Source: Dehalococcoidia bacterium (GTDB lineage Bacteria; Chloroflexota; Dehalococcoidia; UBA6926). Taken from it: 64,000 nucleotides of DNA. The notes beneath the pieces were generated by a model. The model had not been told where the DNA came from, ran no database searches, and was given only the letters and a program-made list of their open reading frames with translations. This document shows, one piece after another, positions 1-64,000 of this stretch (positions are counted from its first letter, which is position 1; the number at the start of each line of letters is the position of its first letter). The stretch lies in the NCBI GenBank assembly GCA_963665385.1, contig OY762213.1, positions 1,833,211-1,897,210 on the forward strand, read 5' to 3'. Position numbers and translations under genes: made by a program.

Positions 1-570
1 CGAAACCACGTCGCTGACCAGACCGTGCCGCAGCGCGTCGTCCGCCGTGATCATGGAGCCGGTGAACGCCATCAGCTTGGCCTTCTTCATTCCGACCAGC
101 TCCGGCCAAACCATCGGCATCATCATGCTGGCATAGCGGACAGGCGGATAGCCGAACAGCGCGTTGTCCGCCGCGATGGTGATGTCGCAGTGGCACGCCA
201 ACTGTCCGCCGCCTGCCAGCGTGAACGAATGCACCTGCGCGATGACGGGCTTCGGGTTGTTCCAGATTGCTCGGCGATACATATTCGCCGGGCCGTCCTC
301 CAAGACTGAATCAAGCGCCGGGCGGGCGCCGCCGCGCCCCGTCATCTGCACGTTCATGTCATAGCCTGCGGAGAAGCCGCGGCCCGCGCCCTTAATAACG
401 ATGCAGCGAACGTCGTCGTCCGTCGCGCCCTCGTTCAACGCCTGCTCTAGCTCCGCGAGCAGGGGTCGGCTCAGCGCATTCAGGCGCTCCGGCCTGTTCA
501 GCGTGATATACGCGACCTTGCCCTCCGCCGCGTCCTTTGTCTCGTAGATGATGTTCTCGTAATCAGCCAT
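1..570 (-). CDS. Enoyl-CoA hydratase/isomerase (crotonase) family protein; the 3' end runs off the window
   Basis: Reverse-strand translation from the ATG at 568-570 reads MADYENIIYETKDAAEGKVAYITLNRPERLNALS...VIKGAGRGFSAGYDM..., a typical crotonase-fold N-terminus. The frame stays open to position 1. Confidence 0.8.
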   Translation of the reverse strand, partial: MADYENIIYETKDAAEGKVAYITLNRPERLNALSRPLLAELEQALNEGATDDDVRCIVIKGAGRGFSAGYDMNVQMTGRGGARPALDSVLEDGPANMYRRAIWNNPKPVIAQVHSFTLAGGGQLACHCDITIAADNALFGYPPVRYASMMMPMVWPELVGMKKAKLMAFTGSMITADDALRHGLVSDVVS

Positions 571-721
571 CGTTCTCCCTCCCCGGATTCCCTTTGCGCG
601 ACTGCAATGTCGCATCCTTGTCGTCACTAGCTTGCGAATAGCTGTGGCAGACAACGCGAGTGTGGACGCGACGCCGCTAACGTGTCAAGCAACGCGCCCC
701 TATACTCATATGTAAGTCGCT

Positions 722-1432
722 ATGCTCTTCCTTCTTATCGATCTCATCCGACAGGACCCCGGCGCAGCCCTGCGTGTTGCGCCGTTCATCATGACCGCGC
801 TCGGCGCGGGGCTGCTCATCGCCCTCAGTGTTCACGAGTTCGGACATGCCTGGGTTGCCAGCCGACTCGGAGACCAGACGGCGCGTGAGATGGGGCGTGT
901 CACGCTCAATCCATTCAAGCACCTTGATCCGGCGGGGACGTTCGTGTTTTTCGTCGTTGGCTTTGGATGGGGCAAGCCGGTGCCCGTCAACTCGGCCATG
1001 TTGCGCGGGGGGCGGCGTTCGGTTGCATACGTGAGTTTCGCGGGGCCGGCATCCAACTTCATCACCGCCGCCGCATTCGGCCTCTTTATGCGGCTCTACG
1101 GCGTGGACCCTATGACAAGCGGGTTCTTTCTGCTTGACCTGAGCGTATCGGCGTGGTTGAGCACTGCGCTCTCTTTCGTCGTCCTCTACAACCTCTTGCT
1201 GGGCATTTTCAACCTTATCCCGCTCGCCCCGCTTGACGGCTCCCAGGTCGCGTTCGGCATCGCGCCGCGAGAAATCGCGAGGCAGATGCTCAGATTTCAG
1301 CCATATGCCCCCACCGTACTCTTTGGGATAATTGGCATTGACCTTATCCTGAATGTAGGGATTCTGCGCAGCATCCTCATCCCGCCCGTCCAACTTATCG
1401 GACGGCTGCTGATAGGACAGGACCTGCTATAG
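722..1432 (+). CDS. Site-2 protease family (peptidase M50) zinc metalloprotease, membrane protein
   Basis: 236 aa with several hydrophobic helices. HEFGHAW (HExxH) sits in the first TM region and there is an LAPLDG motif, both typical of the M50/S2P family. Confidence 0.8.
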   Translation: MLFLLIDLIRQDPGAALRVAPFIMTALGAGLLIALSVHEFGHAWVASRLGDQTAREMGRVTLNPFKHLDPAGTFVFFVVGFGWGKPVPVNSAMLRGGRRSVAYVSFAGPASNFITAAAFGLFMRLYGVDPMTSGFFLLDLSVSAWLSTALSFVVLYNLLLGIFNLIPLAPLDGSQVAFGIAPREIARQMLRFQPYAPTVLFGIIGIDLILNVGILRSILIPPVQLIGRLLIGQDLL

Positions 1433-1458
1433 GAGCGCGATTCCCGGGAGGAGCGGCC

Positions 1459-2448
1459 ATGACGACGGAACGGCATCGAATAGCCATCATCGGGCTTGGG
1501 CAGATTGGCGCGTCCATCGGCATGGACATGCGTGGATCGTTCAAGGGCGTGGACATCATCGGCCATGACAAGGACCCGGAGACCGCCGGTCTGGCGCGCA
1601 GACGCGGCGCGGTGGATGAGGTCGCCTACACTCTCCCCGGCGCAGTTGAGGACGCCTCCATCGTCGTCGTCGCTGTGCCCGTCACTGCCGTCCGCGAGGT
1701 ATTCACTGTCATCAGCCCCAACCTCTCCGACGGCGCAATTGTCACAGACACGGCGTCCACCAAGATGACCGTACTCCAGTGGGCGGAGGAGATACTGCCC
1801 ACGACTGTCGATTTTGTCGGCGGCCACCCCATGGCCGGCGTTGAGACGCCCGGCGTTGAGGGCGCGCAGTCCGGCATGTTCCAGGGCGCGACGTGGGCCG
1901 TCATCCCGCTCCCGCGCACTAAGCCCAAGTCCATCGACACCGTCGTTAACCTCATCAAGACGCTTGGCGGCGAGCCGTATTTCGCCGACTCCGTTGAACA
2001 TGACAGCCTCGTCGCCGCCATCAGCCACCTGCCCATTGCACTGTCGATCAACTTGATGCGCACGGCCGTCTCCTCACCGAGTTGGCGCGAGATGGCGCGT
2101 ATGGCCGCAGGCAGCTTCCGCGATGTCTCACGTCTCGCCTCCGGCTCCGTTGAAATGCACCACTCCATCTTTGCCACAAACAAGGACTTCATCCTTCATT
2201 GGATCGATACCTATGCAGACCAACTGCAGGAGATGCGAAAACTTGTGGACGAGGGCGGTGACGCCTTGCAAGAGGCCCTCCAGGAGGCGTACAACGCCCG
2301 CGACGCCTGGCTCCGTGGGCGCGTCGGCGAGACGGAGCAGGATCGACTCTATGACGAAGTGCCGACGGCAAGCGAGAGCGCCATCGGCGTGTTTGGCGGT
2401 GAACGGCTTGCCCGAATTGCCGGTCGCTTCCGCCGAGGCCGCCGCTAG
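1459..2448 (+). CDS. tyrA: Prephenate/arogenate dehydrogenase
   Basis: 329 aa with an N-terminal Rossmann motif IAIIGLGQIGASIG. The core is TyrA-like and the gene sits immediately upstream of aroA. Confidence 0.8.
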   Translation: MTTERHRIAIIGLGQIGASIGMDMRGSFKGVDIIGHDKDPETAGLARRRGAVDEVAYTLPGAVEDASIVVVAVPVTAVREVFTVISPNLSDGAIVTDTASTKMTVLQWAEEILPTTVDFVGGHPMAGVETPGVEGAQSGMFQGATWAVIPLPRTKPKSIDTVVNLIKTLGGEPYFADSVEHDSLVAAISHLPIALSINLMRTAVSSPSWREMARMAAGSFRDVSRLASGSVEMHHSIFATNKDFILHWIDTYADQLQEMRKLVDEGGDALQEALQEAYNARDAWLRGRVGETEQDRLYDEVPTASESAIGVFGGERLARIAGRFRRGRR

Positions 2449-2463
2449 AAAGGACACGCGACC

Positions 2464-3768
2464 ATGGACACCGTTCGGCTTACTGCTCCGTCGCGTCTCG
2501 AACTCGATATCGAGTCGCCCGGCGACAAGTCCATCGGCCATCGTTCCCTCATCCTGAACGCCGCCGCCAAGGGAGAGGCCACCGTGACGCGATTCCCTCG
2601 CGGCGCAGACACCCTCGCCTCCTTGGCAATTGTCCGCGCGCTTGGCGTCCGCGTTACGGAGCTGGACCGCGCGCCGGACGGACACTCGTCCACCTTCCGC
2701 GTCCGTTCCAATGGCGTGCAGGGCCTCACAGAGCCTGATCGCATCCTCAACGCCCGCAACAGCGGCACAACCATGCGCTTGATGCTCGGCCTCCTCGCCG
2801 GCGCTCCTCTCACTGCCGTTATGAACGGGGACAGCTCCTTGCGCGGCAGGCCCATGGGGCGTGTTGTTGAGCCGTTGCGGATGATGGGTGCGCACATTTG
2901 GGGGCGTAACAATGGCGCGCTTGCCCCGCTCACTGTAAAAGGCTCCAATCTCTCCGGCTTTACCTATGAGATGCCCGTCGCCAGCGCACAGCTCAAATCG
3001 TGCCTGCTTATCGCCGGCCTCTCAGCGTCGGGCAAGACGACCGTTATAGAACCCGCTCCGTCCCGTGACCATACAGAGCGCATGGTATCCGCCATGGGCG
3101 CGCGTATACACAGCGACGGCAACACGATCGAAATCGAACCATCAGAAATGACCGCCACTGATGTCATCGTGCCCGGTGACATTAGTTCCGCCGCCCCGTG
3201 GCTCGTCGCGGGCCTCGTCCATCCAAATGCCCGAATCACCATCCGCGCCGTCGGCATCAACCCCACCCGCACCGGCATCCTGGATGTCCTCCGGGAGATG
3301 GGCGCGAACATGACCATTTCCAATGAGCAGGAGGTGGGAGGCGAGCCCATCGCCGACATCACGGTCGAATCAAGTGATCTGCGCCCCGTTGAGGTGGGCG
3401 GAGCGATCATTCCGCGCCTGATTGATGAACTCCCCGTGCTCACTGTCGCAGCCGCACACGCCGGCGGTGTCAGCCGTTTTCGGGACGCTGCGGAACTTCG
3501 CGTCAAGGAGACGGATCGCATCGCGGCCACGTCCGGAGAACTCGGGAAAATGGGCGCGCGGGTTGAGGAAATCCCCGACGGAATGGTAATCTACGGCGGT
3601 CAACGACTCGGGGGGGCGGTCGTTCGCAGCCACGGGGATCATCGGCTCGCAATGACGACAGCAGTCGCGGCGATGGCAGCCCATGGTGAAACGGTCATTG
3701 AGGGGGCAGACGCGGTGGACGTGTCCTATCCCGCATTCTTTGAGCAGTTGGGTACTGCCGTTTCGTAA
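2464..3768 (+). CDS. aroA: 3-phosphoshikimate 1-carboxyvinyltransferase (EPSP synthase)
   Basis: 434 aa. Full-length similarity to EPSP synthases, including KSIGHRSLILNAAAKGEATV, LGNSGTTMRLMLG-like NSGTTMRLMLGLLAG and RPMGRVVEPL. Confidence 0.92.
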   Translation: MDTVRLTAPSRLELDIESPGDKSIGHRSLILNAAAKGEATVTRFPRGADTLASLAIVRALGVRVTELDRAPDGHSSTFRVRSNGVQGLTEPDRILNARNSGTTMRLMLGLLAGAPLTAVMNGDSSLRGRPMGRVVEPLRMMGAHIWGRNNGALAPLTVKGSNLSGFTYEMPVASAQLKSCLLIAGLSASGKTTVIEPAPSRDHTERMVSAMGARIHSDGNTIEIEPSEMTATDVIVPGDISSAAPWLVAGLVHPNARITIRAVGINPTRTGILDVLREMGANMTISNEQEVGGEPIADITVESSDLRPVEVGGAIIPRLIDELPVLTVAAAHAGGVSRFRDAAELRVKETDRIAATSGELGKMGARVEEIPDGMVIYGGQRLGGAVVRSHGDHRLAMTTAVAAMAAHGETVIEGADAVDVSYPAFFEQLGTAVS

Positions 3769-3784
3769 TCCCGCTCCTCACGAG

Positions 3785-3813
3785 TTGACAGGAGACTTTA
3801 GGTTTCCTATGCG
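3785..3813 (+). promoter_or_regulatory. Candidate sigma70-like promoter upstream of remA-gmk
   Basis: TTGACA at 3785-3790, a 17-bp spacer, then TATGCG at 3808-3813. The -10 is weak and the call rests on sequence pattern only. Confidence 0.2.
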
Positions 3814-3879
3814 GGGATGGTGGGTAAGACTTGAAATCTCTTCTCCCTGAGGGAGAGGGTTAAGGTGGGGGGGTGACCA

Positions 3880-4158
3880 GTGTTAGGTCCGGAGGTACTC
3901 CATATTGGCTTTGGCAACCACGTCATCATGAACCGTGTCATCGCAATAGTTTCTCCGGGCTCTGCGCCCACTCGCCGACTCATCCAGGAATCCCGAAGCC
4001 GTAACGCCGTCATCGACATGACAAACGGACGACGCACCAAGGCCGTGCTCATCACGGACAGCGGCCACGTCGTGCTGGCGCCCATAAACCCGGAAACAGT
4101 TGCCGGGCGCGTCTCTAACACCAAGGGCGGTAATCAGAACGGCGCATACGAGGAGTAG
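3880..4158 (+). CDS. remA: DUF370 / RemA (YlzA)-like regulatory protein
   Basis: 92 aa with [60 protein letters not shown], matching the RemA/DUF370 family. It has the conserved position immediately upstream of gmk. Confidence 0.8.
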
Positions 4159-4184
4159 CAGAGGCCACAGGCTTCGTTCCTCTC

Positions 4185-4769
4185 ATGATCGTCGTCCGGT
4201 CGGGCCCGTCCGCATCCGGCAAGGACGCCGTCGCCGATCGCATCCTGAGCGAACACGCCGACCGCATTTCGCCTGCGATTACCGCGACCACTCGTCCGCC
4301 ACGCCCCGGCGAGGAAGACGGCGTTCACTATCATTTCCTGACGCCCGATACATTTGCGGAACTGGAAGAGTCAGGCCGGTTGTTGGAATCCGCGACCGTG
4401 TACGGCTTTCGATACGGTGTTCCGCGAGAATCCGTCCGCGCAGCATTGGAAAAGACGCCGATAGCCCTGGTCAAGACGGACGTACAGGGCGCGGCCTCCA
4501 TCAAGGCCCTGATTCCGCAAGCGTTGCTGCTCTTCATCACAGTCCCCGATTTCCCCACCCTCGAACGCAGAATGCAGTCTCGTGGAGGCATGGATCAAGA
4601 GACGATGAAACGCCGCCTGCAAGAAGCCCGCAGTGAGATAGAGCGCCAAGATGAATTCGACTACGTCGTCATAAACGAGGACGGCCGCCTTGACGAAGCC
4701 GTCAACGAGACCTGGCAGATCATCGAACGGGAAGCCCCCCGCCCCGAAAGGCGGCCAACCGGCCTTTAG
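4185..4769 (+). CDS. gmk: Guanylate kinase
   Basis: 194 aa with a P-loop-like GPSASGKDAV. The core is guanylate-kinase-like (TTRPPRPGEEDGVHYHF...). It shows the remA-gmk synteny seen in Firmicutes and Chloroflexi. Confidence 0.88.
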   Translation: MIVVRSGPSASGKDAVADRILSEHADRISPAITATTRPPRPGEEDGVHYHFLTPDTFAELEESGRLLESATVYGFRYGVPRESVRAALEKTPIALVKTDVQGAASIKALIPQALLLFITVPDFPTLERRMQSRGGMDQETMKRRLQEARSEIERQDEFDYVVINEDGRLDEAVNETWQIIEREAPRPERRPTGL

Positions 4770-4814
4770 ATTTCACCGGCAGCGTTAGCCAACGCTTCTT
4801 ACAGCAGCCCCTAC

Positions 4815-5588
4815 CTACTCGTCGTCAAAATCGTCGTCATCGTCGCCGTCATCAGGAGGTGGCGCGGTTGCTCCACCTTGCGACTGTGGCAAGCGTGCCG
4901 AGGCGCGGCTTCTCCGGCGGCGCGGCTGTGACGGCACGGACAAGATGGCCTCCCGCAGGTCGGCCACGTTTGCCGCCTGCCGTGCGTCCTTGACGTCCAC
5001 GACAACGCCGCCGAATCCCATATCGCGGAGCTGCTCCATCTCGCCTGCGCCCCACGACAAGGACGCACGTGCCAGAAGGTGGCCGGTGAGGCGGCTTGCG
5101 GCGGCGGCATACTCGATGGCTTGCTCAATCGTCAGGCTCTCGCCCGGCTCCACCTCAATCAGGCTGCCCTCGAACGGTAGACGCTCTATGGCGCGTAGCC
5201 GACGCTCATCAGTCTCTGCTGGCACGATGCCGAAATAATCGATTGATTCGTCGTTCAGCAATCCCACGGGTGTCCCACCGAGAGACACAAAGAGAAAATC
5301 GCACCCGGCCTCACGCAGCTTGGCGAGATCGGAATCTGACAGCCCGTCGACCGCCGCGCCCCAATGCGCGTCTCCGGTTTTTGGTGGCGACTTCACTGCG
5401 CTTGCGCCGTCCACCAGGATGAACTCCGCCCCAGCATCAACAGCGGCTTTGACGGATTTCCCTGTCGGCTTCGTGAATGACGCGATGATGGTAAGGGCGG
5501 GGATAACGTCGCGGGAACCGGCACTGAATCCCAATGGCCGCGCGGGGCCGGACGCCGCGCGTTCGAGTCGATCTCTTAACTTGCTCAC
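4815..5588 (-). CDS. Hypothetical protein with a poly-acidic C-terminal tail
   Basis: 257-aa ORF with no recognisable motif. The C-terminus is PPPDDGDDDDDFDDE. Coding is plausible from length and position between gmk and panE, and the exact start is uncertain. Confidence 0.5.
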   Translation of the reverse strand: MSKLRDRLERAASGPARPLGFSAGSRDVIPALTIIASFTKPTGKSVKAAVDAGAEFILVDGASAVKSPPKTGDAHWGAAVDGLSDSDLAKLREAGCDFLFVSLGGTPVGLLNDESIDYFGIVPAETDERRLRAIERLPFEGSLIEVEPGESLTIEQAIEYAAAASRLTGHLLARASLSWGAGEMEQLRDMGFGGVVVDVKDARQAANVADLREAILSVPSQPRRRRSRASARLPQSQGGATAPPPDDGDDDDDFDDE

Positions 5589-5631
5589 CTTTGGATTATA
5601 GCCTCCCTATCTGGCATTTCACTTCCGATAG

Positions 5632-6576
5632 TCACCACGACAGTTGGCCGCGAGCCTTCAACTCCGAGGGCAGAAGCGCGGCATAGATGGCATCATGGGC
5701 GGGCGTCGGAACATGATGCCGTTGCCCAAGTCGCGGAATCACGCCAACTTGCGCCTCCAACTCCGACGGCCTGCCGGACGCGATGTCACGCTGCATGGAT
5801 GCTGTCCCATCTACGGGTGCCACATCAGCCAATTTCATGGCCCCCTCAACAGCATCGGACGCTAATGAGACCCCCTCCGCGGCTGCAACGGCAGCTATCT
5901 CTTCCATGCACGCTTCCAGCAGTTCCCGCGAACGCGGAACGGATCGAAAGACGCCTATCGGCACCCGCGTCACCGCGCCCACGCCTCCCAACGGCCCGAC
6001 AAACATCAACTTCTCCCACAACGCCGCGCGAATATCGGCGCGCGCCGTGGCAAATATTCCGGCATCAGAGAGCGCGGCGCGAATCTCCTCCACGGTTTCG
6101 GATGCACTGCCGTCCAGTTCCCCAACGGTGATGGTCGGCGGCACACCCGTGTGGCGAACGACGCCCGGCTCGACGATGTCGGTAAAGATACGGCACGTTC
6201 CGCCGATGACATGGCCGCCGGATACCTCTGCAGCGAGCTGGTCAGGCGCTTCCACCCCGTTCTGAAGTGGAACGACCGTCGTCTTGTCCCCCACCATCGG
6301 CCTGATCGCGACACCCGCCTCTGGCACCATCCACGTCTTGACGGTCACGAATATCGCGTCAACTCGCCCCACGTCCTCCGGGTTGTTGGTGGCCGTAAAT
6401 GCGTCCGATGACAGGTCTGCATCCCCTTCAGGACTCTCGATACGGAGTCCTCGGGTTTGCAGGGCGTTAAGATGTGGGCCGCGGGCAATCAGCGAAACAT
6501 CGTGCTTGCCGGTCTCAATGAGTCGTCCGCCAAAGTACGCGCCGACAGCCCCCGCGCCAAAGACGGCTACCCTCAC
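5632..6576 (-). CDS. panE: 2-dehydropantoate 2-reductase (ketopantoate reductase, ApbA/PanE family)
   Basis: 314 aa with an N-terminal MRVAVFGAGAVGAYFGGRL Rossmann fold. The C-terminal domain architecture is PanE-like. Confidence 0.75.
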   Translation of the reverse strand: MRVAVFGAGAVGAYFGGRLIETGKHDVSLIARGPHLNALQTRGLRIESPEGDADLSSDAFTATNNPEDVGRVDAIFVTVKTWMVPEAGVAIRPMVGDKTTVVPLQNGVEAPDQLAAEVSGGHVIGGTCRIFTDIVEPGVVRHTGVPPTITVGELDGSASETVEEIRAALSDAGIFATARADIRAALWEKLMFVGPLGGVGAVTRVPIGVFRSVPRSRELLEACMEEIAAVAAAEGVSLASDAVEGAMKLADVAPVDGTASMQRDIASGRPSELEAQVGVIPRLGQRHHVPTPAHDAIYAALLPSELKARGQLSW

Positions 6577-6584
6577 CGCGCGTC

Positions 6585-7229
6585 CTACGCCGTGCCGAAT
6601 TGGCGGTCGCCTGCATCACCCAGACCGGGCACGATGAAGCCGTGTTCGTTCAAACGCTCATCAAGCCCCGCGATGTGGATACGCACGTCAGGATGATCCC
6701 GCTGCAGCCTCTCAACACCCTCGGGCGCAGCGATGAGGCCGATGTACCGGATACGCTGCACGCCCCATTCCTTGAGCAGGTCGCATGCGGCCGATGCGGA
6801 TCCGCCCGTCGCCAACATCGGATCCATCAGCAGACACGCCTGCACGTCCGGTTCAACGGGTTTGTTGGCGTAGTATTGCATCGGCTCCAGCGTGCGCTCA
6901 TCACGACGTAGGCCGATGTGCCAGACGACGGCGTCCGGCATCATCTCCCAGAGGCCCTCAACCATGCCGAGTCCGGCCCTGAGAACCGGTACGAGACCGA
7001 TGGAGCCGCGCAAACGCTGGCCCGGCGCCTCTGCGAGCGGAGTTGAAACACTCATAGGTTCGGTTGCAAGGTCCGCTGTCGCCTCATAAGCGAGCAACAA
7101 CGTGATTTCCTTCACTAGTTCCCTGAACCGACGTGCAGGCGTCGATTCATCGCGCAAACTCGACAGCTTATCCCGCACAATGGGATGCGTGGACACATGC
7201 ACGCTTGCCTTGGCAGCAGTCTGGCTCAT
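6585..7229 (-). CDS. upp: Uracil phosphoribosyltransferase
   Basis: 214 aa. THPIVRDKLSSLRD, the PRPP-binding LLMDPMLATGGS and C-terminal FIVPGLGDAGDRQFGT are classic UPRTase motifs. Confidence 0.9.
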   Translation of the reverse strand: MSQTAAKASVHVSTHPIVRDKLSSLRDESTPARRFRELVKEITLLLAYEATADLATEPMSVSTPLAEAPGQRLRGSIGLVPVLRAGLGMVEGLWEMMPDAVVWHIGLRRDERTLEPMQYYANKPVEPDVQACLLMDPMLATGGSASAACDLLKEWGVQRIRYIGLIAAPEGVERLQRDHPDVRIHIAGLDERLNEHGFIVPGLGDAGDRQFGTA

Positions 7230-7319
7230 AGAGATAGTGTAGCGCCTGACTTACCCGCAAGCACCAATCTCGCGTGCGCCATCCTGCTAAACTCAGATAG
7301 AGGAGTGTGACTACTGAGG

Positions 7320-8333
7320 ATGACTTCGGGCCTGTCTGTTGACCTTCCGAGCGGCAAAAAAGGCCGTGTGCTTTCCGGCGCGCGGCCGACCGGTCGTTTG
7401 CATCTGGGAAACTACTTTGGCGCGCTGAAAAACTGGGTGTCCCTGCAGGACGATTACGACTGCTTCTATTTCGTCGCGGACGTACACGCCCTCACGACGG
7501 TCGAAGACACGGTGGGCCTCAAGCAAAACACCCGAGAGATGGTGCTGGATTGGCTTGCGGCTGGACTTGATCCCGATCGCAGCACCCTGTTCATCCAATC
7601 GCGCGTCCCGGAGGTGCTGGAGCTTCACGCGTACTTGAGCATGGTGACGCCGATGGGCTCGCTGCAGCGCGTCCCAAGTTTCAAGGAGCAGTTCCGGGCG
7701 CGGGCCGACAGCATGAATTACGGCCTCGTCGGCTATCCCGTTCTCCAGACGGCGGACATCATCATCTATCTGGCAAACAAGGTTCCCGTGGGCGTGGATC
7801 AGGTTCCGCACGTGGAACTCTCGCGCGAGATTGTGCGGCGGTTTAACGGGCAATTTGGCGAGGTCTTTCCGGAACCGGATGCCCTCCTGTCGGAAACGCC
7901 GAGCATCAAGGGGACGGACGGCGACCAGAAGATGTCCAAGAGCCTGGACAACCACATTGAGTTGGCCGCAACACCGGAAGAGACGGCGCAACGTGTCATG
8001 TCTATGGTGACCGATCCGCAGCGCGCTCGACGAACCGACCCTGGCCGCCCCTGGATCTGCAACGTCTATGCGCTCCACCAGATATTTTCCAATGAAGACT
8101 ATACAAAGACGGTGTATGACCAGTGCACGACGGCGGCCATTGGCTGCGTGGACGACAAGCGCGCGCTTGCGGACGCGATAAACGAGAATCTCCAAGCGTT
8201 TCGGGAGCGGCGAGCCGAACTCGCGACACAACCCAACCTCGTCGAGGATGTACTCGTGGCAGGCACGGAACGGGCGCGGGCCGTTGCCATCCAGACAATA
8301 GAAGAGGTGCGAGATCGTATCGGTTTCTTTTAG
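7320..8333 (+). CDS. trpS: Tryptophan--tRNA ligase
   Basis: 337 aa, class I aaRS. A HIGH-like motif lies in GARPTGRLHLGNYFGA and there is a KMSKS motif (KMSKSLDNHIEL). Confidence 0.92.
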   Translation: MTSGLSVDLPSGKKGRVLSGARPTGRLHLGNYFGALKNWVSLQDDYDCFYFVADVHALTTVEDTVGLKQNTREMVLDWLAAGLDPDRSTLFIQSRVPEVLELHAYLSMVTPMGSLQRVPSFKEQFRARADSMNYGLVGYPVLQTADIIIYLANKVPVGVDQVPHVELSREIVRRFNGQFGEVFPEPDALLSETPSIKGTDGDQKMSKSLDNHIELAATPEETAQRVMSMVTDPQRARRTDPGRPWICNVYALHQIFSNEDYTKTVYDQCTTAAIGCVDDKRALADAINENLQAFRERRAELATQPNLVEDVLVAGTERARAVAIQTIEEVRDRIGFF

Positions 8334-8357
8334 AGACCATTCATACAGGGCCGCATA

Positions 8358-9161
8358 GTGACCACATCTCCTGATGGGCTTCCTCTCGCCGCTACCGGCC
8401 GCACAGCGCAGTCTGTCGCACTGGAGGCGGCGCAATACGCGGGCAAGGTCCATCTCCAATATTTCCGCGGCGACCATCTCGGCACCCGGGAAAAACGGCA
8501 CGCGGATGTCGTGACAGATGTCGATGTCTCTATTGAGCGAGAGCTAAGACAGCTGCTGATGAGAGAGTTCCCGTCCGCGGGGTTTCTTGGCGAGGAGACC
8601 GGCGAATCTGAAGGCGACTCTGAATACACGTGGACGGTGGACCCAATCGACGGCACAGCGAATTTCGTGCGCGGTATCCCACACTTCGCAACAACGATCG
8701 CCCTGCTGAAGAACGACACGCCGGTGCTCGGCATCACGTATGACGCGATACGTAAAGACACCTTCTACGCCGCTGCAGGACGGGGTCTCACACTGAATGG
8801 TGTGCCGATGAAGCCAAATTACGCCACGAGTATCGAGGAGGCGAATCTCGGATTCGATATTGGGCCGGAGGAGGATCTAAACGTCCGCGCGTTCGACATT
8901 ATCAGGTCGCTCCTGCCGATGTACCGCGCGCGGCTCATGGGTTCAGGGGCGCTCGGCTTCGCCTATGCGGCAGCCGGAATAATCGATCTGTATTTCCATT
9001 TGGCGCTTAAGCCTTGGGACGTGGCGGCGGGTTTACTGTTCATCCAGGAGACGGACGCGGACGCCGTGTCAATCGACTTTGACGGCGCTCCGGCCACACC
9101 GTGGAGCGGCAGCTACCTCGTCGGCGCACGAAATCTACTGGAGCGCGTGCGCACTGCGTAA
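8358..9161 (+). CDS. Inositol monophosphatase family protein (SuhB/ImpA-like)
   Basis: 267 aa with the IMPase motifs EETGES...WTVDPIDGTANFVRGIPHFATTIAL and the WDVAAG motif. Confidence 0.88.
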   Translation: MTTSPDGLPLAATGRTAQSVALEAAQYAGKVHLQYFRGDHLGTREKRHADVVTDVDVSIERELRQLLMREFPSAGFLGEETGESEGDSEYTWTVDPIDGTANFVRGIPHFATTIALLKNDTPVLGITYDAIRKDTFYAAAGRGLTLNGVPMKPNYATSIEEANLGFDIGPEEDLNVRAFDIIRSLLPMYRARLMGSGALGFAYAAAGIIDLYFHLALKPWDVAAGLLFIQETDADAVSIDFDGAPATPWSGSYLVGARNLLERVRTA

Positions 9162-9195
9162 GGGTTAGCCAAGTCAGATTTCTCGTCGAAGTATC

Positions 9196-9245
9196 TGAAA
9201 AAAACATGGCGGGCGGCTCATATGAGCCGCCCGCCTCTTTGTTCC
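9196..9245. terminator. Bidirectional intrinsic terminator between the convergent IMPase and ACAD genes
   Basis: A near-perfect hairpin GGCGGGCGGCTCA-TA-TGAGCCGCCCGCC at 9208-9235. It is flanked by an A-tract at 9198-9205 and a T-rich TCTTTGTT at 9236-9243. Confidence 0.6.
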
Positions 9246-9278
9246 CAGTGGAACCGGCGATGTATCTACAGTTTTTGC

Positions 9279-10403
9279 CTAGATATCCATCGCCTGTGCG
9301 ACGCGCTCGCGGTGGTAGTCGCCATCACCAAAGGAGACCTCCCATGCCTTGAGGCGTCGCGTGAACAGCTGCAGGTCGTGCTCCTGTGTGAAGCCAATGG
9401 CTCCGTGGCACTGGTGCGCCGTGGCCGCCACACGCTGCGCGGAATCACTGACCCACGCCTTCGCAGAGGAGACCTCGAGGTCGGAGGGCAGGCCCTCGCC
9501 CAGACGCCAGATTGCCTGGTACGTGATGAAGCGGGAGCCATCAACGTCCGTCGCCATGTTCGCGCAATAGTGCTGTATAGCCTGGAACGAGCCGATCGGC
9601 CGACCGAATTGCACGCGGTTCTTCACGTACTCAACGGTCATGTCCAGGACCTCTTGTAGCGCGCCGACCATCTGCGTGCAACGAAGCGCCGCGCCCTTCT
9701 GGAGCAACAGCCGCAGGACGGACCAGCCGTTGCCGGCCTCGCCGAGCACGTTGCCACCGGGAACGGAGACGTTGTTGAACGTCACTTCGCACTGGTTGTC
9801 CGTGGCGATGGTCTTGAGTTTATCGACGGAAACACCGTCGCTCTGAGCATCCACCAACAGCAGTGTGATGCCATCTTCGCCGGAGCCGCCGGTGCGGGCA
9901 GCGACCAGCAGGTAGTCGGCAGCATGAGCGTTTTCGACGAACATCTTTGTGCCATTCAGCGTGTAGCCATCACCCGATGCCGAAGCTTCCAGGTTGATGC
10001 CATTGGCATCGAGGCGAGAATACGGCTCAAGGATGGCCGTGGTCGCGATTAGGTCGCCCGCCGCGATTCGAGGCAGGAACTCCGCCTTCTGCGCGTCCGA
10101 ACCGGCATCAAGGATAGCGACGGTTGTGAGCGCAGTGTTGAAGAACGGGCCTGGCATGACACCATGGCCAACCTCTTCCAAGAGGATACCCAGATCAACC
10201 AGATTCTGGCCGGTGCCGCCGTGTTCCTCGGGAACAATCAGGCCGAGCCATCCAACCTGCGCGATCTTCTGCCACATATCGGCAGTGAATCCGCGGTCAT
10301 CCTCTTCCATGTCCCGGACGAACGTGCGCGGTGTCTCTTGCTCAATGAACTCTCGCGCCATCGACCGTAGCATTTCCTGGTCTTCAGTTAGTCCCAGATC
10401 CAT
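9279..10403 (-). CDS. Acyl-CoA dehydrogenase (canonical family member)
   Basis: About 374 aa from MDLGLTEDQEMLRSMAREF, with a GGAGGGGG RBS upstream. ACAD N-terminal, middle and C-terminal domains are all recognisable. The ORF track's upstream Met is probably spurious. Confidence 0.88.
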   Translation of the reverse strand: MDLGLTEDQEMLRSMAREFIEQETPRTFVRDMEEDDRGFTADMWQKIAQVGWLGLIVPEEHGGTGQNLVDLGILLEEVGHGVMPGPFFNTALTTVAILDAGSDAQKAEFLPRIAAGDLIATTAILEPYSRLDANGINLEASASGDGYTLNGTKMFVENAHAADYLLVAARTGGSGEDGITLLLVDAQSDGVSVDKLKTIATDNQCEVTFNNVSVPGGNVLGEAGNGWSVLRLLLQKGAALRCTQMVGALQEVLDMTVEYVKNRVQFGRPIGSFQAIQHYCANMATDVDGSRFITYQAIWRLGEGLPSDLEVSSAKAWVSDSAQRVAATAHQCHGAIGFTQEHDLQLFTRRLKAWEVSFGDGDYHRERVAQAMDI

Positions 10404-10481
10404 TTCCCCCTCCTGTCTTCCTTTACTCTTTCTTGTGCCCCCCACCAATGCGGGGCTTAGTCTGTGTTCTGTATTCCCTGT

Positions 10482-11699
10482 TTAGCGCGGGAGGCCAAGG
10501 CCTCGCTGCGCAATGATGTTCTTCTGGATCTCTCGCGTGCCGCCACCGATGCTGGTACCGATGCTCTGCCAACCGCGAGCGGGCAGGAAGCCTTCATCCG
10601 GCAGCGGGAAGCGGTCGCCGTTGCCCGGCAACAGGTTCCCGTAGCCGTCCATAATCTGCGAGAGGCCTCGGTAGATGTGCTGGAAAAGCTCATCACCGAA
10701 GAACTTGACCATCGAGGATTCCTTCTGCGGGATCATGCCCTCGCTCTGCATCCAGCCGACGCGGTAGCAGAGGGAGCGCAGCGTCTCCACGCGGACACGC
10801 CACTCGGCGAGGCGATGGCGGATTTCTGCACGAGCGATGGGCGTATCGCCGCCCTCGTCGCGCACCATGCCACACCAGTCAGTAAATTGTTCCAGTGTTC
10901 GGAGCAGCTGAGCCGGGCGGCCGATGTTGGAGCGCTCAAACGAGAGCGTGGTCATTGCGGCGTACCACCCGCGATTCTCTTCACCGATGATATTGTTCGC
11001 CGGTACGCGCCAGTTCTCCATGAACAGCTCATCCCAGCGGTGATTATTCGTGCCGTCCTTAATACCGCGAACCTGGATGCCCGGCATGTAGTTGCCGTCC
11101 TCATCCTTAAGCCGCGCCAGCAGGTACGTTATGCCCCGGTGCTTGGGCGCATCCGGGTCGGTTCGCACGAGGATGTGAATCCAATCGTTTCGATAAGTGC
11201 CCCAGATCTTTTGTCCGCTGACGACATAGTCGTCGCCATCACGGACGGCGCGAGTCTTGAGTCCGGCGAGGTCGGAACCGGCATCCGGCTCGGAGAACCC
11301 TTGCGAGAACTCGATGTCCGCATTCGCGATCTGTGGCAGGAATAGCTGCTTCTGCCATTCCTGTCCATGCACCATGAGCACGGGAGCGACAAGGCCGCCT
11401 CCCAGTGCTGCCGGCGCGTCGTGGTAGGACATAACCTCGCGATACGCAAGCTGCTTCTCAATAGAAGCGTCCTGGCCGCCGTACTCACTCGGCCAGTGCA
11501 TTGTGTACCAGCCCCTATTGACCAGCTTCTTGGCGAATTGGCGTGCAACCTCGTGACCGGCTTCGCGCTCTTCCTCGCTGCCGTGCCACCCGGCGAGGCC
11601 GCCTGTCAGGTCGTAACCGGGATTCTGCCATTCGCTCTTGACGAATTCTTCAGCCTCATCTCGGACGGCCTGCGCCTCTGCCGAAAATCGAAAGTCCAC
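10482..11699 (-). CDS. Acyl-CoA dehydrogenase-fold protein, MDFRF...IIAQRGLGLPR paralog (subfamily A)
   Basis: 405 aa. Starts MDFRFSAEAQ behind an AGGAGG RBS. The ACAD-like core has KESSMVKFFGDE and the protein ends GGGTREIQKNIIAQRGLGLPR. Confidence 0.85.
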   Translation of the reverse strand: MDFRFSAEAQAVRDEAEEFVKSEWQNPGYDLTGGLAGWHGSEEEREAGHEVARQFAKKLVNRGWYTMHWPSEYGGQDASIEKQLAYREVMSYHDAPAALGGGLVAPVLMVHGQEWQKQLFLPQIANADIEFSQGFSEPDAGSDLAGLKTRAVRDGDDYVVSGQKIWGTYRNDWIHILVRTDPDAPKHRGITYLLARLKDEDGNYMPGIQVRGIKDGTNNHRWDELFMENWRVPANNIIGEENRGWYAAMTTLSFERSNIGRPAQLLRTLEQFTDWCGMVRDEGGDTPIARAEIRHRLAEWRVRVETLRSLCYRVGWMQSEGMIPQKESSMVKFFGDELFQHIYRGLSQIMDGYGNLLPGNGDRFPLPDEGFLPARGWQSIGTSIGGGTREIQKNIIAQRGLGLPR

Positions 11700-11749
11700 T
11701 CCCCCCTCCTTTGCTCTACCCCTCTTGTGGAGTTTCCCGTGATTCGTCG

Positions 11750-12952
11750 TTAGCGCGGCAGGCCAAGTCCCCGCTGCGCAATAATCTGTCGCTGAACCTC
11801 AGTAGTGCCGCCGGCGACGCTGAGCGTACCCGACATGAATGCCCGGTTATTCAGGAATCCTTCGTTCGGCATGTCGATGCCCTCCTGCGTCGGCAGCAGA
11901 TTGCCGTACTCCTGGAGGCCACGGGCAAGAGTCTTCATCGTCTTCTGATACTGCACGTCCGCCCAGAGCTTGCTCATGGAGGATTCCTTCTGTGGGATCT
12001 CCCCTCTGCTCTGCATCCAGCCGACGCGGTAGGCAATCATACGCAGGGTCTCAATCTCGATGCGGAGATTCGCCATCTGGTGGCGGAACGGCGCGTCATC
12101 CAGCGGGCTGAAGCCACGTGTGGCCTTCAATTCGCGGACAAACGCGATGTATTCCTCGATTTGGCGCTGCATTGTAGCAGGGGCCTGAATGTTGGAGCGC
12201 TCAAAGGAGAGCGTCGTCATGGCCGTATACCATCCACGGTTTTCCTCACCGAGGATGTAACGGGCGGGAACGCGCCAGTTCTCCATGAATAGCTCATCCC
12301 AGCGATGGCGTCCGAGCGCATCAGGAATCTTTCGTACCTGTACACCCGGCATGAACTCACCGTCCGCGTCCTTTAGAGGTGCGAGGAGGTAGGTGATGCC
12401 ACGGTGCTTGGGGGCATCCGGGTCCGTCCGCACCAGGATGTGAATCCAAGGGTTGCGGTATGTACCCCAGATCTTCTGGCCGCTGATGATATAGTCATCG
12501 CCGTCACGGACGGCGCGTGTCTTGAGAGACCCGAGATCGGAACCCGCATCCGGCTCCGAAAAGCCCTGCGAGAACTCGAGGTCGGCGTTCGCGATACCCG
12601 GCAGAAATTCATCCTGCATCCACTTGGGAGCCGCCAGCATCAGGACTGGAGCAACCAGACCGCCGCCGAGCGATGCAGGCGCCCCGGCGTAGGACATGGC
12701 CTCACGGTAGGCCAGTTGCACCTCAATTGAGGCATCTTGCCCACCAAACTCACTGGGCCAGTGCATTGTCCACCAGCCTTTATTGACGAGCTTCTTCTCA
12801 AACTCGTTGACGGCTTCTTCAGCCTCGTCGACCTGGTGGTGCCAGTTGACGAGGATCTGCATATCCCAATTGCCGGGCTCCCACTCTTTGCGGGTGAATT
12901 CGATGGCGTCTTGCTGTATCTGCTGCGCCTCAGGCGTGAATCGGAAGTCCAT
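11750..12952 (-). CDS. Acyl-CoA dehydrogenase-fold paralog (subfamily A)
   Basis: 400 aa, MDFRFTPEAQ...AGGTTEVQRQIIAQRGLGLPR. It lies in tandem with the previous paralog. Confidence 0.85.
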   Translation of the reverse strand: MDFRFTPEAQQIQQDAIEFTRKEWEPGNWDMQILVNWHHQVDEAEEAVNEFEKKLVNKGWWTMHWPSEFGGQDASIEVQLAYREAMSYAGAPASLGGGLVAPVLMLAAPKWMQDEFLPGIANADLEFSQGFSEPDAGSDLGSLKTRAVRDGDDYIISGQKIWGTYRNPWIHILVRTDPDAPKHRGITYLLAPLKDADGEFMPGVQVRKIPDALGRHRWDELFMENWRVPARYILGEENRGWYTAMTTLSFERSNIQAPATMQRQIEEYIAFVRELKATRGFSPLDDAPFRHQMANLRIEIETLRMIAYRVGWMQSRGEIPQKESSMSKLWADVQYQKTMKTLARGLQEYGNLLPTQEGIDMPNEGFLNNRAFMSGTLSVAGGTTEVQRQIIAQRGLGLPR

Positions 12953-13072
12953 GTGGACAATCCCCCCTCTTGTTTATCCCACAAAGCGCCGCGTGACGAC
13001 CAGCGCGCCGCCTCCCTAACTCAACCCGTGAACGATAGCATGCACGCAATGCGGCGTAAAGCCTTAGGTAGT

Positions 13073-14257
13073 TCACGGCACAGGGCCTACGACGACGTAC
13101 TTCCTATCCACAGTCCTATCCGCAACCGGCAGCACCTGTACGACGACCCTGGTCAGCCCAACAACCTCGCCATTCGCGTCAAAGCTGTAGTTCTCACCAA
13201 TAGCGCCACTCCACGTGATCTCATACAGGCAGTCGCGAAAGCCGTCAGCGTCTCGATCATCGCCCGTCTGTCTCAGACACTCGGCAGCAATATAGATATC
13301 GTCATACGCAGATCCCAGGTGCCACGGCAACGTCACATAGTCATAGCGATCCCTAAAATCCGCGAGGACCTGCTGTGCCTTTTCGTTATCAGGGTCGAGG
13401 TCGGCCGTGATAGCTTTCACGCCTGTCGCGGCCTCGCCAGCAATCTCCAATGCTGTTGTCCCGACCGACACCGTTTCCGCGTATATCGGGCCCGTATAGC
13501 CGAGTTCCCTGGCTTGCTTCATGATTGAGCCTGCTGAGAATTCAGATTGGGGAGCTATATGTATGGCATCCGGGTTGGACTGGAAGAGCTTCGTCAGATG
13601 CACCCTAAAGTCAATGGTGTCCGACTGATAGCGCTCCGCAGCCGCAACTTGGCCGCCATGCATTTCGAATTGAGCAACTGAGGTCCGCCGAACGCCCTCC
13701 GCGTAGTCTGTGGTCTCCGTGATTGTTGCAAGGGTGCGGATTCCATCTTCCCATAAGGCATTGCCAGTAACAATTCCAACCTGTACATCGCTTATCTGCG
13801 TCCTGAATATATAGTCGCCGGCATTGGCAATATCAGGGTTGCTTGCGAGACCGGAGAAGAGAATCACGCCGTCAGCTTCTGCCAGGGGCGCAACGGCAAG
13901 CATGGCACCACTACATGAGGGGCCCAGGATGATCTTCATACCATCAGCGCGGGTGAGTTTGTTGTATGCGGCGATCGCATCCTGAGCAGCGCATTTTGAA
14001 TCCTCGACAACAAACTCGAGCGGGCGGCCATCAATTCCGCCTGTGGCATTAATCTCGTCGGCAGCCATCTGCTTTGCCTGGCTTGCCACCGTGCCGTACG
14101 TCTCACCGGGACCGGTCAGCGACTCCATAACACCAATCGTGAAAGGCTCCGCTTGCTGACCCTCATCTGTCGATGTACAAGCGAGAAGGGTAAGCGCCAG
14201 CGGAAGCAAAGAGAGAGCGACACTTATTTTCGCGAGCTTACCGATAGGGAGATTCAT
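13073..14257 (-). CDS. Branched-chain amino acid-type ABC transporter substrate-binding lipoprotein (periplasmic binding protein type I, LivJ-like)
   Basis: The likely start is MNLPIGK at 14257. A lipoprotein signal ends in the lipobox LLAC. GVMESLTGPGETYG...AADEINATGGIDGRPLEFVVEDSKC is typical of the Leu/Ile/Val-binding family. No permease or ATPase genes are adjacent. Confidence 0.82.
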   Translation of the reverse strand: MNLPIGKLAKISVALSLLPLALTLLACTSTDEGQQAEPFTIGVMESLTGPGETYGTVASQAKQMAADEINATGGIDGRPLEFVVEDSKCAAQDAIAAYNKLTRADGMKIILGPSCSGAMLAVAPLAEADGVILFSGLASNPDIANAGDYIFRTQISDVQVGIVTGNALWEDGIRTLATITETTDYAEGVRRTSVAQFEMHGGQVAAAERYQSDTIDFRVHLTKLFQSNPDAIHIAPQSEFSAGSIMKQARELGYTGPIYAETVSVGTTALEIAGEAATGVKAITADLDPDNEKAQQVLADFRDRYDYVTLPWHLGSAYDDIYIAAECLRQTGDDRDADGFRDCLYEITWSGAIGENYSFDANGEVVGLTRVVVQVLPVADRTVDRKYVVVGPVP

Positions 14258-14380
14258 TTGGGATTCGGTTTGCCTCTTGATGTTCGCTGTGTTCTTGATT
14301 TCTTTGGTGGCTTCCACATAGCAGAGTAACGCAGAGGCGACCAAATGGCCGCCCCTGCCCGTTTGTCCTGCTCGAAGTAG

Positions 14381-15592
14381 CTATCGCGGCAGACCCAAGC
14401 CACGCTGGGCGATGATGTTGGGGCCCAGGGCCAGTCCGCCACCACCGCCAAAGCCTGTCGTCATGGACAACGCGTAGTTCGTGCCGTACTTGCCATCACC
14501 CGGCGCGCGGCTCTCTCCCTTGAGCAGTGCCCGATATGGCCCAATCGCCTTGGCAAGCGCGGGCCAGAAAGTGAACTTGGCTGTCGCAAGCGCACGGTAG
14601 CCGGAGATTGCCCCCTCCGCCTGAGGCACTTCACCGTTCGCCTGCATCCACGCCACGCGATAGGCCAGCATCCGATCGGCCTCCAGCGTGATTCGTGCGT
14701 CGGCAAGGATGTGTCGAATCACATCATCCTTGAGCGGCGATTCGCCGTTGAACGTGATCCCGCGCATCTCTGCAAGGTAGCGATCCAGCACGCCGATAAG
14801 CCGGGCAGCACCGTCAATGCCTGTTCGCTCAAAGTTGAGCGTCGTCATCGCGGCGTACCACCCGCGGTTGACCTCGCCGATGATCTGGTGACGCGGCACA
14901 CGGACTTCGTCCATGAACACCTCGTTCCAGCGACGACGGCCCAGCATGTCATACAGCGGGCGCAGGGTGATGCCGGGCATCTGGTTTCCCTCATCATCCT
15001 TGAGCTGCATGGCCAGATACGTGATACCACGATGCTTGGGTGCTTCCGGATCCGTGCGCACAAGTACGTGGTACCAGTTGGCGAAGTGTGAACCGGACGA
15101 CCATATCTTCTGCCCGGTGACGACAAAATCGTCTCCGTCCTCCACACCGCGCGTCGTCAGCGATGCAAGGTCCGTACCCGCATTGGGCTCGGAGAAGCCC
15201 TGCGCCCAGTTGACGGTATTGTTCTGCATTCCGGTCAGGAAGTTCTCTTTCATCCAGTCCGTGCCGTGGATCATGATTGCCCCGGCGACGTTGGCCTGCG
15301 GCTGTGAGGCGGGAGCGTTGTGGTAGGCCATCTCCTCTGAATAAACGAGTTGGCGTGAGATGGGCGCGTCCTGCCCGCCGTATTCCTCCGGCCACGCCAT
15401 CGTCCACCAGCCCCGCTCAATCAGCTTCTTCTGGAAATCCTCTGCATGATCACGAGCGCCCGGATTATCGAAGTCATACGACCAGACGTTCATCGCGTAG
15501 GCGTCGTAATCCTTGGGGTCCCACTCCGTGGCAAGGAAGTCGCGCAGTTCGGTTCGAAAGGCCTCATCGGCGGGGTTAGTCGAGAAATCCAT
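14381..15592 (-). CDS. Acyl-CoA dehydrogenase-fold paralog (subfamily B, ends GGGGG...PNIIAQRGLGLPR)
   Basis: 403 aa, MDFSTNPADEAFRTELRDF...GFGGGGGLALGPNIIAQRGLGLPR. Confidence 0.85.
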   Translation of the reverse strand: MDFSTNPADEAFRTELRDFLATEWDPKDYDAYAMNVWSYDFDNPGARDHAEDFQKKLIERGWWTMAWPEEYGGQDAPISRQLVYSEEMAYHNAPASQPQANVAGAIMIHGTDWMKENFLTGMQNNTVNWAQGFSEPNAGTDLASLTTRGVEDGDDFVVTGQKIWSSGSHFANWYHVLVRTDPEAPKHRGITYLAMQLKDDEGNQMPGITLRPLYDMLGRRRWNEVFMDEVRVPRHQIIGEVNRGWYAAMTTLNFERTGIDGAARLIGVLDRYLAEMRGITFNGESPLKDDVIRHILADARITLEADRMLAYRVAWMQANGEVPQAEGAISGYRALATAKFTFWPALAKAIGPYRALLKGESRAPGDGKYGTNYALSMTTGFGGGGGLALGPNIIAQRGLGLPR

Positions 15593-15730
15593 CCTGCCTC
15601 CCCTTCATCGTTCAACGATGACTTGGCGACGCTGTCACATCGACGGCACCGCATTCATGCGCGCAATGTAGCACCGCACGAGTGCGCGGTAAAGGCAGAC
15701 GGAGCCCTTCGAACAGGTTGAGGGCGTCCG

Positions 15731-16135
15731 CTAGGACGTTGCGCCGATAATCGTTCCCATCACGGTGAATGTGACGACGTGATAACCGGCGTTGATAACG
15801 AAGAGCGTCGGGGATTTCTTTTCGAAGAGGTAGGTAACGGCAAATGAGGCGGCGATGAACGCAGCACCGACGGTGAGTCCGATGCGCAAACCTTCGAGCA
15901 AGGATGAACCGTCACCGATGACCAGGGAGAGGACGTAACTGGCGATGAGCAGCATGACGAACGAGCCGCCAAACATGCGAATGAGATTGCCCTGGTGGTC
16001 ATCCTCCGTGAAGCCGTTCTCTCGCATCCACGGCTTGGCAAACAGGATCGGCGAGTACCAAGCGCCCCCAATCACAAACGCCACAAGCGTCGCGGCAATG
16101 ATACCGATGTAGTTGAGATCCGTATTGAAATCCAT
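15731..16135 (-). CDS. DUF1761 family small membrane protein
   Basis: 134 aa with four predicted TM helices. The N-terminus MDFNTDLNYIGIIAATLVAFVIGGAWYSPILFAKPW matches the DUF1761 pattern. Confidence 0.65.
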   Translation of the reverse strand: MDFNTDLNYIGIIAATLVAFVIGGAWYSPILFAKPWMRENGFTEDDHQGNLIRMFGGSFVMLLIASYVLSLVIGDGSSLLEGLRIGLTVGAAFIAASFAVTYLFEKKSPTLFVINAGYHVVTFTVMGTIIGATS

Positions 16136-16190
16136 GAGCCCATGTCCTTACTCCCACTGCCGACGCCCCAGTGTAGAGTAAGTAATCCTA

Positions 16191-18158
16191 TTAGTCAGTT
16201 CGAAACATGTACCGCAAGTCAAACAGACCGTAGAGTGTGGCCGTCATGTTCCCAAAGACATTGCGGACGGCGGAGATTCTCTCAGAGAGCGTCGTGTAGA
16301 TGATCGGCACGTTCTCTGCCGCTATTTCCTGCGCCTGGTGGTATAACGCTATACGCCTTTGCCGATCCAATTCCTTGCTGCCACTGATGTACAGCGCGTC
16401 GATTTCCGCCTCCCAGTCCGTAGCAGGTTCCAATTGGTTGGGGTGCCAGAGGTGTAAGCCTTCGCTGCTGTGCCAGACGTTTATTCCGCCATGGGGCTCT
16501 GTCCCGCCCGTCAAGCCGATGACAACAGTTTCCCAGTCGTAGGTGCTGGTTAGCTGTCCCACGATCTGCCCAAAATCGACCACAGTGTAGTTAACGTCCA
16601 ATCCGATGGCTTGCATTCCCTCGTGGGCGATTGAACCGACAGCCTGCCGGACGCTATTCCCCTCGTTCGTTGTTAGTGTAAAAGCTATATTCTCGCCGTC
16701 ATCATCTTCGCGGATGCCGTCGCCGTCCATATCGATCCAGCCCAGGCTGTCGAGGATCTCGTTCGCTTTGTCGAGGCTGTATTCGTACTGCCGGACGTTC
16801 GGATTGTGAAAATCGCCTGCAGCCGGGCTGATGGACGACCACTGTGGGTAGCCGAATCCGTGCTGCGCCTCATTGATGATTCGTTCCTTGTCGATGACGT
16901 GAGCGACGGCCTGCCGAAACTGAGTGTTGCTGAACCACTCATGCTTGCGAGGGTCCAGATACGGCTCACCGGTTTCAGGGTTTTGCCCGGGATTCACGTT
17001 GAATGCCAGGAAAGTCGTGCCAAAGGTTGGGCCGCGCCGATAGATCGTGAAGTTCTGGTCATCTTGCAAGGGCTCCAACTGCGCATATTCCTCGCCGAGT
17101 ACTCCATGAATATCGGTCTGACCGGACAAGAAGTAGGAGAGTTCATCCTCCAACTCGGGGACGATCAAGTGCACGACTCGATCCAGGTACGGGAGACCGT
17201 TGCCGTCGTTATCCGTCAGCCAATACCCAGGATTCCGCTCCATGACGACGCGCTCGCCCGGAATATAGGTTTCGATGGTGAACGGCCCGGTTCCGATGAT
17301 GTCTGAGGGGGCAGTGTTAATGTCCCAGGTCGAATTGAACGTGCCGTCATCCACATGCTTCTGAAGGATGTGCCTGGGATAGATGGCCGTGCCCATACTG
17401 CGCAGGAAGGGAGCGAACGGTTGCGGCAGGATGCACACAACTGTGTGCTCATCCACCGCCACGACGGTCATCGGGGATTCCCGCCATTCCCCCGTATCCT
17501 CATCCTGGAAACGGAAGTGGAAGGCGGGACGGGCGCTGGCAGGTATGTCGTGGTTATAGATGATGCTATTGAACGTAAACTCCACGTCGCGGGCCGTGAA
17601 CGGCCTATCATCGTGCCAGAAGACATCGTCACGCAAGTGGAATGTCCACGTCATCCCGTCCTCTGATGTCTCCCAGGACCTCGCCAACGACGGTTCGACG
17701 CGATCGGTCAGCCACGAGGTTTCAGTGAGTCCCTCAAAGAGATAGGACAGAACCCCGGACGAAGAGGCGTCACTCGCAATTGCCAGGTTGAACGTCAGCG
17801 GATCAGAAATCGTGGCAATTGTCAGATCTCCCCCATGGTCACCGATTGCGTATTGAAACTGCTCGGCATTGGCCTTGAGTAGATCGGTAACAGAAGGCCC
17901 CACGCTGACGTCCGGTTCGGTTAAGAGTGTCGGGGTTGCCGTTGGAGCCAGTGTTGGAATCACGATTGCCGTAGCAGATGGAATTGGAGTCACGATAGTG
18001 ACCGCCGGGACGGATGGCGAAGCATCCGAGGTGGGAGGCGTTGGCGTTGCGTCTTCACCACAGGCCACCAGGAGAAGTACCAGCGAAAGCGCCAAAATGA
18101 GTGGAATGCTGGTCAGTCTGACCGACGCAGCGCGCGTCCTTTCCCAAGCCATACGCAC
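16191..18158 (-). CDS. ABC transporter substrate-binding lipoprotein, family 5 (peptide/nickel, OppA/DppA-like)
   Basis: 655 aa. The signal plus lipobox is LLVACGED, followed by a Thr/Pro-rich linker. The family-5 SBP core includes PLTFNLAIASDASS...LFEGLTE. No cognate permease or ATPase is nearby. Confidence 0.85.
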   Translation of the reverse strand: MRMAWERTRAASVRLTSIPLILALSLVLLLVACGEDATPTPPTSDASPSVPAVTIVTPIPSATAIVIPTLAPTATPTLLTEPDVSVGPSVTDLLKANAEQFQYAIGDHGGDLTIATISDPLTFNLAIASDASSSGVLSYLFEGLTETSWLTDRVEPSLARSWETSEDGMTWTFHLRDDVFWHDDRPFTARDVEFTFNSIIYNHDIPASARPAFHFRFQDEDTGEWRESPMTVVAVDEHTVVCILPQPFAPFLRSMGTAIYPRHILQKHVDDGTFNSTWDINTAPSDIIGTGPFTIETYIPGERVVMERNPGYWLTDNDGNGLPYLDRVVHLIVPELEDELSYFLSGQTDIHGVLGEEYAQLEPLQDDQNFTIYRRGPTFGTTFLAFNVNPGQNPETGEPYLDPRKHEWFSNTQFRQAVAHVIDKERIINEAQHGFGYPQWSSISPAAGDFHNPNVRQYEYSLDKANEILDSLGWIDMDGDGIREDDDGENIAFTLTTNEGNSVRQAVGSIAHEGMQAIGLDVNYTVVDFGQIVGQLTSTYDWETVVIGLTGGTEPHGGINVWHSSEGLHLWHPNQLEPATDWEAEIDALYISGSKELDRQRRIALYHQAQEIAAENVPIIYTTLSERISAVRNVFGNMTATLYGLFDLRYMFRTD

Positions 18159-18299
18159 GTATCCCTTTCACTGACTGCGTGGAATTCCGGCTCGCCCATT
18201 CCCTGGCCGGGCCGGAGCTTGCCTCTCCCGCATTATAGGGACGTTTCCCGGAGTCGCCCCGCTTCTGAGACTATGCGCCCCACAACCAAACGTACTGGC

Positions 18300-18342
18300 C
18301 ACAAAAATGAGACTCCCGCGCCCTTGTCAGGGCACGGGAGTG
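18300..18342 (-). terminator. Intrinsic terminator downstream of ACAD paralog 18382..19593
   Basis: On the minus strand, the hairpin CTCCCGTGCCCT-GACA-AGGGCGCGGGAG (plus-strand 18313-18340) is followed by TCTCATTTTTGTGG (plus-strand A-tract 18302-18310). Confidence 0.55.
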
Positions 18343-18381
18343 CGTGACGTACCAAGCGGCCATGAATGCCGCACTGTTCTG

Positions 18382-19593
18382 TTAGCGAGGGAGTCCTAGT
18401 CCTCGTTGGGCGATGATGTTCGGGCCCAGCAGGATGCCGCCGCCGCCGCCGAATCCCAGCGACAGTGAGATGGCGTTGTACGCGCCATAGTAGCCGTTAT
18501 GGGGCGCCCTGTCCTCGCCACGATTCAGGATGCCGTAGTCTCCGATGATTTTGGCGAGTGTCGGCCAGAAGTGCAGTTTCGCTGTCACCTGGTTGCGATA
18601 GCCTGAGATTGCGCCCTCATGCTGCGGCACATCGCCGCGGGCCTGCATCCATGCCACGCGATTGGCCAGCTGCCTGTCGGCCTCGATGGTGACACGCAGG
18701 TCAGCCAGCTTGTGGCGCACCAACGGGTCCTCCAGGATGGGTTGACCGTTGAACTTTGTATCCCTGAGCAGATCCATGAAACGCTCAAGGATGCCGATGT
18801 GGCGGACGGGGCCCTCCGTGCCTGTGCGCTCAAAGTTCAACGTGGTCATGGCGGCATACCAGCCGCGGTTGACCTCACCGAGCACGTACTTCTTGGGTAC
18901 GCGCACGCCGTCCATAAAGACCTCACACCAGCGCCAGCGCCCCATCATGTCGTACAGGGGACGGAGAGTGAGTCCGTCCGGTCGCGACCCCTGCTCGTCC
19001 TTCAAATTGACGAGCAGATATGTGATGCCGCGGTGCTTGGGTGCCTCCGGGTCAGTGCGGACAAGCACGTGATACCAGTCCGCGAGATGCGCGCCGGACG
19101 ACCATATCTTCTGGCCGGTGATGACGAAATCATCACCATCCTCAACAGCACGCGTCTGGAGAGAAGCGAGATCCGTGCCAGCGTTCGGCTCCGAGAAACC
19201 CTGCGCCCACTCGATGTCGCCGTTGGCCATGCGCGGCAGGAACTCATCCTTCACTTCATCGGAGGCATGGAACATGAGCGCGCCGGTGATGTTGGACTGC
19301 GGTGAGCCGCCCGGCGCGTTGGCGTATGCCAGTTCCTCCTTGTAGATGAACTGCTGGTTAACGGGATAGTCCGTGCCGCCAAATTCCTTTGGCCACGTCA
19401 TCGTGTACCAGCCCTTATCGACAAGCTTCTTCACGAAGTCCTTATCGTTATCGCGGGACTCCTGCATATCGAAGTCCCAGGAGCGGACGGCCATGCTGTG
19501 GCCGTCAAAGCCCTTGTTGTCCCAATTGCTATTGATGAAGTCGCGCACCTCTGCGCGAAACGCCTGATCCTTGGGATCCTCTCGAAAATCCAT
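18382..19593 (-). CDS. Acyl-CoA dehydrogenase-fold paralog (subfamily B)
   Basis: About 403 aa from MDFREDPKDQAFRAEVRDF at 19593, with a GGAGG RBS. It ends GFGGGGGILLGPNIIAQRGLGLPR. The ORF-track upstream extension is probably spurious. Confidence 0.85.
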   Translation of the reverse strand: MDFREDPKDQAFRAEVRDFINSNWDNKGFDGHSMAVRSWDFDMQESRDNDKDFVKKLVDKGWYTMTWPKEFGGTDYPVNQQFIYKEELAYANAPGGSPQSNITGALMFHASDEVKDEFLPRMANGDIEWAQGFSEPNAGTDLASLQTRAVEDGDDFVITGQKIWSSGAHLADWYHVLVRTDPEAPKHRGITYLLVNLKDEQGSRPDGLTLRPLYDMMGRWRWCEVFMDGVRVPKKYVLGEVNRGWYAAMTTLNFERTGTEGPVRHIGILERFMDLLRDTKFNGQPILEDPLVRHKLADLRVTIEADRQLANRVAWMQARGDVPQHEGAISGYRNQVTAKLHFWPTLAKIIGDYGILNRGEDRAPHNGYYGAYNAISLSLGFGGGGGILLGPNIIAQRGLGLPR

Positions 19594-19731
19594 CGAGCGC
19601 CTCCTGCCCCACCCATCGCCCGCGCGATGGCGTTCACCGCGCCAGCCCACGGGTCGGCGACGGTTATCGTTTCAAAGCTAGGCGCACTCTAGCACCGACA
19701 GTGGGCAGGGTAAAGGGGCGGCCAGTCCGCG

Positions 19732-20124
19732 TTACTCGTGGTGCAGGGGTGAGATCTGCGAGTGAGGGTTAGTGGTGCACTCGAATTGGAGGTGCCAGCG
19801 GGCGCGCGCCTCCCAATACGCGGCGCGGTTCAGGGCATCCCGTCGCTGCTCCTGCGTCCAGCCGGCGTAGTCGAAGGATGTCACGTCCTCCGGGCCGTCA
19901 CGGAACCATTCCTGACGCGCCCACCATTCGAGAGGCGTCATCGTGCCGCGCTCATTCTGGCCCGTCAACGCGCGATTGCAGTCCGGGCACGCCTGCACCA
20001 AATTGGCGAGGTGATCGCACCCGCCGCGATCAAGCGGAATCACGTGTTCCCAGTTGGGCTTCGGCCCAAAGTCAGTGAACGGGTCGGCGCAGTACGCGCA
20101 CTGCGCCCATTCGCGCTCCATCAT
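19732..20124 (-). CDS. HNH endonuclease
   Basis: 130 aa with CAYC...WEHVIPLDRGGCDHLANLVQACPDCN, an HNH motif with zinc-binding Cys pairs. It sits in a lower-GC segment. Confidence 0.75.
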   Translation of the reverse strand: MMEREWAQCAYCADPFTDFGPKPNWEHVIPLDRGGCDHLANLVQACPDCNRALTGQNERGTMTPLEWWARQEWFRDGPEDVTSFDYAGWTQEQRRDALNRAAYWEARARWHLQFECTTNPHSQISPLHHE

Positions 20125-20194
20125 GGCAGCTGCCTTCCTCCATCAGCTGGTTGTCACTCGTGATGTGGGACATGCACAAGTTATACCCATCACT

Positions 20195-21253
20195 TCACCA
20201 GGCACCAGCGCATTGGCTGAAAAGCCAGACCGCACCGGCTATCCAAAATGGGATTGAAAGGATGGTTGCACAGATCTCATTGACGTGGATCCCTTGTTTA
20301 GCATCACCCCTGTTAGGCGGCCCGGCTCTGCCCCCAGTACGGCGTTTGTTAAACGCTTCCCGCAGGTCCCCAGGGTCAGGCTCTTCCGGAATCCCCCACA
20401 TTGCCCGCCGCCGCACGGACACAGAGAACGACTCGAATCCTTTTCGAACCGCCTCTTCCATAACCGCATCAAGAAACCCTGCATCACGCGCTGCTCGCAT
20501 TGCCGGATAGCCGCCGCGTCGCGCCATCTCGGAGGCGGCCCCATACTGAATCGCCTCAAACGCTCGTTTCCATGCTTCTGATTCCAATGAGTCAACAGTG
20601 TGGCTTGCGCCAAGCTGGGCGCCAACCGCTGAGGCGGTCATCCCAAGACAATGGACACTCAAATCGACAATGATGGCTTCAGTCACGGACGCTGCTCGTT
20701 CACTTAGGGCATGTCGATACGCGTACCGCGCAGCCTCACTTTCAAGAGCATTCTTTGCGGCCTCTCGAACTGAGCGTGGTTGTCCTGTAAGAAAGCTCTC
20801 ACCTACTAACGCTGACTCCAGCGCGCTTTCATATACTGCGTGCCACAACCCAGTAGGCACGTCTTCAAGACGACCAAGCGATATATGGCTCCGTCTATGT
20901 GGCGTACGTGCCCCGACGTCATACCCGAATCTAAACGCCTCACGCCCCAAAGAGAAAACCACTAAGTCTTTCGCTTTGGTCAACTCCTCCTCAGGAACCG
21001 TAAACGTCTGGTGCATCCGGTCATACGCCGCCCTCTGTTCCTCATCCCGCAGGACCTCGTATGCCTCGTTGATCTCTTGCATCCGATCAACGGCGTCCGG
21101 GCTCTTATTTAGGTCCGGATGGAACTCTCGCGCACGCTCGCGAAATGCCGTGCGAATCTCCTCGAAACTGGCGTCTTCAGTGACGCCTAGTATCTCGTAA
21201 TAGGTCCTGTTCTGGGAGGTCATAAAGAGCTGAAAACGGTAGAACGTCGCCAT
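20195..21253 (-). CDS. J-domain (DnaJ-like) protein with a C-terminal transmembrane anchor
   Basis: The J domain [33 protein letters not shown]...[19 protein letters not shown] carries an HPD motif. The middle about 230 aa is unrecognised and the C-terminus has a hydrophobic helix [19 protein letters not shown]. The true start is probably the internal Met at 21223 ([14 protein letters not shown]). Confidence 0.75.
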
Positions 21254-21297
21254 TTAGGGTACAGCTACCGTGAAAGACGAAGCCAGTAGAGCTTTGT

Positions 21298-21990
21298 CTA
21301 TCCCTTCAGAAAGTTCCAGAGGCGGGATAGTCCGCGCTGTCTATGAGCACGTGTCTCCTGTTCCTCCTCGGCTCCCGCTATGGCACTCGATGTGATACTC
21401 AACGGGGCAATGGCTTCAGTGGCCTTTTGTCCTGACACCGTCTTCATAGACTTGAAGAAGTCGTCAACGCCAATCTCCCCATCTTGAAATCTATGGACTT
21501 CTACCCGCGCTCCCTGCATAGCCCCCTCACGCGCCGCCTCAAAAACGTCCACCCAGATAGACGCCGGTGGCACCCAAGTGGACTTGGCAATCCCTAGTTT
21601 TCTGCCTGTCATGGAGGCCCACAGTCCCAAGTTTAAGGCTGCAAGTTCTGTCGCCATTGACTGAACAATCTTGTCCGGGATTCTGGAATGAAAGTTCTCC
21701 TTAATCTGTTGTCGCAGGCCTTTGTCGGTCAAAAGTTCTGGCAATTCACTGGCCATTGCGTCCGCAACTTTGCTGATACCGTCATTAATGACGACAGATC
21801 GCAGAGCAATGTCGTAAATGGGGAACCAAATGTCATGATTTTTCTCATCCAAGACGGCTCGGCCCGCCGGCGTTCCGCCAGTCTGTAAGTTCATTCCGTG
21901 GGCGTGGCCAGTCGAGAACGCAAATACTCCTAGAGCCGCCACAGCCTGTTGATGCGGCGTTATTTCAGTCTCGTCGCTATACGAAGCCAT
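21298..21990 (-). CDS. Hypothetical protein (231 aa), first gene of the low-GC HNH/J-domain island
   Basis: An ORF from MASYSDETE at 21990. The longer ORF-track version overlaps the upstream gene and is rejected. No recognisable motif, and GC is lower (about 48-52%) than the flanks. Confidence 0.5.
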   Translation of the reverse strand: MASYSDETEITPHQQAVAALGVFAFSTGHAHGMNLQTGGTPAGRAVLDEKNHDIWFPIYDIALRSVVINDGISKVADAMASELPELLTDKGLRQQIKENFHSRIPDKIVQSMATELAALNLGLWASMTGRKLGIAKSTWVPPASIWVDVFEAAREGAMQGARVEVHRFQDGEIGVDDFFKSMKTVSGQKATEAIAPLSITSSAIAGAEEEQETRAHRQRGLSRLWNFLKG

Positions 21991-22028
21991 CTTTCCTCGC
22001 TGCCTATGAATTACCCTTAGTTGTACTC

Positions 22029-23228
22029 CTAGCGCGGCAGCCCCAGTCCCCGCTGCGCGATGATGTTGCGCTGGATCTCCTTGGTGCCGCCCCCGAATGT
22101 GCGCCCTGTCGAAAGGTAGTGGTTCGCGCCGATGTACCCGCCGAGTGGCGACCATCGAGCCGGCCCGCCGGGGATGAGCGTGCCCATGTCCTGCATCAGG
22201 CGCGCGGCGGTGCGGAAAATCCGCTGCGTCGCTTCACCGGCCCAGACGCGGGCAAGTGATCCCTCCGCCTGCGGCATCTCACCTTTCGTCTGCATCCACG
22301 CGACTCGGTATGCGAGCATTCGCCCCAGCTCGATATAGACCCGCAGGTCTGCCATCTCATTTCGCACGATGGGATTTGAGGTGAACGGCTCGCCGTTCAT
22401 GTTCGTCGTCCGCAAGTAGTCGAGAACCTTCTCCCACTCACGGAGCAGGGATGCCGGGATGTCCACCGAAGCGCGCTCGAACGACAGCGTCGTCATGGCG
22501 GCGTACCACCCTCGGTTGAGTTCACCAACAAGATTGCGCGCCGGGATGCGCACGTCCTCAAGGAACCACTCCGACCAGCGTCGGCGTCCCAGCATGTCAT
22601 ACAGCGGCCGCAGGGAGATGCCCGGGGACTCCATGTCAATGAGGAAATAGGAGATGCCGCGATGCTTGGCGGCGTCCGGGTCCGTCCGCACAAGGATGTG
22701 CCCCCACTTGGCGCGGGGGTGATGGGCCGTTGACGTCCATATCTTTTGACCGTTGATCACGTAGTCGTCGCCGTCCGCGACGGCTCGCGTGGTGAGGGAC
22801 CCCAAGTCGGAGCCCGCGTTCGGTTCGGAGAATCCTTGCGCGAATTCAAACTCGCCATTGGCGAGGCGCGGGATGAAATACTCCTTCTGCCAGTCTTGAC
22901 CGTGGATCATGAGGAGAGGCGCGACGAGGCCGCCGCCAAGCGCGGACGGCGCGCCCTGGTAGGCCATCTCCTCGCGATAGACTAACTGCCGCTCAATGCC
23001 GGCGTCCTGTCCGCCAAACTCCTTCGGCCAGTGCATGGTCCACCAACCCTTTTGGACCAGTTTCTGCTCGAATTGGTGTTGGAGTTCGAGGGCGGCGTTG
23101 TCGTCGAGGTGCCATGACGTGTTCATCGTGGAGACGAGGTCATAGCCGCGGTCGTCCCACTCATTCTGGACGAACTCGCGAACCTCCTGCCGGAAGGCCT
23201 CATCCTCAGTAGAGAACCTGAAATCCAT
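22029..23228 (-). CDS. Acyl-CoA dehydrogenase-fold paralog (subfamily A)
   Basis: 399 aa, MDFRFSTEDEAFRQEVREF...FGGGTKEIQRNIIAQRGLGLPR. Confidence 0.85.
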   Translation of the reverse strand: MDFRFSTEDEAFRQEVREFVQNEWDDRGYDLVSTMNTSWHLDDNAALELQHQFEQKLVQKGWWTMHWPKEFGGQDAGIERQLVYREEMAYQGAPSALGGGLVAPLLMIHGQDWQKEYFIPRLANGEFEFAQGFSEPNAGSDLGSLTTRAVADGDDYVINGQKIWTSTAHHPRAKWGHILVRTDPDAAKHRGISYFLIDMESPGISLRPLYDMLGRRRWSEWFLEDVRIPARNLVGELNRGWYAAMTTLSFERASVDIPASLLREWEKVLDYLRTTNMNGEPFTSNPIVRNEMADLRVYIELGRMLAYRVAWMQTKGEMPQAEGSLARVWAGEATQRIFRTAARLMQDMGTLIPGGPARWSPLGGYIGANHYLSTGRTFGGGTKEIQRNIIAQRGLGLPR

Positions 23229-23330
23229 GACCTTTACCCCCTTGCCTCTCCGTCGCCTCGCAACGGTACGCGGTCATGATACAGCGCGCGGGCACAGTGT
23301 GCGTGAGCTATCTCACGTGAAGCACGTCCG

Positions 23331-23858
23331 TTAGCCGTCTTCAGTGGGAAAAGGGTCGTTCACGCTCCTCCGGCCTTGCAGTTCAGTTATCGAGACATCC
23401 GAGAAGGTCTTTCCGTTCCAGAGCGTCTTAACGTATGTCAGCACATCAATGATCTCTTGCCCCGTCAGCTTGTCTCTAAATGCTGGCATTCCGCTCTTGA
23501 AATCAGGCTGACTCGGAATTGCTCCGCCATCCCTCACGATCCGATATAGCAGTCCGTCGGAGTGGTGCCACGTGTGGCCGTCTCCATTCAGGGGTGGGGG
23601 GTTCAGCGTGCCGTCCGCGTTAGCGATTTGCCAGTCTGGATGACCCTGCCCCGCGGCCCCGTGGCACTCGGCGCAGTTTTCGGCGAACGTCTGCATTCCT
23701 GCCTGAATGAGAGTTGCGGAAGATGACTGCGTATCGCTATCCGGCGGGCCTTCCACAAAGCCGGTTGAGCAGCCCGCGCTGACGATGGCAAGAATAATCC
23801 CTACCAGAATTGAGCCCGTCGACATCCTTGCAGGAGTCCTGGGTCTTCTAGTCCACAC
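23331..23858 (-). CDS. Class I c-type cytochrome, probable lipoprotein
   Basis: A single heme-binding CAECHG (CxxCH). The N-terminal signal has Cys (ILAIVSAGCSTG) and there is a distal Met ligand region. The start may be the internal MSTGSIL at 23825. Confidence 0.75.
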   Translation of the reverse strand: MWTRRPRTPARMSTGSILVGIILAIVSAGCSTGFVEGPPDSDTQSSSATLIQAGMQTFAENCAECHGAAGQGHPDWQIANADGTLNPPPLNGDGHTWHHSDGLLYRIVRDGGAIPSQPDFKSGMPAFRDKLTGQEIIDVLTYVKTLWNGKTFSDVSITELQGRRSVNDPFPTEDG

Positions 23859-24017
23859 GGCAAGCGCTAGCTGTCATTGACCCTTTTTGACTTGTTTCTG
23901 TTCCAACTGATGCCGGAATACAAGTACGACGCGCTCATCATACAGCGCGCGGGCGAGGCGTGGGGAACGTCAATCTCGGGCCGGGCGCGTCCGTTAGCCG
24001 TCCTTAGCAGGAAAAGG

Positions 24018-25970
24018 CTATTCCTCCAGCGATCCGTCGGCGCAGAACGGAGCGCCAATTTGCCCATACGGGGGTGTGCTGCTGTAGGAAGAAAAAATCT
24101 GGCTCCTTATAGAGTCCGCTACGCATCCGGTGAGCGAGTTGCCGCCGAGTCTGAGGCGGCGCACGTAGGACATTCCGCTCAGGTCGGGTATGGGGCCGGT
24201 GAACTGATTATTCTGGAGGGTGACGACAATATAGGGCATGTCGCCGAACCAGTCGGGTATGTCGCCAGTCAGCTGGTTGTTTTCCAGAGCGACGGTATGC
24301 ACGAGGTTGGCGTTCTTGAGTTCGTCGGGGATCTTCCCGGTCAACCGGTTGTTCTGCAGGAAAAGACCGCCCAGTGCCTTGATGTTGCCCAACTCAGGAG
24401 GAATACTCCCGCTGAATTTGTTATCTGAAAGATGGAAGTGCTCGGTGTTCAGATTGCCGTATTCCGGAGGGATCGGACCGGTGAACTGGTTGTTGTTCAG
24501 GTGGATCCCCCACGCCTTGGTCAGGTTGCCCAGGCTGGCCGGAACACTTCCCGTCAGCCGGTTGTAGGACACGGACAGGTCAAAGAGGTTCGTCAGGTTG
24601 CCGATTTCGGACGGCACTCCTCCGGTCATGCCGGTTCTTTCGAGATTCAGCGTTACAAGCTCGGTCAGATTGCCTAGCACTGCGGGAATCGTGCCAGTTA
24701 GATTGTCATGGCCAAGTTCCAGGTTGACCACGCGTCGCGGATCACCACCAATTGTGACGCCGTGCCAAGCTCCGAGGGCAGTCTCCGCGTTCCACGTTGC
24801 CAGAGCGTTGCCCGCCGGGTTCAGCACATCCCTGGCCGCCCACAGGGCCCCGCAGTCGGCAACTAGTTCAGGCTTGTCGTCCGGGTTGCGGATGATAACG
24901 CCGTTGTCACACGGGGTCGTGATCTGGATTCGTATGGACTTTCCCGGCCCGCAGTCATCGCCCTCACAGGCATACACCTTTGCCACCCACTTGCCGAAGT
25001 GCGGCACCAGGACGCTGGCACTTGATGCCTTTACGGTTACACCCTCGTTCAGCTGCGTGCCGGGCGCATCCTCACGCCAACGCACCAGGTAGGAGTCCGC
25101 TCCATCTACATCGTCCCAGTCCAGCGACACGTCCAGTGAGCCGACCTCGGTACTTGCCTGCAATGCAGAGGGCTTGGCCGGCGCCAGGTCTACCTGGAAC
25201 ACTTTCAGTTCGCTCTCTCCGCAGTTGTCACCGTCACAAGCCTTCACGCTCACGGTCCACGTGCCGTCACGATCGACCGTAAAAGCCGCACTCGAGGACC
25301 GGACATCCTTCTGGCCGTGAAGCCGTATGTCCCCAATTTTTCGCCAATAGACCGAGTACCGGGTTGCGCCGCCTACGTCGTCCCAGTCCAACGTCACGTC
25401 TAGCGAGGCGGGACTGGTAGTGACCTGGAGCCCTGTGGGTTTGGCCGGGACTGGCTCCAGGATAGGTGTAGGTATCAGTAAAGGTAGCCTTGATATTGGC
25501 TTGGGAGGAGGCTCGGGCGTGGGTGCAGGCGTGGCTACGGGTGTCGATTCGGGCGCTGAGCGAACCGCGATGCGCTTGGCGGCGGGTCTTCCGCAGCCCG
25601 CGTCATTGCAAGCTTGGACCCGCACCACCCATTCGCCGTAATCGTCCACGGCAACTGAGGCCGCGGAAGATCTTATGGTGATCCCTTCGTTCAGCCGGTT
25701 GCCCGGTCCTGCCACCCGCCAGCGCACTCGATATTCCGATGCCCCGTCAACGTCGTTCCAGTCCACCGACACATTCAGCGAGCCGACCGTAGCAGTATCC
25801 TGCAACCCTGTCGGCCTGGCCGGAGGTTGTATTCCTTCCTCAGCCCCGGCGGGATTGTCACTCCAGATCAAGGCCGCGGCGGCGAAAAGGACTAGTAGCA
25901 GCGCGGCAAGGCAATACGGCAGCCATCGGCGCATCAACCTGATGCGTGCGTATGAGACGGGACGACTCAC
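24018..25970 (-). CDS. Secreted/membrane-anchored protein with three fibronectin-III-like repeats and a plant-type leucine-rich-repeat (LRR) domain
   Basis: An N-terminal hydrophobic helix. Three roughly 90-aa repeats (PAKPTGLQ...SLDV(T/S)(L/V)DWDDV(D/G)GA..Y.V.WR...). Then 8-9 tandem 24-aa LRRs of consensus LxxLxLxxNxLTGxIPxxLGNL, and a C-terminal Cys pair. Confidence 0.8.
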   Translation of the reverse strand: MSRPVSYARIRLMRRWLPYCLAALLLVLFAAAALIWSDNPAGAEEGIQPPARPTGLQDTATVGSLNVSVDWNDVDGASEYRVRWRVAGPGNRLNEGITIRSSAASVAVDDYGEWVVRVQACNDAGCGRPAAKRIAVRSAPESTPVATPAPTPEPPPKPISRLPLLIPTPILEPVPAKPTGLQVTTSPASLDVTLDWDDVGGATRYSVYWRKIGDIRLHGQKDVRSSSAAFTVDRDGTWTVSVKACDGDNCGESELKVFQVDLAPAKPSALQASTEVGSLDVSLDWDDVDGADSYLVRWREDAPGTQLNEGVTVKASSASVLVPHFGKWVAKVYACEGDDCGPGKSIRIQITTPCDNGVIIRNPDDKPELVADCGALWAARDVLNPAGNALATWNAETALGAWHGVTIGGDPRRVVNLELGHDNLTGTIPAVLGNLTELVTLNLERTGMTGGVPSEIGNLTNLFDLSVSYNRLTGSVPASLGNLTKAWGIHLNNNQFTGPIPPEYGNLNTEHFHLSDNKFSGSIPPELGNIKALGGLFLQNNRLTGKIPDELKNANLVHTVALENNQLTGDIPDWFGDMPYIVVTLQNNQFTGPIPDLSGMSYVRRLRLGGNSLTGCVADSIRSQIFSSYSSTPPYGQIGAPFCADGSLEE

Positions 25971-26379
25971 GCCGTCAGCCCCTGTATCGGGATGCTCGAG
26001 TTAAGTCGACATAAAGTGGGGGGGGTAGAACTAACGCATCGATATCGACGCCAAGGGAGCAGCACGCGCCAAGCGAGTGCGCCGCAGCGGCCGCCACCGG
26101 AGTCCATGCCGTTGTCTGTTCAGGCTCTCGTCGTACGAAACCCATTCAGACGCCTTCCACTTCGTGCAGTTACTCTCCAGCGAATTTACCACAGGTTATA
26201 TGTCTATTACGTAACTTTTACAGATATTTGTATAACTTATTGTAACGTTTCGCCGATTGCGGCCCAATTGATACTTCCGATGCCGGTTCCCACCGAGGTC
26301 GCGAGACTTACCAACGGGATCAGCGAGGCCGACTTATGCAGAAGCTGTAGTAAGTTTCCTAATCGACACGTCGGAGAAA

Positions 26380-28068
26380 CTAACTGTCAAGCAAACCCTC
26401 TTGAGGCATCGTCCAGGGCGGCTGCATCTGGCCTCTGAACATCTTGGCGCGGGGCAGCGCCAAGTCGGTCAACGGCACGTCGATTACGACCGGCTCATTG
26501 CGCGACAGGGCCTCAGGCAACAGCGTTTCAAGGTCCTCCGGACTCGTCGCCCTTATTCCCACAGCTCCGAATGATTCCGCAAATTTGACGATGTCGGGGT
26601 TCTTCAGCTCAGTGCCGTACGCGCCGCCGAAGTAGTTATCGAGATCGCGCGCGACGTTGCCGTATGAGTCATCCCGGAAAACCACCGTGACGATGTTGAT
26701 GCCATACTGCACGGCGGTTGCCAACTCTGTCGCGTTGAACATGAATCCGCCGTCCCCGCTCACACACAGGACGGGCGCATCCGGACGCGCCACTTTGATG
26801 CCCATGGCCGTTGGGAACGCATACCCCAGGTTGAAGGAATAGCCGGAATCGATGTATGTCTTTGGGCGATTAACCCGGTAGTGCGACCGCGCGTAGTAGC
26901 CAAATTGGGTGACGTCCCAGGCAATAACGGTCTCCTCGGGCAAGGTATTCCACATCATTTCCATGATGGGATATTGCGGCTCTGTATCACGAATGTCGTA
27001 GTAGGCGATGAGCCTCTTCGTGACTTCGACGGCCTCTTCGGGGGATGGGCGGTCCGCCGCTCCCGCCTCCGCAAGCAGCGGCAGCAGCGCCTCAATCGTT
27101 GCGCCCGCGTCTCCGTGTAGGGGAATCGTATTCGACTGAACCCGAGTCAACTCTGAATCGTCGATATTGATATTGATTAGTGTGGAGGTTTCTCCGGCGG
27201 GATTGCCCATAGAGAAACGCGCTCCAATCCCGATGACGACATCGGCGGAGGCCAGGACCTCATAGATCTGGTTCATCTCATCCATCTCGGCGCGCGGGCC
27301 GAAGCACGAGCCGTACGAAAAGGGATGGTCGTCAGGAATCGTCCCTTTCCCGCCGCTCGACGTCACAACCGGGATATTCGTCGCCTCCGCAAGACGAACG
27401 AGCGCATCTTCCGCATTGGACTGCGCAACGCCTCCACCGGCGTAGATGATTGGCAGACGCGAATCCATCATCACCCGAACGGCCCTGCGCAGGTCATCCA
27501 CACTGGGCACAATATGTGACACCGGAGCGGGCTCGCGGAGGACAACATCTTCGCGCTCAACGCCCGTTTCCGGCGACATCTCGATGAGGACGGGTCGCGG
27601 GCGGCCTGTTCGCATCTGTCGAAATGCCTCGGTGACGGCATCCGGCGCCTCGCGAGGTCGCAGTACATGGCGACGCCACTTGGTTACAGGACGGACCACT
27701 TCGGCCTGATCAAGGACTTCATGAACCGCGCCGATTCCCTTGCCAATCTGTGCTCGGGGGATCTGCCCGACAATCGCAAGAATCGGCGAGGATCGAGCGT
27801 ATGCGGTTGCGAAGGCAGAGGCGGCGTTGTAGAGTCCCGCGCCTGGCACGAGGAGCACGACCCCAGGCTTACCCGATACACGAGCATAGCCGTCCGCCAT
27901 ATGGGTGGCTCCCTGCTCATGTCGGGTCGTTATCAGCCGAATGGATGGCTCATCTCGCAGGGCGGCCACGATCCCGGACATGTGAATGCCGGGAATCCCA
28001 AATACAACCTCGACGCCCTCTCGAACTAGAGATGCAACAAGAGCTTCGCCGCCGCTCATTACTGTCAT
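26380..28068 (-). CDS. Thiamine-pyrophosphate-dependent enzyme (acetolactate synthase large subunit / benzoylformate decarboxylase-like)
   Basis: 562 aa. The N-terminal TPP-pyrimidine domain reads EALVASLVREGVEVVFGIPG. A central domain follows, then the C-terminal TPP-binding GDGGFMFN motif. Confidence 0.85.
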   Translation of the reverse strand: MTVMSGGEALVASLVREGVEVVFGIPGIHMSGIVAALRDEPSIRLITTRHEQGATHMADGYARVSGKPGVVLLVPGAGLYNAASAFATAYARSSPILAIVGQIPRAQIGKGIGAVHEVLDQAEVVRPVTKWRRHVLRPREAPDAVTEAFRQMRTGRPRPVLIEMSPETGVEREDVVLREPAPVSHIVPSVDDLRRAVRVMMDSRLPIIYAGGGVAQSNAEDALVRLAEATNIPVVTSSGGKGTIPDDHPFSYGSCFGPRAEMDEMNQIYEVLASADVVIGIGARFSMGNPAGETSTLININIDDSELTRVQSNTIPLHGDAGATIEALLPLLAEAGAADRPSPEEAVEVTKRLIAYYDIRDTEPQYPIMEMMWNTLPEETVIAWDVTQFGYYARSHYRVNRPKTYIDSGYSFNLGYAFPTAMGIKVARPDAPVLCVSGDGGFMFNATELATAVQYGINIVTVVFRDDSYGNVARDLDNYFGGAYGTELKNPDIVKFAESFGAVGIRATSPEDLETLLPEALSRNEPVVIDVPLTDLALPRAKMFRGQMQPPWTMPQEGLLDS

Positions 28069-28237
28069 GGCTTGCCTCTCCCGACCATCCGGTTTCCCAT
28101 GGACGATTCAACGTGATCCCGGTTCACTTTGTCTGAATAACGTTGATATTTGCACACCTCGCCCGCAGTGGGCAAAAAGGAGATAGGGGCGGCTTGGCCG
28201 CCCCTATCGTTACGATTCCAGTTGAATGAGCCGGCAG

Positions 28238-29443
28238 CTACCGGGGAAGCCCGAGACCACGCTGAGCAATCAGGCCGGGCGCAAGAAGGATGCCACCCCC
28301 GCCCGCGTAGCCCGTCACCATGGACAGCGCGTAGTTCGTGCCGTACATGCCGTTGTCCGGGGAGCGCTTCTCGCCCTGGAGCAGGGCGCGGTAGGGCCCC
28401 ATGATGTGCGCCAGGGCAGGCCAGAAATTGAACTTCGCCATCATTGAGGAGTACAGGTTGGCGATCAGGCTCTCCGACTGCGGCACTTCGCCCTTGGACT
28501 GCAGCCAGATGAGGCGCAGGGAGAGCATGCGTCCGGTCTCAACCCGAATGCGCAGGTCTGCAAGCTGATGGCGGACGTGCGGATCGTTAAGCACCGGTTC
28601 GCCGTTGAACTTGAGGTCCTTCGCCATATCGAGGAACTTCTCCAGCACGGCGACATTTCTCGCGCCCGTGCCGCCCGCGCGCTCAAAGTTGAGCGTGGTC
28701 ATGGCGGCGTACCAGCCACGGTTGACCTCGCCGATGACCTGGCGCTTGGGAACTCGGACCTCATCCATGAAGACCTCATTCCAGCGGCGGCGGCCGAACA
28801 TGTCATAGAGCGGTCGGAGAGTAATTCCGGGCATCTGCGCGCCATCATCGTCCTTCAACTGCATGATCAGGTACGTGATGCCGCGATGCTTGGGCGCGGA
28901 CGGATCCGTGCGCGTTAGGACGTGATACCAGTTGGCGTAGTGGGAGCCGGATGACCAAATCTTCTGGCCGGTGACAACGAAATCATCACCGTCCTCGACA
29001 GCGCGGGTGGTCAAGCTGGCAAGGTCTGTTCCTGCGTTCGGCTCAGAGAACCCCTGCGCCCAGTCAATATCATTCGTGGCCATCTTGGGGAGAAACTCAT
29101 TCTTGATGGACTCTTCGGCGTGGTACATCATCGCGCCGGTGATGTTGGCGCTGGGGCTGCCCTGCGGAGCGCCCGCATAGGCAAGCTCGTCCGCATAGAT
29201 CACCTGCCGGGACAACGGAAGGCCCTGCCCGCCATACTCCTCCGGCCACGCCATCGTCCAGTAGCCCTTCTCAACCAGCTTCTTCTGGAACGCCTTTGCG
29301 TCCTCGCGGTACTCGGCACTGTCAAAGTCATAGCCGAAGACGTTGAGGTCCGTGTTGTAGTCCTTCGCGTCCCATTCGCGTCGCACAAATTCTCGAATTT
29401 CCTGTCGAAATGCCTCATCTTCCGGTGCAAACGTGAAATCCAT
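28238..29443 (-). CDS. Acyl-CoA dehydrogenase-fold paralog (subfamily B)
   Basis: About 401 aa from MDFTFAPEDEAFRQEIREF at 29443. It ends GYAGGGGILLAPGLIAQRGLGLPR. Confidence 0.85.
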   Translation of the reverse strand: MDFTFAPEDEAFRQEIREFVRREWDAKDYNTDLNVFGYDFDSAEYREDAKAFQKKLVEKGYWTMAWPEEYGGQGLPLSRQVIYADELAYAGAPQGSPSANITGAMMYHAEESIKNEFLPKMATNDIDWAQGFSEPNAGTDLASLTTRAVEDGDDFVVTGQKIWSSGSHYANWYHVLTRTDPSAPKHRGITYLIMQLKDDDGAQMPGITLRPLYDMFGRRRWNEVFMDEVRVPKRQVIGEVNRGWYAAMTTLNFERAGGTGARNVAVLEKFLDMAKDLKFNGEPVLNDPHVRHQLADLRIRVETGRMLSLRLIWLQSKGEVPQSESLIANLYSSMMAKFNFWPALAHIMGPYRALLQGEKRSPDNGMYGTNYALSMVTGYAGGGGILLAPGLIAQRGLGLPR

Positions 29444-29666
29444 TGTTGTCTGTCTCCCCACTGGCGCGCGTCCCAAAAGCGCCGTCACTTGCTAACCGCC
29501 TAATGCGAAATCCTACTTGTTCCCAATCGGTGTCAGCATACCACGCGAACCATCGTGAAACGTCAGCGGGAACGGGCGAATATGGGTCGGGCTAGACAGC
29601 GCGCTCACCTACAGATGCTCAGACTATTTGCGGTCTAGTTATCCAGGCGGCTGTGGGGGAGATGGG

Positions 29667-30854
29667 CTACCGCGGAAGGCCGAGCGCCCGCTGCGCGATG
29701 ATGTTCTTTTGCACTTCTCGCGTGCCGCCGCCGATGCTAAGTCCCGTTGCGAGGATGGAGTTCACACCCATGAATCGGCCCGCCGGCGACCATTTGTCCT
29801 CCGGGCGCAGCTGTCCGTAGTCATTTAAGATAGATGCGATTCCCCGGTAGATGCCCTGATGCAGCGTGTCTCCCCACAGCTTGGTCTGAGACGACTCCTT
29901 GACGGGAATTTCCCCTCGCGTCTGCATCCACGCCACTCGATAGGAGATCATGCGCGCCACTTCAATCTGCAGGCGCATGTCGGCCAGGATGTGCCTAACG
30001 CGCACGTCATCAAGCAGCGGCTGCCCGTTCACCCTGGCGTCCCGCGCGTAGTCTATGAACTCCTCAACGGTACGCAGCATCCGCGCGGGACCGCCGATGT
30101 TGGAACGCTCAAACGACAAGTGCGTCATAGTCGCGTACCAGCCGCGGTTAACCTCGCCAACCATGTTGCGCTTGGGCACACGAACCTCATCCATGAAGAC
30201 CTCGCTCCAGCGGCGGCGTCCCAACATGTCATACAACGGACGAAGGATGATGCCCGGGGATTTCATGTCGATGATGAGGTATGTCAGGCCGCGGTGTTTC
30301 GCCGCCTCGGGGTCCGTCCGGACAAGCGCCTGTCCGTAATCGGCCATCTCCGCCATGGACGTCCAAATCTTCTGGCCCGTGACGACGAAATCGTCGCCGT
30401 CTTCCACGGCCCGCGTCTGAACGCTCGCAAGGTCTGAGCCCGCGCCGGGCTCGGACAGCAATCGGCAGAACTCGATCTCGGCGGTGGCGTAATGGGGCAG
30501 TAAGTTGTCGCGGTGCCATTCATTGCCGTGGTACATCAGGACGGGTCCCACGAGGTCACTTGCGCCGGATGAGGGCGCGCCCCAATAGGCCATCTCCTCG
30601 CGGTAAATGAGCTGGCGGGAGATGGGCGCGCCCATTCCACCAAATTGTTCCGGCCAATGCAGTGTCCACCAACCCTTATCGGCCAGTTTGAGCTGCCATT
30701 CCTTGATGAGGTCTATCGCCTCGTGGGTGTGGAGATCATAAGACGCGATGGACGCGCCAACGGAGTCGTAGCCTTTGGGATCCCATTCGGCGTTGACGAA
30801 TTCCCTTACTTCCTGACGAAACGCTTCGTCTTCTTGAGAAAATCGGAAATCCAT
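29667..30854 (-). CDS. Acyl-CoA dehydrogenase-fold paralog (subfamily A)
   Basis: 395 aa, MDFRFSQEDEAFRQEVREF...IGGGTREVQKNIIAQRALGLPR. It lies in tandem with the subfamily B gene downstream. Confidence 0.85.
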   Translation of the reverse strand: MDFRFSQEDEAFRQEVREFVNAEWDPKGYDSVGASIASYDLHTHEAIDLIKEWQLKLADKGWWTLHWPEQFGGMGAPISRQLIYREEMAYWGAPSSGASDLVGPVLMYHGNEWHRDNLLPHYATAEIEFCRLLSEPGAGSDLASVQTRAVEDGDDFVVTGQKIWTSMAEMADYGQALVRTDPEAAKHRGLTYLIIDMKSPGIILRPLYDMLGRRRWSEVFMDEVRVPKRNMVGEVNRGWYATMTHLSFERSNIGGPARMLRTVEEFIDYARDARVNGQPLLDDVRVRHILADMRLQIEVARMISYRVAWMQTRGEIPVKESSQTKLWGDTLHQGIYRGIASILNDYGQLRPEDKWSPAGRFMGVNSILATGLSIGGGTREVQKNIIAQRALGLPR

Positions 30855-30969
30855 TGCCGTTCTCCCCGCTTCTACGTCCCTTGACGCATCGCATTGTGCT
30901 CAGATTCGCCCTGTATCCGACAACTCCCGGCGAAACACGGTCGCATTACCGTGCCGTGCTCGAGTCAGA

Positions 30970-31218
30970 TCAGAGCGAGACTGAGAGGCAAGTGACGGTG
31001 CGAAGAATGCCCCCAATCGTATGGATGCGGCTAGCAACAAGGCTACCGACCGTATTGAGGTCCTCCGCTTCGATCGTCGCAATGACGTCGTACGGACCCG
31101 TCACCGCATCAACGGATGTCATCTCAGGAACCTTCTTGAGTTCATTGACAACTTCCTGCGTCTTGCCAACGGAAGTCTCTACCAATATGAAAGCGCGAGT
31201 GGTCACGTTAACCCCCAA
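30970..31218 (-). CDS. Lrp/AsnC ligand-binding (RAM) domain protein, stand-alone
   Basis: 82 aa. AFILVETSVGKTQEVVNELKKVPEMTSVDAVTGPYDVIATIEAEDLNTVGSLVASRIHTIGGILRTVT is the AsnC C-terminal fold without an HTH. Confidence 0.65.
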   Translation of the reverse strand: MGVNVTTRAFILVETSVGKTQEVVNELKKVPEMTSVDAVTGPYDVIATIEAEDLNTVGSLVASRIHTIGGILRTVTCLSVSL

Positions 31219-31279
31219 TAAATTTAGCCCACCAGAGCCGTTAAAGGCGGCTTATTCTAGGCGCGGACGGGCAAAAGTG

Positions 31280-32242
31280 TCAATTGGTTGAGCCGTTGTC
31301 GAAGCGCCATTGAAAGTACTCCGTCACCGCGTCGAGATACGCGACAGGGTGGTCACTAAAAGCCGCGCTGTGACCACCGGACGGAAAAGACTTCAAACGG
31401 GTTTCAGGGTGCGTTGCTGCCGCTGCGATACGTTCTGAGTGGTCAGTGGCGATCCTGTCGTCGTCCTCCGAGTGCGTCAGCAACAGCGGAATATCAAGTT
31501 CCCCCACGAATTCCTCAGGCTTGAGGGCCGACAGCGGAATCCCGTACCGCACTCGGGCCACAATCTCCATTCCCGGCTTCAGCACCCCTATCGTCCATTC
31601 CGGGAGCGGCGTTCGGTCAGCCACTTCGGACGCGAACAGGTCATCGATATTCGCAAAGGCGCTGTCGACGACAAGGGCACGCAGTCGCGGCTCTTCCGTA
31701 GCACCCAGCAGCGCGGCAACTCCTCCCATGGAGAATCCAAGCACGCCAATGCGCTCCGTCGGAATCCCATATCGGGTTTCGACCACATCCATCGCACCAA
31801 GCACGTCGTAACGCTCGAAGTAACCGGCGGACATTATCTCGCCGTCCGACTCTCCGTGTGCTCTCAGATCGAACATGATCACCGAGAATCCCCTGTCTCG
31901 GAGGTCTCGAATCAGCGGCATATAAAGCTCTGGGTCGCGTGCCCGGTTTGAATCCAGGCCATGAACGACAATGATCGCCGATTCCGCGTCATTGGCTTGC
32001 GCAAGTCTCGGAATCCACCAGCCTCTTAACGTTATCGGACTATCCTCTGCGCGTTCCTCCGGCATGCGCGGCAGAAACTCGATGTCCTCATAAGCCATCT
32101 CGTAGTCCAACGGTGTCACTTCGACTGGCTCACGTTCCGCAACCACAGCCTGCGAAACCATCGTCCAGGAGGCGACGGCGATGAGAGCAACAATTATGCC
32201 CACGGCCGCCATCAGGACGCGGCCCAGGAATAGGCGGCTCAT
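31280..32242 (-). CDS. Alpha/beta hydrolase with N-terminal membrane anchor
   Basis: 320 aa. The nucleophile elbow is GFSMGG; Asp and His lie later (DDD...GGHS). There is an N-terminal TM helix. Confidence 0.82.
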   Translation of the reverse strand: MSRLFLGRVLMAAVGIIVALIAVASWTMVSQAVVAEREPVEVTPLDYEMAYEDIEFLPRMPEERAEDSPITLRGWWIPRLAQANDAESAIIVVHGLDSNRARDPELYMPLIRDLRDRGFSVIMFDLRAHGESDGEIMSAGYFERYDVLGAMDVVETRYGIPTERIGVLGFSMGGVAALLGATEEPRLRALVVDSAFANIDDLFASEVADRTPLPEWTIGVLKPGMEIVARVRYGIPLSALKPEEFVGELDIPLLLTHSEDDDRIATDHSERIAAAATHPETRLKSFPSGGHSAAFSDHPVAYLDAVTEYFQWRFDNGSTN

Positions 32243-33549
32243 TCGTCCTCTGGAGCGCTGCCGGAGATCCCGGTTTCTCCCAACAGCTCAATGCGCGTCT
32301 CGTCACCGGCTTCAAGGCGCGTCACGTCTTCCGGGCAGATCGCCAACCCATTCGCCCGCGCCATCGCTGTCAGGATATTGGAGCCTTGCGGGCCGGAGAG
32401 GCGCGCGTGCATGCGACCATCGTCGCCGCGGTACACGTGAGCACGCGCGTACACCCGCCTGCCGTCCTCATTCACGATCGGATCGTCAAGGATGGCAGAG
32501 AGTGACGGAGAGTCCCACGTCTGGTGCCCCATCATCTTGCGTAGCGCCGGACGCGCGAGCATGTGGAAAACGACCATTGCGCTCACGGGGTTGCCCGGCA
32601 GGCCCAAATGTGGCACGTCTCGCCCCCACGGCGCCTCCGCCGTTCCACGCAGGATTCCGAACACCACCGGTTTGCCCGGGCGCATCCGTACCGCCCACAC
32701 GCGTAAATCACCCAGTGACTGCAGGACGTCCTTGACCAGATCGTAGTAGCCGACGGAGACGCCCGCGGACGTGATCAGAAAGTTTGCATCGCGCGCCTGC
32801 TCCACATGCCCGCGAACCGAATCCTCCGTATCGCGGGCGATGCCCAGAGGTCGAGCGATACCACCCATCTGCTGGACGAGGCCCTGCACTGTGTATGTGT
32901 TTATGTCATAGATGTGGCCGACGCCTAGCTCATCCCCGGGCGCGGCAATCTCATTGCCGGAGGCGAGGATGGCAACGACGGGGCGCGGATGGACGGGAAC
33001 GCTTGCCATACCGACGGAGGCCAACACGCCAAGGCGCGCCGGAGTCAGCTCCATCCCCTTCTCCAACACCACCGCTCCGGGTTTCACATCCTCCCCCGCG
33101 GCACGTATTGAGGTTCCAACCGCAGGAGAGGAGTAGATCGTTATGGCGTCGAGTGCCTGCCCATTCGCCCTGCGGCTTTCCTCATCGGTGTCCTCGAAAC
33201 GGACAATGGCGTCCGCGCCGGACGGGATGGGAGCGCCGGTCATGATGCGCACTGCCGCCCCCGCAACAACGGCCGGTTCGGGCGGCGATCCCGCGGCGAT
33301 CTCCCCAATCACGGGCAACTCAACCGGGGAGTCCCGTCGTGCCGCCGCCACATCCTCCGCACGAACCGCATAACCGTCCATCGCAGAATTCGGGAGCGGC
33401 GGGATGGAGATCGCGGACCGCACGTCCTCGGACAGCACCAGGCCATTGGCATCTGAAAGCGGGACACGTGTGGACGGCAGCGGCTGAATGTCACCAAGGA
33501 CGCGTTCAAGCGCCTCTTCCACCAGGATCATGCCGGTCTGTGTTGTCAT
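32239..33549 (-). CDS. moeA: Molybdopterin molybdotransferase
   Basis: 436 aa with MoeA N-terminal, MPT-binding (GGVSVG...) and C-terminal domains. AMDGYAVRAEDV is MoeA-typical. Confidence 0.88.
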   Translation of the reverse strand: MTTQTGMILVEEALERVLGDIQPLPSTRVPLSDANGLVLSEDVRSAISIPPLPNSAMDGYAVRAEDVAAARRDSPVELPVIGEIAAGSPPEPAVVAGAAVRIMTGAPIPSGADAIVRFEDTDEESRRANGQALDAITIYSSPAVGTSIRAAGEDVKPGAVVLEKGMELTPARLGVLASVGMASVPVHPRPVVAILASGNEIAAPGDELGVGHIYDINTYTVQGLVQQMGGIARPLGIARDTEDSVRGHVEQARDANFLITSAGVSVGYYDLVKDVLQSLGDLRVWAVRMRPGKPVVFGILRGTAEAPWGRDVPHLGLPGNPVSAMVVFHMLARPALRKMMGHQTWDSPSLSAILDDPIVNEDGRRVYARAHVYRGDDGRMHARLSGPQGSNILTAMARANGLAICPEDVTRLEAGDETRIELLGETGISGSAPEDE

Positions 33550-33588
33550 CGTTTCAATGCGCCTCTCGTCATGTGGGGCGCGTGACCA

Positions 33589-36051
33589 TCATGCCCGTGA
33601 GCGAAGTGTCGCGCCCGCCTCTCGTTGCAGTTTATCCAGCAACTGCGTTTCCGCCACATCAACTTCCGTATCCGTCAGCGTGCGCGTTGGTGACTGCCAT
33701 ACGAGTGAGAACGCGAGGGATTTCTTTCCGTCAGGAACCTGTGGGCCTTGATACACGTCTACGAGCGCAGACCGCACGACGGATGGGAAGTCACGGATGA
33801 TATCACCCACGGCCCCCGCCGGCGCTCCCTCGTCGACTAGTAGAGAAAGTTCCCGCAGCACGCCGGGGAATCGGGAAACCGACTGCCACGTCCGTTCAGT
33901 TTCGCGGCGGTTCTGAAGAGCCGCCTGTAGGTCAATCTCATAAAGGACGACGTGCGGAGCGCGGATATCAAGCGCAGCCAACGTGTCAGGATGCACCTCA
34001 CCGATCGTTCCAAATGGCCGGCCGCCTATCTCCGGCAAGACGTGAGCCGAGCGCCCGTGCGCCAGGATTCGGTCCTCGCCCGCTTCGTACCGCGCTCGTA
34101 CTCCGAGAGTTTCGAGCAGAGTTTCCACCAGTCCCTTTGCGTCAAAGAAGTCCAGCTCATCGGAGGCGGTATCGCTGCCGCCGATCCATGACCGGTTTGC
34201 GCGCGTCCCGGCCATCACGCCGCACACGTACGTCCGCTCCTCCGGCTGATGCCGAGGCCCATGCGGGAGGTATGCCTGCCCAATCTCGAAGAGCCGGTAT
34301 GATTCGCGGCTGATGCCACGCTCATTATTCGCAAGCGTGCGCAGCAGACTGCCACGCAGCGTGGTTCTCAAATACTCCTGGTCAGGCGACATGCGATTCC
34401 AGACGCGCAGGGGGTCCTGCGGCGCGTCCCCCGGGATGGTGGTCTGCAACAGATCCATCGGCACCAGAGGGTAGGAGATCGTTTCGCGGTGGCCCAGTTG
34501 AACGAGGGCGTCGCGCACGTCATCTTTCATCTGCGTCAGGGGTTCGGGGAGGTCAGGCTCGCCGGTAGTCGGCAGCAGTGTGACGGGGATGGCGTCATAA
34601 CCCACAATCCGCGCCACTTCCTCGATCAAGTCATCGGCGATACCGATATCCGTCCGCCAATACGGGACAGTGGCGTCGATGGTGTATTCACCGTCTGCCC
34701 GGTCTGTAGCCATCACCTCAAATCCGAGCGTGCGCAGCGTCCGTTCCGAGACCTCGCGCCCCGGGTCGCTGCCCATCACCTGCGTCATGCGCTCAGACGT
34801 CAAGGTAACCACCGCCGGTTCGTGCCTGTCAGGCCAGTCGTCTGCTATGCCTTTTGCCGCCGTTCCGCCACAGAGTTCAACCAGCATCTTGGCGGCGCGG
34901 CGCAGGCCGATGGGTGGAAGTGTTATGGGTAAGTTGCGCTCGAAACGTTGTGAAGCCTCCGTGCCGCGCTTGCCGCCCACCTCGATGCGCCGCCTTTGAA
35001 CCGTGCGTCGCGTACTGGCAAAACCAAATGACGCGGACTCCAGGATGATATTCGTGGTGGAATCCGAGACCTCTGAGTTTTCGCCGCCCATGATGCCGCC
35101 CAGTCCCACGGGACCATTCTCGTCGGCAATGACAAGGTCCTCCGTCGAGAGAACGTGCTGCCGTCCGTCCAGCGTTTCGAGCGGCTCATCCGGTGTGGCG
35201 CGGCGCACAATTAGCTTGCCGCCCGCAATTCGATCCCTGTCGAAAGCGTGAAGCGGCTGCCCTATCTCCAGCATCACGTAGTTCGTGATGTCAACGACAT
35301 TAGAGATTGGTCGCACTCCTGCAGCCTTCAACCGCATTTGCATCCAGCCCGGCGCCGGACCGACGGTCGCTCCGGTAATCAGGGCCGATGTATAGCGCGG
35401 CGCGAACTCCGGCGCGCGTAGGTCAACCAGATCCTTAGTCGTTATAGGGTCTCCGTCCTCTGCGTATTCCAGAGACGGCACACGCACCGGGTTGCCTGTT
35501 AGCGCCCCGACCTCCCAGGCCACGCCGAGCATCGACAGCCAGTCAGGCCGGTTAGCTGTAACTTCCACGTCGAGAATGACATCGCCCAGATAGTCCTCTA
35601 GGGGCATGCCGGGGACCGCATCGCCCGGCAGCACCAGGATGCCCTCATGGTCATCGCCCAGCCCAAGCTCACGCTCGGAGCAGATCATGCCCTCAGAGAT
35701 GACGCCGCGGATGCGCGCCGACTTGAGCGTCTCCCGGCTACCCGTCTGCGGATTGGTAAGCGTTGCCCCGACGCGGGCGAGCACGATATTCTGGCCGCCC
35801 TCCACATTCGGCGCGCCGCAGATGACCTCCAACTCTTCAGAGCCCGTGTTGACCCTAGCCAACTTCAGGCGGTCTGCGTTTGGGTGTGGCCCAAGCCGTT
35901 CAATATGGCCAACAAGGACGTTGTCCCAGTCGCCACCCACGCGTTCGATGGAGCCCACCTCAAGGCCGGCCATCGTCAGCCGATGGGCCAATTCCTCCGG
36001 CGTCAAATCAAAATCGACGTATTCTCGCAGCCACTTGAGCGACACGCGCAT
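33589..36051 (-). CDS. pheT: Phenylalanine--tRNA ligase beta subunit
   Basis: 820 aa. The N-terminal tRNA-binding domain reads MRVSLKWLREYVDFDLTPEELAHRLTMAGLEVGSIERV. B3/B4, B5 and C-terminal FDX-ACB domains are recognisable. Confidence 0.93.
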   Translation of the reverse strand: MRVSLKWLREYVDFDLTPEELAHRLTMAGLEVGSIERVGGDWDNVLVGHIERLGPHPNADRLKLARVNTGSEELEVICGAPNVEGGQNIVLARVGATLTNPQTGSRETLKSARIRGVISEGMICSERELGLGDDHEGILVLPGDAVPGMPLEDYLGDVILDVEVTANRPDWLSMLGVAWEVGALTGNPVRVPSLEYAEDGDPITTKDLVDLRAPEFAPRYTSALITGATVGPAPGWMQMRLKAAGVRPISNVVDITNYVMLEIGQPLHAFDRDRIAGGKLIVRRATPDEPLETLDGRQHVLSTEDLVIADENGPVGLGGIMGGENSEVSDSTTNIILESASFGFASTRRTVQRRRIEVGGKRGTEASQRFERNLPITLPPIGLRRAAKMLVELCGGTAAKGIADDWPDRHEPAVVTLTSERMTQVMGSDPGREVSERTLRTLGFEVMATDRADGEYTIDATVPYWRTDIGIADDLIEEVARIVGYDAIPVTLLPTTGEPDLPEPLTQMKDDVRDALVQLGHRETISYPLVPMDLLQTTIPGDAPQDPLRVWNRMSPDQEYLRTTLRGSLLRTLANNERGISRESYRLFEIGQAYLPHGPRHQPEERTYVCGVMAGTRANRSWIGGSDTASDELDFFDAKGLVETLLETLGVRARYEAGEDRILAHGRSAHVLPEIGGRPFGTIGEVHPDTLAALDIRAPHVVLYEIDLQAALQNRRETERTWQSVSRFPGVLRELSLLVDEGAPAGAVGDIIRDFPSVVRSALVDVYQGPQVPDGKKSLAFSLVWQSPTRTLTDTEVDVAETQLLDKLQREAGATLRSRA

Positions 36052-36060
36052 CGCGTCGTC

Positions 36061-36435
36061 TTACTCCGTTCGATCCGTATCGTCAGTATTCTCAGTCCCG
36101 ACTTCGCCGTCATCGTCAACGGCTTCGACGACGCCCCCGAATGGGGCGCCGCCTATATCCTCCTGTTGTTCTTCGCCGTGATCATGACCTTGGTGTGCGA
36201 TTGCCTCCGCAGTCGCCAGGTCATTCTGCCCCGCCGCTGCGTGCCGCATGGTGATACGAAAGCGCGGCGGCTTGTGCGAGGTTGATCGCACAAGGTACAC
36301 GTTCCCGCAGGCATGGCAATGAAAGCGATGCGGCACAAGATTCGATGGCAACTCGCTATGCCCTTCGTAGTACACCAAGGCATTACAATTGGGGCAATTC
36401 TGCTGTGTGGGAACGGAACCGCCGTGTGTCGTCAT
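36061..36435 (-). CDS. Zinc-ribbon hypothetical protein with an acidic C-terminal tail, inserted between pheS and pheT
   Basis: 124 aa. CPNCNALVYYEGHSELPSNLVPHRFHCHACGNVY gives a CxxC...CxxC ribbon. The C-terminus is EEQQEDIGGAPFGGVVEAVDDDGEVGTENTDDTDRTE. It fills most of the 733-bp pheS-pheT gap. Confidence 0.45.
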   Translation of the reverse strand: MTTHGGSVPTQQNCPNCNALVYYEGHSELPSNLVPHRFHCHACGNVYLVRSTSHKPPRFRITMRHAAAGQNDLATAEAIAHQGHDHGEEQQEDIGGAPFGGVVEAVDDDGEVGTENTDDTDRTE

Positions 36436-36468
36436 GCGGCCCTCCCGCCTCTTGCCCGACGCATATTC

Positions 36469-36729
36469 CTAGCGAAGTTGCGCAACAGTAGCCTTCTCCA
36501 AATCCTGGATTTCCCTGACGATGCTCATTCCTTCGGCGACAGACATTGGGCCGAGCATGTCCCGCTGTGCGTCTCGAAGCTTATCCGCGAGTTCGACGTA
36601 GGCCACCCGTAGCTGGTCCGCGACCGCCCGTTCCGCCGCAGCACTCAGGCAACCAAGAATCGTGCCGAACTCTTCAATCGAAAGTGACAGGTTAACCATC
36701 ACCTTCTCTGCTCGTTCCGTCATCTCCAT
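36469..36729 (-). CDS. Hypothetical small protein (86 aa) between pheS and pheT
   Basis: ORF only. It is a helical, charged protein with no recognisable motif. Confidence 0.35.
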   Translation of the reverse strand: MEMTERAEKVMVNLSLSIEEFGTILGCLSAAAERAVADQLRVAYVELADKLRDAQRDMLGPMSVAEGMSIVREIQDLEKATVAQLR

Positions 36730-36783
36730 CCTCCTTCCGATCGCGGAGCCCTTCGCTCCTTCCCTCGCGCTATTCCCACCGAG

Positions 36784-37836
36784 CTAGAATTGCTCTAGAA
36801 AATTCAAATCGTTGGCATAGAAATGCCGTATGTCGTCGATGCCGTGCCGAAGCATCGCTATCCGCTCCGGCCCCATGCCGAATGCAAATCCTGTGTACTC
36901 ATCCGGGTCATAACCCACCCGCTGCAGAATCTTGGGATGAACCATCCCTGCTCCCATAATCTCCAACCACCCTGATTGGCTACAGACGCGGCAGCCGTTG
37001 CCTTTGCAGGCGAAGCAATCGATGGCCATATCGACACCGGGTTCTACGAACGGAAAGAAGTCACATCGAAAGCGGACGCGGCGGTCAGGACCGAACATGC
37101 GCCGTGCAAAAGCGTACAGGGTACCCTTCAGATCCGCGAACGTGATGCCGCGGTCAATAGCTAGGCCCTCAACCTGGAAGAAGACGGACTCGTGCGACGC
37201 GTCCGTCGCCTCGTGCCGAAACACACGACCCGGAACGAGCACACGAATGGGTGGCTCCTGCGCCTCCATGATGCGCACCTGCATTGGAGATGTATGCGTC
37301 CGCAGCAACAGCGGCCGCTTGCCGTCATCATCCTCGATGTCCAACCACAGCGTGTCCCACTGATCGCGTGCCGGGTGGTCTGCAGGAATGTTCAACGCCT
37401 CGAAGTTGTAGTAATCCCACTCCACTTCGGGGCCTTCGACAACGGTAAACCCCATTGGCTTGAACGCGTCGATGATTTCCCTCAGTGTTTGCGTCGTGGG
37501 GTGCAGTCCGCCGGCGGGCACACGGCGCCCTGGCAGTGTCACGTCGATGGCCTCTGCGGACAGCCTCTGAGAGACGCTGGCGTGCTCAAGCACTGCGCGT
37601 CGCTCCTCATAGGCATTCTCAAGCGCAGTACGAACCCGATTGGCAAGTTGGCCCGCCTCACGCCGATCCTCAATAGGAAGCGTCGGAAGCTGTTCCAGTA
37701 GCTTCGGAAGACGACCCTGTCGCCGGCCCTGCCACGTCACACGCCATTCTTCCAACGCATCCCTGTCAGAGATGCGCTCGAGTTCAGCGAGCGCGCTGCT
37801 CTCCACGTCAGTTAGTTCATCGGTGAGTGTGGACAT
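36784..37836 (-). CDS. pheS: Phenylalanine--tRNA ligase alpha subunit
   Basis: 350 aa. The class II aaRS core has FRHEATDASHESVFFQVEGL (motif 2-like) and GAGMVHPKIL... GFAFGMGPERIAMLRHGIDDIR (motif 3). Confidence 0.93.
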   Translation of the reverse strand: MSTLTDELTDVESSALAELERISDRDALEEWRVTWQGRRQGRLPKLLEQLPTLPIEDRREAGQLANRVRTALENAYEERRAVLEHASVSQRLSAEAIDVTLPGRRVPAGGLHPTTQTLREIIDAFKPMGFTVVEGPEVEWDYYNFEALNIPADHPARDQWDTLWLDIEDDDGKRPLLLRTHTSPMQVRIMEAQEPPIRVLVPGRVFRHEATDASHESVFFQVEGLAIDRGITFADLKGTLYAFARRMFGPDRRVRFRCDFFPFVEPGVDMAIDCFACKGNGCRVCSQSGWLEIMGAGMVHPKILQRVGYDPDEYTGFAFGMGPERIAMLRHGIDDIRHFYANDLNFLEQF

Positions 37837-37988
37837 GTTCCCCGCGCTTTTGTGACTGTCCGTACTCGAAGACCAGGATCAAAAACGCCCGCCTTATGAC
37901 GGACAACAGCAGGGATTATACCCCCTCTCCTATTGAGAGGTCAATCTAATCAGGGCGCTGTTGTGTAAGCGGGTTGTTACGGGGCGGC

Positions 37989-38507
37989 TTACGCGTCGCC
38001 CACCTGACCGCCCGTTGGCTGGGATAGGCTTGCGAAACGCAGTTCCGTCATGCGCGCCTCTGCCTGAACGTAAATCTCGAACTCCTCCGGCGTCATTCCG
38101 GAGTGCCGGATAAGAGCCTTGAGTGCGCCGCGTTTAATCATTTCTGTGCCCGGCACTCCCGGCGCAGTCAGGACGGGCGGGCGTTCATCTTCAAACTCGC
38201 TCTGGCTCAGATCTCCGATGTCGACCTGGACCTCGACCGTCTCGCAGGTGAGCGGCAGGCTGTCATCCGCACGGGCGGCGAGAATTTCATACATTTCATC
38301 GCCGAGGTAGTCGACTGAATCCACCGGCGGGGCCATGTCGTCTTCGGCCCACGCAGAGAGTGACTGCTGAATGGCGGAGTGGATGGCATCAATGGCTTCG
38401 TCTCGCGTCTCGCCCTGCGCAACGCAGCCCGGCAATGCCGGGCAGTGCAGTGAGTATCCACCCGAGGGTTCGGGCTCCAGGATGACGGTGTAAGTCGCGG
38501 TGGACAT
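37989..38507 (-). CDS. HicB-like (UPF0150) antitoxin-family protein with a C-terminal extension; no adjacent HicA
   Basis: The N-terminus YTVILEPEPSGGYSLHCPALPGCVAQGETRDEAIDAIHSAI matches the HicB fold. About 100 extra C-terminal residues follow. No hicA-like ORF lies within 150 bp. Confidence 0.55.
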   Translation of the reverse strand: MSTATYTVILEPEPSGGYSLHCPALPGCVAQGETRDEAIDAIHSAIQQSLSAWAEDDMAPPVDSVDYLGDEMYEILAARADDSLPLTCETVEVQVDIGDLSQSEFEDERPPVLTAPGVPGTEMIKRGALKALIRHSGMTPEEFEIYVQAEARMTELRFASLSQPTGGQVGDA

Positions 38508-38583
38508 TGCCAGTCAATTGTATCCCGCCAATTGAGACTGGGCACTACGCTTTTGAGCCAGCCCAGCCGTTAATCTGTAGTGT

Positions 38584-39891
38584 ATGGAATCGAGGCCGAA
38601 GACGCCTGCGTCGCCCCGCATGGGACGGCGCTTTTACTACGGGTGGGTGATTGTTGCGACGATGTTTATCGTCTCGGTCGCCCAAACAGCGCAGTACAAT
38701 CCGGCGGTTAGTATCTTCGTCAAGCCAATTACCCAGGAGTTTGGCTGGAGCCGCACCACCTTCTCAACCGCAATCGGTCTTGGTGGGCTTGTCGGTGCAG
38801 CTCTCGCCCTGATTGTCGGGCCCATCCTGGATAGGCGCGGCCCACGGATACCGACGCTCATTGCATTCATGCTGCTGGGCGGGGTTGTGATGTCGCTAAG
38901 CCAGATCTCGGAAATCTGGCACTTCTACGCGATCATCGTAACGAACCGCGCCCTCATCACAGGCTTCCTTTCCATCGTTGCGGGTGTGGTCGTGTCCAAG
39001 TGGTTCATTCGACGTCGTGGCCGGGCCATGTCGTTTTCCATTACGGGCATTCGCTTTGGGCAGGCTATCTTTCCGCCCTATGCGACTTTTTTCGTCCTGC
39101 GGTCAGGCTGGCAGACTGCGGCAATCGCGCTTGGCGGATTGGTGTGGCTTATGACACTTCTGCCTGTTGCCTTGTTCTTGCGGCGGCAGCCGGAGGACAT
39201 GGGGCTGCGGCCGGACGGTGACGGCCCCCCAAGTGATGATGAGGATTTTGATTCGCCACAGGCATATGCCGCGAGCGAAGAGGCATCGTTCACGCTGTCA
39301 CAGGCCCTCCACACGCGGGCCTTCTACCTGATCCTTTTCGCAACAAGCGCCCTTGCATTCAACATCGGTGGAATCAACTTCAATCTTTTTCCCTACATGA
39401 CCGACCAGGGGATGTCAGAAGCGCAGGCCGCGATGATCTTGACGGTATGGTCACTGGTTGGCGCGACAGGGTCGCTGATTGTGGGGTTTGTAGCTGAAAA
39501 AATGCATGTGCGCTTCGTGATGGCGCTGGCCTTCTCGTTTGCAACTGTGGGTGTCGGGCTGCTCGTCATTACAGATGATGTGCCGACTGCGCTGGTGTTC
39601 TCACTCGTACATGGCCTATCGTTCGGTTCGCTGCCGATGCTGATGAACCTTGTGTGGGCGGACTACTACGGCAGGCGGCACCAGGGGACGATACGCGGTT
39701 TCACCACCCCGTTCCAGGTCATCGTGCAGGCGGGCGGCCCTATTATCGGCACACTTTCGTACGACCTCATCGATACGTACGTGCCTGCGTTCATCCTCTT
39801 CGCCGTGCTGTATATCCTCAGCGCCCTCGCGATGCTTCTGGCCAAGCCGGTCTCACTTTCCGATGTGATTGCACGCCGGAGCGCACGGTGA
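38584..39891 (+). CDS. MFS transporter (paralog of the gene at 62722)
   Basis: About 12 TM segments. FYYGWVIV is shared with the second MFS gene in the window. The start may be the internal MGRRFYYGW. Confidence 0.82.
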   Translation: MESRPKTPASPRMGRRFYYGWVIVATMFIVSVAQTAQYNPAVSIFVKPITQEFGWSRTTFSTAIGLGGLVGAALALIVGPILDRRGPRIPTLIAFMLLGGVVMSLSQISEIWHFYAIIVTNRALITGFLSIVAGVVVSKWFIRRRGRAMSFSITGIRFGQAIFPPYATFFVLRSGWQTAAIALGGLVWLMTLLPVALFLRRQPEDMGLRPDGDGPPSDDEDFDSPQAYAASEEASFTLSQALHTRAFYLILFATSALAFNIGGINFNLFPYMTDQGMSEAQAAMILTVWSLVGATGSLIVGFVAEKMHVRFVMALAFSFATVGVGLLVITDDVPTALVFSLVHGLSFGSLPMLMNLVWADYYGRRHQGTIRGFTTPFQVIVQAGGPIIGTLSYDLIDTYVPAFILFAVLYILSALAMLLAKPVSLSDVIARRSAR

Positions 39892-40007
39892 GGGCAACAC
39901 GTCCTGACGCTTGCTTAGGAATAGTCCGCAATTCTACTCTTGAAGCAATCACAGACATGTCGGAGCGGTTTGGCACGCTCCGGCCAATCAGATAAAGAGT
40001 CGGAGAG

Positions 40008-42596
40008 ATGACGACAAACGCGAATGAACGGTTCACCTTGCTTCCCCGGTCCGTGAGGCCGTCACACTACAAGCTGGAACTCACGCCGGATCTGGAAAAT
40101 GCTGCATTTACGGGGTCGGTGGCTATTGACGTTCTTGTGACGGAAATCACACAGCAGATTGTTTTAAACGCAATTGAGCTCGATTTAGGCTCTGCAACGT
40201 TCACCCCGCGCGGCGGAGAGGCCACGGCATCGACGGAGATCACGTACGACGAGGAGGCTGAGACTGCCACGATCAGTTTTGGCGAGGCTCTGCCCGTCGG
40301 TGCGGGGACACTTGAGATTCCGTTCACGGGGATCCTGAATGATCAGCTGCATGGGTTCTACCTGAGCACGTTCCGGGACAAGGAGGGGGTTGAGCGACGG
40401 ATGGCGGCGACGCAGTTCGAGGCCTCGGACGCGCGGCGGTGCTTCCCGTGCTGGGACGAGCCGGCGGTCAAGTCCACGTTCCAGGTCGACTTGATCATTC
40501 CCGAGGGATTTTCTGCGATCTCCAACACGTTGGAGTCCGCGCCGGAGCCTGAGGACGGGGGCAGGCAGCGGGTCAGCTTCCCCGCCACGCCGATCATGTC
40601 CACCTATCTCCTGGCGTTCATCGTGGGGGAGATGGACAAGATTGAGGCGCGCTCGGCCAACGGCACGCTTAACCGCGTGTGGGCGACCGTCGGTCAGGCA
40701 GAACTTGGGCAGTTTGCGCTGGAGACCTCCGTGCGTCTGCTGGACTACTACAACGACTATTTCGGCGTCGATTACCCTTTGGAGAAGCTGGACCACATCG
40801 CCCTGGCCGACTTTGCGGCGGGCGCGATGGAGAACTGGGGGGCAGTGACCTACCGCGAGGTGGCTCTGCTCTTCGATCCGGCAAGCTCCTCGCCCGGCAC
40901 GCGGCAGCGCATCGTTGAAATCATCGCTCATGAGATGGCGCACATGTGGTTCGGCGACCTTGTGACGATGGCGTGGTGGAACGACCTGTGGCTAAACGAG
41001 AGCTTTGCGTCTTGGATGGCGGCCAAAGCAACGCACACCCTGTTCCCCGATTGGGCAATCTGGACGCAGTTCATCGCCACGGACGTCGCTCCCGGCATGA
41101 GCCTGGACGGGCTGGAAAACTCCCATCCAATCGAGTCGGAGGTGCGGAATCCCAACGAGGTCAGCCAGCTATTTGACGCGATCAGCTATGAGAAGGGCGC
41201 CTCCATTCTGCGGATGCTGGAGCAACACATCGGCCCAGACGCTTTCCGCAACGGTTTGAACGGTTACATGACCGCGTTTGCCTACTCCAACGCGGAGGGG
41301 GCGGATCTGTGGCGCGCGATGGGGGACGCCTCCCAACAAGACATCCCCGGCATGATGGACTCCTGGGTCAAACAGGTTGGCTATCCCGTCGTCTCGGCAG
41401 AAACGACGCGCGGTGACTCCGGTGCGACGGTTTCGCTGACTCAGCGACGCTTCCTCTACTCCGGGCCGAATGACGATGAGACGCTGTGGCACGTGCCCGT
41501 GCGCATCACGACGCAGGGGAGTGAAGATGAGGCGAGGGCCCTGTTCACCGACCGGACGGAATCCATCGAGGTTCCGGCAGCTTCCGGGGACGGATGGATC
41601 AAGGTCAATGCCGGAGGAGCGGGGTTCTATCGCGTCGGCTACCAGCAAGACGAGCTTGACCGGTTGATCGCCGCGGTCCGGACGGGCGAATTGTCCGCGC
41701 CCGATCGGCTGACGCTGCTGGAGGACACCTACGCTCTTGCCCGCGCCCGCCATATTCCCGCCCGCAACTACCTTGAACTGGCGCAGGCATATGTAGACGA
41801 CGAGGACTTCAGCATCTGGGCGGCGATGGCATCGCAGCTCGGCGCGATTGAGGCGCTGTCCCGCAATGAGCCGTACTTGGAACGCTACCAGGAGTTCGCC
41901 CGAGGGCTAACGCAGACCGTCGCCGGCAAGGTCGGTTGGGAGCAGCCGGAGAACGAGGCGCACCTGCGAACGCTACTGCGGGCGGTAGCGCTGAGCGCGG
42001 CGGGCGGCTTCGGCGATGAAGCAGTGTTGTCCGAGGCGGCGGCGCGATTCGCGCGTTTCCTTGAGGATGAGTCATCGCTGCGGCCGGATCTGCGGGCCGT
42101 CGTCTACAACCTGACCGCCGATCAGGGCAACGACGAGATGTTCGAGACGATGAAGCGGCTGGAGCGCGAGTTTGATCTGCAGGAGGAGAAGGTCCGCATG
42201 CAGATGGCGCTCACGCAGTTCAGTCAGCCGGAACTCCTGCAAAGGACGCTCGAGATGTCCGTCGACCAGGACCAGATTCGCGTGCAGGACGCGCCACGGC
42301 TCCTAATGGGGGTGGGCGGCAATCTGCGGGGGCTGACGCTGGCATGGGAATTCATGAAGGACAATTGGCCTGAGATCGAGCGCCGTTACGCGGGCGGAGG
42401 ATTCGCGATCATGCGGCTCGTGTCCATCACGGGGGCGTTTGCGACAGCGGAGGCGGCGCAGGAGGTGCGCTCATTCTTCGAGGAGCACCCGACGCCGTCC
42501 GCGACGCGGGCCATTCAGCAGTCGCTGGAACGCATCGAACTCAACCGACTATGGCTGGAACGAAACCGGGGAGAACTCGCGGAGTGGCTGGGGTAG
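40008..42596 (+). CDS. pepN: Aminopeptidase N (M1 family)
   Basis: 862 aa. GAMEN at AAGAMENWG and zincin HEMAHMWFGDLVTMAWWNDLWLNESFA (HExxH-x18-E) are present. The ERAP1-like C-terminal domain is recognisable. Confidence 0.93.
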   Translation: MTTNANERFTLLPRSVRPSHYKLELTPDLENAAFTGSVAIDVLVTEITQQIVLNAIELDLGSATFTPRGGEATASTEITYDEEAETATISFGEALPVGAGTLEIPFTGILNDQLHGFYLSTFRDKEGVERRMAATQFEASDARRCFPCWDEPAVKSTFQVDLIIPEGFSAISNTLESAPEPEDGGRQRVSFPATPIMSTYLLAFIVGEMDKIEARSANGTLNRVWATVGQAELGQFALETSVRLLDYYNDYFGVDYPLEKLDHIALADFAAGAMENWGAVTYREVALLFDPASSSPGTRQRIVEIIAHEMAHMWFGDLVTMAWWNDLWLNESFASWMAAKATHTLFPDWAIWTQFIATDVAPGMSLDGLENSHPIESEVRNPNEVSQLFDAISYEKGASILRMLEQHIGPDAFRNGLNGYMTAFAYSNAEGADLWRAMGDASQQDIPGMMDSWVKQVGYPVVSAETTRGDSGATVSLTQRRFLYSGPNDDETLWHVPVRITTQGSEDEARALFTDRTESIEVPAASGDGWIKVNAGGAGFYRVGYQQDELDRLIAAVRTGELSAPDRLTLLEDTYALARARHIPARNYLELAQAYVDDEDFSIWAAMASQLGAIEALSRNEPYLERYQEFARGLTQTVAGKVGWEQPENEAHLRTLLRAVALSAAGGFGDEAVLSEAAARFARFLEDESSLRPDLRAVVYNLTADQGNDEMFETMKRLEREFDLQEEKVRMQMALTQFSQPELLQRTLEMSVDQDQIRVQDAPRLLMGVGGNLRGLTLAWEFMKDNWPEIERRYAGGGFAIMRLVSITGAFATAEAAQEVRSFFEEHPTPSATRAIQQSLERIELNRLWLERNRGELAEWLG

Positions 42597-42679
42597 GCAG
42601 TGCCTACTGCCCAAGGTCGCGATCAGCATTGACTGGGCTGTGGGGATAGTTCGCCGCGTTACGGTGTTTGGTGGCTCAT

Positions 42680-43137
42680 TGAGGCTTTAGATTCCTCGGC
42701 TGCGCTCGGAATGACATGGGGGGCGCGGGGGTGACGGTGGGGGGGATGACGGGCGACCCTTCGGCAGGCTCAGGGTGAGCGGGGGGGCCTCGTGTCATTC
42801 TGAGGGGCGCAGCCCCGAAGAATCTATCGTCATGATCGGCTGCCCAATGGAGGCTTTGGATTCCTCAGCTGCGCTCGGAATGACAGTGTAGGCGCCCGGA
42901 ATGACATGGGGGGCGCGGGAATGACGGTGGGAGTGCGCCCTTCGACAGGCTCAGGGTGAGCGGGGGGGCCTCGTGTCATTCTGAGGGGCGCAGCCCCGAA
43001 GAATCTACGGACATGATCGGCTGCGCCATGGAGGCTTTGGATTCCTCGGCTGCGCTCGGAATGACGGTGGGGGGCGGGAGAGGGGATTTCTTGGGGTTGG
43101 CGCTACGGTTTGGGCTATGGCAATTCTGTTGATTCTC
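42680..43137. repeat. Array A of REP/MITE-like units: about 175-bp period, each unit with roughly 30-bp terminal inverted repeats and internal GGAATGAC sub-repeats
   Basis: GAGGCTTT(A/G)GATTCCTCGGCTGCGCTCGGAATGAC recurs at 42680, 42851 and 43031. The inverted partner GTCATTCTGAGGGGCGCAGCCCCGAAGAATCT occurs at about 42805 and 42975. The tail motif GGCGCTACGGTTTGGGCTATGGCAATT lies at 43101-43127. Confidence 0.85.
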
Positions 43138-43245
43138 GTTAATGGTTATAGAACATCACCGCACTTATAGCCAGGAGTTACACATTGGTTACGATTTGTA
43201 TGTTATCTTGGCTAATAGTGTCGCCTATATATAGGTGAGGAACTT

Positions 43246-43563
43246 GTGCCGAAAGCCGCGCTCGGGGGACAACCCTTTGGAGGTGCACTGATGAAGGGGA
43301 CGGCAGCCATTCTGAGGTCACATATCGGGGTGGGGTCACTCCGGATACTTGTGCCTGTGTTGCTGGTATTGGCCGCAACAGGAGCCTTTCTCTTTGCAGC
43401 CAGTCCTGCCGCAGCGGAACCCATCGATGAAATAGTCGACCTGAATATTCCCATAGAGGTGGAGGAGTACCGGGACGCGCCGAAACGCGTGCTGCGGCAG
43501 GGTCCAGGGGACTCAGTCGTCCACGACCCTGCTGAGCAACACGGGGCAGACACCTACTTTTGA
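43246..43563 (+). CDS. Small secreted hypothetical protein (signal peptide); possibly the 5' part of one frameshifted gene with the next ORF
   Basis: MKGTAAILRSHIGVGSLRILVPVLLVLAATGAFLFAASPAAAEP is a signal peptide. It is preceded by an AT-rich promoter-like stretch at 43130-43250. TGA lies at 43561-43563. Confidence 0.5.
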   Translation: MPKAALGGQPFGGALMKGTAAILRSHIGVGSLRILVPVLLVLAATGAFLFAASPAAAEPIDEIVDLNIPIEVEEYRDAPKRVLRQGPGDSVVHDPAEQHGADTYF

Positions 43564-43564
43564 T

Positions 43565-44401
43565 TTGTCGTTCGACAGCGACCGCGCTCAGGCGTTCACC
43601 ACGGGCAGCAATAGCGCAGGCTACACGCTGACCAGCGTTGATCTGAGTCTGAAATCCACCCATACGCAGGCCATCTTCACGGTGGCCATCCACGCAGGCT
43701 CGTCCGCAGCACCGGTGGCCACGAGCCTCGGCACGCTCACGATGACGACGGCACTGACGAGCACAGGCAGCCTCGTGGGATTCGACGCATCCGGGACTGG
43801 CATCGAACTCGCCGCCAACTCGACGTACTGGGTGGTGATCGACGTGTCCGTCACCAGCGCCACCACTGCATTCCAGGTAACGACTTCGACGGATGAGGAT
43901 TCGGCCGACGGCTGGAGCATCGCGAACACCCACCGCAAGGGGGCCAACACTATCTCGGCCGCCATCCTGCTCCGCGTCAACGGCTTTGCGAAGACCTCGA
44001 CGATAGACCCCCTCTCTCAGCCGCCGCGCGCGCCAATTACAGTTACATACACCAATGCGAACGGCGAGGAAGAGACAGTCGAAATCAGAGCGGCTTCCGC
44101 GGAACGCGATACTCTCTACAGCTTCTTCTACGATTCGTGCTCTCTCCAACGGTCGGCAACGACCCTGCGCGACTACAGCTGGCGCAACGCGGATGGACAC
44201 CTGATGCAGGCCAAGAACGGCTGGAAGTATGTGGAGGTACAGAATTCCAAGGGTGAGGTCACAGGCACCAGGCGACAGACGTTGGATGAGTGCGCCAGTC
44301 ACGGCATGTACTTGAGACAGCAGAATTGCGCCAACGAGGACTGGCGTGACCGAAATCCACACCTCCTTAATTCATCGTGTCCGACGTATCGGACGTGGTG
44401 A
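43565..44401 (+). CDS. Hypothetical Ser/Thr-rich beta-type protein with a Cys-containing C-terminal domain; TTG start or continuation of the previous ORF after a +1 shift
   Basis: 278 aa with no ATG or GTG start. The +1 frame is open from 43457 and reads ...QGTQSSTTLLSNTGQTPTFDLSFDSDRAQ..., in the same compositional style. The C-terminus holds five Cys residues plus two Trp (...WRDRNPHLLNSSCPTYRTW). Confidence 0.45.
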   Translation: MSFDSDRAQAFTTGSNSAGYTLTSVDLSLKSTHTQAIFTVAIHAGSSAAPVATSLGTLTMTTALTSTGSLVGFDASGTGIELAANSTYWVVIDVSVTSATTAFQVTTSTDEDSADGWSIANTHRKGANTISAAILLRVNGFAKTSTIDPLSQPPRAPITVTYTNANGEEETVEIRAASAERDTLYSFFYDSCSLQRSATTLRDYSWRNADGHLMQAKNGWKYVEVQNSKGEVTGTRRQTLDECASHGMYLRQQNCANEDWRDRNPHLLNSSCPTYRTW

Positions 44402-44530
44402 CGCAACTGGTAGCTGCAAGGAGACTGCGTCTCAAGCCCAGTAGTCCGGCAGAGGCGCAGGGGTGGTACGGCTGGCAGGGGCGCCGACATCCTGGCCCTC
44501 CCTCTTGATGGGGGCGGGGATGCTGCGGTT

Positions 44531-44950
44531 GGCGTTACGGTGGTTGGCTGGCGCATCGGGATTCAGATTCCCGCCTGCGCGGGAATGACGGTGTGTGGGG
44601 CGTTACGAGGTTTGGTTGCGCAATTGAGATTTTAGATTCCTCGGCTGCGCTCGGAATGACAGTGTAGGCGCTCGGAATGACATGAGGACGGAGGGAGCCT
44701 CGTGTCATTCTGAGGGGCGCAGCCCCGAAGAATCTACGGACATGATTGGCTGCGCAATGGAGGCTTTGGATTCTTCGCTACGCTCAGAATGACAGTGTAG
44801 GCGCGGGAATGACGGAGGGCGGCGGGGGTGACGGTGGGGGGCGGGTTGTGGCCTGCGGGCCACGCGTGGATTCCGGCCTTCGCCGGAATGACGGGGGGCA
44901 CGGGAATGCCGGTGGGTGGGTGGGAATGGCGCCGAGGGTGTTGGGAATCT
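44531..44950. repeat. Array B of the same REP/MITE-like family, in direct orientation relative to array A
   Basis: A full unit at about 44626-44755 has AGATTCCTCGGCTGCGCTCGGAATGAC and its inverted partner CTCGTGTCATTCTGAGGGGCGCAGCCCCGAAGAATCTACGGACATGAT. There are many GGAATGAC(G/A) sub-repeats and GGATTCCCGCCTGCGCGGGAATGACGG-type palindromes. The GGCGTTACG(G/A)GGTTTGG motif is shared with the array A tail. Confidence 0.85.
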
Positions 44951-44960
44951 AGCCCCACGA

Positions 44961-45096
44961 AGGACACGGCATTCATCAGCAGGACGCCGAGCACGGCAAC
45001 ACCGCGGATTAAATCAAGGCTGAGAATCCGTTCCGATTCATTGACCGGGCCGCGGCCGGCCTCATCAGTGGTTGCTTGTGGCTGATTGTCAGTCAC
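44961..45096 (-). pseudogene. N-terminal remnant of a membrane protein gene truncated by repeat array B
   Basis: The ORF from 45096 starts with the plausible N-terminus MTDNQPQATTDEAGRGPVNESERILSLDLIRGVAVLGVLLMNAV, a TM helix. The frame then runs straight into repeat-derived sequence (...IPAKAGIHAWPAG...). Confidence 0.3.
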
Positions 45097-45102
45097 TAAC
45101 TA

Positions 45103-46533
45103 TTACGCGTACAGGCTGAGGCGGCCTTTAGCGAGAACGTCACCGACGTGTTTGCTGATGGTCTGGAGCATGGCGAAATCATCTTCGCCAACGAATGTGA
45201 CGGCCTTGCCCGCGTTGCCGATGCGGCCGGTGCGCCCAATGCGATGGATGTATTCCTCAAGGTTGCCGGGCATGTCGTAGTTGATAACGTGCGAGATCTC
45301 GGGGATGTCCAGTCCGCGTGAGGCAACGTTGGTGGCGACAAGCACCTTGAGTTCTCCGGAGCGGAATGAGCGCATCACGGCCTCGCGCTGGTTCTGCCGC
45401 ATGCCGCCGTGGATTGGCTCCACACGAATGCGGGCCCGCTGCAGACGCCGTGCCAACCGGTCCACTCCGACCTGCGTCCGGCAGAAGATCAGCGTCTTCT
45501 CGCCATCCAGGTCAGTGCGGAGTACCTCTTCCAGGCCGGCCAGCTTGTCCTGGGCAGCAACCTCGTAGTAGAGCTGTTCAATCGTGTCGGCAGCCCCTGA
45601 CTCCTCGCCAATCCCGATATGAATCGGATCGCGCAGGAATCGTTCAATCATGCGTCGAATAAAAGACGGCACCGTTGCGGAGAAGAGCGCCGTCTGTCGG
45701 GCACGTGGCGTGGCGCGGAGGATGCGGATCATATCCTCGGCAAAGCCGATGTCCAGCATCTGGTCCGCCTCATCGAGGATGGCGACCCGGATGTTATTCA
45801 GCTTGAGAGTGCCGCGCTGCATGTGGTCCTGCACACGCCCGGGCGTACCGACAATGATCTGCGGGGTTTCCTGCAGGGCCTTCAGCTGCACCTCGATCTT
45901 TTGCCCCCCGTAGAGGGTGACGACCTTCAAGCCGCGGTGCTTTGCCAGGCGGCGCAGCTCACCGGTGACCTGTACGGCGAGTTCCCGCGTCGGTGCAAGA
46001 ACGATGCCCTGCACCTCGCGGCGTGTCGGATCGAGCAGTTCCACCATCGGGATACCGAACGCGGTTGTCTTGCCTGTGCCCGTCTGGGCACGACCGACTA
46101 CGTCACGCCCCTCGAGCATGACGGGGATGGCTTCCACCTGGATTGGGGTGGGGTCTTCGTATCCCATGTCGTCGAGCGCCAGGCGAATGGGCTCGGACAC
46201 GGTGACGGTACCGAAAGTCTTGTCTCGTTCGAATGGCCCGGCCTGCAAGTCAATTGTCGGGGCGGCCTTGCGTTGACGCTCGCGGGGCTCAGATGATCCG
46301 TTTCGGGACGGTTGCTCCCCGTGGCCGTTATTCTGCGCCGGCCTGTCCTTGCGGCGGCGGCGCGGCTTTCTGCGTGCGGGAGCGCCGTCAGGGCGATCCA
46401 ACGTTGGGGTTGCAGTTCGCACGGAGGGACTCATTGGAGAGTCGATTGGGGACGGTGAAATGGGGGGAAGGGTTACTGTGGATGCCGTCGGGGACGGCGG
46501 GGCCGACGTGCGGCCTAAGATTTTTCGAAGCAC
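45103..46533 (-). CDS. DEAD-box ATP-dependent RNA helicase with an Arg/Pro-rich N-terminal extension
   Basis: Q-motif and Walker A AQTGTGKT. DEAD at ILDEADQMLDIGF, SAT, HGGMRQNQRE and HRIGRTGRIGNAG are all present. The first about 100 aa are basic and low-complexity, so the start is uncertain. Confidence 0.9.
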   Translation of the reverse strand: MLRKILGRTSAPPSPTASTVTLPPISPSPIDSPMSPSVRTATPTLDRPDGAPARRKPRRRRKDRPAQNNGHGEQPSRNGSSEPRERQRKAAPTIDLQAGPFERDKTFGTVTVSEPIRLALDDMGYEDPTPIQVEAIPVMLEGRDVVGRAQTGTGKTTAFGIPMVELLDPTRREVQGIVLAPTRELAVQVTGELRRLAKHRGLKVVTLYGGQKIEVQLKALQETPQIIVGTPGRVQDHMQRGTLKLNNIRVAILDEADQMLDIGFAEDMIRILRATPRARQTALFSATVPSFIRRMIERFLRDPIHIGIGEESGAADTIEQLYYEVAAQDKLAGLEEVLRTDLDGEKTLIFCRTQVGVDRLARRLQRARIRVEPIHGGMRQNQREAVMRSFRSGELKVLVATNVASRGLDIPEISHVINYDMPGNLEEYIHRIGRTGRIGNAGKAVTFVGEDDFAMLQTISKHVGDVLAKGRLSLYA

Positions 46534-46650
46534 AAATTCCTCTTAGATAAGTTGGCCGTCGAACGCCCGTGGCGATACTCGCTCAACTTGGTGCGATGTC
46601 GTGTACTGAGCCCCTGGTCGGGGCGGATACCATTCTGTCCAACAGGACGC

Positions 46651-47013
46651 CTAGTAGCGGTTGTTGGCACTATGGTTCCTGAAGCAGTCGGAGCAATAGA
46701 CTGGCCGATCGCCACGCGGCTGGAATGGCACTTCCGCCTCCTTACCGCAGTCGGCGCAGGTGACGGAGTACATCCGCCGCTCCCGCCTTTCGAAGTTGCC
46801 AGCGGGCGCCTGGCCCGAGGATGGCCCACCGGAGGTGTAGGTACCGCCGACGTAACCGCCTTCGCGGTCGCGCTTGCGGTTTGCTCGGCAGTCCGGGCAT
46901 CGGGTGGGTTCACGTGTGAACCCTTTGCTTGCGTAGAATTCCTGCTCACCCGCTGTGAAAACAAACTCATTGGAGCAATCACGACACGCGAGTGTCTTGT
47001 CGGCCATTGTCAT
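46651..47013 (-). CDS. Zinc-ribbon protein (zf-trcl-like, two CxxC...CxxC modules)
   Basis: 120 aa. CRDCSNEFVFTAGEQEFYASKGFTREPTRCPDCR is followed by a second module CADCGKEAEVPFQPRGDRPVYCSDCF. Confidence 0.65.
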   Translation of the reverse strand: MTMADKTLACRDCSNEFVFTAGEQEFYASKGFTREPTRCPDCRANRKRDREGGYVGGTYTSGGPSSGQAPAGNFERRERRMYSVTCADCGKEAEVPFQPRGDRPVYCSDCFRNHSANNRY

Positions 47014-47412
47014 ACTAGGTCTCTCCCTTATCTTCCTGATTCTTCCTGCGATCCCGCCTTACATACGCAAACAGGCCGGGATCTGCTGCCTGCACACGCG
47101 TCGGCCATGGTGATACTCACGGTTGCAGCGCCTACAGGTACTGGAGTGAATGAAAGCCGACTACTAGATGATGAATGTGAGCTAGAGTGCGGTAAAAGAT
47201 TCCCCTGGTTCTTGATTCGGCTCCATTGTATCAGATTTCGCCCCCTGCAGGCGGCAGACCAATACGGGCTTCCCCGTTTCTTGCCCCTTTGCCGCGCTTT
47301 TACTACAGTGAGCGCAGGATTCGAGAAAAGCGAGTACCGAAACGGCACAGGGTTTGACGGCGGATGGTTCACTGCGACCTGCTCACCAGTAGGGCGCATG
47401 GAGGAAAAGGCA

Positions 47413-48630
47413 ATGGACTTTCGATTTTCAACTGAGAATGAACAGCTCCGGCAAGAGGCGATAGAGTTTACGCGCCGCGAGTGGGACTCCAAGGGCTTGG
47501 GCGACGGACAGGGCATCTACTACGCCCTGTCATGGGACCATGAGAACCATGAGGTTGAGTCGTTAATCAGCGGCTTCGAGAAGAAGCTGGTGGACAAGGG
47601 CTGGTGGACGATGCACTGGCCGACTGAATTCGGCGGCAAGGGCGCTGACATTGAGACCCAGATGGCGTACCGCGAGGCGATGGTCTATGCAGGCGCGCCG
47701 GCGACGCTTGGCGGCGGTCTCGTCGCACCGGTTCTTATGGTGCACGGCACGGACGAGCAGAAGGAGTATTTCCTTCCCCGCATCGCGAACGCGGACATCT
47801 CGTACATCTCGCAGGGATTCTCAGAGCCGGATTCCGGTTCGGACCTGGCAAGCTTGCAGACGCGCGCCGTCCGTGACGGCGACGACTATGTCATCAATGG
47901 CCAGAAGATATGGAGCACGTACCGCGCGGAGTTCATCCATGTTCTCGTTCGTACGGATCCGGAGCAGCCGAAGCACCGAGGTATCACATACCTGCTGGCC
48001 CGGTTGAAGGACGAGGACGGCAACTACCTCCCCGGCATCAAGGTGAACGCGATCCCCGACGCGCTTGGCCGTCACCGCTGGGATGAGGTGTTCTTTGAGG
48101 ACTGGCGTGTGCCGTCGAACAACATCATCGGCGAGGAGAATCGCGGCTGGTATGCCGCGATGACCACGCTCAGCTTTGAGCGCTCCAACATTGAGGGCCC
48201 TGCCATGCTCATCCGAATCATGGAGGACTTCATCGACTACGCCAAGAACGTACGGCAATACGGCGACAGCCCGTTGGATAACCCCGTTGTTCGACACCAG
48301 ATCGCCAATCTGCGACTCGAGATTGAGGCGATGCGGATGTTGTCGTACCGGGTCGGGTGGATGCAGAGCCAGGGCGAGATCCCCGTGCGCGAGGCGTCCA
48401 TGACCAAGTTCTGGGGGGACGAAATCACGCAGAAGGTGTACCGCTACTTCTCTCATGTACTGGGTGAATACGGGCAGGTTCTGCCGACGACGGAGCTGCC
48501 GCTCAAGCTGCCGGTGGACGGGTTCCTGAACTCCAACGCACACAGTACAATCGGCATCAGCATCGCGGGCGGCACGACAGAGGTCCAGAAGAACATCATC
48601 GCTCAGCGAGGTTTGGGACTGCCGCGGTAG
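47413..48630 (+). CDS. Acyl-CoA dehydrogenase-fold paralog (subfamily A)
   Basis: 405 aa from ATG 47413, with a GGAGGAAAAGG RBS. MDFRFSTENEQLRQEAIEF...IAGGTTEVQKNIIAQRGLGLPR. The ORF-track 692-aa version is an artefact of an open upstream frame. Confidence 0.85.
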   Translation: MDFRFSTENEQLRQEAIEFTRREWDSKGLGDGQGIYYALSWDHENHEVESLISGFEKKLVDKGWWTMHWPTEFGGKGADIETQMAYREAMVYAGAPATLGGGLVAPVLMVHGTDEQKEYFLPRIANADISYISQGFSEPDSGSDLASLQTRAVRDGDDYVINGQKIWSTYRAEFIHVLVRTDPEQPKHRGITYLLARLKDEDGNYLPGIKVNAIPDALGRHRWDEVFFEDWRVPSNNIIGEENRGWYAAMTTLSFERSNIEGPAMLIRIMEDFIDYAKNVRQYGDSPLDNPVVRHQIANLRLEIEAMRMLSYRVGWMQSQGEIPVREASMTKFWGDEITQKVYRYFSHVLGEYGQVLPTTELPLKLPVDGFLNSNAHSTIGISIAGGTTEVQKNIIAQRGLGLPR

Positions 48631-48702
48631 CTACGACTGGTTAGGGTCATAAGTCGCGGGCGGGCCGAATGGTCCGCCCGCGTTGGTTTTGGCGCGTGGA
48701 AT

Positions 48703-49584
48703 TCAACCCTCCCGAGCCAGCCGCCCCCTAGCCGTCTCCACTGCTGAGGCGTTGCTGTCTATCCCGATCCAGCGGCGGCCCAATCGTTGGGCGGCAACGA
48801 GCGTGGTGCCGGAGCCGCAGAAGGGGTCCAGGACGAGGTCGTCGGGGTTGGTGCTGGCCTCGATGATGCGCTCGTAGAGGGCGAGGGGTTTCTGCGTCGG
48901 GTATCCGGTGCGCTCTTTCGCCATGTTGTTCAGCGAGGGGATGTCCCAGACGTCCGTCTCGCCCTTCATTTGGCCTTTGAGCTTCTGCGATTTGGCAGGC
49001 GTCTGCGGCTTATTGAATGTGTAGCGGTCAGACTTCGTGTAGAAGAGGATCACGTCATGCTTGCGGGAGAATGTCCGGCGCGATGAGCCGCCCAGGCCGT
49101 AGGCCCAGACAATCTCGTTTCTGAAATTGCCGATGCCAAACACGGCGTCCATGAGTTGCTTCAGATAGTGACTCGATGTCGGATCACAGTGCATGTATAT
49201 GCTTCCGTCATTCCTGAGAACGCGCCGCATCTCTATCAGGCGAACGGCCATGAAGCAGAGATAGGCAGCCATGTCCTCGCTGTAGGACGAGCGGGTGGAT
49301 TCGATGACAGGAAGGGCCGATGGGCTCACACCGGTTAAGATCGCGCGCCACTCCGGATCAACGTCGCGTTCCCAGGACCAGCGGTCGCTGAACGTGGCAT
49401 CACCCGCAGCCCTGTCGGAGTCTGCGCGAACCTCTCGCCCCTTGTTGAACGGAGGATCGGTGGCGATCAGGTTGACGGATTCGTCCCAAAGCTCGCGCAG
49501 GATGGGCAGGTTGTCTCCGTGGTGGAGGGCACATTCTTTTGTGAGCAGGGCGGACATTACCACACTATTGTGGCGGATTGGCAA
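48703..49584 (-). CDS. Beta-class amino-DNA methyltransferase (N6-adenine or N4-cytosine), orphan
   Basis: Motif IV DPPF (LIATDPPFNKG) precedes the C-terminal motif I (LDPFCGSGTTLVAAQRLGRRWIGIDSN). This is the ParB-less, beta permuted order. No restriction endonuclease gene is adjacent, and GC is lower (about 50%) than the flanks. Confidence 0.85.
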   Translation of the reverse strand: MPIRHNSVVMSALLTKECALHHGDNLPILRELWDESVNLIATDPPFNKGREVRADSDRAAGDATFSDRWSWERDVDPEWRAILTGVSPSALPVIESTRSSYSEDMAAYLCFMAVRLIEMRRVLRNDGSIYMHCDPTSSHYLKQLMDAVFGIGNFRNEIVWAYGLGGSSRRTFSRKHDVILFYTKSDRYTFNKPQTPAKSQKLKGQMKGETDVWDIPSLNNMAKERTGYPTQKPLALYERIIEASTNPDDLVLDPFCGSGTTLVAAQRLGRRWIGIDSNASAVETARGRLAREG

Positions 49585-49613
49585 CCAACAGGCAGAGGGC
49601 TTCGGTGCGCGAA

Positions 49614-49868
49614 TTACCTTACGCCGGCCGAACTCTCCTTCATAACACGCGCATGGAGGACATCTTGAGGAGTGACAGCACGAATCTGGGACGGCATTGC
49701 CGTGGCGATGCCGACAGTCTCTCCACTCGCTCCGAAGAACTCAAGGACGAATGCCTCTCCCGCAGGGTGAATGTGGACTATTACCCCGATGTCTCCGGGT
49801 CGCATGAGTTCCCCGCCATCGCTTTCGACGGCCTCGGTGAGGATGACGCGTGAATGTTCCTTGTGCAT
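49614..49868 (-). CDS. DUF4926 family small protein
   Basis: 84 aa. GDIGVIVHIHPAGEAFVLEFFGASGETVGIATAMPSQIRAV matches the DUF4926 pattern. Confidence 0.6.
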   Translation of the reverse strand: MHKEHSRVILTEAVESDGGELMRPGDIGVIVHIHPAGEAFVLEFFGASGETVGIATAMPSQIRAVTPQDVLHARVMKESSAGVR

Positions 49869-49877
49869 GATGCCTCA

Positions 49878-50209
49878 TTAGACTGCGTGCGCAGTCAAAA
49901 GTCTAGGGAAGTCCGTCCCCAGGTCAAATTGCCAAACTGTCCACACAACATGCTCGCTGCCGTCCGGCAACCGCATTGTTCCCTGCACGGTGTAGCGCAT
50001 TCCCACGGCGTGTCACGGGTCAGAATCACCTGATTCTCCCGGCCATGTCGAAGGAGGGCATCCACGAATTCAGCCGACTGATCTTGGCGAAAACCATGTG
50101 CGGTGAAGAATCTGGCCTTGGGGCCTCCATCCGGATGGTCTTCTGCCAGCAAATATCCAACGGCCTTGACGCTCGCGACAAAGGCACGGTCACTTTCCGG
50201 AAGATTCAA
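49878..50209 (-). pseudogene. DUF6883 family gene disrupted by a frameshift near 50000
   Basis: Frame A gives MNLPESDRAFVASVKAVGYLLAEDHPDGGPKARFFTAHGFRQDQSAEFVDALLRHGRENQVILTRDTPWE. The family-typical C-terminus continues in the +2 frame as MRYTVQGTMRLPDGSEHVVWTVWQFDLGTDFPRLLTAHAV, then TAA at 49878-49880. The frame-A tail CATPCREQCGC... looks non-native. Confidence 0.5.
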
Positions 50210-50247
50210 CGTGTATCTCGCTACAGGGCACGTTGTGCTGACTCACC

Positions 50248-51645
50248 CTAGAACGCCGGGCCCTCCGACAACGGGAACGGCATCGCGAAGTCCGGATATT
50301 TGTCCTGCAGTTGTTTCCATGCGCGGTGCGCGAGCTCCTCACCGCGTTGCAGGATGTCGTCCTCGTCAACGTGCAGCAGCTTGTTGTCGCGCATGACCCA
50401 GTTGCCAGCCACCATCACGGCCTCAACGTCTGAGGCCTGCCCGTTGTTCACAAAATCAGAGATGACGCGGAGCACCGGCACCATGTGAGCACGGCGCAGG
50501 TCCGTGATGAACAGGTCCGCCTGCTTGCCCACTTCGAGCGAGCCGAGCGTGTCATCCATACCCATGATGCGCGCGCCGCCGATTGTCGCCCAGTCCATCA
50601 ATTTTTCGGGCGACGGGCTGAACGGATCGTCGCGCCGCACACGTTCCACGAAGTAGCCGGTACGCACGGCCTCAACCATATCCTCGGCCATGTTGTCGGT
50701 GCCGATTCCAATCACGCAACCTGCCTCTTCAAGGTCGAGGGCGGGAGCCGCGGCGCCGCGGCGGGCGGCAATAGCGGGGTTGTTGGACACGCCGGTGCCG
50801 TGGCGCCCAAGCGCACGTATCTCGGATTCGATGACCTCGCGGCAATGCGCCACAACGAGGCGAGGGCCAAGAAACCCGTTCTGCTCCAGGTAGTGCGCGG
50901 GCAGGACGCCCCACGCGGCCATCACTCCCGCCACCTCCTGCTTGCTCTGTGACAAGTGGATGGTGTAGCCGACGCCACGCTCCTCGGCCAGCTCGCGGGA
51001 TCGGCGCAGCATAGCCGGAGAAACGGAATCGGCTGTCGATGGCGAAAAGTAGACCGTTAGCCGTCCGTCCGCCTTGCCATGCCAGGCATCGTAGACATCA
51101 ACGGCGCGTTGGTAGGCAGCATCCGCACGTTCTTCGGAGAAATCCGACGACGATTTCAGAAGCGTACCGGCACTGATGACGTTGTAGTTCACGTCGGTCA
51201 TGGGCTCGGTCAGAACGAACCGCGCGCCGGTGTCGGCCAACTGCTGCGCATAGTTCGATATGCCTAGTCCCTGCTCGAAGAACGTGGTTGTTCCGCTGCG
51301 GATGCCCTCAATTGCGCCAAGCAGGGCAAACACCTGCATCTCCTCCGCAGAGATCATGGCCGCGACCTGCTCCGGAGCGCCTAGAGGGGAGGGGAATCCG
51401 AGGTCCTCAAGGATGCCGCGGCTCAGCGTTGCTGTCAGGTGCGTATGGCAGTTGAAGAAGCCGGGAAAGACGGCCTTGCCACGCGCAGAGACAGTCTCCG
51501 CGTTGGGGTGGGCGCTGACCACCTCATCAGTCGGACCGATGGCAGCGATGTTGCCGTCGTCGCCGATGGCGATCGCACCGTCGTAGATGATGCGCCCTTC
51601 GGGATCACTCGTAACGATGATGGTGTCTCGGATTACGGTGGCCAT
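50248..51645 (-). CDS. Amidohydrolase (TRZ/ATZ chlorohydrolase / nucleobase deaminase-like)
   Basis: 465 aa with the metal-binding FFNCHTHL (HxH) motif. The remaining family Asp/His residues were not located in the translation. The amidohydrolase-1 core is recognisable. Confidence 0.82.
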   Translation of the reverse strand: MATVIRDTIIVTSDPEGRIIYDGAIAIGDDGNIAAIGPTDEVVSAHPNAETVSARGKAVFPGFFNCHTHLTATLSRGILEDLGFPSPLGAPEQVAAMISAEEMQVFALLGAIEGIRSGTTTFFEQGLGISNYAQQLADTGARFVLTEPMTDVNYNVISAGTLLKSSSDFSEERADAAYQRAVDVYDAWHGKADGRLTVYFSPSTADSVSPAMLRRSRELAEERGVGYTIHLSQSKQEVAGVMAAWGVLPAHYLEQNGFLGPRLVVAHCREVIESEIRALGRHGTGVSNNPAIAARRGAAAPALDLEEAGCVIGIGTDNMAEDMVEAVRTGYFVERVRRDDPFSPSPEKLMDWATIGGARIMGMDDTLGSLEVGKQADLFITDLRRAHMVPVLRVISDFVNNGQASDVEAVMVAGNWVMRDNKLLHVDEDDILQRGEELAHRAWKQLQDKYPDFAMPFPLSEGPAF

Positions 51646-51728
51646 AGTTGTCTTTCCCCCTCACCTTGCCCCTCTCCCGGGAGAGGGGATTTATTGTATG
51701 CCCCCAAATAGGAGGGCGACCAGCGGCG

Positions 51729-53567
51729 CTAGTTCTGTGCGAGTAGACGCGCGGCGGCCTCAATATGTGCGGCGTCGATGCCGGCCTGGGACAGCAGATC
51801 CGCCGGCTTGCCGGAGCCCGGCATCCCCTGCACGGCGATCTTGATCACGCGCGGCGGGTTTCGCAGCCCGCCAAGCGCCCCAAGCACGGCGTCGCCGATG
51901 CCACCCTCGGCCCAGTGGTCCTCCACCGTGAGTAGCGTCCCCGTGTCACGCGCAGCAGCCTCGAGTGTGTCGGAGTCGATGGGCTTGACGCTGTAGAGGT
52001 CAATCAGCCGGACGTTGATGCCGTCCGCAGCCATCGCATCGACGGCCTTGAGCGATTCATGCACCGTGATGCCGGCCGCGACGATAGTCAGTACATCGTT
52101 GTCGGAGGACCGGAGCACGCGTGAACCGCCCACGCGGAACACCTCGTCAGGTTCATAGAGAACGGGCGTCGCCTCACGGGTCGTGCGGATGTAGGAGATA
52201 CCGTCAATATCGGCCATTGCCGCGACGAGCTGCGCGGCCTGGTTGCCGTCCGAGGGATACAGGACGGTGCTGCCATTGATAGCCCGCATCATTGCGATGT
52301 CCTCGAGCGCCATCTGCGAGGGGCCATCCTCTCCGATGGAGACGCCGGCGTGTGAGCCGGAGAGCCTGATATTAGCGCGGCTGACGGCAGCCATGCGAAT
52401 GAAGTCATAGGCGCGCGTTAGAAATGCCGCAAACGTTGAGACATACGGCGTCCAGCCGCGCACCTGCATCCCGACCGCCGTGGCGACAGCCTGTTGCTCG
52501 GCAATGTAGCACTCGAAGAAGCGCTCCGGGTGCTCCTTGCCGAAGATATCCGCGTGCGTGGAATTGCTGACCTCGCCATCGAGGGCTACGACGTCGCCCC
52601 TGCGTCCGCCGATAGCTGCCAGCGCGTCGCCATAGGCACGCCGGGTTGCCATGCGCGAACCAACCTCATACTTGGGCAGGCCGCCACTCGGCGTGACCTT
52701 GAAGACATTTGCTTCAACGGAGTTGGCGGGGGTCTGTACGGTGACCGTCGCGCCGGTACTGCCGCCGAGCTCGCTGATGGCGGTGTCCGCATCTGCGATG
52801 GGACGCCCATGGAAGCCGTCCTTGTTCTCAACCGCCGATACGCCTCGTCCCTTCATGGTCTTGGCGATGATTGCGGTGGGGCGTCCCTCGGTCCCGACCG
52901 CCTCCTGGAAAGCGGCGTTGATGGCGTCGACGCTATGGCCGTCAATCTCGATGGTGTGCCAACCGAAAGCTTGCAGGCGAGCGGCATAGGCGCCCGTGTC
53001 CCAGCCGTACATCGTCTCGCCGCGCTGGCCGAGTCGATTCACGTCGATGATGGCGGTCAGGTTGTCCAGATCCCAGTGGGCGGCGTGCTCCGCCGCCTCC
53101 CACATGGAGCCCTCAGCCATCTCACTGTCGCCGCAGAAGACCCACACCCGATAGGGCAGCTTGTCCAGCCGCTTGCCGGCCAGCGCAATCCCTACGGCAA
53201 TAGGCAGGCCTTGCCCCAATGAGCCGGTTGCAACATCAACAGTGGGTAAGTTGGGAACGGGGTGGCCCTCGAGACGGCTGCCGATCGAGCGATATGTCAG
53301 GAATTCTTCGTCGTCGATCACTCCCGCGGCCTTCAACATGCTGTATATCAGCGGGGAGGCGTGGCCTTTGGAGAAAACGAGGTGGTCGTTATTCGGGGCA
53401 TCCCGGCGCTCCAGGTCATAACGCAGATAGTCACTTAGTAGCACAGAGGCCAGATCCGCCGCAGACATGCTGGACGTTGGATGTCCGGAACTAGCCTGCG
53501 CGGCCACGCGCACGGAATCGACCCTGAGTTGTTGCGCGAGACTCTCCCACGTTGCGACATCGCCCAT
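51729..53567 (-). CDS. tkt: Transketolase
   Basis: 612 aa. The TPP-binding region CGDSEMAEGSMWEAAEHAAHWDLDNL is present. Pyrimidine-binding and C-terminal domains are recognisable. Confidence 0.93.
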   Translation of the reverse strand: MGDVATWESLAQQLRVDSVRVAAQASSGHPTSSMSAADLASVLLSDYLRYDLERRDAPNNDHLVFSKGHASPLIYSMLKAAGVIDDEEFLTYRSIGSRLEGHPVPNLPTVDVATGSLGQGLPIAVGIALAGKRLDKLPYRVWVFCGDSEMAEGSMWEAAEHAAHWDLDNLTAIIDVNRLGQRGETMYGWDTGAYAARLQAFGWHTIEIDGHSVDAINAAFQEAVGTEGRPTAIIAKTMKGRGVSAVENKDGFHGRPIADADTAISELGGSTGATVTVQTPANSVEANVFKVTPSGGLPKYEVGSRMATRRAYGDALAAIGGRRGDVVALDGEVSNSTHADIFGKEHPERFFECYIAEQQAVATAVGMQVRGWTPYVSTFAAFLTRAYDFIRMAAVSRANIRLSGSHAGVSIGEDGPSQMALEDIAMMRAINGSTVLYPSDGNQAAQLVAAMADIDGISYIRTTREATPVLYEPDEVFRVGGSRVLRSSDNDVLTIVAAGITVHESLKAVDAMAADGINVRLIDLYSVKPIDSDTLEAAARDTGTLLTVEDHWAEGGIGDAVLGALGGLRNPPRVIKIAVQGMPGSGKPADLLSQAGIDAAHIEAAARLLAQN

Positions 53568-53638
53568 TAAAATTGCCCCCTTTGCCGCGTTATCTGCCCC
53601 TTACTGTCATCATCAACTTTTTTGTGCCTCGTATCAAT

Positions 53639-53658
53639 CACGATTGCTGGGAATCGTG
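53639..53658. promoter_or_regulatory. Candidate operator: inverted repeat CACGATT-N6-AATCGTG in the tkt / gamma-CA divergent intergenic region
   Basis: A perfect 7-bp inverted repeat with a 6-bp spacer inside a lower-GC stretch at 53580-53730. Confidence 0.25.
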
Positions 53659-53729
53659 CCGGATTCCTATCCCATTGTCGTCGCGTTGCCATAATCCGGA
53701 ATTGACCCCCTACCGACGCGCCGTCGATA

Positions 53730-54827
53730 ATGCGCCCAACTACCATGACCATCCGTACCGTCCAGGGCAGGACGCCCGTCATTCATCCCACCGCGTGGGT
53801 CGCCGACACTGCCTATTTGATGGGCGATGTCGAGGTTCATGAGGGCGCGAGCATTTGGCCGGGAGCCGTGCTGCGTGCCGAGGGGGGACGCATCATCATT
53901 CGCCGAAACGCTGCTGTGTTTGAACGATCCGTGGTCCATGGCGGGGGCGTTGGCGCAATATCCAGCGTGACCGAAATCGGCGAAGGCGCGCACGTGGGTG
54001 TCGGAGCGATGGTGCATTCCATGGGCGTTGGCCGCTACACACGCGTCGGCGATAACGCAACGGTGTTGGAGGCGGCGACGGTTGGCGAGTGGTGTTGGAT
54101 TGAGCCGCGCGCCGTCGTTCTTCCGCGTGCCGTGATTCCCCACTATTCGCGAGTCTCCGGCATACCCGGCGTTGCCATCCGGACGATCAACGACTTCGAG
54201 CAGCGGATCCTGTCCGTTCAGGGATACAACACCACCGCGCGCGCCGCGCAGCATCGTGATACTCAGCCGATAGGAGGATCGCCAATGATCCGGTCATTCA
54301 ACGGAAAGTCGCCGAAGATTCATCCGAAGGCGTGGGTGAGCGAGGCGGCGTACGTGGTGGGCGACGTGGAGATTGGCGAGCAGTGCACGGTTTTCCCGGG
54401 CGCGGTGATTCGCGGCGACATGGGGAAGATCGTCATCGGCGACCGCACGAACGTGCAGGACAACGCCGTCGTCCACGCCAACGGGGATATCACCATCGGC
54501 ACGGACAATACGCTGGGCCATGCCGTGACATTTCACGGTAGTAAACTCGGCAATCACTGCCTGATTGGCAACAACTCCACGGTTTCCGAGGGAGTGGAGA
54601 TTGGCGATTTCTGCGTCGTTGCGGCGGGCGGCGCTGTCGCGCCGTACGCAATCATTCCTGATGACTCATTCGCCGCGGGGGTGCCCACGGAGGTTCTGTG
54701 GCAGACGGAGCCAGCACGACGGGAGCAGATGGAGGCAACCGGCGGCGGTTACTACGCCCGACTCAGCGAGGTCTACCAGGCCGACGGCCTAGGCTCATGG
54801 CCTCCGGGAGAGGATCCGCCGGAGTAG
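53730..54827 (+). CDS. Tandem fusion of two gamma-carbonic-anhydrase/left-handed beta-helix (hexapeptide) domains
   Basis: Domain 1 reads PVIHPTAWVADTAYLMGDVEVHEGASIWPGAVLRAEGG.IIIRRNAAV... Domain 2 starts at about 54285: MIRSFNGKSPKIHPKAWVSEAAYVVGDVEIGEQCTVFPGAVIRGDMGKIVIGDRTNVQDNAVVHA. No stop codon separates them. The start may be the internal MTIRT at 53745. Confidence 0.8.
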   Translation: MRPTTMTIRTVQGRTPVIHPTAWVADTAYLMGDVEVHEGASIWPGAVLRAEGGRIIIRRNAAVFERSVVHGGGVGAISSVTEIGEGAHVGVGAMVHSMGVGRYTRVGDNATVLEAATVGEWCWIEPRAVVLPRAVIPHYSRVSGIPGVAIRTINDFEQRILSVQGYNTTARAAQHRDTQPIGGSPMIRSFNGKSPKIHPKAWVSEAAYVVGDVEIGEQCTVFPGAVIRGDMGKIVIGDRTNVQDNAVVHANGDITIGTDNTLGHAVTFHGSKLGNHCLIGNNSTVSEGVEIGDFCVVAAGGAVAPYAIIPDDSFAAGVPTEVLWQTEPARREQMEATGGGYYARLSEVYQADGLGSWPPGEDPPE

Positions 54828-54832
54828 ACGCT

Positions 54833-55522
54833 TCACTCCGACAAGGTGTTCTCGGCCAGTTCGCGTAGAATTTTGATGCGCTCAGGGACAGGCTCAGGCC
54901 GGCCATAGACTGCGGTTCCAGCAACAAACAGTCTCGCCCCCGCCCGGACGGCTTGCTCGATGGTGGTTTCGTTGATGCCGCCGTCTACCTCCAATTCAAC
55001 ATCGAGGCCACGCGAGTCGATGATGCCGCGCATTGCGGCAATCTTGGTCTCAACTTCAGGGATGTAGGGCTGCCCACCGTAGCCGGGGCTGACTGTCATC
55101 AGCAGGGCAATAGCAATCTCGTCCAGAAAGGGCAGAATGGGGTCGATGGGTGTCTCCGGCCTGACGGCCACTCCCGCCTGCACGCCGGAATCCCGCACGG
55201 CGGCAACAGTGGCGGCCAAATCTGCGCAGGCTTCGGCGTGAACAACAATAACGTCTGCGCCGGCCCTGGCGATGTGCTCTATGTGGCGCGCAGGTTCCTC
55301 AACCATCATGTGGACGACCAGAGGAACGACCCCGGCATATGGCTTGATTGCGCCAATCATCTGCGCGCCGAATGTGATGGGCGGAACAAAGTGGCCGTCC
55401 ATGACATCGACGTGGATATAGTCCGCGCCGCCCTGCACCGCTGCTGCCACGTCATCGCCGAGCCGCGCAAAGTCCGCGGCGAGGATGGACGGCGCGATCT
55501 TGATCGTGTTGTGGCGCGACAT
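54833..55522 (-). CDS. rpe: Ribulose-phosphate 3-epimerase
   Basis: 229 aa. IAPSILAADFARLGDDV...HVDVMDGHFVPPITFG and the C-terminal VDGGIN region are present. Confidence 0.92.
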   Translation of the reverse strand: MSRHNTIKIAPSILAADFARLGDDVAAAVQGGADYIHVDVMDGHFVPPITFGAQMIGAIKPYAGVVPLVVHMMVEEPARHIEHIARAGADVIVVHAEACADLAATVAAVRDSGVQAGVAVRPETPIDPILPFLDEIAIALLMTVSPGYGGQPYIPEVETKIAAMRGIIDSRGLDVELEVDGGINETTIEQAVRAGARLFVAGTAVYGRPEPVPERIKILRELAENTLSE

Positions 55523-55530
55523 TCAGCCGA

Positions 55531-56919
55531 TCAGCTTTCGCTAGATTCGAGGCGAGCACGCGCCGCAGTGATGGCATTGCGCACGCGGTTTGGCGCGGTG
55601 CCGCCAACGATGTCGCGTTTGGCAATCGCGGACTCGACTGTGATGCTCAGAACGTCCTGCTCAAAGCGCTCCGAGGCGCGGCGATAATCGTCCAGCGTGA
55701 GATCGCGCAACTGTTTGCCCTCTGCGAGTGTCGACTCCACGAGGGAGTTTACGATGCCGTGCGCCTCCCGAAACGGGACTCCCTTTGCGGCAAGATGGTC
55801 AGCCAGCTCCGTTGCCAGCAGGAAGCCGCTCTCTGCAGCGCCACGCATTCTCTCGCCATTGAATTCCAGGGTTTGAATCATGCCGCTCATCATCTCCAGG
55901 CTTCCAAACAGCGTGTCAGCCGCATCGAACAGCGGCTCCTTGTCCTCCTGCAAGTCGCGGTTGTAGGCAAGCGGCAGAGCCTTGACCGTTGTGAGAACAG
56001 AAACGAGGCTGCCAAGCACACGCCCTACCTTTCCTCGTACCAGTTCAGCAATGTCCGGATTCCGCTTCTGCGGCATGATGCTGGAGCCGGAGGCGTAGTC
56101 GCCGCCGACACGAACGAAACCGAACTCATCGGACGACCACAGGATGATCTCCTCGCACAGTCGGGAAAGGTGCGTCATGGTGAGCGCGGAGGCGGACAGG
56201 AATTCGATGATGTAGTCGCGGTCGGCGACGGCGTCCATGCTGTTGCGGCTGACGGTAGCAAAATCCAGGTCGGCGGCCAGCGCGTCACGGTCGATTGGAT
56301 AGGCCGTGCCGGTGAGAGCGGCGCTGCCAAGCGGCATGATGTCGGCGCGGGTTAGCGCATCGGCCAACCGACCCGTGTCGCGCTCGGCCATCTCAACGTA
56401 GGCGAGTAGGTGATGCGCGAGCAGGACGGGTTGGGCACGCTGCAGATGTGTGTAGCCGGGGAGTACGACATCGATGCCCTGTTCCGCCTGATCCAACAGG
56501 GCGCGGCAATAGGCATTCAGGCGCTGCAACGTGACCGCAATGACGTCCTTGACGTAGAGGCGGGTATCCGTCGCGATCTGGTCATTGCGGGAGCGGCCCG
56601 TATGGAGTTTGCCGCCAAGAGGGCCGATGAGTTCAATCAGCCGCCGCTCGACGTTGAAGTGGATGTCCTCCAACTCAAGGCGGAACGGGAACTCGCCCGA
56701 CTCAAGCTCTAGGCGGATGGACTCAAGTCCGCCGATTGTTGCTTGTAGCTCGTCGTCTGTGAGAATGCCGGCACGCGCCAATGCACGCGCCCACGCCTCT
56801 GATCCGCGCACGTCGTACGACGCCAAGCGCCAGTCATACGGTAAGGACGCGAGAAAATCCGCCGGAGTAGTACTCAATTCATCCGCCATACATACAGGAT
56901 AACGGTACGGGGGTTGCAC
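55531..56919 (-). CDS. argH: Argininosuccinate lyase
   Basis: 462 aa with the fumarate-lyase signature GSSIMPQKRNPD and a TGRSRNDQ motif. Confidence 0.93.
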   Translation of the reverse strand: MQPPYRYPVCMADELSTTPADFLASLPYDWRLASYDVRGSEAWARALARAGILTDDELQATIGGLESIRLELESGEFPFRLELEDIHFNVERRLIELIGPLGGKLHTGRSRNDQIATDTRLYVKDVIAVTLQRLNAYCRALLDQAEQGIDVVLPGYTHLQRAQPVLLAHHLLAYVEMAERDTGRLADALTRADIMPLGSAALTGTAYPIDRDALAADLDFATVSRNSMDAVADRDYIIEFLSASALTMTHLSRLCEEIILWSSDEFGFVRVGGDYASGSSIMPQKRNPDIAELVRGKVGRVLGSLVSVLTTVKALPLAYNRDLQEDKEPLFDAADTLFGSLEMMSGMIQTLEFNGERMRGAAESGFLLATELADHLAAKGVPFREAHGIVNSLVESTLAEGKQLRDLTLDDYRRASERFEQDVLSITVESAIAKRDIVGGTAPNRVRNAITAARARLESSES

Positions 56920-56978
56920 GGAGGTGGGAGTTTCGGTAACACAATAGGAGACAAGAGGACATTAGGGGGAGAGGCGAC

Positions 56979-57434
56979 GTGAGAAGCGAGGCAACAACGG
57001 CTGATGAGTACCTGACCAGCCTGCCGGAAGAGCGGCGTGAGGCGCTACAAGCAGTGCGCCAGGTGGTGCTGGACAACCTACCGGATGGATTCGAGGAGTG
57101 CATGGCATACGGGATGATTGGGTACGTCGTGCCGCTCAGCCGTTATCCGGACACGTACAATAAGCAGCCGTTGGGACTTGCCGCCCTCGCGTCTCAGAAG
57201 CGGCACATGGCGATTTACCTGACCAGCATCTATGAGGATGCGGAGACGCTGGAGTGGTTCACGTCCGAGTACTCCGCGACCGGCAAGCCGATGGACATAG
57301 GAAAATCGTGCGTACGCTTCAAGCGCGTTGATGATCTGCCGCTGGATGTAATTGGGCAGGCAATAGCGCACACAAGCCTGGACGAATTTCTGACTTCATA
57401 TGAGAAATCGCGGAGCGGGAAAAAGGGTGAGTGA
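56979..57434 (+). CDS. DUF1801 (YdhG-like) domain protein
   Basis: 151 aa. EYLTSLPEERREALQAVRQVVLDNLPDGFEECMAYGMIGY is the DUF1801 pattern. Confidence 0.65.
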   Translation: MRSEATTADEYLTSLPEERREALQAVRQVVLDNLPDGFEECMAYGMIGYVVPLSRYPDTYNKQPLGLAALASQKRHMAIYLTSIYEDAETLEWFTSEYSATGKPMDIGKSCVRFKRVDDLPLDVIGQAIAHTSLDEFLTSYEKSRSGKKGE

Positions 57435-57457
57435 AGCAGCGAGTTGATTTGGCTTCC

Positions 57458-58654
57458 CTACTCCTCCGGCCTCACTCGCGCTTGCGTCCTGATTGGCAGG
57501 CCCCAGAGGTGGATGAAGCCCGGCGAGGCTGACTGGTCAAAGACGTCGCCCTCATCGTAGGTGGCGAGGGCGTGCTGGTAGAGGGCGTAATCGCTCTTGC
57601 GGCCCACCACCATTGCGTGCCCCTTGTGCAGCTTCACCCGCACCGCGCCGGTAACGGCACGCTGGCTGCTATCGACGTACGCCTGCAGGTCCTCACGCAG
57701 CTGGCTGAACCAGAGGCCGTCATACACAAGCTGCGCGTATTCGCGAGAGACGGTCTCTCCGAATCGCACCTGGTCCTTCGTGAGAACCATGCCCTCCAGC
57801 GACCTGTGCGCGTTGATGAGAATCGTTGCCGCGGGGGCCTCATAGATCTCGCGCGACTTGATGCCGACCAGGCGATCCTCAATGTGATCAATGCGGCCAA
57901 CGCCGTGCTCCCCGCCTATCTTTGACAGCGTCTCCACCAGGTCGACAGGCCCCATCTCCGCGCCGTCCAGCGCTACGGGCACGCCCTGCTTAAATTGCAA
58001 TTCCAGATAGTGCGGCTCGTCGGGCGCCTCGTGCGGCGCGACGGTCCACTCGTAGGCATTCTCGGGCGGCTCACGCCACGCGTCCTCAAGGACTCCGGCC
58101 TCAATGCTGCGCCCCCACAGGTTGTCGTCTGTGGAATACGGCTTCTCGAGCGTAGAGGGGACGGGAATCTCGTGTTCACGGGCGTAGGCGATCTCCTCGA
58201 CGCGCGTCATGCCCCATTCGCGGGCGGGCGCAACCACCTTGAGATCAGGCGCGAGCGCGCCGACGGAGACATCCAGCCGAACCTGGTCGTTGCCCTTGCC
58301 CGTGCAGCCGTGCGCGACGGCCGTCGCGCCTTCCTGTCGCGCCGCCTCAACCATGAGGCGGGCAATCAAAGGGCGTCCGAGTGCCGTAGCGACGGGATAG
58401 ACACCCTGGTAGAGCGCGTTGGCCTTGAGTGCGGGGAAAACGAAGTCGCGGATGAACTCATCACGGACATCGGCAACGTGCGCGCCGACAGCGCCGGACT
58501 CAAGAGCGCGCTGCCGTATTTCCTCCAGGTTGTCGACGTTGCCCAGGTTCGCCGTCAGCGTGACAACGTCGTACCCATAGTTCTCCTGGATCCACCGCAC
58601 CGCAACGGACGTATCAAGCCCCCCGCTATACGCAAGAACAAGTTTGTCTGGCAT
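57458..58654 (-). CDS. argG: Argininosuccinate synthase
   Basis: 398 aa. The PP-loop is AYSGGLDTS. The core and C-terminus are characteristic. Confidence 0.93.
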   Translation of the reverse strand: MPDKLVLAYSGGLDTSVAVRWIQENYGYDVVTLTANLGNVDNLEEIRQRALESGAVGAHVADVRDEFIRDFVFPALKANALYQGVYPVATALGRPLIARLMVEAARQEGATAVAHGCTGKGNDQVRLDVSVGALAPDLKVVAPAREWGMTRVEEIAYAREHEIPVPSTLEKPYSTDDNLWGRSIEAGVLEDAWREPPENAYEWTVAPHEAPDEPHYLELQFKQGVPVALDGAEMGPVDLVETLSKIGGEHGVGRIDHIEDRLVGIKSREIYEAPAATILINAHRSLEGMVLTKDQVRFGETVSREYAQLVYDGLWFSQLREDLQAYVDSSQRAVTGAVRVKLHKGHAMVVGRKSDYALYQHALATYDEGDVFDQSASPGFIHLWGLPIRTQARVRPEE

Positions 58655-58737
58655 TGAGCCTCCGTATTACTGGTAAGTGGTTGACTAAGGAATCGTGGCG
58701 TTTGAAGCAGTCAATGAGATTAGATTGGGGACTCTAC

Positions 58738-59097
58738 CTACTCCACGTATGACAACATGCGGTGGACAAATGCGTGGACGAGTGGGCGATCTGCTTCGAC
58801 CTCAAAGTCCTCCATTTCGTCGTGGTAGAAGTTCTTGTGGAATTTCTCTGCCGCCGCAAAGCCGCCCGTGAAGAACACGTCGTCAGCTTCGCCTGCCACT
58901 AGCTGGACCACGTTCTTCATGGCGCGGTGGGAGCGGCATTCCCACCCACGTTGATCCGCCACCGCCATCACCGCGTGTGTGGCGGCGCCCCACAGCTTCT
59001 CGGACGCCTGCAGATGGTCTCCCGCAGCGAACTCCTCATCTGACACGGAGAGGAATTCCAGCGCGGTCTGTGAATGATCAGCCTGATTCATGACCAC
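58738..59097 (-). CDS. Hypothetical small helical protein (PaREP1/HEPN-like?)
   Basis: ORF only, 119 aa, acidic. It resembles PaREP1-type small helical proteins only weakly. Confidence 0.4.
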   Translation of the reverse strand: MVMNQADHSQTALEFLSVSDEEFAAGDHLQASEKLWGAATHAVMAVADQRGWECRSHRAMKNVVQLVAGEADDVFFTGGFAAAEKFHKNFYHDEMEDFEVEADRPLVHAFVHRMLSYVE

Positions 59098-59134
59098 AGT
59101 CTACCGCGCTATTGTCGGCCAGGCGTTTTAGACG

Positions 59135-59323
59135 TTACTTTGCCGCTTTGGCGGCGGTGCGGAGGCAGCGTGTGCACATGCGGACCTGCGTGCGCGTTCC
59201 ATTCTCGTCGTACTGCGAGATCTTCTGCACGTTGACGTTCCAGCGACGCCGCGTCTTGCGATGCGAGTGGCTGACGTTGTTTCCGAATTGCGGGCCTTTG
59301 CCGCAGACTTGACACTTTGCCAT
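59135..59323 (-). CDS. rpmB: 50S ribosomal protein L28
   Basis: 62 aa from the internal Met. MAKCQVCGKGPQFGNNVSHSHRKTRRRWNVNVQK...RVCTRCL matches L28. The ORF-track N-terminal extension is rejected. Confidence 0.85.
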   Translation of the reverse strand: MAKCQVCGKGPQFGNNVSHSHRKTRRRWNVNVQKISQYDENGTRTQVRMCTRCLRTAAKAAK

Positions 59324-59486
59324 GATGTTTCGTTCAATTCCGCTCGTTGGTGTGTAGTCGAACCGGCTGATTTCGCCTTGGGGCAAAGGGCCGGCTGCAT
59401 AGCTGCCGTACAGCGTCGTATGCTACCAGAGTCGGAGCATCTGGGCAACGATGCCTGGAGTACGGAACACTGTAGGAGGACTACCA

Positions 59487-61112
59487 ATGACTAGCGGCAA
59501 CAGTGCTGGCACTCTGGACGGGCAGGGGTTGCTTGATGCGTTGGCGGGCGGCGCGGAATGGCTGCAGGCAAACGTCGACGCAGTAAACGCGCTCAACGTG
59601 TATCCCGTGCCGGACGGCGACACCGGTACCAACATGATGCTCACGCTTCAGACTGCGCTCCGTGACGCGCAGGAGAACCCCGGCGACGGCACAGTCGGCG
59701 CGATGTCCGCCGTCATCGGACAGGGCGCGCTGCGCGGCGCCCGCGGCAACAGCGGCGTCATCCTTTCCCAGTATTTGAAGGGCTTCGCACAGGGTCTCGA
59801 CGGTGTCGGCACTATGGACGGCCCGGCGCTCGCACGAGGTTTACAGTCCGCCTCTGAAGCCGCATACGGCGCCATGAGCAAGCCCGTCGAGGGCACCATG
59901 TTGACCGTCGGGCGCGAGGCAGGGGAGGCGGCAAACGCCAGCGGCTCAGCAGACGTCATCGAAACCCTGCGCGCTGCCGCGAACGAGGCGGACGCATCAA
60001 CTGCGAGGACGCCGGAGCTGCTGCCCGTGCTAGCGAGCGCGGGCGTCGTTGATTCCGGCGGCCAGGGCATCGCCGTTATCCTTCGGGGCGCGCTCTCGCG
60101 ATTGACCGGGGAGGACACGGGCCCTGCACTGGAAGCGCCGACCATTGCGTCTATCGACCCAAGCCTGTACGCAGGAGAGGCCGGTGACGCGTGGGGTTAC
60201 TGCACCGAATTCGTGCTGATGGAGCCCACATCCAACATGGACACCGTCCGCGCGACGATGGCCCTGTTCGGCGAATCGGAGTCCATTGTCGAGGGTGATG
60301 GGCTGATCCGCGTTCACCTGCACACGTCTGAGCCGGAGGTTGTGCTGACCGAGGCTGAGGGGATGGGACGGCTTGAGCAAGTATCCATCCGTGACATGGA
60401 TCAGCAACACCAACAATTCCTCGCCGGACATGGGGAAGACATCGAGGACGTCGCCTGCGGCGTCGTGTCCGTCGCGTCCGGCCCCGGGTTCGTCAAGATC
60501 ATGCGCGGCCTTGGCGCCGGCTCAATCATCTGGGGCGGGCAATCTATGAATCCGTCCGCGGAAGAGATTGCGGAGGCCGTCGAATCCATCCCCGCGCCGG
60601 ACATCATCATCCTGCCCAATAACAAGAACATCGCAGCGACGGCTGAGATCTCCCGTGACCTCATCCACACCAAGACCGTCACGGTGCTACCAACGGAGTC
60701 AGTGCAGCAGGGCATCGCCGCTCTCCTGACCTACACGGCCACCGTCTCAGTGCAGGACAACATGGAGGGCATGCAGGGAGCAGTTGACGAACTCCGGTGG
60801 GCGGAAGTCACCTTTGCCGTGCGCAGCGGCCAGGCCGGCGATGTGACATATGCAGCGGAACAGCCAATCGGCCTGCTGGAGGGCGATTTAGTCGTTTCGG
60901 GTGAGACACCCGAGTCGGTGGCGCAGTCACTGGTTGAGCGCATCGCGCCGGAGGGTGAAATGATCGTCACGCTGTACTACGGCGCGGGGATCACGGAGGA
61001 GCAAGCTGAGTCCGCTGCCGAGGCCATTAGCGCCGTCTGCCCGAACGACGTAGAGGTGGAAATCCAGAGCGGCGGCCAACCGCTGTATCCGTACCTCATC
61101 TCTGTCGAATAG
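59487..61112 (+). CDS. DAK2-domain fusion protein (YloV/FakA-like), divergent from rpmB
   Basis: 541 aa from MTSGNS, with a GGAGGA RBS. The DAK2 N-terminus has LNVYPVPDGDTGTNMMLTL and the C-terminal domain is YloV-like. The rpmB/yloV neighbourhood is conserved in Firmicutes and others. Confidence 0.85.
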   Translation: MTSGNSAGTLDGQGLLDALAGGAEWLQANVDAVNALNVYPVPDGDTGTNMMLTLQTALRDAQENPGDGTVGAMSAVIGQGALRGARGNSGVILSQYLKGFAQGLDGVGTMDGPALARGLQSASEAAYGAMSKPVEGTMLTVGREAGEAANASGSADVIETLRAAANEADASTARTPELLPVLASAGVVDSGGQGIAVILRGALSRLTGEDTGPALEAPTIASIDPSLYAGEAGDAWGYCTEFVLMEPTSNMDTVRATMALFGESESIVEGDGLIRVHLHTSEPEVVLTEAEGMGRLEQVSIRDMDQQHQQFLAGHGEDIEDVACGVVSVASGPGFVKIMRGLGAGSIIWGGQSMNPSAEEIAEAVESIPAPDIIILPNNKNIAATAEISRDLIHTKTVTVLPTESVQQGIAALLTYTATVSVQDNMEGMQGAVDELRWAEVTFAVRSGQAGDVTYAAEQPIGLLEGDLVVSGETPESVAQSLVERIAPEGEMIVTLYYGAGITEEQAESAAEAISAVCPNDVEVEIQSGGQPLYPYLISVE

Positions 61113-61128
61113 GCGCGCGCCGCTTGAC
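61105..61128. repeat. Left copy of a perfect 24-bp direct repeat TCGAATAGGCGCGCGCCGCTTGAC (contains the palindrome GGCGCGCGCC)
   Basis: Identical to 62609-62632. It overlaps the TAG stop of the upstream gene. Confidence 0.9.
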
Positions 61129-61252
61129 CTATTCCGGTCGTTGAACGCGGTGTTCTCGATGAGTAAACGTGGATTTTCACACGTTCGCATGATTTGACGC
61201 TCCATCAAAACGTCTGTATTCTCACGTCAGACATACGAAAGGAGATGCTGTT

Positions 61253-62521
61253 ATGCAGATAAACACAGGTGTTGATTTGAGAAAGGTTGAGGGAACAGTT
61301 GAGGATGCCAGGCAACGGGCTATCAGTCTGGCAACGGACTCACATCGTGAAGTACTTCCTGTACGGGTCTTTACCCAGGGAGGACGCCTGATGCTGGACG
61401 GCGTGTTGCCCATTCGCGTACTAACGAGGGTACTTGCCCGCAATGCCGCTCCCAAGGGTTCCCCGGCGGCCAAGGCACTGGACCATAACAATCGACCAGA
61501 GGATCCAGCGCACAGGAAGGCAATCGAGAGATATTTGCGGCGAGCCACCGAGAAGAACGATCGCTATCTGATACCGGCCCTCACCCTGAATTGCACGCGG
61601 GACGTGTCGGTGTTCGTACCCGCCGACAGCTACACACCCATAACAGGATATGCGGTACTTCCAGACGAGGCCGCCATTTACATAACGGATGGACAACACA
61701 GATTCCTTGCCATTAAGAACGTGGCAGACGATCTGCGGGGCACGTCGGCAGGTGAACGGTTCGTGAACGATAGTGTGCCAGTCATGATGACAATTGAAAG
61801 CGACCAAGAGCAGGTCCACCAAGATTTCGCTGATGCTGGCAGAACCAAACCGTTGCCAACCTCTCTTCTGGCAGTCTACGACGTTCGTCAGCCGGGGAAC
61901 CGCGCAGTCATGAAGCTTTCAAACGAAGTAGTACTGCTCAAAAGCAGAGTGGACGCTACCTCAAGCACACTCAGCATCAATTCTCCATACGTATTCCTGA
62001 TCAATCAAGTTCGCCAGTTCGTCAAGAGCAGTTTGACAGGGAAGGCCACCACTGGGGAGGCTGCCTTTGGTACTCAAGCTGAGAGTGTGCTGGGAAACCC
62101 GGCAGCCTTTGATCGGTGGACTACTTCGCGCATAGCTTTTCTAGACGTCGCCACCAAATTGATTCCTGATTGGAGCGAGATCTGCGGTCTCTCGGCGCCG
62201 GGCGGAGAAGATGCCCCAGAAGTGCTCAGCAAAATGAAGACAATCCGGGCTAGGAAGAATGTCAGCATCGCCGCCGCGTTCCTTGTTGCCCTGGGGTTGG
62301 TGTCTTATGAAGTGCTGACGGACGCCACGAGCGGCGCAGTGGATTACAGCCAAATGTGTCAAGAGTTGACGCAAAAGCTCCAACCTCTTGAGGAAGTCAA
62401 CTGGGATCGATCCGCAGAGATTTGGCAAGGGAATCTAGTTGTGGACGATAGGATTCGCACGCAGACTCCTGCCATCAATGAGGCCGCTAAGAAACTGAAG
62501 GCTCTTCTGAGCCTGACGTAG
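61253..62521 (+). CDS. DGQHR-domain protein, DndB-like (ParB/Srx-fold), stand-alone
   Basis: 422 aa with YITDGQHRFLAIKNV, an exact DGQHR motif. Upstream HRKAIERYLRR matches the DndB/DGQHR family layout. GC is lower than the flanks and there are no dndACDE or ssp genes nearby. Confidence 0.75.
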   Translation: MQINTGVDLRKVEGTVEDARQRAISLATDSHREVLPVRVFTQGGRLMLDGVLPIRVLTRVLARNAAPKGSPAAKALDHNNRPEDPAHRKAIERYLRRATEKNDRYLIPALTLNCTRDVSVFVPADSYTPITGYAVLPDEAAIYITDGQHRFLAIKNVADDLRGTSAGERFVNDSVPVMMTIESDQEQVHQDFADAGRTKPLPTSLLAVYDVRQPGNRAVMKLSNEVVLLKSRVDATSSTLSINSPYVFLINQVRQFVKSSLTGKATTGEAAFGTQAESVLGNPAAFDRWTTSRIAFLDVATKLIPDWSEICGLSAPGGEDAPEVLSKMKTIRARKNVSIAAAFLVALGLVSYEVLTDATSGAVDYSQMCQELTQKLQPLEEVNWDRSAEIWQGNLVVDDRIRTQTPAINEAAKKLKALLSLT

Positions 62522-62541
62522 CCTTTCTACCGGTTGCGCCT

Positions 62542-62590
62542 CTGGCCAAGGGTGCCACTACCAGTGTGAACGCGTGGTACCCTTGGCCGC
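62542..62590 (+). other. Strong hairpin downstream of the DGQHR gene (terminator-like or recombination site)
   Basis: The stem is GGCCAAGGGTGCCAC with a 19-nt loop, then GTGGTACCCTTGGCC (one mismatch). No T-tract follows. Confidence 0.5.
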
Positions 62591-62608
62591 AGCTTGATAA
62601 GAACGCCT

Positions 62609-62632
62609 TCGAATAGGCGCGCGCCGCTTGAC
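62609..62632. repeat. Right copy of the 24-bp direct repeat
   Basis: Identical to 61105-61128. Confidence 0.9.
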
Positions 62633-62721
62633 AGTGGTCAGCGTTGCGCTCACGCTCACGCCAGTATTGGGGAGGGCGTGGGCCACTCGAATTGTGGCGC
62701 CCACGGATTAGCGGGCGATAA

Positions 62722-64000
62722 ATGGCGGTTGAAACGCGGTCGTCACTCGGAATACTGAATCCCCGTCGGGTGTTCTACGGGTGGTGGATCGTTCTGTCGG
62801 GTTTCCTGCTGATGCTGTTCTCCACGGGTGTCGGATTCTACGGCTTCTCGGCATTTGTGAATCCCATTGCGGACTCCATTGCGGGCGGCAGCCGTGCGAT
62901 CGTTGCGACGGCGGTGTCAATCCAGCGCGCCGAGTCCGGAATCCTGGGGCCGATCATGGGATTCCTCGTGGATCGTGTGGGGCCGCGTATCATCCTCATC
63001 GGCGGATTCGTCATCGGCGGGCTGGGATTTATCCTCGTGGCGCTGACACAGAATGTCGTCCAGTTCTACGCGGCCTATTTCTTCCTGGCGCTTGGGCTAG
63101 GCGCAGGTTCGTTCCTGATTGTCAGTACGGCGGTCACAAACTGGTTCAGCCGCATGCGTGGCCGGGCGCTGGGTTTCTTGTTCCTCGGTCCGGGGTTTGC
63201 GGGCTTCCTGGTGCTGGGCATCGTCGAACTGATCGACATGTTCGGTTGGCGATACACGTTGGCCGGAATCGGCGTGGCGATGTGGATCATCTGCATCCCG
63301 TTGGCGCTGATCATGCGGCGGGCTCCGGAGGCATACGGGCAACGCCCGGACGGTGATCCGCCGGTTGAAGGATCATCGAGCGCGCCGGTTGCCCTGACAG
63401 GAGGGGGGGTGCCGGTTTCAGAGGCATCTCTGATTGGAATCGGCAGTGTTCTGCGAAGTGCCAGCTATTACCAGTACATATCTGCGTTCGGTCTGCAGCA
63501 GATGGGATTCTCTGCGCTGGTCATCTTCCAGATTCCGGCACTGCAGACCTTCGGACTTTCTGCAACCGAGGCGGGGGTTGCCGTGCTTATCTGGACAGTT
63601 GGCGGGCTTCCCGGGCGTCTCGCCTCCGGGTTCCTGGCAGACAAATTCGATAAGCGGCTGGTGCTGGCGGCGGCGTTCATCATGCAGCTGATCGGCTTGT
63701 TCTTCTTCTTGACGACGACGAATCTGAGCGGCGCAATGCTGTACGGCGTAACGCATGGCATCGGGTGGGGTATGACAACACCGTCCCGACTGGCATTGCA
63801 AGGTGAGCTGTGGGGGCGGGCGATATTTGGTCGGCTGATGGGGATTCAGACCGGGACCTCCGCTATCGGGTCCATCATCTCGCCGATATTCGTCGGGTGG
63901 TGGTTCGATACGTTCGACGAATACAAGACTCCGATCATGTTGCTATTCCTGCCCATGTTCCTCTGCATCGTGTTGGTGCTGACAATTAGGCGGCCCCAGC
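62722..64000 (+). CDS. MFS transporter, 3' end beyond the window (paralog of 38584..39891)
   Basis: The frame is open from ATG 62722 to the end of the window. MAVETRSSLGILNPRRVFYGWWIVLSGFLLML... has multiple TM helices. It is not in the ORF track because no stop falls in the window. Confidence 0.8.
   Translation, partial: MAVETRSSLGILNPRRVFYGWWIVLSGFLLMLFSTGVGFYGFSAFVNPIADSIAGGSRAIVATAVSIQRAESGILGPIMGFLVDRVGPRIILIGGFVIGGLGFILVALTQNVVQFYAAYFFLALGLGAGSFLIVSTAVTNWFSRMRGRALGFLFLGPGFAGFLVLGIVELIDMFGWRYTLAGIGVAMWIICIPLALIMRRAPEAYGQRPDGDPPVEGSSSAPVALTGGGVPVSEASLIGIGSVLRSASYYQYISAFGLQQMGFSALVIFQIPALQTFGLSATEAGVAVLIWTVGGLPGRLASGFLADKFDKRLVLAAAFIMQLIGLFFFLTTTNLSGAMLYGVTHGIGWGMTTPSRLALQGELWGRAIFGRLMGIQTGTSAIGSIISPIFVGWWFDTFDEYKTPIMLLFLPMFLCIVLVLTIRRPQ

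Follow-up and report, generated by a model that had tools for sequence, protein, structure and literature searches.

Eight alpha-type acyl-CoA dehydrogenase paralogs and one predicted beta-type partner in a Dehalococcoidia genome region

The 64-kb stretch of DNA analysed here (64,000 nucleotides, referred to in full as the window) holds eight paralogous genes with an acyl-CoA dehydrogenase (ACAD) fold, which raises the question of what subunit role each product plays and with which partner. The source genome is that of a marine or sponge-associated member of the Dehalococcoidia. A preliminary description had suggested that tandem pairs among the eight may form heteromers and had placed a canonical ACAD at 9279; catalytic and non-catalytic subunits do not, however, alternate among the eight, as shown below. 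The eight genes themselves were confirmed as open reading frames, and the Pfam Acyl-CoA_dh N, M and C domains were found in all of them. The ACAD-type genes, with the assignments reached below and their basis, are:

29667..30854, minus strand: predicted alpha-type ACAD subunit with A-type tail, first gene of a co-directional array (Pfam N/M/C) IGGGTREVQKNIIAQRALGLPR
28238..29443, minus strand: predicted alpha-type ACAD subunit of subfamily B (Pfam, residue mapping, B clade) YAGGGGILLAPGLIAQRGLGLPR
22029..23228, minus strand: predicted alpha-type ACAD subunit with A-type tail (Pfam, residue mapping) FGGGTKEIQRNIIAQRGLGLPR
18382..19593, minus strand: predicted alpha-type ACAD subunit of subfamily B (Pfam, residue mapping, dN/dS); the start, MDFRED, lies inside a longer ORF (18382-19650)
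14381..15592, minus strand: predicted alpha-type ACAD subunit of subfamily B (Pfam, residue mapping, AF2/Foldseek) FGGGGGLALGPNIIAQRGLGLPR
11750..12952, minus strand: predicted alpha-type ACAD subunit with A-type tail (Pfam, residue mapping) VAGGTTEVQRQIIAQRGLGLPR
10482..11699, minus strand: predicted alpha-type ACAD subunit with A-type tail, immediately upstream of the beta gene (PDB matches)
9279..10403, minus strand: predicted beta-type (non-catalytic, FAD-ADP-binding) subunit with an ACAD fold, closing the array
47413..48630, plus strand: eighth predicted alpha-type subunit, with A-type tail, isolated from the array and some 37 kb away from the beta gene

Pairwise identity among the eight paralogs is 44-66%, and a profile built from them scores its own members at 681-702 bits and any other ACAD, across 80 sources, at 199 bits or less. 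The termini once taken as distinctive of the eight are widespread: an MDF start is commonplace among ACADs (4l1f, for example, begins MDFNLTEDQ), and the ...LGLPR end occurs in 162 of 163 family members and in ChsE4 and is shared likewise with Tcur3483 (there as ...LGMPR). Purifying selection is strong in all nine genes (dN/dS 0.02-0.07 against close orthologs that are 89-96% identical), with values of 0.035-0.042 for 29667, 0.034-0.068 for 28238, about 0.04 for 22029 (0.096 against locus L016), about 0.02 for 11750, about 0.04 for 47413 and 0.03-0.05 for 9279. The paralogs are old and diverged and their expansion is not recent; the order 29667–28238–22029–18382–14381–11750–10482–beta is kept in related genomes, in compact form in loci L016 and L080. 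The nearest window paralogs of 47413 are 10482 and 11750, and in L005 and L006, too, its ortholog is solitary. The main text of two key SAR202 genome papers did not contain the suggested statement that ACAD expansion is a hallmark of SAR202.

When residue positions were mapped onto verified human MCAD, the position of T255, which in helix G carries the catalytic base of IVD and LCAD, proved to be Glu in all eight copies and in ChsE4, and the position of E376 is Gly in the eight. The same-subunit FAD positions T136, G141, S142, W166 and T168 are kept (S/G/S/W/S in 29667, together with the helix-G Glu), while the neighbour-FAD residue R281 is replaced by V, L, T, A or I and Q349 is absent too. 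Family-wide, 160 of 160 non-redundant alpha sequences have the helix-G Glu, and none has Arg at R281. In human SCAD the FAD contacts R297, Q365 and G369 come from the adjacent monomer (PMC13027082), and in ChsE-type enzymes the isoalloxazine and the Glu reside on alpha and the ADP-ribose is bound by beta (PMC11153573; PMC8399759). Residue mapping identifies the eight paralogs as alpha subunits, the large and catalytic type, within the heteromeric ChsE4/FadE26–Tcur3483–PimC lineage. The paralogs do belong to the heteromeric clade, as had been proposed, but an IVD-type Glu stands in every one.

The two tail patterns largely hold as first described, with A ending in (G/A)GGT.E(I/V)Q..IIAQRGLGLPR and B in (G/A)GGGG(L/I)(A/L)L(G/A)P..IAQRGLGLPR, except that 29667 reads ALGLPR and 28238 has AGGGG. 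The subfamilies had been said to differ at the MCAD base position; instead, Gly occupies it, or Ala stands one residue away, and this variation runs through both A and B (Ala in 11750, 47413 and 28238). The B clade is monophyletic with 100% bootstrap and comprises about 50 clusters with four tail variants, some of them from Tara Oceans data. Judged from its sequences, subfamily B is a derived alpha clade in which the flavin-adjacent T-x-E-(I/V)-Q is replaced by a re-modelled Gly-rich segment. An AF2 model of 14381 (pLDDT 90.3, pTM 0.89) has Tcur3483 and ChsE4 as its top Foldseek matches (TM 0.79-0.86), and its top four matches are the same as by sequence.

The gene at 9279 shows the opposite of the alpha pattern at each mapped site and is no canonical ACAD. 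It has F at E376 and, by alignment, G or Q at T255, with no Glu in either case; its same-subunit FAD residues are replaced by L/R/L/F/E, a degenerate motif, and R281 and Q349 are kept. Across 24 beta sequences R281 and Q349 are both invariant (24/24 each) and G141, S142 and T168 are lost. These features mark 9279 as the complementary beta (small) subunit, which lacks a base and an own-flavin site and keeps the neighbour-FAD contacts. Its NCBIfam matches include the PimD small subunit (second-best family) and IpdE2. The beta family overall scores higher against canonical butyryl-CoA dehydrogenases (263 bits) than against ChsE5 (181 bits) or Tcur3481 (201 bits), so that its beta status rests on features and synteny, not on orthology.

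A link to heteromeric steroid-type ACADs, already proposed, was borne out by the PDB comparison, in which the alpha chains of the two alpha2beta2 steroid ACADs with solved structures rank first: 10482 matches 4x28_A (ChsE4) at E=1.5e-54 and 6wy8_B (Tcur3483) at 8e-48, subfamily B matches them at 1.4e-42 and 1.2e-44, and canonical ACADs are weaker (about 1e-29 to 1e-30). ChsE4-ChsE5 (FadE26-FadE27) of M. tuberculosis (PDB 4X28) is the best PDB match of A and ranks in the top three for B. ChsE4 has in common with the alpha copies the helix-G Glu in N/S-x-E-R, the Gly at MCAD E376 and the ...LGLPR end, and with the A copies the G-G-G-T-x-E-V-Q segment; a helix-E A-P motif and alpha-then-beta gene order are further likenesses. 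However, identity is just 30-35%, ChsE4-ChsE5 is a 1:1 pair where eight alpha genes stand per beta here, the phylum is another, the window offers no steroid-catabolic context, and the 9279 beta shows no specific similarity to ChsE5. For B, the top match by fold and by sequence is Tcur3481-Tcur3483 of Thermomonospora curvata (PDB 6WY8/6WY9). Tcur3483 is an alpha subunit with the Glu, and its flavin Gly, changed in the G363A variant 6WY9, aligns with the Gly/Ala-variable site among the window paralogs. This pair is a bile-acid side-chain enzyme, and the B-type loss of T-x-E-x-Q is without counterpart in Tcur3483, which keeps V-N-E-V-L. PimC, of the PimC/PimD pair (TIGR03204/TIGR03203), is the best NCBIfam family for alpha, aligned over 1-395 of 395, but the PimC/PimD scores of 153-198 bits fall far below the equivalog cut-offs of 624-653 bits, and the window genes are therefore not PimCD orthologs. 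IVD and LCAD share with the alpha copies the Glu at T255 and the Gly at E376, and the helix-E proline that is linked in LCAD to a wide pocket is also present. They are homotetramers, expected to keep the neighbour-FAD residues like canonical ACADs, whereas the alpha copies have lost them. More than two ACAD-subunit genes with non-adjacent partners also cluster in the fadE30-fadE33 region of M. tuberculosis (IpdE1-IpdE2, FadE31/32/33), with three or four genes as against eight alpha to one beta here; its subunit pairing is reportedly detailed in work by Wipperman in 2013 and Gadbery in 2020.

Within the window a single beta-type gene faces eight alpha genes. Elsewhere 1:1 is the commonest pattern, with adjacent partners, and a run of one to six alpha genes with one beta after it recurs throughout Chloroflexota, including arrays of 2-6 alpha and one beta in L030, L034, L038, L070, L071 and L080. 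Orthologs of 10482 always have the beta gene after them. Genomic members of the beta family (n=25) lie directly downstream of an alpha gene in 23 cases, and metagenomic beta loci have one directly upstream in 44 of 55 and none upstream in 11. Among informative alpha-centred loci, beta is absent for at least 3 kb downstream in 39 of 63. Each large contig appears once among the best 120 beta matches (down to 58% identity); among these matches a 151-kb contig with at least six alpha clusters and a 1.96-Mb contig with at least four alpha each have a single beta.

Within and directly after the minus-strand array lie terminator-like hairpins and two binding-protein genes:

28182..28208, minus strand: terminator-like hairpin after 28238 (12 bp, 9 GC, T-run; consensus scan only)
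18312..18341, minus strand: terminator-like hairpin directly after 18382 (13 bp; consensus scan only)
16191..18158, minus strand: SBP_bac_5 (Opp/Dpp-type) solute-binding lipoprotein, flanked by two B genes (lipobox LVAC)
13073..14344, minus strand: Peripla_BP_6 (LivJ-type) solute-binding lipoprotein, a member of the likely operon (lipobox LLAC)
9208..9235, minus strand: strong terminator-like hairpin after the beta gene (12 bp, 11 GC; consensus scan only)

The hairpin at 28182..28208 probably ends a 29667-28238 transcription unit. Short same-strand gaps and the lack of a strong hairpin before 9235-9208 suggest that 14381-13073-11750-10482-9279 is probably one operon, with 14381 as its first gene. 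The two lipoproteins are orphans, as had been noted: a search of window ORFs of at least 200 aa turned up neither an ABC permease nor an ATPase gene. The 16191-type protein is missing from the compact arrays L016 and L080. LivJ-type binding proteins are also carried by the pim cluster, as one is by the window operon. Thiolase, hydratase and CoA-ligase genes are absent from the 64-kb window.

Taken from sequence, the most plausible arrangement, and one we hold to be probable, though well short of assured, is a catalytically competent alpha set with a complementary beta, assembled as alpha2beta2 and with beta shared among several alpha. Each alpha would bind the isoalloxazine end of FAD and abstract a proton via its helix-G Glu; each has lost the residues by which ordinary ACAD subunits grip the neighbouring subunit's FAD at its ADP end, contacts that beta would supply, and the active tetramers would contain two FAD. 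Since the seven alpha genes of the conserved, co-directional array are closed by a single beta gene, one beta probably serves several alpha. Of the alpha genes, 10482, 11750 and 14381 alone share a transcriptional link with beta; strong terminator-like hairpins follow 28238 and 18382, and 47413 is on the other strand. At a 7:1 gene ratio, the subunits would be out of stoichiometric balance unless beta were produced in excess, and the genome may carry further beta genes outside the window.

The beta-less alpha loci and alpha-less beta loci indicate that adjacency is not obligatory and that alpha might work without beta. Self-sufficient alpha homomers, with FAD held by other contacts and 9279 serving its immediate neighbour(s) only, would fit those 39 of 63 loci, the solitary 47413 and its orthologs, the separate transcription units within the window and the high alpha-to-beta gene ratio. 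We regard this as unlikely, though deserving some weight, because the neighbour-FAD Arg is missing from all 160 alpha sequences whether or not beta is in the locus, the closest solved relatives are described as depending on the heterotetramer for activity (PMC8399759), and the alpha array with one terminal beta is conserved and compact in relatives. Alternatively, each alpha could have a dedicated beta elsewhere in the genome, forming 1:1 pairs in trans without sharing. Non-adjacent partners have a precedent in ScdC1C2 of C. testosteroni (ORF28/30, PMC6678751), and 11 of 55 beta genes have no upstream alpha; this is nevertheless improbable, given one beta-type gene in 64 kb with eight alpha genes, large contigs that appear once each among the best 120 beta matches while single contigs carry 4-6 alpha clusters, and 1:1 patterns elsewhere that come with adjacent partners.

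The tandems 11750+10482 (A/A) and 28238+29667 (B/A) do exist, with gaps of 50 nt and 223 nt, and their members adjoin on the same strand, belong to a heteromeric ACAD lineage and differ, one having Gly and the other Ala, where Tcur3483 carries the G363A change (6wy8 versus 6wy9). That they are themselves heteromers with one non-catalytic member is nonetheless hardly credible: both partners keep the Glu and the same-subunit FAD residues and lack R281/Q349, so that neither can play the beta role, and a gene with exactly the beta features adjoins 10482. It is also very unlikely that subfamily B has become a regulatory or non-redox derivative with defective FAD binding. B is without equivalents of MCAD T378 and Q380, the latter corresponding to the FAD contact E396 of SCAD, its C-terminal domain is only partly matched by Pfam, and model confidence is lower in its Gly-rich loop; yet S-E-P-x-x-G-T-D, K-I-W-S-S and the catalytic Glu-Arg pair are all retained in B, purifying selection acts on it (dN/dS 0.025-0.07), and it is conserved across its clusters and tail variants.

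Under the shared-beta arrangement, the paralogs would form an isoenzyme set differing in the acyl pocket and dehydrogenating different bulky, branched or dicarboxylic acyl-CoAs. Eight diverged alpha copies with one beta probably give the cell a wider range of bulky acyl-CoA compounds to oxidise.

The eight acyl-CoA dehydrogenase (ACAD) paralogs of the preliminary description are all present in the window, and each of them, like the ACAD-fold gene 9279 that ends the array, contains the Pfam domains Acyl-CoA_dh_N, Acyl-CoA_dh_M and Acyl-CoA_dh_1 above gathering scores (genes are named by their start coordinate):

9279-10403, minus strand, ACAD-fold gene that closes the array
10482-11699, minus strand, paralog with A-type tail
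11750-12952, minus strand, paralog with A-type tail
14381-15592, minus strand, paralog with B-type tail
18382-19593, minus strand, paralog with B-type tail
22029-23228, minus strand, paralog with A-type tail
28238-29443, minus strand, paralog with B-type tail
29667-30854, minus strand, paralog with A-type tail
47413-48630, plus strand, paralog with A-type tail

Their C-terminal tails sort into subfamilies A and B as originally grouped, and the shared MDF...LGLPR termini stand except that 29667 ends in ALGLPR. Many ACADs start with MDF, and the LGLPR end is common to ChsE4 (FadE26), Tcur3483 (both alpha subunits of solved steroid-type ACADs) and 162 of 163 family members. Pairwise identity among the paralogs is 44-66%. 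A profile of the eight scores its own members at 681-702 bits and, on 79 related genomic loci, finds family members at 378 bits or more and all other ACADs at 199 bits or less.

The kinship to heteromeric steroid ACADs that had been proposed for this array is borne out, as the alpha chains of solved alpha2beta2 enzymes rank first for the window paralogs in both phmmer and Foldseek searches. Against the PDB, 10482 matched ChsE4 best (4x28_A, 1.5e-54) and then Tcur3483 (6wy8_B, 8e-48), while 14381 matched 6wy8_B (1.2e-44) and then 4x28_A (1.4e-42), with canonical ACADs at about 1e-29 to 1e-30 and thus some 15-25 orders of magnitude behind the alpha chains. In a Foldseek search with the AF2 model of 14381 (pLDDT 90.3, pTM 0.89), the best four matches were ChsE4/Tcur3483-type alpha chains (TM 0.79-0.86), and the best 50 PDB matches listed were all ACAD-family proteins. 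The best NCBIfam model for the alpha copies is the PimC large subunit (153-197 bits); the PimC/PimD equivalog scores (153-198 bits) lie below the cut-offs of 623.85 and 652.7 (TIGR03204 and TIGR03203), and by sequence the window genes appear as relatives of PimC and PimD, not as orthologs. At the sequence level we firmly assign the eight paralogs as predicted alpha-type (catalytic, large) subunits and 9279 as their predicted beta-type (non-catalytic, small) partner, and infer that the proteins would assemble into alpha2beta2 heterotetramers.

Catalytic and FAD-binding residues were mapped by aligning the window genes with human MCAD, identical in sequence to 1ege_A, and the base position was anchored on human MCAD and its T255E/E376G double mutant (1egd), which moves the base to T255, the position used by IVD and LCAD (PMC11153573). 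All eight alpha copies and ChsE4 have Glu at the equivalent of T255 and Gly at that of E376, the MCAD base position. For ChsE4, we take Glu247 to be the catalytic base. Subfamilies A and B had been thought to differ at the MCAD base position, but they are not distinguished there, because Gly occupies it in all eight copies and the adjoining site is Gly or Ala irrespective of subfamily (with Ala at 11750, 47413 and 28238). The suggestion that the tandem A/A and B/A pairs combine a catalytic with a non-catalytic subunit likewise fails, since all eight proteins retain the catalytic Glu and the FAD residues. The same-subunit flavin contacts T136, G141, S142, W166 and T168 of MCAD correspond to S, G, S/T, W and T/S in the alpha copies and ChsE4. 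As to the contacts with the neighbour's FAD, R281 is replaced by V, L, T, A or I in the eight copies and by T in ChsE4, and Q349 and G353 are variable in the former and E and T in the latter. In human SCAD, FAD is contacted by F152, L154, S155, T187, G160, S161 and E396 of the same monomer and by R297, Q365 and G369 of the adjacent one (PMC13027082), R297 and Q365 being the counterparts of MCAD R281 and Q349.

Family-wide, where columns were anchored by motif on 5lnx and the helix-G Glu was placed by hmmalign, this Glu is found in 160 of 160 non-redundant alpha sequences and in none of 24 beta sequences, which have Gly or Ala instead. Arg at R281 is present in no alpha sequence (T, V, L, A and H being commonest, n = 160) and in every beta sequence (24/24), Gln at Q349 is variable in the 160 alpha sequences and invariant in the 24 beta sequences, and the equivalents of G141, S142 and T168 are retained in alpha (n = 160) and lost in beta (n = 24). 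As judged from these alignments, the reciprocal pattern matches the published division of labor in ChsE-type enzymes, in which the isoalloxazine ring and the Glu lie on alpha and the ADP-ribose is bound by beta (PMC11153573), the Glu being present in one subunit only and activity requiring the heterotetramer (PMC8399759).

Gene 9279 had been regarded as a canonical ACAD, a view contradicted by the lack of Glu at either base position and by its degenerate own-FAD site. It has F at E376 and, according to the alignment used, G or Q but never Glu at T255; its same-subunit flavin contacts are replaced by L, R, L, F and E (including T136L, G141R, S142L and T168E), and the equivalents of MCAD R281, F284, G285 and Q349 are retained. 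Base loss, a degenerate own-FAD site and retained neighbour-FAD contacts recur in all 24 beta-family members, and 9279-like genes annotated as "acyl-CoA dehydrogenase" are almost certainly incapable of catalysis alone. The family comprises 25 ORFs with at least 345 bits in genomic loci (next best 136). Its profile scores canonical butyryl-CoA dehydrogenases at 248-263 bits, Tcur3481 at 201 and ChsE5 (FadE27) at 181, the latter two being the beta subunits of the solved enzymes; because the family is nearer to canonical butyryl-CoA dehydrogenases overall, our beta-type label for 9279 reflects its features and synteny and not orthology. Among NCBIfam models 9279 scores 198 bits for PimD and 158 bits for IpdE2, both under cut-off. 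After the stop codon of 10482 the beta ORF follows in the same frame with no further stop (10404-10484, minus strand; 26 codons, then MDLGL), an arrangement also seen in three related loci (L001, L004, L027), not in three others (L002, L003, L008), and probably coincidental. Natural alpha-beta fusions do exist (CasC).

In a neighbour-joining analysis (151 sequences at <90% identity, 50 bootstraps, ChsE4 and Tcur3483 as root), all eight window genes belong to one 31-member clade (100% support) whose members come only from close marine or sponge Dehalococcoidia. Subfamily B is monophyletic (100% support) and nested in a paraphyletic A, and 10482, 11750 and 47413 form a trio (100% support). Purifying selection on all nine genes is strong: dN/dS is 0.02-0.07 (dS 0.6-1.9) in comparisons with orthologs that share 89-96% identity. 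Further alpha-type paralog pairs occur elsewhere in related genomes (L007, L009, L011, L012, L066; L021, L022, L028), with tails ...GLGGGTTE(V/I)QRNLIAQRGLGLPR, ...FGHGTKEIQRNIVATRGLGLPR and ...WMNRFAGGGREIQLNIIAQRGLGLPR and with no beta gene within their flanks. As the window clade includes such further types (L007, L021), the genome-wide number of alphas probably reaches at least twelve.

B-type tails form about 50 clusters at 90% identity, Tara Oceans sequences included, and come in four variants (GFGGGGG, GYAGGGG, ESGGGGG and GFAGGGGLWLAP). Residues equivalent to MCAD T378 and Q380 have been lost in subfamily B; Q380 is the counterpart of SCAD E396, a ribityl/pyrophosphate contact (PMC13027082). 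In the 14381 model the Gly-rich segment is a coil of lower confidence leading to the last helix. The change from T-x-E-I-Q to a Gly-rich hydrophobic segment at the start of this flavin-proximal helix might reposition the flavin or the substrate.

From 30854 down to 9279 every gene is encoded on the minus strand. The closest MAGs (89-100% identical; sponge, coral and marine sources) share the order 29667(A)-28238(B)-22029(A)-18382(B)-14381(B)-11750(A)-10482(A)-beta, with interspersed genes that differ among them. In a related genome (L016) four alpha genes are packed together, and a marine metagenome contig (L080) has B-B-A-A-A-beta inside 9 kb. Given the order kept in relatives and the compact form of these two loci, the window therefore represents a loosened single alpha array ending in one beta. 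Terminator-like hairpins after 28238, 18382 and 9279 make several transcription units likely, the last of which would likely be 14381(B)-13073(LivJ-type)-11750(A)-10482(A)-9279(beta), its genes separated by about 36-123, 120, 50 and 78 nt in this order.

Among the interspersed genes, a DnaJ-domain protein and an unknown ORF (20195-22155, minus strand) between 22029 and 18382 are shared with L018 but not with L014, in which about 490 nt separate the two alpha genes; the DnaJ gene and the ORF look like a strain-level insertion into the array. Between 28238 and 22029 lie a ThDP enzyme (26380-28068, minus strand; best NCBIfam model PRK08266, acetolactate-synthase-like) and a small cytochrome c (23331-23858, minus strand) with an N-terminal hydrophobic segment and Cys (SAGC), both missing from compact arrays. 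Some large alpha arrays of other Dehalococcoidia (L031, L038, L041, L052) contain a third ACAD type (150-199 bits against the alpha profile, tails such as ...SIYLGTSEVHRTLVSG) whose scores are neither alpha- nor beta-like.

The beta gene adjoins 10482, with 11750 and 14381 as operon-mates, and is not next to 18382, 22029, 28238, 29667 or 47413. In Chloroflexota, beta lies immediately downstream of an alpha gene in 23 of 25 genomic cases. For the 55 metagenomic beta genes whose upstream sequence was long enough, we counted one upstream alpha in 32 cases, two in nine, three in two, five in one and none in 11. Arrays of five or six alphas with one beta also occur in unrelated Dehalococcoidia (L038, L070, L071), and 39 of 63 informative alpha-centred loci had no beta within at least 3 kb downstream; in the 160-sequence alignment, the Arg at R281 has not returned in these solitary alphas. 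Among the matches listed (best 120 per protein search), at least six alpha clusters and one beta map to a single contig of 151 kb, and at least four alphas and one beta to another of 1.96 Mb. Several alphas probably share a single beta, as we infer, and this non-catalytic subunit would then complete the FAD site of many diverged alphas with its ADP-binding half. That marine and sponge Dehalococcoidia possess combinatorial ACADs, in which one beta scaffold serves about a dozen alphas including a B clade with an altered flavin-proximal segment, is a tentative proposal that we consider rather unlikely.

Dehydrogenase chemistry of the predicted alpha copies is well supported by the helix-G Glu-Arg and the intact flavin-ring site. 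Hints of bulky acyl-CoA substrates come from the A-P motif, the characterised relatives and the neighbour families found elsewhere. Characterised relatives act on steroid side-chain or pimeloyl-CoA substrates. The helix-E A-P motif is retained in all eight alpha copies, and in LCAD and ChsE4 it unwinds helix E, giving a wider pocket (PMC11153573). The 106 neighbour ORFs taken from 25 diverse alpha/beta loci most often encode SCP-x/Ltp-type thiolases (10), the DUF35/ChsH2 C-terminal domain (4), enoyl-CoA hydratases (3) and family III CoA-transferases (2), which fits beta-oxidation of bulky acyl-CoAs without steroid specificity; none of these four families is found in the 64-kb window. A steroid side-chain function is not supported, as no steroid-catabolic genes (ChsH/Ltp2, Kst, Hsa and so on) were found in the window, whose other genes encode two binding lipoproteins, the cytochrome c, the ThDP enzyme, an LRR/fn3 protein and housekeeping functions. 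The binding proteins had been described as orphans: permease and ATPase genes for 13073 (13073-14344, minus strand; Peripla_BP_6) are indeed absent from the window, but the gene lies within the likely operon 14381-13073-11750-10482-9279, which suggests that uptake of an organic acid is coupled to its dehydrogenation.

The LRR/fn3 protein (24018-25970, minus strand; 650 aa) combines a hydrophobic N-terminal segment with three fn3/ChitinaseA_N-like modules and a leucine-rich repeat block; eukaryote-like repeat proteins of this kind are common in sponge symbionts. About 880 nt (46534-47412) between a DEAD-box helicase gene (minus strand) and alpha 47413 (plus strand) contain no recognised gene or Rfam match, and a 692-aa ORF from 46552 was dismissed as an artefact in which an in-frame stop is merely missing. 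An N6/N4 DNA methylase gene (48703-49584, minus strand) and a DndB-like, DNA-sulfur-modification-associated gene (61253-62521, plus strand) may have defence or modification roles. Gene orientation switches from minus to plus at about 37.8-38.6 kb, where cumulative GC skew has its minimum; a replication origin near 38 kb was rejected because there is no DnaA-box cluster and the skew follows the gene strand. The window holds no rRNA, tRNA or Rfam family.

To our knowledge, heteromeric alpha2beta2 ACADs belong mainly to steroid and bile-acid catabolism of Actinobacteria and Proteobacteria, with PimCD in addition, and are always encoded as 1:1 gene pairs. In the literature searched we found no report linking heterotetrameric ACADs to Chloroflexota, and predicted steroid degraders have been reported solely from Actinobacteria and Proteobacteria (PMC6678751). 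An ACAD expansion, earlier presented as a hallmark of SAR202, is absent from the main text of two foundational SAR202 genome papers, in which the expansions are of monooxygenases, CoA-transferases, short-chain dehydrogenases, enolases and dioxygenases. The novelty is that an FAD site split between two subunits appears widespread in Chloroflexota, and that in one marine or sponge-associated lineage the catalytic half seems to have diversified into no fewer than eight old paralogs, with a single partner gene kept as the last of the array. If true, one partner with many specificity subunits would be a new organisation of ACADs, and the alphas a new family of paralogs by which recalcitrant organic matter is oxidised. 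A shared partner would offer a simple modular route to a wider substrate range, and would place ACADs among the paralog families with which such bacteria are thought to break down recalcitrant dissolved organic matter or sterol-like lipids of the host.

Follow-up and report, generated by a model that had tools for sequence, protein, structure and literature searches.

A two-gene accessory cassette encoding a class C J-domain protein with a fast-evolving middle domain in a strain-variable slot of Dehalococcoidia

Membrane-associated J-domain proteins and the ACAD locus

J-domain proteins decide what Hsp70 acts on. In Escherichia coli, DjlB and DjlC are class C J-domain proteins with a tail anchor, which cooperate with HscC and have YbeR and YbeU (DUF1266) as their upstream partners; DjlA is a membrane-tethered J protein that localises DnaK activity to the inner membrane; and Pam18/Pam16 of mitochondria comprise a membrane J protein and a J-like partner. 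We analysed a locus in a 64,000-nucleotide stretch (the window) of a Dehalococcoidia bacterium (GenBank assembly GCA_963665385.1, contig OY762213.1), in which two acyl-CoA dehydrogenase (ACAD) paralogues flank three co-directional ORFs, all on the minus strand, for gene A, a J protein and an HNH endonuclease, an arrangement already recognised in a sequence-only reading. The upstream ACAD gene (22029..23228, minus strand; Pfam ACAD N, M and C domains) and the downstream one (18382..19650, minus strand, assigned by Pfam; likely start 19593) are, respectively, the conserved left anchor and the right anchor of the slot described below.

The J-protein gene (20195..21253, minus strand) encodes 352 residues from its first ATG, the length given in the sequence-only reading, but its homologues all begin with MTSxN, and so the true start, judged from this alignment, is probably at 21223 with a product of 342 residues. 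Its J domain (residues 1–72 of the 342-residue form; 21008..21223, minus strand), delimited using Pfam and Foldseek, has an intact HPD motif, visible in the sequence as FHPD. It matches Pfam DnaJ (PF00226, E=1.4e-22, residues 17–78) and, in Foldseek, the J domains of CbpA and DnaJ (TM 0.86–0.89 normalised to the target, 45–52% identity), with 5nro_B, a J domain bound to DnaK, among the matches, all of which are confined to the J domain. PF00226 is the only family that Pfam reports, with no G/F region, Zn-finger or DnaJ C-terminal domains, and the NCBIfam DnaJ models cover just residues ~14–85 with scores far under their cutoffs. On both counts, a bona fide J domain and the lack of the other DnaJ regions, the protein is a class C (type III) J-domain protein.

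Behind the J domain lies a hypervariable all-α module, which we call X (residues 73–276; 20396..21007, minus strand), delimited by profile search and allele comparison, followed by a basic disordered linker (residues 277–313) and a predicted C-terminal tail-anchor helix (residues 314–341), together at 20198..20395 (minus strand). The Kyte–Doolittle 19-residue mean peaks at 2.0 at residues 317–335 of 342, and the AF2 model (pLDDT 83, pTM 0.73) has a helix at 314–341 preceded by a stretch of pLDDT <50 at 297–313, in keeping with the membrane anchor that the earlier reading had placed at this end.

This architecture resembles that of DjlB and DjlC, which also have an N-terminal J domain and a C-terminal tail anchor and likewise occur as paralogous copies. 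The gene order is similar too, with a gene for a ~235-residue soluble protein directly upstream of the J gene in E. coli, where ybeR–djlB and ybeU–djlC overlap by 4 bp, and gene A preceding the J gene here. The J domains of DjlB and DjlC are nevertheless ~23–25% identical to those of DnaJ/CbpA (PMC8215388), compared to 45–52% for the J protein of the window, whose middle domain is, moreover, hypervariable. DjlC and YbeU show no mutual similarity, whereas the product of gene A is related to the middle domain of the J protein, as described below. Homology to the E. coli pair was rejected, since hhalign gave a probability of 0.26% for X with DjlC and of 0.10% for the X profile, A included, with YbeU, and Pfam finds no DUF1266 in A. 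Among the called neighbours of the syntenic loci no Pfam match to the HSP70 family was found, and hence no linkage of the HscC type.

DjlA is comparable in being tethered to the membrane, but its topology is the opposite, the TM segment being N-terminal and the J domain C-terminal, and in our protein the J region alone is matched by the NCBIfam DjlA model (E=2.8e-4, 20.6 bits against a cutoff of 162). The likeness to Pam18/Pam16 would be conceptual, an anchored, active J protein with a paralogous subunit lacking J activity; the mitochondrial proteins pair via their J and J-like domains, whereas the module shared here, X, lies outside the J domain, and the two systems are not homologous.

Gene A and the orphan domain X

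Gene A (21298..21990, minus strand), with an RBS-like motif, gaggaaag, just before its ATG, encodes a soluble protein that corresponds to X only. Its product has no TM segment in the Kyte–Doolittle profile and is modelled by AF2 with eight helices (pLDDT 84, pTM 0.80). It matches the J protein in BLASTP (E=4e-6 over 157 residues), and in a collinear alignment of the two the G/W/A-L-S/LG residues are invariant, so that by sequence comparison A is a J-less, anchor-less paralogue of the J protein's middle domain. The unrecognised protein of 231 residues in the sequence-only reading is thus a real gene without a match to a known family, although of 230 residues, and its kinship to its neighbour had been missed.

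A profile search for X in 1.84 billion proteins retrieved 25 representative clusters, in which X mostly occupies residues ~73–275 behind a J domain. Foldseek comparison of X with PDB and BFVD folds gave nothing better than E=0.36, with TM below 0.3, and the X profile searched against Pfam and PDB sequences returned scattered noise with no real match. CCDC117 was considered as the identity of X and rejected, the match being below cutoff and restricted to one member. X is therefore an orphan all-α domain of ~200 residues, and the structure prediction that the earlier reading had advised yields confident folds for A and the J protein and no known fold for X. No relatives of the X family were confirmed among IMG/VR viral records or GenBank phages (just one match, of 26% coverage at E=9e-3, in the latter), and none was found among PLSDB plasmids; a metagenome scan for relatives produced one short contig only. 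At 90% identity, A and the J protein form clusters of one or two members. The X family is lineage- and locus-specific.

The variable slot and its resident HNH gene

The HNH gene (19732..20124, minus strand) encodes 130 residues that match PF01844 (E=2.3e-8, 34.5 bits against a cutoff of 21.4) and PF14279 (29.1 against 27.5 bits), and zinc-binding Cys pairs, CAYC...CPDC, are visible in the protein, which belongs to the HNH superfamily as the sequence-only reading had it. That reading went on to join the three genes into one horizontally acquired low-GC module, possibly for defence, and this is where comparison with related genomes leads elsewhere. The related chromosomes L006, L007 and L008 have the order ACAD–HNH–ACAD, without A or J, and are hence empty sites. 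In L006 the ACAD stop is followed by 38 bp and then the HNH start. Alignment of filled and empty sites places the left junction of the window in the 38-bp spacer after the upstream ACAD stop (21991..22028, minus strand) and the right junction in the 70-bp spacer from the J-gene stop to the HNH start (20125..20194, minus strand), where similarity to the empty sites returns just ahead of the HNH ATG, within a few bases of it; the alignment shows neither a target duplication nor terminal repeats at the junctions.

Filled slots differ in content, and each ACAD-linked X-family gene found sits directly downstream of the upstream ACAD orthologue. L016 has an X-only gene and HNH without a J-X gene, L019 has J-X and X-only genes, L021 has dead-J-X, J-X and HNH genes, L023 has X-only, J-X, HNH and HicB-like genes, and L011 has J-X with four tandem HicB-like genes but neither HNH nor A. 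Since J-X occurs without A in L011, L014 and L017, and X-only without J-X in L016, neither partner is obligatory. A and J-X-TM form a two-gene accessory cassette of this Dehalococcoidia clade, lodged in a strain-variable slot that has a conserved ACAD gene on one side and the resident HNH gene on the other. Eukaryote-like repeat proteins occur among the variable neighbours (FN3/LRR in the window, Kelch in L007 and L023, LRR–trypsin in L017).

One copy, in L001, is probably transposed. It sits on an island linked to a tRNA, along with a serine recombinase, GmrSD, two DndB genes, UvrD and direct repeats of ~500 bp; its HNH and ACAD flanks are pseudogenes, the former with at least three in-frame stops, and its A and J genes are intact. 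Only this copy has the hallmarks of a classical integrative island. The window has no integrase and no flanking repeats other than the ACAD paralogy, and no Rfam match of any kind, hence no tRNA and no structured RNA in the spacers. It is an island in the sense of a presence/absence polymorphism with atypical composition of A and J.

Base composition sets the same two genes apart. The GC content of 19.7–22.0 kb is 56.5%, not the 47–53% read earlier, against 60.2% for the whole window; in 400-bp windows the minimum is 51%, the 51–58% range is confined to 20.2–22.0 kb, and the HNH part (19.6–20.2 kb) is at 64–67%. This dip is the window's lowest-GC 1.8-kb stretch and spans two genes, A and J, not three. 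Likewise, GC3 is 0.57 for A and 0.56 for J, both atypical, and 0.81 for HNH, which is host-like (0.75–0.81 for three ACAD genes, 0.77–0.81 for the flanking genes, 0.64–0.70 for other neighbours). GC3 is, however, low (0.42–0.58) in nearly all X-family alleles, including those of other strains, and this, together with the lack of phage and plasmid relatives, led us to reject a foreign low-GC island derived from a phage or plasmid. Of the horizontal acquisition proposed earlier, what stands is thus an accessory insertion with odd composition and, in L001, an island copy.

The HNH gene lies outside the inserted unit because it occupies this position by itself in the empty genomes, has host-like GC3 and a low dN/dS (0.04–0.06), and belongs to a 90%-identity cluster of 56 members. 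It is a resident gene and the slot's most common occupant, not part of the cassette, and is itself dispensable, given the L001 pseudogene with intact A and J and its absence from L011 in the presence of J-X. From L001 we infer that A–J works as a unit without HNH.

These data bear directly on whether the three genes form a defence or abortive-infection system, in which infection would be detected by A and the membrane-bound J protein, with the HNH nuclease as the effector under their control. In its favour, six or more distinct loci have X-family genes immediately upstream of this HNH orthologue (the window, L004, L016, L021/22, L023/24 and the decayed L001), the L001 copy is in a defence-type island, and PADLOC gives mREase_IV and PtuB matches for HNH, though weak (E from 9e-5 to 4e-2) and limited to the generic HNH motif of ~45 residues, the best PtuB match having E=1e-3 over 45 residues of a 223-position model. 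HNH nucleases of Septu PtuB and type IV restriction share the ββα-metal motif with CxxC pairs with our protein, but unlike PtuB the latter has just 130 residues, is a conserved resident of the ACAD locus and has no PtuA ATPase or other partner, no PtuA-type gene being adjacent to it in the window, L004, L006, L007 or L008. PADLOC-DB v2 gives no match for A or J at E<=1, and the window neighbours of A and J are metabolic rather than defence genes. The ORFs at 15–27 kb code for ACADs, an ABC binding protein, a DUF1761 homologue, cytochrome c, an LRR protein and a TPP enzyme. Nor do the three genes co-occur consistently, as HNH without A or J in L006–L008 and J-X without HNH in L011 attest. The empty-site genomes and the L001 pseudogene largely refute the three-gene system, which we regard as quite improbable, and annotations that place the HNH gene in one system with A and J should be avoided.

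No σ70-like promoter or intrinsic terminator was found in 19.4–22.3 kb, and so co-transcription of A and J with the ACAD genes is possible.

Allele exchange and a proposed role for the cassette

X alleles are 28–45% identical, J domains 62–90% and, in all syntenic loci, the flanking upstream ACAD 91–96%; X evolves far faster than everything around it. The process is best seen against L004, a near-identical relative of the window with the same slot layout. In the nucleotide identity profile the two are 95–100% identical in HNH and the downstream ACAD gene and 80–89% in the J-domain coding part, but only 41–56%, around 45%, in the intervening allele-replacement tract (20150..20998, minus strand). 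The downstream ACAD is 99.5% identical to its L004 orthologue, compared to 93–95% for L006, L007, L008 and L011. Recombination thus exchanges X alleles, breaking at the J/X boundary and immediately ahead of HNH; the J-domain coding part, which is conserved, and the HNH gene would probably supply the homology arms. Diversification by a DGR was considered and rejected, since no nucleotide repeat of the X region, as a DGR repeat pair, is present within 17–25 kb; reverse transcriptases were likewise not found among the Pfam-annotated neighbours of the syntenic loci, to which the window ORFs at 15–27 kb were matched, part of these ORFs having also been scanned against Pfam themselves.

A and the X of the J protein do not travel together. 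The window and L004 are close in A yet 40% identical in X, and L004 and L001 are 78% identical in X and 65% in A. The two are hence shuffled independently, which argues against tight allele-specific A–X pairing. This also weighs on the idea of a selfish, addiction-type (toxin–antitoxin-like) or parasitic cassette, in which membrane damage by one X protein would be counteracted by the other, the whole persisting via recombination into a hotspot that collects HicB-like antitoxin genes. The HicB-like genes of the slot, four in tandem in L011, would fit such a cassette, as would the tightly spaced two-gene layout, the presence/absence polymorphism and the recombinase-bearing island copy. Cognate pairs are, however, not co-inherited, single X genes stand alone in L011 and L016, and no toxin-like domain is recognisable. 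We know of no precedent for a J domain in toxin–antitoxin systems, and consider this explanation very unlikely.

A further concern is whether A and J-X are functionless, lineage-specific ORFs decaying in a recombination hotspot, where relaxed constraint would produce the low GC3 and the fast evolution. A 1-bp frameshift in the J domain of the L004 lineage, present in three independent assemblies, and loss of HPD in several family members indicate that J activity is dispensable in some strains, and this, the GC3 values and the frequent absence from the slot are what decay would predict. Yet dN/dS is well under 1 (0.23–0.29 for A and ~0.1 for the J domain, values for the L004 J domain being void because of its frameshift), the long ORFs are kept intact in more than ten alleles despite the divergence of X, with invariant core residues and confident AF2 folds, and in L001 A and J have outlasted both flanks. 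A and J are real genes, and decay is highly improbable as an explanation of the cassette. Low GC3 and raised dN/dS are also expected under relaxed constraint.

The reading we favour, to which we give roughly even odds, is that of a new family of class C, tail-anchored J proteins that tether DnaK to the membrane via a fast-diversifying adaptor, X, probably in connection with conflict and with no part for HNH. The tail anchor would hold the J protein at the membrane, facing the cytoplasm, while its J domain would recruit and activate the housekeeping Hsp70, DnaK, and X would confer specificity by choosing the targets of DnaK. A, as a J-less X protein, may associate with X or with the same target, or compete there, as a client-presenting or modulating subunit. 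The fast turnover of X, the presence/absence polymorphism, the repeated duplication and decay, and the location of one copy on a defence-type island suggest a role in genetic conflict, with phages or mobile elements, or in host interaction rather than in housekeeping.

Host interaction has some appeal because at least part of the clade lives in association with sponges: L012 is from the Aplysina aerophoba sponge metagenome MKWU, and L004 is bin 'APA_bin_32'. L006–L008 and L011 were recovered from long-read metagenomes of sponges. J-X-TM might then be an envelope device that couples a variable extracytoplasmic domain to cytoplasmic DnaK, for surface-protein biogenesis, quality control or signalling in a sponge symbiont, with host or niche driving the variability. 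Consistent with this, the C-terminal end varies among alleles, being a Cys-rich domain of ~100 residues, a CAP domain (PF00188, E=1.5e-18) or extra TM helices, and eukaryote-like repeat proteins are nearby. But the window allele ends 1–3 residues past the anchor with no ectodomain at all, the hypervariable part is the cytoplasmic X and not just the ectodomain, and the slot holds no secretion or envelope gene, so that such a device seems unlikely.

The membrane-tethered DnaK adaptor could also be taken further, to an Hsp70-based conflict system of an undescribed kind, in which a constant J domain with shuffled X would capture fast-evolving phage or host proteins at the membrane and pass them on to DnaK, to be unfolded or sequestered, with X paralogues that lack a J domain as decoys or co-receptors. 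In this specific form we hold it to be distinctly unlikely. A hypervariable, swapped domain beside a constant one is typical of immune or conflict receptors, and to our knowledge no J-protein family has been described that combines an unchanging J domain with a hypervariable specificity domain exchanged in cassette form among near-identical genomes.

Our analyses define a new orphan all-α domain, with 25 clusters among the proteins searched and a confident predicted fold. The ACAD–HNH slot of these uncultured Dehalococcoidia provides a clean presence/absence and allele-swap series, a natural experiment, and, if the pattern holds, Hsp70 would here be pointed at fast-evolving targets.

A J protein and its J-less paralog

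Three genes, all on the minus strand, lie between two full acyl-CoA dehydrogenase (ACAD) paralogs (Pfam; downstream at 18382-19650, upstream at 22029-23228, both minus strand): an HNH gene (19732-20124; ORF of 130 aa; HNH domain, E=2.3e-8, Pfam), a J protein gene (20195-21253; ORF of 352 aa counted from the first ATG; DnaJ domain with HPD present, E=1.4e-22, Pfam) and gene A (21298-21990; ORF of 230 aa). Since every homolog begins MTSxN, the true start of the J protein is probably at 21223 (342 aa). The gene A ATG, preceded by a gaggaaag motif, is 38 bp past the ACAD stop. A mechanical ORF of 285 aa (21298-22155, minus strand) was rejected as an artefact that extends upstream from the true start at 21990 into the ACAD 3' end in another frame; its out-of-frame peptide also appears at another locus, L001, owing to the conserved ACAD tail at that locus.

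A matches the J protein at E=4e-6 across 157 residues (BLASTP), and an alignment of nine sequences shows A to be collinear, over ~200 residues, with the part of the J protein that follows the J domain; G21, G28, W55, A62-L63-S65, L121-G122, A125, G129, L132-G133, W146, E151-A152 and D170 are invariant. Judged from these alignments, A is a paralog of the middle domain of the J protein, which we call X. AlphaFold2 gave confident all-alpha models for both A (eight helices; pLDDT 84, pTM 0.80) and the J protein (pLDDT 83, pTM 0.73), the latter divided into the J domain (8-74), X (78-276), a disordered basic linker (297-313) and a helix (314-341). Only one segment of the J protein is strongly hydrophobic (Kyte-Doolittle 2.0), and it lies at the very C-terminus; A has no such segment. 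Foldseek found no match to the X fold in PDB or BFVD (best E 0.36-1.2, TM <0.3), profile searches of PDB sequences and of Pfam returned only noise for X, and PADLOC, NCBIfam and PHROGs matched nothing in A and, in the J protein, nothing beyond the J domain. All PDB matches of the full J protein were likewise confined to the J domain, which is 45-52% identical to those of CbpA and DnaJ, DnaK-bound 5nro_B among them. In architecture, the J protein combines a J domain of DnaJ/CbpA type and X, both cytoplasmic, with a C-terminal anchor.

The family is rare. In 5.8 billion proteins, A falls into five 90%-identity clusters and the J protein without its J domain into four. When 1.84 billion representatives were searched exhaustively with an HMMER profile, 25 clusters emerged; in most of them a J domain of 72 residues precedes X, which occupies residues ~73-275. 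What follows the TM segment varies by member. The tail-anchored form, to which the protein of the window belongs, has nothing there; others carry a four-Cys domain of ~100 aa, a CAP domain (PF00188, E=1.5e-18) or several extra TM helices. The HPD motif is lost in four members (P0033, P0035, P0038 and P0039). GTDB species representatives held three loci only, all in Chloroflexota/Dehalococcoidia MAGs, and JGI metagenomes one short contig, from accession set MKWU01, MKWU00000000 being an Aplysina aerophoba sponge metagenome (PMC5099237, PMC5649159). Searches of IMG/VR, GenBank phages and PLSDB plasmids brought up no relatives.

A variable slot beside a resident HNH gene

The interval between the ACADs is a slot of changing content within a common gene order (TPP enzyme, cytochrome c, ACAD, slot, ACAD, ABC binding protein). 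Three related Mb-scale contigs (1.7-1.9 Mb; by record name one circular, two linear) share the neighbourhood without A or J: two have HNH only (L006, with 38 bp from ACAD stop to HNH start, and L008) and one has HNH and a HicB-like gene (L007). Three loci match the window in having ACAD, an A-like gene and J (L004, L012, L013), the L013 A being only 28% identical to that of the window. Elsewhere the slot holds a 215-aa X-only gene and HNH (L016); J-X and X-only (L019); a J-X gene with dead HPD, a second J-X and HNH (L021/22); X-only, J-X, HNH and a HicB-like gene (L023/24); or a 325-aa J-X gene without A or HNH (L011), followed by four tandem HicB-like antitoxin-type paralogs (8973-11066; 128-166 aa) with no HicA visible. 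Filled and empty junctions showed no target duplication or terminal repeats. Nothing in the window matches Rfam, tRNA models included, and the only flanking repeats are those of the ACAD paralogy.

Two CAP-bearing members (L014, L017) are located outside the ACAD slot, with IS1595, TnpB, methyltransferase and LRR-trypsin genes among their neighbours and no X-only partner detected. The L014 region also contains split N6/N4 methyltransferase genes, the IS1595 transposase and, 2.5 kb upstream of the J-X gene, an unrelated 130-aa HNH gene (1272-1664; 27% identical over the motif alone).

The sequence-only reading had taken the three genes for a horizontally acquired island of 47-53% GC. The genes and their J and HNH domains were recovered, but that GC was not: the interval has 56.5% against 60.2% for the whole window, the minimum among 400-bp windows is 51%, and the HNH part reaches 64-67%. 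GC3 splits cleanly between genes (A 0.57, J 0.56; HNH 0.81, ACADs 0.75-0.81), and since it is low (0.42-0.58) in almost all X-family genes across all strains, low GC3 is a trait of the family and not a sign of recent foreign origin. HNH, by its host-like GC3, low dN/dS (0.04-0.06, similar to 0.01-0.06 for the ACADs), 90%-identity cluster of 56 members on many Mb-scale contigs and presence without A or J in L006, L007 and L008, is a resident gene and not a cassette component.

The decisive case for HNH dispensability is a copy in L001, L002 and L003 with the order upstream-ACAD remnant (residues 185-216 and 355-399, the latter 98% identical), A, J, HNH. Here A (230 aa) and J (428 aa) are intact and HNH has at least three in-frame stops in its first 70 codons, and hence A-J is kept as a unit without need of HNH. 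This transposed copy is bracketed by direct repeats of ~500 bp (L001 7067-7565 and 10995-11415; 78-85% identical; no Rfam match) and sits in an island adjacent to a tRNA (L001 2092-2164) with a serine recombinase (L001 2098-3753), GmrSD, two DndB genes and UvrD.

Elsewhere in the window, a gene for a 650-aa FN3/leucine-rich-repeat (LRR) protein (24018-25970, minus strand) is flanked by the genes for the TPP enzyme and cytochrome c. It is absent from syntenic L004, L006 and L008 and has the look of a second insertion specific to the strain, this one carrying a repeat protein of eukaryote-like type; a stretch of ~90 bp 3' of the cytochrome c stop recurs just 3' of the LRR gene stop (23268-23354 and 23929-24017; 85-92% identity). 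Nine ACAD paralogs within 64 kb (9282-10481, 10485-11798, 11753-12973, 14384-15604, 18385-19671, 22032-23273, 28241-29491, 29670-30899 and 46519-48627) make a very dense paralog expansion.

Hypervariability of X and reshuffling of alleles

Nucleotide identity between the window and L004 is mostly 81-99% per 100-bp block in the upstream ACAD, mostly 73-87% in A outside indel blocks (99% at its 3' end), 80-89% in the J-domain coding part, 41-56% across X, linker and anchor (20998-20150) and 95-100% in HNH and the downstream ACAD. Among nine alleles X is 28-45% identical, except for L004-L001 (78%) and L014-L017 (73%); in the same proteins the J domain is 62-90% and the upstream ACAD 91-96% identical. 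The genealogies of A and of X in the J protein conflict, window and L004 being close in A and far apart in X, and L004 and L001 close in X with A 65% identical, which indicates that alleles are reshuffled by recombination; most simply, HNH and the conserved sequence of the J domain would serve as the homology arms. A strict cognate pairing of A with X is made less likely by this independent assortment and by slots with a single X-family gene. Selection on A is purifying, though relaxed, with dN/dS of 0.23-0.29 compared to ~0.1 for the J domain.

Three independent assemblies (L004, L005, L012) have in common a 1-bp deletion at about codon 21 of the J domain (gaagacgcc to gaagagcc; L004 ~8870-8875), after which ~405 codons stay open; either the J gene of this lineage became a pseudogene recently, or it is still read by way of reinitiation or frameshifting.

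Relation to known J proteins and possible role

Closest in architecture are E. coli DjlB and DjlC, two tail-anchored J proteins of class C whose partner is HscC (PMC8215388); the topology of DjlA is opposite. The two-gene layout is also similar: in K-12 (NC_000913.3, 676711-681663) the pairs ybeR-djlB and ybeU-djlC each have a ~235-aa DUF1266 gene overlapping the J gene start by 4 bp, and a functional link between DUF1266 and DjlB/DjlC may merit attention in its own right. However, homology to DjlC/YbeU is not supported (hhalign probability 0.1-0.3%), no Hsp70 gene is linked to the A-J cassette, and YbeU, unlike A with X, is not a paralog of its J protein. No known defence system in PADLOC matches the cassette, and the only J-domain case that a literature search on defence turned up was the host DnaJ used by bNACHT25.

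Of the proposed three-gene defence module, the accessory nature stands; the unit does not, as the feature is two genes, A and J. This lineage-restricted cassette represents a new family of tail-anchored J proteins within the known class-C membrane J proteins; it combines a hypervariable orphan domain with a J-less paralog and occupies a recombination-prone slot adjoining a resident HNH gene. The cassette is accessory, polymorphic for presence or absence, and diversifies mainly in X. The anchored J protein would recruit DnaK to the membrane's inner face, X may supply target specificity, and A and the dead-J paralogs could modulate or share target binding by X. The evolutionary pattern of the cassette, whose hosts are uncultured, is unusual for a co-chaperone and suggests a role in conflict or host interaction.

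Follow-up and report, generated by a model that had tools for sequence, protein, structure and literature searches.

The window, that is, the whole 64 kb stretch of DNA analyzed here, belongs to a sponge-associated Dehalococcoidia genome. The gap between its pepN and DEAD-box helicase genes is filled (42612-44965) by two hairpin arrays, a cargo gene with its flanking sequences, and the remnant of a DUF418 gene. This filling is the strain-specific content of a recombination hotspot, situated where the 3' ends of pepN and of the DEAD-box helicase/DUF418 operon converge. The features are the following:

40008..42596, + strand: pepN-like M1 aminopeptidase, conserved left flank of the hotspot (Pfam Peptidase_M1_N, Peptidase_M1, ERAP1_C)
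42597..42664, +: post-pepN spacer running into the first repeat leader, common with the same-species relative L131
42652..43137, +: left hairpin array
42690-42715, 42859-42884, 43040-43065: 26-mer hairpins A1-A3, left array
42757-42780, 42938-42961: B hairpins, left array
42794-42824, 42975-43005: 32-nt inverted partners C1-C2, left array
42871-42940: half-site repeats with a 21-nt period, left array
43069-43137: spacer/leader copy closing the left array, with a truncated hairpin arm GATTCTCG
43138..43290, +: AT-rich region 5' of the cargo gene, putative promoter region
43246..43563, +: ORF1, the 5' portion of the cargo gene, with a signal peptide of Sec type (MKGTAAILRSHIGVGSLRILVPVLLVLAATGAFLFAASPAAA/EP) and a linker, out of frame past 43500
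43500..43502, +: frameshift site, GGG for GG; deleting one G restores KRVLRQVQGTQSSTTLLSNTGQ, the family consensus
43502..44401, +: remaining 3' portion of the cargo gene, read in frame 2
about 43511-43990: lectin/jelly-roll-like beta-sandwich of the cargo
about 44039-44398: alpha/beta C-domain of the cargo, with four invariant Cys
44402..44476, +: 3' flank that moved with the cargo gene, 83% nucleotide identity to the sequence 3' of family members in L003
44491..44921, +: right hairpin array, opening with a CCCTC..GGGG module and leader, half-sites included
44563-44590: NTS-like hairpin, right array, with the dRS3 core ATTCCC-N8-GGGAAT at 44567-44586
44635-44660: 26-mer A4, right array
44704-44734: partner C3, right array
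44769-44793: variant 26-mer A5, right array
44848-44863: GTGGCC..GGCCAC hairpin, right array
44866-44893: SRM-matching hairpin, right array
44922..44960, -: internal DUF418 fragment, EIPNTLGAIP, joined to the 5' remnant through the loss of about 690 bp from the gene interior
44959..45096, -: 5' remnant (46 codons) of a DUF418 (YeiB-like) membrane-protein gene, starting 7 nt past the helicase stop
45103..46533, -: DEAD-box helicase, conserved right flank of the hotspot (Pfam DEAD and Helicase_C; synteny in relatives)

Cargo gene

An earlier examination of the letters alone (the sequence-only reading) had seen two separate ORFs between the arrays. They are a single gene, broken by a +1 frameshift through an extra G at 43500-43502. 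The 5' part, whose signal peptide was called by eye, is 93% identical to the N-terminus of P0002, an intact paralogue in the same genome, while frame 2 is open for 315 codons and keeps every family-invariant residue, including four cysteines, where five had been reported. The gene is preceded by a GGAGG Shine-Dalgarno sequence (43279-43283), located 7 nt upstream of the ATG at 43291, and the homologues begin at the residue matching this position. The AT-rich stretch described earlier is real (GC of 0.475 at 43100-43299 vs ca 0.65 in the flanks). A scan of the region found neither a sigma-70-type promoter nor a terminator, and the proposed functional cassette with its own promoter is not supported: judged by its sequence, the cargo is an inactivated copy with a frameshift, next to three intact paralogues that the genome also encodes (four copies in all).

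The protein had been described as having no recognizable family. This is correct as far as Pfam is concerned, where no family was found, but not in general, as at least 66 homologues exist among the secreted proteins of Dehalococcoidia. These have a signal peptide, a beta-sandwich with the motifs ..TLVSNTGQ..AQAFTTGSN..GYTL.., and a C-domain with four invariant Cys ending in CPTYRTW. The window copy fits this layout but is interrupted by the frameshift. For the 3' part, AlphaFold2 predicts a lectin-like beta-sandwich and an alpha/beta C-domain with a pLDDT of 91, and a Foldseek search with the model matched lectin-like, CBM and phage baseplate domains, at E 6e-5 and TM 0.39. In the closest relatives, whose genomes are near-complete, no member of the family was detected, and a contig scan returned only two distant Dehalococcoidia loci, with tandem family clusters and without hairpins. 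It should be mentioned that the extra G may have arisen in the assembly.

Hairpin arrays

The two repeat arrays seen in the sequence-only reading are confirmed, the exact pattern GATTCY-N-RGAATGAC having 8 matches vs 0.01 expected, all within 42690-43065 and 44635-44793. The hairpin units in the wider sense (GATTCY..RGAATGAC) number 10, and in the 64 kb they occur only at 42690-43065 and 44566-44894. The window has 12 occurrences of the sequence GGAATGAC (expected 2.5), 10 of them within the arrays. A repeat unit of about 175 bp had been claimed, in agreement with the measured period of 169-181 nt. The motif GGCG(C/T)TACGG..TTTGG is likewise present, as GGCG(Y)TACGG..TTGG, not as the tail it had been taken for but as the leader preceding a hairpin. 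The right array exists as described, except that its last ca 29 nt (44922-44950) are a coding fragment of DUF418.

All 10 hairpins are tagged, three with CGTC and seven with TGTC, and have GTC directly 5' of the palindrome and C directly 3' of it. The untagged end carries a CCA tail at 42857, 43038, 44767 and 44867, and CTA or CTG at the remaining hairpins. Two perfect-stem variants, at 44566-44591 and 44869-44894, constitute class I, in which 8 bp of stem enclose a loop of 4 nt (44567-44588 and 44870-44891). The other eight (class II) have 5 bp, a 2x2 internal loop with tandem G.A, and then 2-5 bp. The 26-mer by itself folds weakly (z 0.26). Together with its 32-nt inverted partner, located ca 135 nt away, it folds as one long hairpin with a dG of -34 kcal/mol (z -3.06), and the inverted pairing proposed before thus stands up to a folding calculation. 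Three head-to-head heterodimers (42794-42884, 42975-43065 and 44704-44793) have a conserved 34-nt spacer. The units within the arrays share linkers, which indicates growth by tandem duplication and not by targeted insertion.

Comparison with related genomes

The pepN orthologues, with amino acid identities of 78-99%, were used as anchors of the synteny comparison. The gap between pepN and the DEAD-box gene has 8 different contents among 10 genomes. The cargo gene is absent from the locus in all nine related genomes examined, which, together with the fact that its family was not detected in the closest ones, supports the earlier view of the cargo as an addition to the locus.

The most informative relative is L131, of the same species, from the sponge Petrosia ficiformis (pepN identity 98.6%). 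Nucleotide homology to it (93%) extends to 42664 and then breaks, whereas homology to L130 stops already at 42611. Both boundaries (42664 and 44898) and the truncation of DUF418 are the same in L131 as in the window, and L131 also has a short array, of two hairpins, but no cargo. The array and the disruption of DUF418 are therefore older than the cargo, which was placed within a pre-existing array and, contrary to the earlier suggestion, did not itself disrupt the membrane-protein gene. Two strains carry different cassettes at different points of the same array. In the window, the arm of a hairpin contains the left junction of the cargo, and a spacer/leader of ca 65 nt is duplicated on either side of the cargo.

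The truncated gene N-terminus noted in the sequence-only reading is indeed a DUF418 remnant, with codons 1-46 aligning to the intact genes of relatives. These are found at the same position in L005, L008 and L130 and encode 386-392 aa. The internal fragment at 44922-44960 matches L008 13884-13925 and L005 13820-13868, both within the intact genes. Of the ca 390 aa of a full-length DUF418 protein (PF04235), the window thus retains no more than codons 1-46 and 13 codons from the interior, and Pfam gave 0 matches on the remnant.

The repeats are dispersed at other sites in the relatives. L006 also has arrays at this hotspot, and hairpins coincide with breakpoints in both L006 and L007. In the latter, one rearrangement breakpoint carries another orphan gene for a secreted protein, flanked by NTS-like hairpins, and single hairpins are also found between conserved housekeeping genes. 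L005 and L008 have different cargo in the hotspot and zero hairpins, which means that hairpins are not required for variability at the hotspot. L009 is a further variant without hairpins.

Known repeat systems

The repeats are CGTC/TGTC-tagged REPs of the dRS3/NTS/"Ssn-related motif" class, and not a new MITE. The private REP/MITE family proposed in the sequence-only reading is consequently replaced by a published and widely distributed class, one that is found elsewhere in the relatives as well. The arrays have a NIME-like architecture, with head-to-head dimers, conserved 34-nt spacers and interleaving with other small repeats, in a phylum that is new for it. A literature text search with the raw repeat sequence strings gave primers only.

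The NTS and Ssn-related motifs (SRM) are associated with SsnA GIY-YIG nucleases acting on single-stranded DNA, a system characterized mainly in Proteobacteria (Chenal et al. 2025, PMC11893778). We used the definitions of that work, namely the degenerate SRM pattern HGTCWYN(0-2)YYVSBRHN(0-5)WNVSBRGN(0-2)RNCYNB, and for NTS at most 1 mismatch. The hairpin at 44563-44590 (- strand) agrees with the Neisseria NTS consensus CGTCATTCCCGCGMAVGCGGGAATCYRG at 27 of 28 positions (1 mismatch), and the one at 44866-44893 (-) is a strict match to the SRM pattern, for which shuffled windows yield 0.63 matches each. The GTC 5' of the palindrome and the C 3' of it, reported to be critical for cleavage and binding by SsnA (PMC11893778), are kept in all window hairpins. 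As in the known system, the hairpins cluster beside a secreted, host-interaction-type gene of an animal symbiont. Furthermore, the exact 26-mer flanks single-domain GIY-YIG (Ssn-like) genes on both sides in the unrelated metagenome contigs L019/L030, L069 and L085 (Pfam GIY-YIG, E 1e-12 to 1e-13).

The differences are that most window copies, i.e. all 8 class II hairpins, are tandem G.A internal-loop variants falling outside the published SRM pattern, that the phylum Chloroflexota (Dehalococcoidia) goes unmentioned in PMC11893778, and that no Ssn/GIY-YIG gene was found in the 64 kb window, nor in ca 200 kb of the relatives' loci. With a GIY-YIG protein query, the contig of the window was absent among the best 120 of 3251 matches.

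NIMEs, which are arrays of dRS3 and RS elements, with dRS3 cores on the flanks of 50-150-bp repeat blocks and variable surface genes as neighbors, are stated to be Neisseria-specific and enclose pilS (Bentley et al. 2007, PMC1797815). They resemble the present arrays in their 20-bp hairpins of the ATTCCC-N8-GGGAAT type with repeat blocks of 30-110 nt in between, in array lengths that differ among strains, in recombination end-points located in the arrays, and in adjoining variable surface-protein genes and enclosing a silent or defective gene copy (pilS in Neisseria). Unlike in NIMEs, the exact dRS3 core occurs only once in the window (44567-44586), the other hairpins being ATTCC/ATTCT variants, the spacers are G-rich half-site repeats instead of low-GC RS elements, and no dRS3-targeting phage recombinase was seen here. 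As the host taxon is not Neisseria, we regard the arrays as a NIME analogue and not as a member.

Within the CGTC-tagged REP superfamily (Di Nocera et al. 2013, PMC3733652), the resemblance is to family CGTC-1, from the terminal CGTC/TGTC tag, the 8-bp stem beginning with A-T, T-A and the 4-nt loop (class I), to the CCA or CTR tail, the head-to-head dimers with conserved spacers and the lack of an adjacent transposase. REPs of this kind are defined by an unpaired CGTC, TGTC or CCTC tag at one end, 8-9 bp of stem with A-T pairs at positions 1-2, 4-5 nt of loop, a tail of 3 nt (mostly CCA) at the other end, and dimers that are mainly head-to-head. The bulged stems of class II differ, making these copies a stem variant. 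The superfamily is reported in 5 phyla, Chloroflexi not among them, and its clusters are described as rare beyond Neisseria and Wolbachia (PMC3733652). With the RAYT-associated REP-BIME-REPIN elements of E. coli and Pseudomonas, the window shares extragenic palindromes between convergent genes, doublets folding as long hairpins and mosaic clusters. The tag is, however, CGTC/TGTC and not GTAG, and no RAYT (Y1 HUH transposase) or IS200-like gene was found in 1.06 Mb (window and loci) in a phmmer search of limited weight, its RayT/IS200 TnpA queries being unverified. Integron attC sites and CRISPR were rejected by inspection, there being no R'/R'' core sites and no unique spacers. Rfam gave 0 matches for the region, whether at the gathering threshold or with E<=1, and it therefore belongs to no known RNA family.

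Origin of the locus

We consider it likely that the locus consists of NIME-like hairpin arrays at a hotspot, in which a resident array later received the cargo and the hairpins may have served as points of breakage and homology. The ancestral order would have been pepN in forward orientation facing DUF418 and the DEAD-box gene in reverse orientation. DUF418 would then have been truncated and a short hairpin array established, a state common with the P. ficiformis relative, after which the array would have expanded through tandem duplication in the lineage of the window. A 1.37-kb segment, consisting of the AT-rich upstream region, the secreted lectin-like paralogue and its 3' flank, would next have entered one of the hairpins, so that direct repeats of the spacer/leader (ca 65 nt) now enclose it. 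Such a product is expected from recombination between the resident array and a molecule bearing a single copy of the repeat. Finally, the cargo gene would have been inactivated by the 1-nt insertion. The repeats may plausibly have mediated this insertion, judging from the junctions and by analogy with the known systems, the recombination route being deduced from a single junction pattern. By the same analogy, the hairpins would be extruded in single-stranded DNA, where a small Ssn nuclease of the GIY-YIG type, with its gene at another place in the genome, would bind and cleave them. They would act as portable points of homology and breakage, focusing insertions, deletions and gene exchange on the site.

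Another option considered is that the arrays are passive, with hairpins accumulating and amplifying in any dispensable DNA, the cargo arriving by unrelated illegitimate recombination, and the bracketing being the coincidence of a neutral site. The hairpin-free variants of the hotspot, the lone hairpins between housekeeping genes in L007 and the shared linkers would all fit. We nevertheless judge this to be unlikely in view of the cargo junction in a hairpin arm with the duplicated repeat unit around it, the two cassettes at two points of one array in two strains, and the breakpoints at hairpins in L006 and L007; in Neisseria, moreover, experiments show an effect of the same motif on recombination (PMC11893778). 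It is also rather improbable that the cargo is functional, either because the frameshift is an assembly error or because the downstream part is expressed alone, and that the arrays are RNA elements stabilizing the 3' ends of, or insulating, pepN and the cargo. The long open frame 2 with its invariant residues, the fact that the error would amount to one base in a G-run, and the proposal that REPs 3' of genes are RNA elements (PMC3733652) speak for it. However, ORF2 by itself has no signal peptide, and the contig names of the relatives (ptg/ctg, coverage values) suggest long-read assemblies, for which an error in a 3-nt homopolymer would be uncommon. The RNA role is further disfavored by the substrate of SsnA, which is single-stranded DNA and not RNA (PMC11893778), by the hairpin orientation relative to flanking transcription, which is not constant in L006 and L007, and by the lack of terminator-like sites in the region.

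A MITE, a composite transposon or an integron-like cassette, moved by a transposase or integrase recognizing the inverted repeats, is very improbable. It is true that the 26-mer and 32-mer inverted repeats form one hairpin and that the arrays bracket the gene in direct orientation, but no transposase, integrase or tRNA is present in the window region, and no transposase is dedicated to REPs of the CGTC class according to PMC3733652. The MITE was rejected since the units, despite their inverted hairpins, share linkers (tandem amplification) and no target-site duplication was seen, while the missing attC core sites count against the integron-like cassette. An island of the tRNA or integrase type was rejected as well, the window being without a tRNA and no integrase lying close to the region.

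Implications

Within the preferred picture of resident hairpin arrays, the frameshifted paralogue might even be a silent donor cassette, the counterpart of the pilS copies within the NIME arrays of Neisseria, although we regard this as a speculative and quite unlikely extension of the analogy. Compared with P0002, the 5' and 3' ends of the window copy are 86-100% identical and the lectin-like middle domain 43-66%, such that the ends could be homology arms with this expressed paralogue and the middle domain could supply variation. If this were true, hairpin- and Ssn-controlled recombination would diversify a protein with which a sponge symbiont interacts with its host.

The presence of arrays with a near-identical NTS hairpin (27/28) in an uncultured sponge symbiont of the Chloroflexota shows a wider reach of this hairpin class, and the tandem G.A internal-loop variant, which flanks GIY-YIG genes, escapes the published search pattern. 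The site differs among ten related genomes and adjoins a secreted lectin-like gene family, which supports the association that has been reported of these motifs with animal symbionts and with variable genes for host interaction. Taken together, the related loci are a natural series, from the intact gene through a truncation with a short array to an expanded array with cargo, suited to testing hairpin-directed insertion.

Hairpin repeats in the window

The two arrays lie between pepN and a DEAD-box helicase gene, in the following arrangement:

40008-42596, plus strand: pepN
42652-43137: left array
43246-43563: ORF1, 5' part of the cargo gene
ca. 43457-44401: ORF2, 3' part of the cargo gene, in a different frame
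44491-44921: right array
44922-44960: internal piece of DUF418 (EIPNTLGAIP)
44959-45096, minus strand: first 46 codons of DUF418
45103-46533, minus strand: DEAD-box helicase

The sequence-only reading had described two arrays of inverted-repeat units, and this is confirmed with corrections. A pattern scan with GATTCY-N-RGAATGAC gives eight matches in the 64-kb window against 0.01 expected, all inside 42690-43065 and 44635-44793, and two additional perfect-stem hairpins are found at 44566-44591 and 44869-44894. Ten of the 12 copies of GGAATGAC (2.5 expected) are within the array region, to which the modules CCCTTCGACAGGCTCAGGGTGAGC and the GGCGYTACGG..TTGG leader are limited within the window. 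Tandem Repeats Finder and a repeat finder gave a unit of 169-181 nt for the left array, a 68-nt unit at the beginning of the right one, and a 21-nt half-site repeat at 42871-42940. GC skew is ca +0.3 over both arrays, and at 43100-43299 GC drops to 0.475.

In 10/10 window hairpins, (C/T)GTC stands 5' of the palindrome and C stands 3' of it. The class II copies (n=8; the 26-mer, the 32-mer and one variant) contain a 2x2 internal loop, with G.A/A.G on the tagged strand. Folded as ssDNA, the perfect hairpins have z values of -2.7 to -4.3 and the 32-mer -2.8, while a single 26-mer folds weakly (z 0.26); the 26-mer and its 32-nt inverted partner together form one long hairpin (dG -34 kcal/mol, z -3.06).

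The half-site corresponds to the tag-proximal half of a hairpin (GTCATTCC and the 5' arm). It is iterated with a period of about 20-21 nt next to full hairpins, at 42871-42940 and 44800-44916 in the window and also in the unrelated contigs L010, L022, L045, L048, L050, L126 and L129. The runs are strongly G-rich on one strand and possibly G-quadruplex-prone. No published mechanism for half-site iteration was found.

Judged by their sequence, the repeats are of the CGTC/NTS/SRM class. CGTC-tagged REPs, as defined by Di Nocera et al. in 2013, have a CGTC, TGTC or CCTC tag, a stem of 8-9 bp starting with A-T pairs, a loop of 4-5 nt and mostly a CCA tail; head-to-head dimers predominate, and there is no dedicated transposase (PMC3733652). 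They are listed for five phyla, Chloroflexi not among them, and CGTC-1 in Neisseria corresponds to dRS3 (PMC3733652). The 28-nt NTS, CGTCATTCCCGCGMAVGCGGGAATCYRG, is an extension of dRS3 described by Chenal et al. in 2025; in single-stranded form it is bound by the GIY-YIG protein SsnA, whose cut falls a few nucleotides upstream and depends on the three bases before the palindrome, binding depending on the C after it (PMC11893778). The same authors defined the degenerate SRM pattern and reported that SRMs usually flank ssn genes, that NTS clusters adjoin genes for host-interaction membrane proteins, and that there is an enrichment of symbionts among SRM-rich genomes (PMC11893778). In the window, 44563-44590 (minus strand) reads CGTCATTCCCGCGCAGGCGGGAATCTGA, with one mismatch to NTS, and 44866-44893 matches the SRM pattern, which 8/8 class II copies miss. 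At up to one mismatch, NTS copies number four in L006 and one in L131, both pepN loci of relatives.

Copies outside the window

At least 120 metagenome contigs (L010-L129), with GC contents of 0.29-0.68 and unrelated flanks, contain the exact 26-mer, GATTCCTCRGCTGCGCTCGGAATGAC (e.g. L020 8923-8993, L034 2620-2685, L126, L129). It often adjoins other GATT(G/C)C..G(C/G)AATGAC hairpins, as inverted pairs, and often iterated half-sites of the window kind. Single hairpins lie between housekeeping genes in L007, a relative's locus, and the conspecific contig L040 has additional ones ca 100 kb away. The family is therefore dispersed and not private to the locus.

On several contigs the 26-mer lies on both sides of a ca 97-aa single-domain GIY-YIG gene (Pfam PF01541, E 1e-12 to 1e-13):

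L019, 205-564
L030, 159-518
L069, 773-985
L085, 7698-8078

Homologues of this protein number more than 3,000, most of them 96-98 aa long. The flanking 26-mer is a hairpin variant outside the published SRM search pattern; since it flanks GIY-YIG genes, an Ssn association as defined in the literature is probable for the class II hairpin, in other organisms.

In the lower-GC contigs L016, L028, L049, L052, L056-L058, L091, L103 and L117, the 26-mer is a module in a larger MITE-like element, which has the inverted repeats AGAGGCTCTAACAAAACC...GGTTTTGTTAGAGTGCCT at its ends and a second hairpin, GGAGCCGCTTCGCGGG, inside.

The cargo gene

What had been read as a signal-peptide ORF and a Ser/Thr-rich ORF is one broken gene, because the 400-aa paralogue P0002, encoded like the window's own product P0001 on the 1,991,504-bp contig, aligns with ORF1 and then ORF2, unbroken, and because dropping one G from the run at 43500-43502 restores KRVLRQVQGTQSSTTLLSNTGQ, the family consensus. 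The frameshift is probably genuine. The likely start is ATG 43291, preceded by GGAGG, with a putative Sec-type signal peptide (judged by eye). A Pfam search of the protein gave no family match, in line with the earlier statement that no family is recognisable, but the protein search found 66 homologues, P0002 included. An AlphaFold2 model from 41 family sequences (pLDDT 91) consists of a beta-sandwich (residues 1-160) and an alpha/beta domain (177-296), between which longer family members have a SwmB repeat. Foldseek against the PDB gave weak global matches (best E 6e-5, TM 0.39) to phage baseplate, capsid, CBM, collagen-binding and lectin-like domains. The C-domain has four cysteines, not five, all invariant in the family. 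Identity to P0002 is mosaic, high in the N-terminus (93-100%) and the C-domain (86-96%) and lower in the beta-sandwich (43-66%); that the broken paralogue acts as a silent recombination donor seems to us quite improbable.

The family is single-copy within the window, and its loci were found in Dehalococcoidia and Tepidiformaceae MAGs. The 75 nt that follow the cargo stop codon share 83% identity with the region 3' of family genes in one such locus (L003), and this flank has thus travelled with the gene. Among the family hits the window's contig occurs four times and the relatives' large contigs, two of which read as circular, not at all. Indirectly, with the contigs recognised by length, these counts suggest that the family was gained in the window's lineage.

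The pepN-DEAD interval in relatives

The window's pepN groups with sequences whose annotation is Dehalococcoidia or Chloroflexota. The nearest relative (pepN 98.6% identical) is on JGI contig PetF_10000069 (GenBank LXNJ01000010.1); LXNJ00000000 is a Petrosia ficiformis sponge metagenome (PMC5099237). The interval was compared in nine relatives, located through pepN orthologues, and proves to be a hotspot.

Table. Content of the pepN-to-DEAD interval (locus; pepN aa identity; content)
L131/132/133; 98.6%; restriction-modification remnant and two hairpins (in L131)
L004; 90.9%; empty, 40 bp
L130; 90.7%; intact DUF418, its stop 7 bp from the pepN stop
L007; 90.5%; inverted NTS-like hairpins around an orphan 267-aa secreted dockerin-like gene (12620-14030)
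L005; 88%; 94-aa ORF, SocA_Panacea, DUF418, 241-aa ORF
L006; 87%; hairpin, methyltransferase fragment and 217/219-aa genes, four ~193-nt hairpin units, DUF433, hairpin
L008; 84%; two DUF433/DUF5615-type modules and DUF418
L009; 78%; 240 bp

By blastn, the window-specific segment is 42612-44965 against L130 and 42605-45098 against L004. Beyond the hairpins in L007 the chromosome is rearranged, with RecR/YbaB/DnaX in place of DEAD, which looks like a rearrangement breakpoint at the same hotspot. Two variants (L005, L008) are hairpin-free, and the site is therefore variable for additional reasons; one may be that the genes on either side converge on it, so that it tolerates insertions.

Variation also occurs at a second site, a few kb upstream, in the neighbourhood of hicB-like/MFS/pepN (L005 4704-7824, L008 1149-7844, L009 4757-8492, L130 8112-9743). 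Depending on the relative it has large surface proteins (Cadherin, Calx-beta or He_PIG), an ABC/FtsX pair or an orphan gene of 543 aa; the window is empty there.

Order of events

The truncated gene N-terminus noticed beside the right array is indeed one, namely DUF418 codons 1-46, and the comparison of related genomes that had been called for yielded intact DUF418 in L130, L005 and L008. The internal piece at 44922-44960 is joined to the 5' remnant by an internal deletion of ~690 bp. L131 is 93% identical to the window in nucleotides up to 42664 and again from 44898, the DUF418 remnant and array tail being common to both. Between these points, L131 has a decayed restriction-modification remnant and only two hairpins; one is a 26-mer variant of 25 nt, and the other is the NTS-like hairpin that the window has at 44563-44590. 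The remnant (12713-13684; a 97-aa methyltransferase N-fragment, PADLOC MTase_II E 5e-7, and a 218-aa protein) is 71% identical in nucleotides to the L006 cassette (12899-14415); the two encode a 61-97-aa DNA methyltransferase N-terminal fragment and a ~218-aa protein with a weak DUF4145 match.

Array and DUF418 truncation, being common to both, are older than the strain split, and the cargo, contrary to what had been suggested, did not disrupt a resident membrane-protein gene. The cargo and the array expansion are limited to the window's lineage, since L131 has two hairpins and a different cassette. The insertion points also differ, the L131 cassette lying inside the first leader and the window cargo inside a later hairpin. 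In the alignment, the left spacer/leader copy extends to GATTCTCG, followed by AT-rich cargo DNA; 3' of the cargo, an intact spacer/leader copy runs into a full hairpin.

At the array edge, the DUF418 coding fragment 44922-44950 carries GGGAATGG and GGGAATCT, which resemble a hairpin arm with its tag (GGGAATGAC) and the reverse complement of the other arm and tail. The likeness may be coincidental, or it may be a microhomology where array and gene meet.

Other features of the window

The minus strand of 10482-30854 encodes seven paralogous acyl-CoA dehydrogenases (395-422 aa) within 20 kb; genes for an SBP_bac_5 solute-binding protein and a TPP enzyme are interspersed among them. The 650-aa product of 24018-25970 (minus strand) combines leucine-rich repeats, fn3 and a ChitinaseA_N-like domain; eukaryote-like repeat proteins such as this one are typical of sponge symbionts. 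Just downstream of its gene are two 33-nt direct repeats (23322-23354 and 23985-24017), 85% identical and 663 nt apart. The 692-aa ORF at 46552-48630 arises artefactually because the frame stays open upstream of the real gene, a 405-aa acyl-CoA dehydrogenase present in all relatives. On the strand opposite to this ORF, 46651-47013 is a 120-aa zinc-ribbon (zf_Tbcl) gene.

Discussion

The locus resembles the Neisseria NIMEs in having hairpins between short repeat blocks, strain-variable array length, arrays that adjoin a variable secreted-protein gene, and a defective gene copy inside (PMC1797815). Recombination end-points inside the arrays have been proposed for NIMEs, as has the insertion of array-flanked genes into arrays on the chromosome (PMC1797815). 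The earlier interpretation is supported in part. Its proposal that the arrays mediated insertion or capture agrees with a cargo junction in a hairpin and with an array older than the cargo; on the mediation itself, we infer that the insertion may have been caused or guided by the hairpins, perhaps together with an Ssn nuclease whose gene lies elsewhere. The feature is of a known kind, and the phylum and the habitat are new for it.
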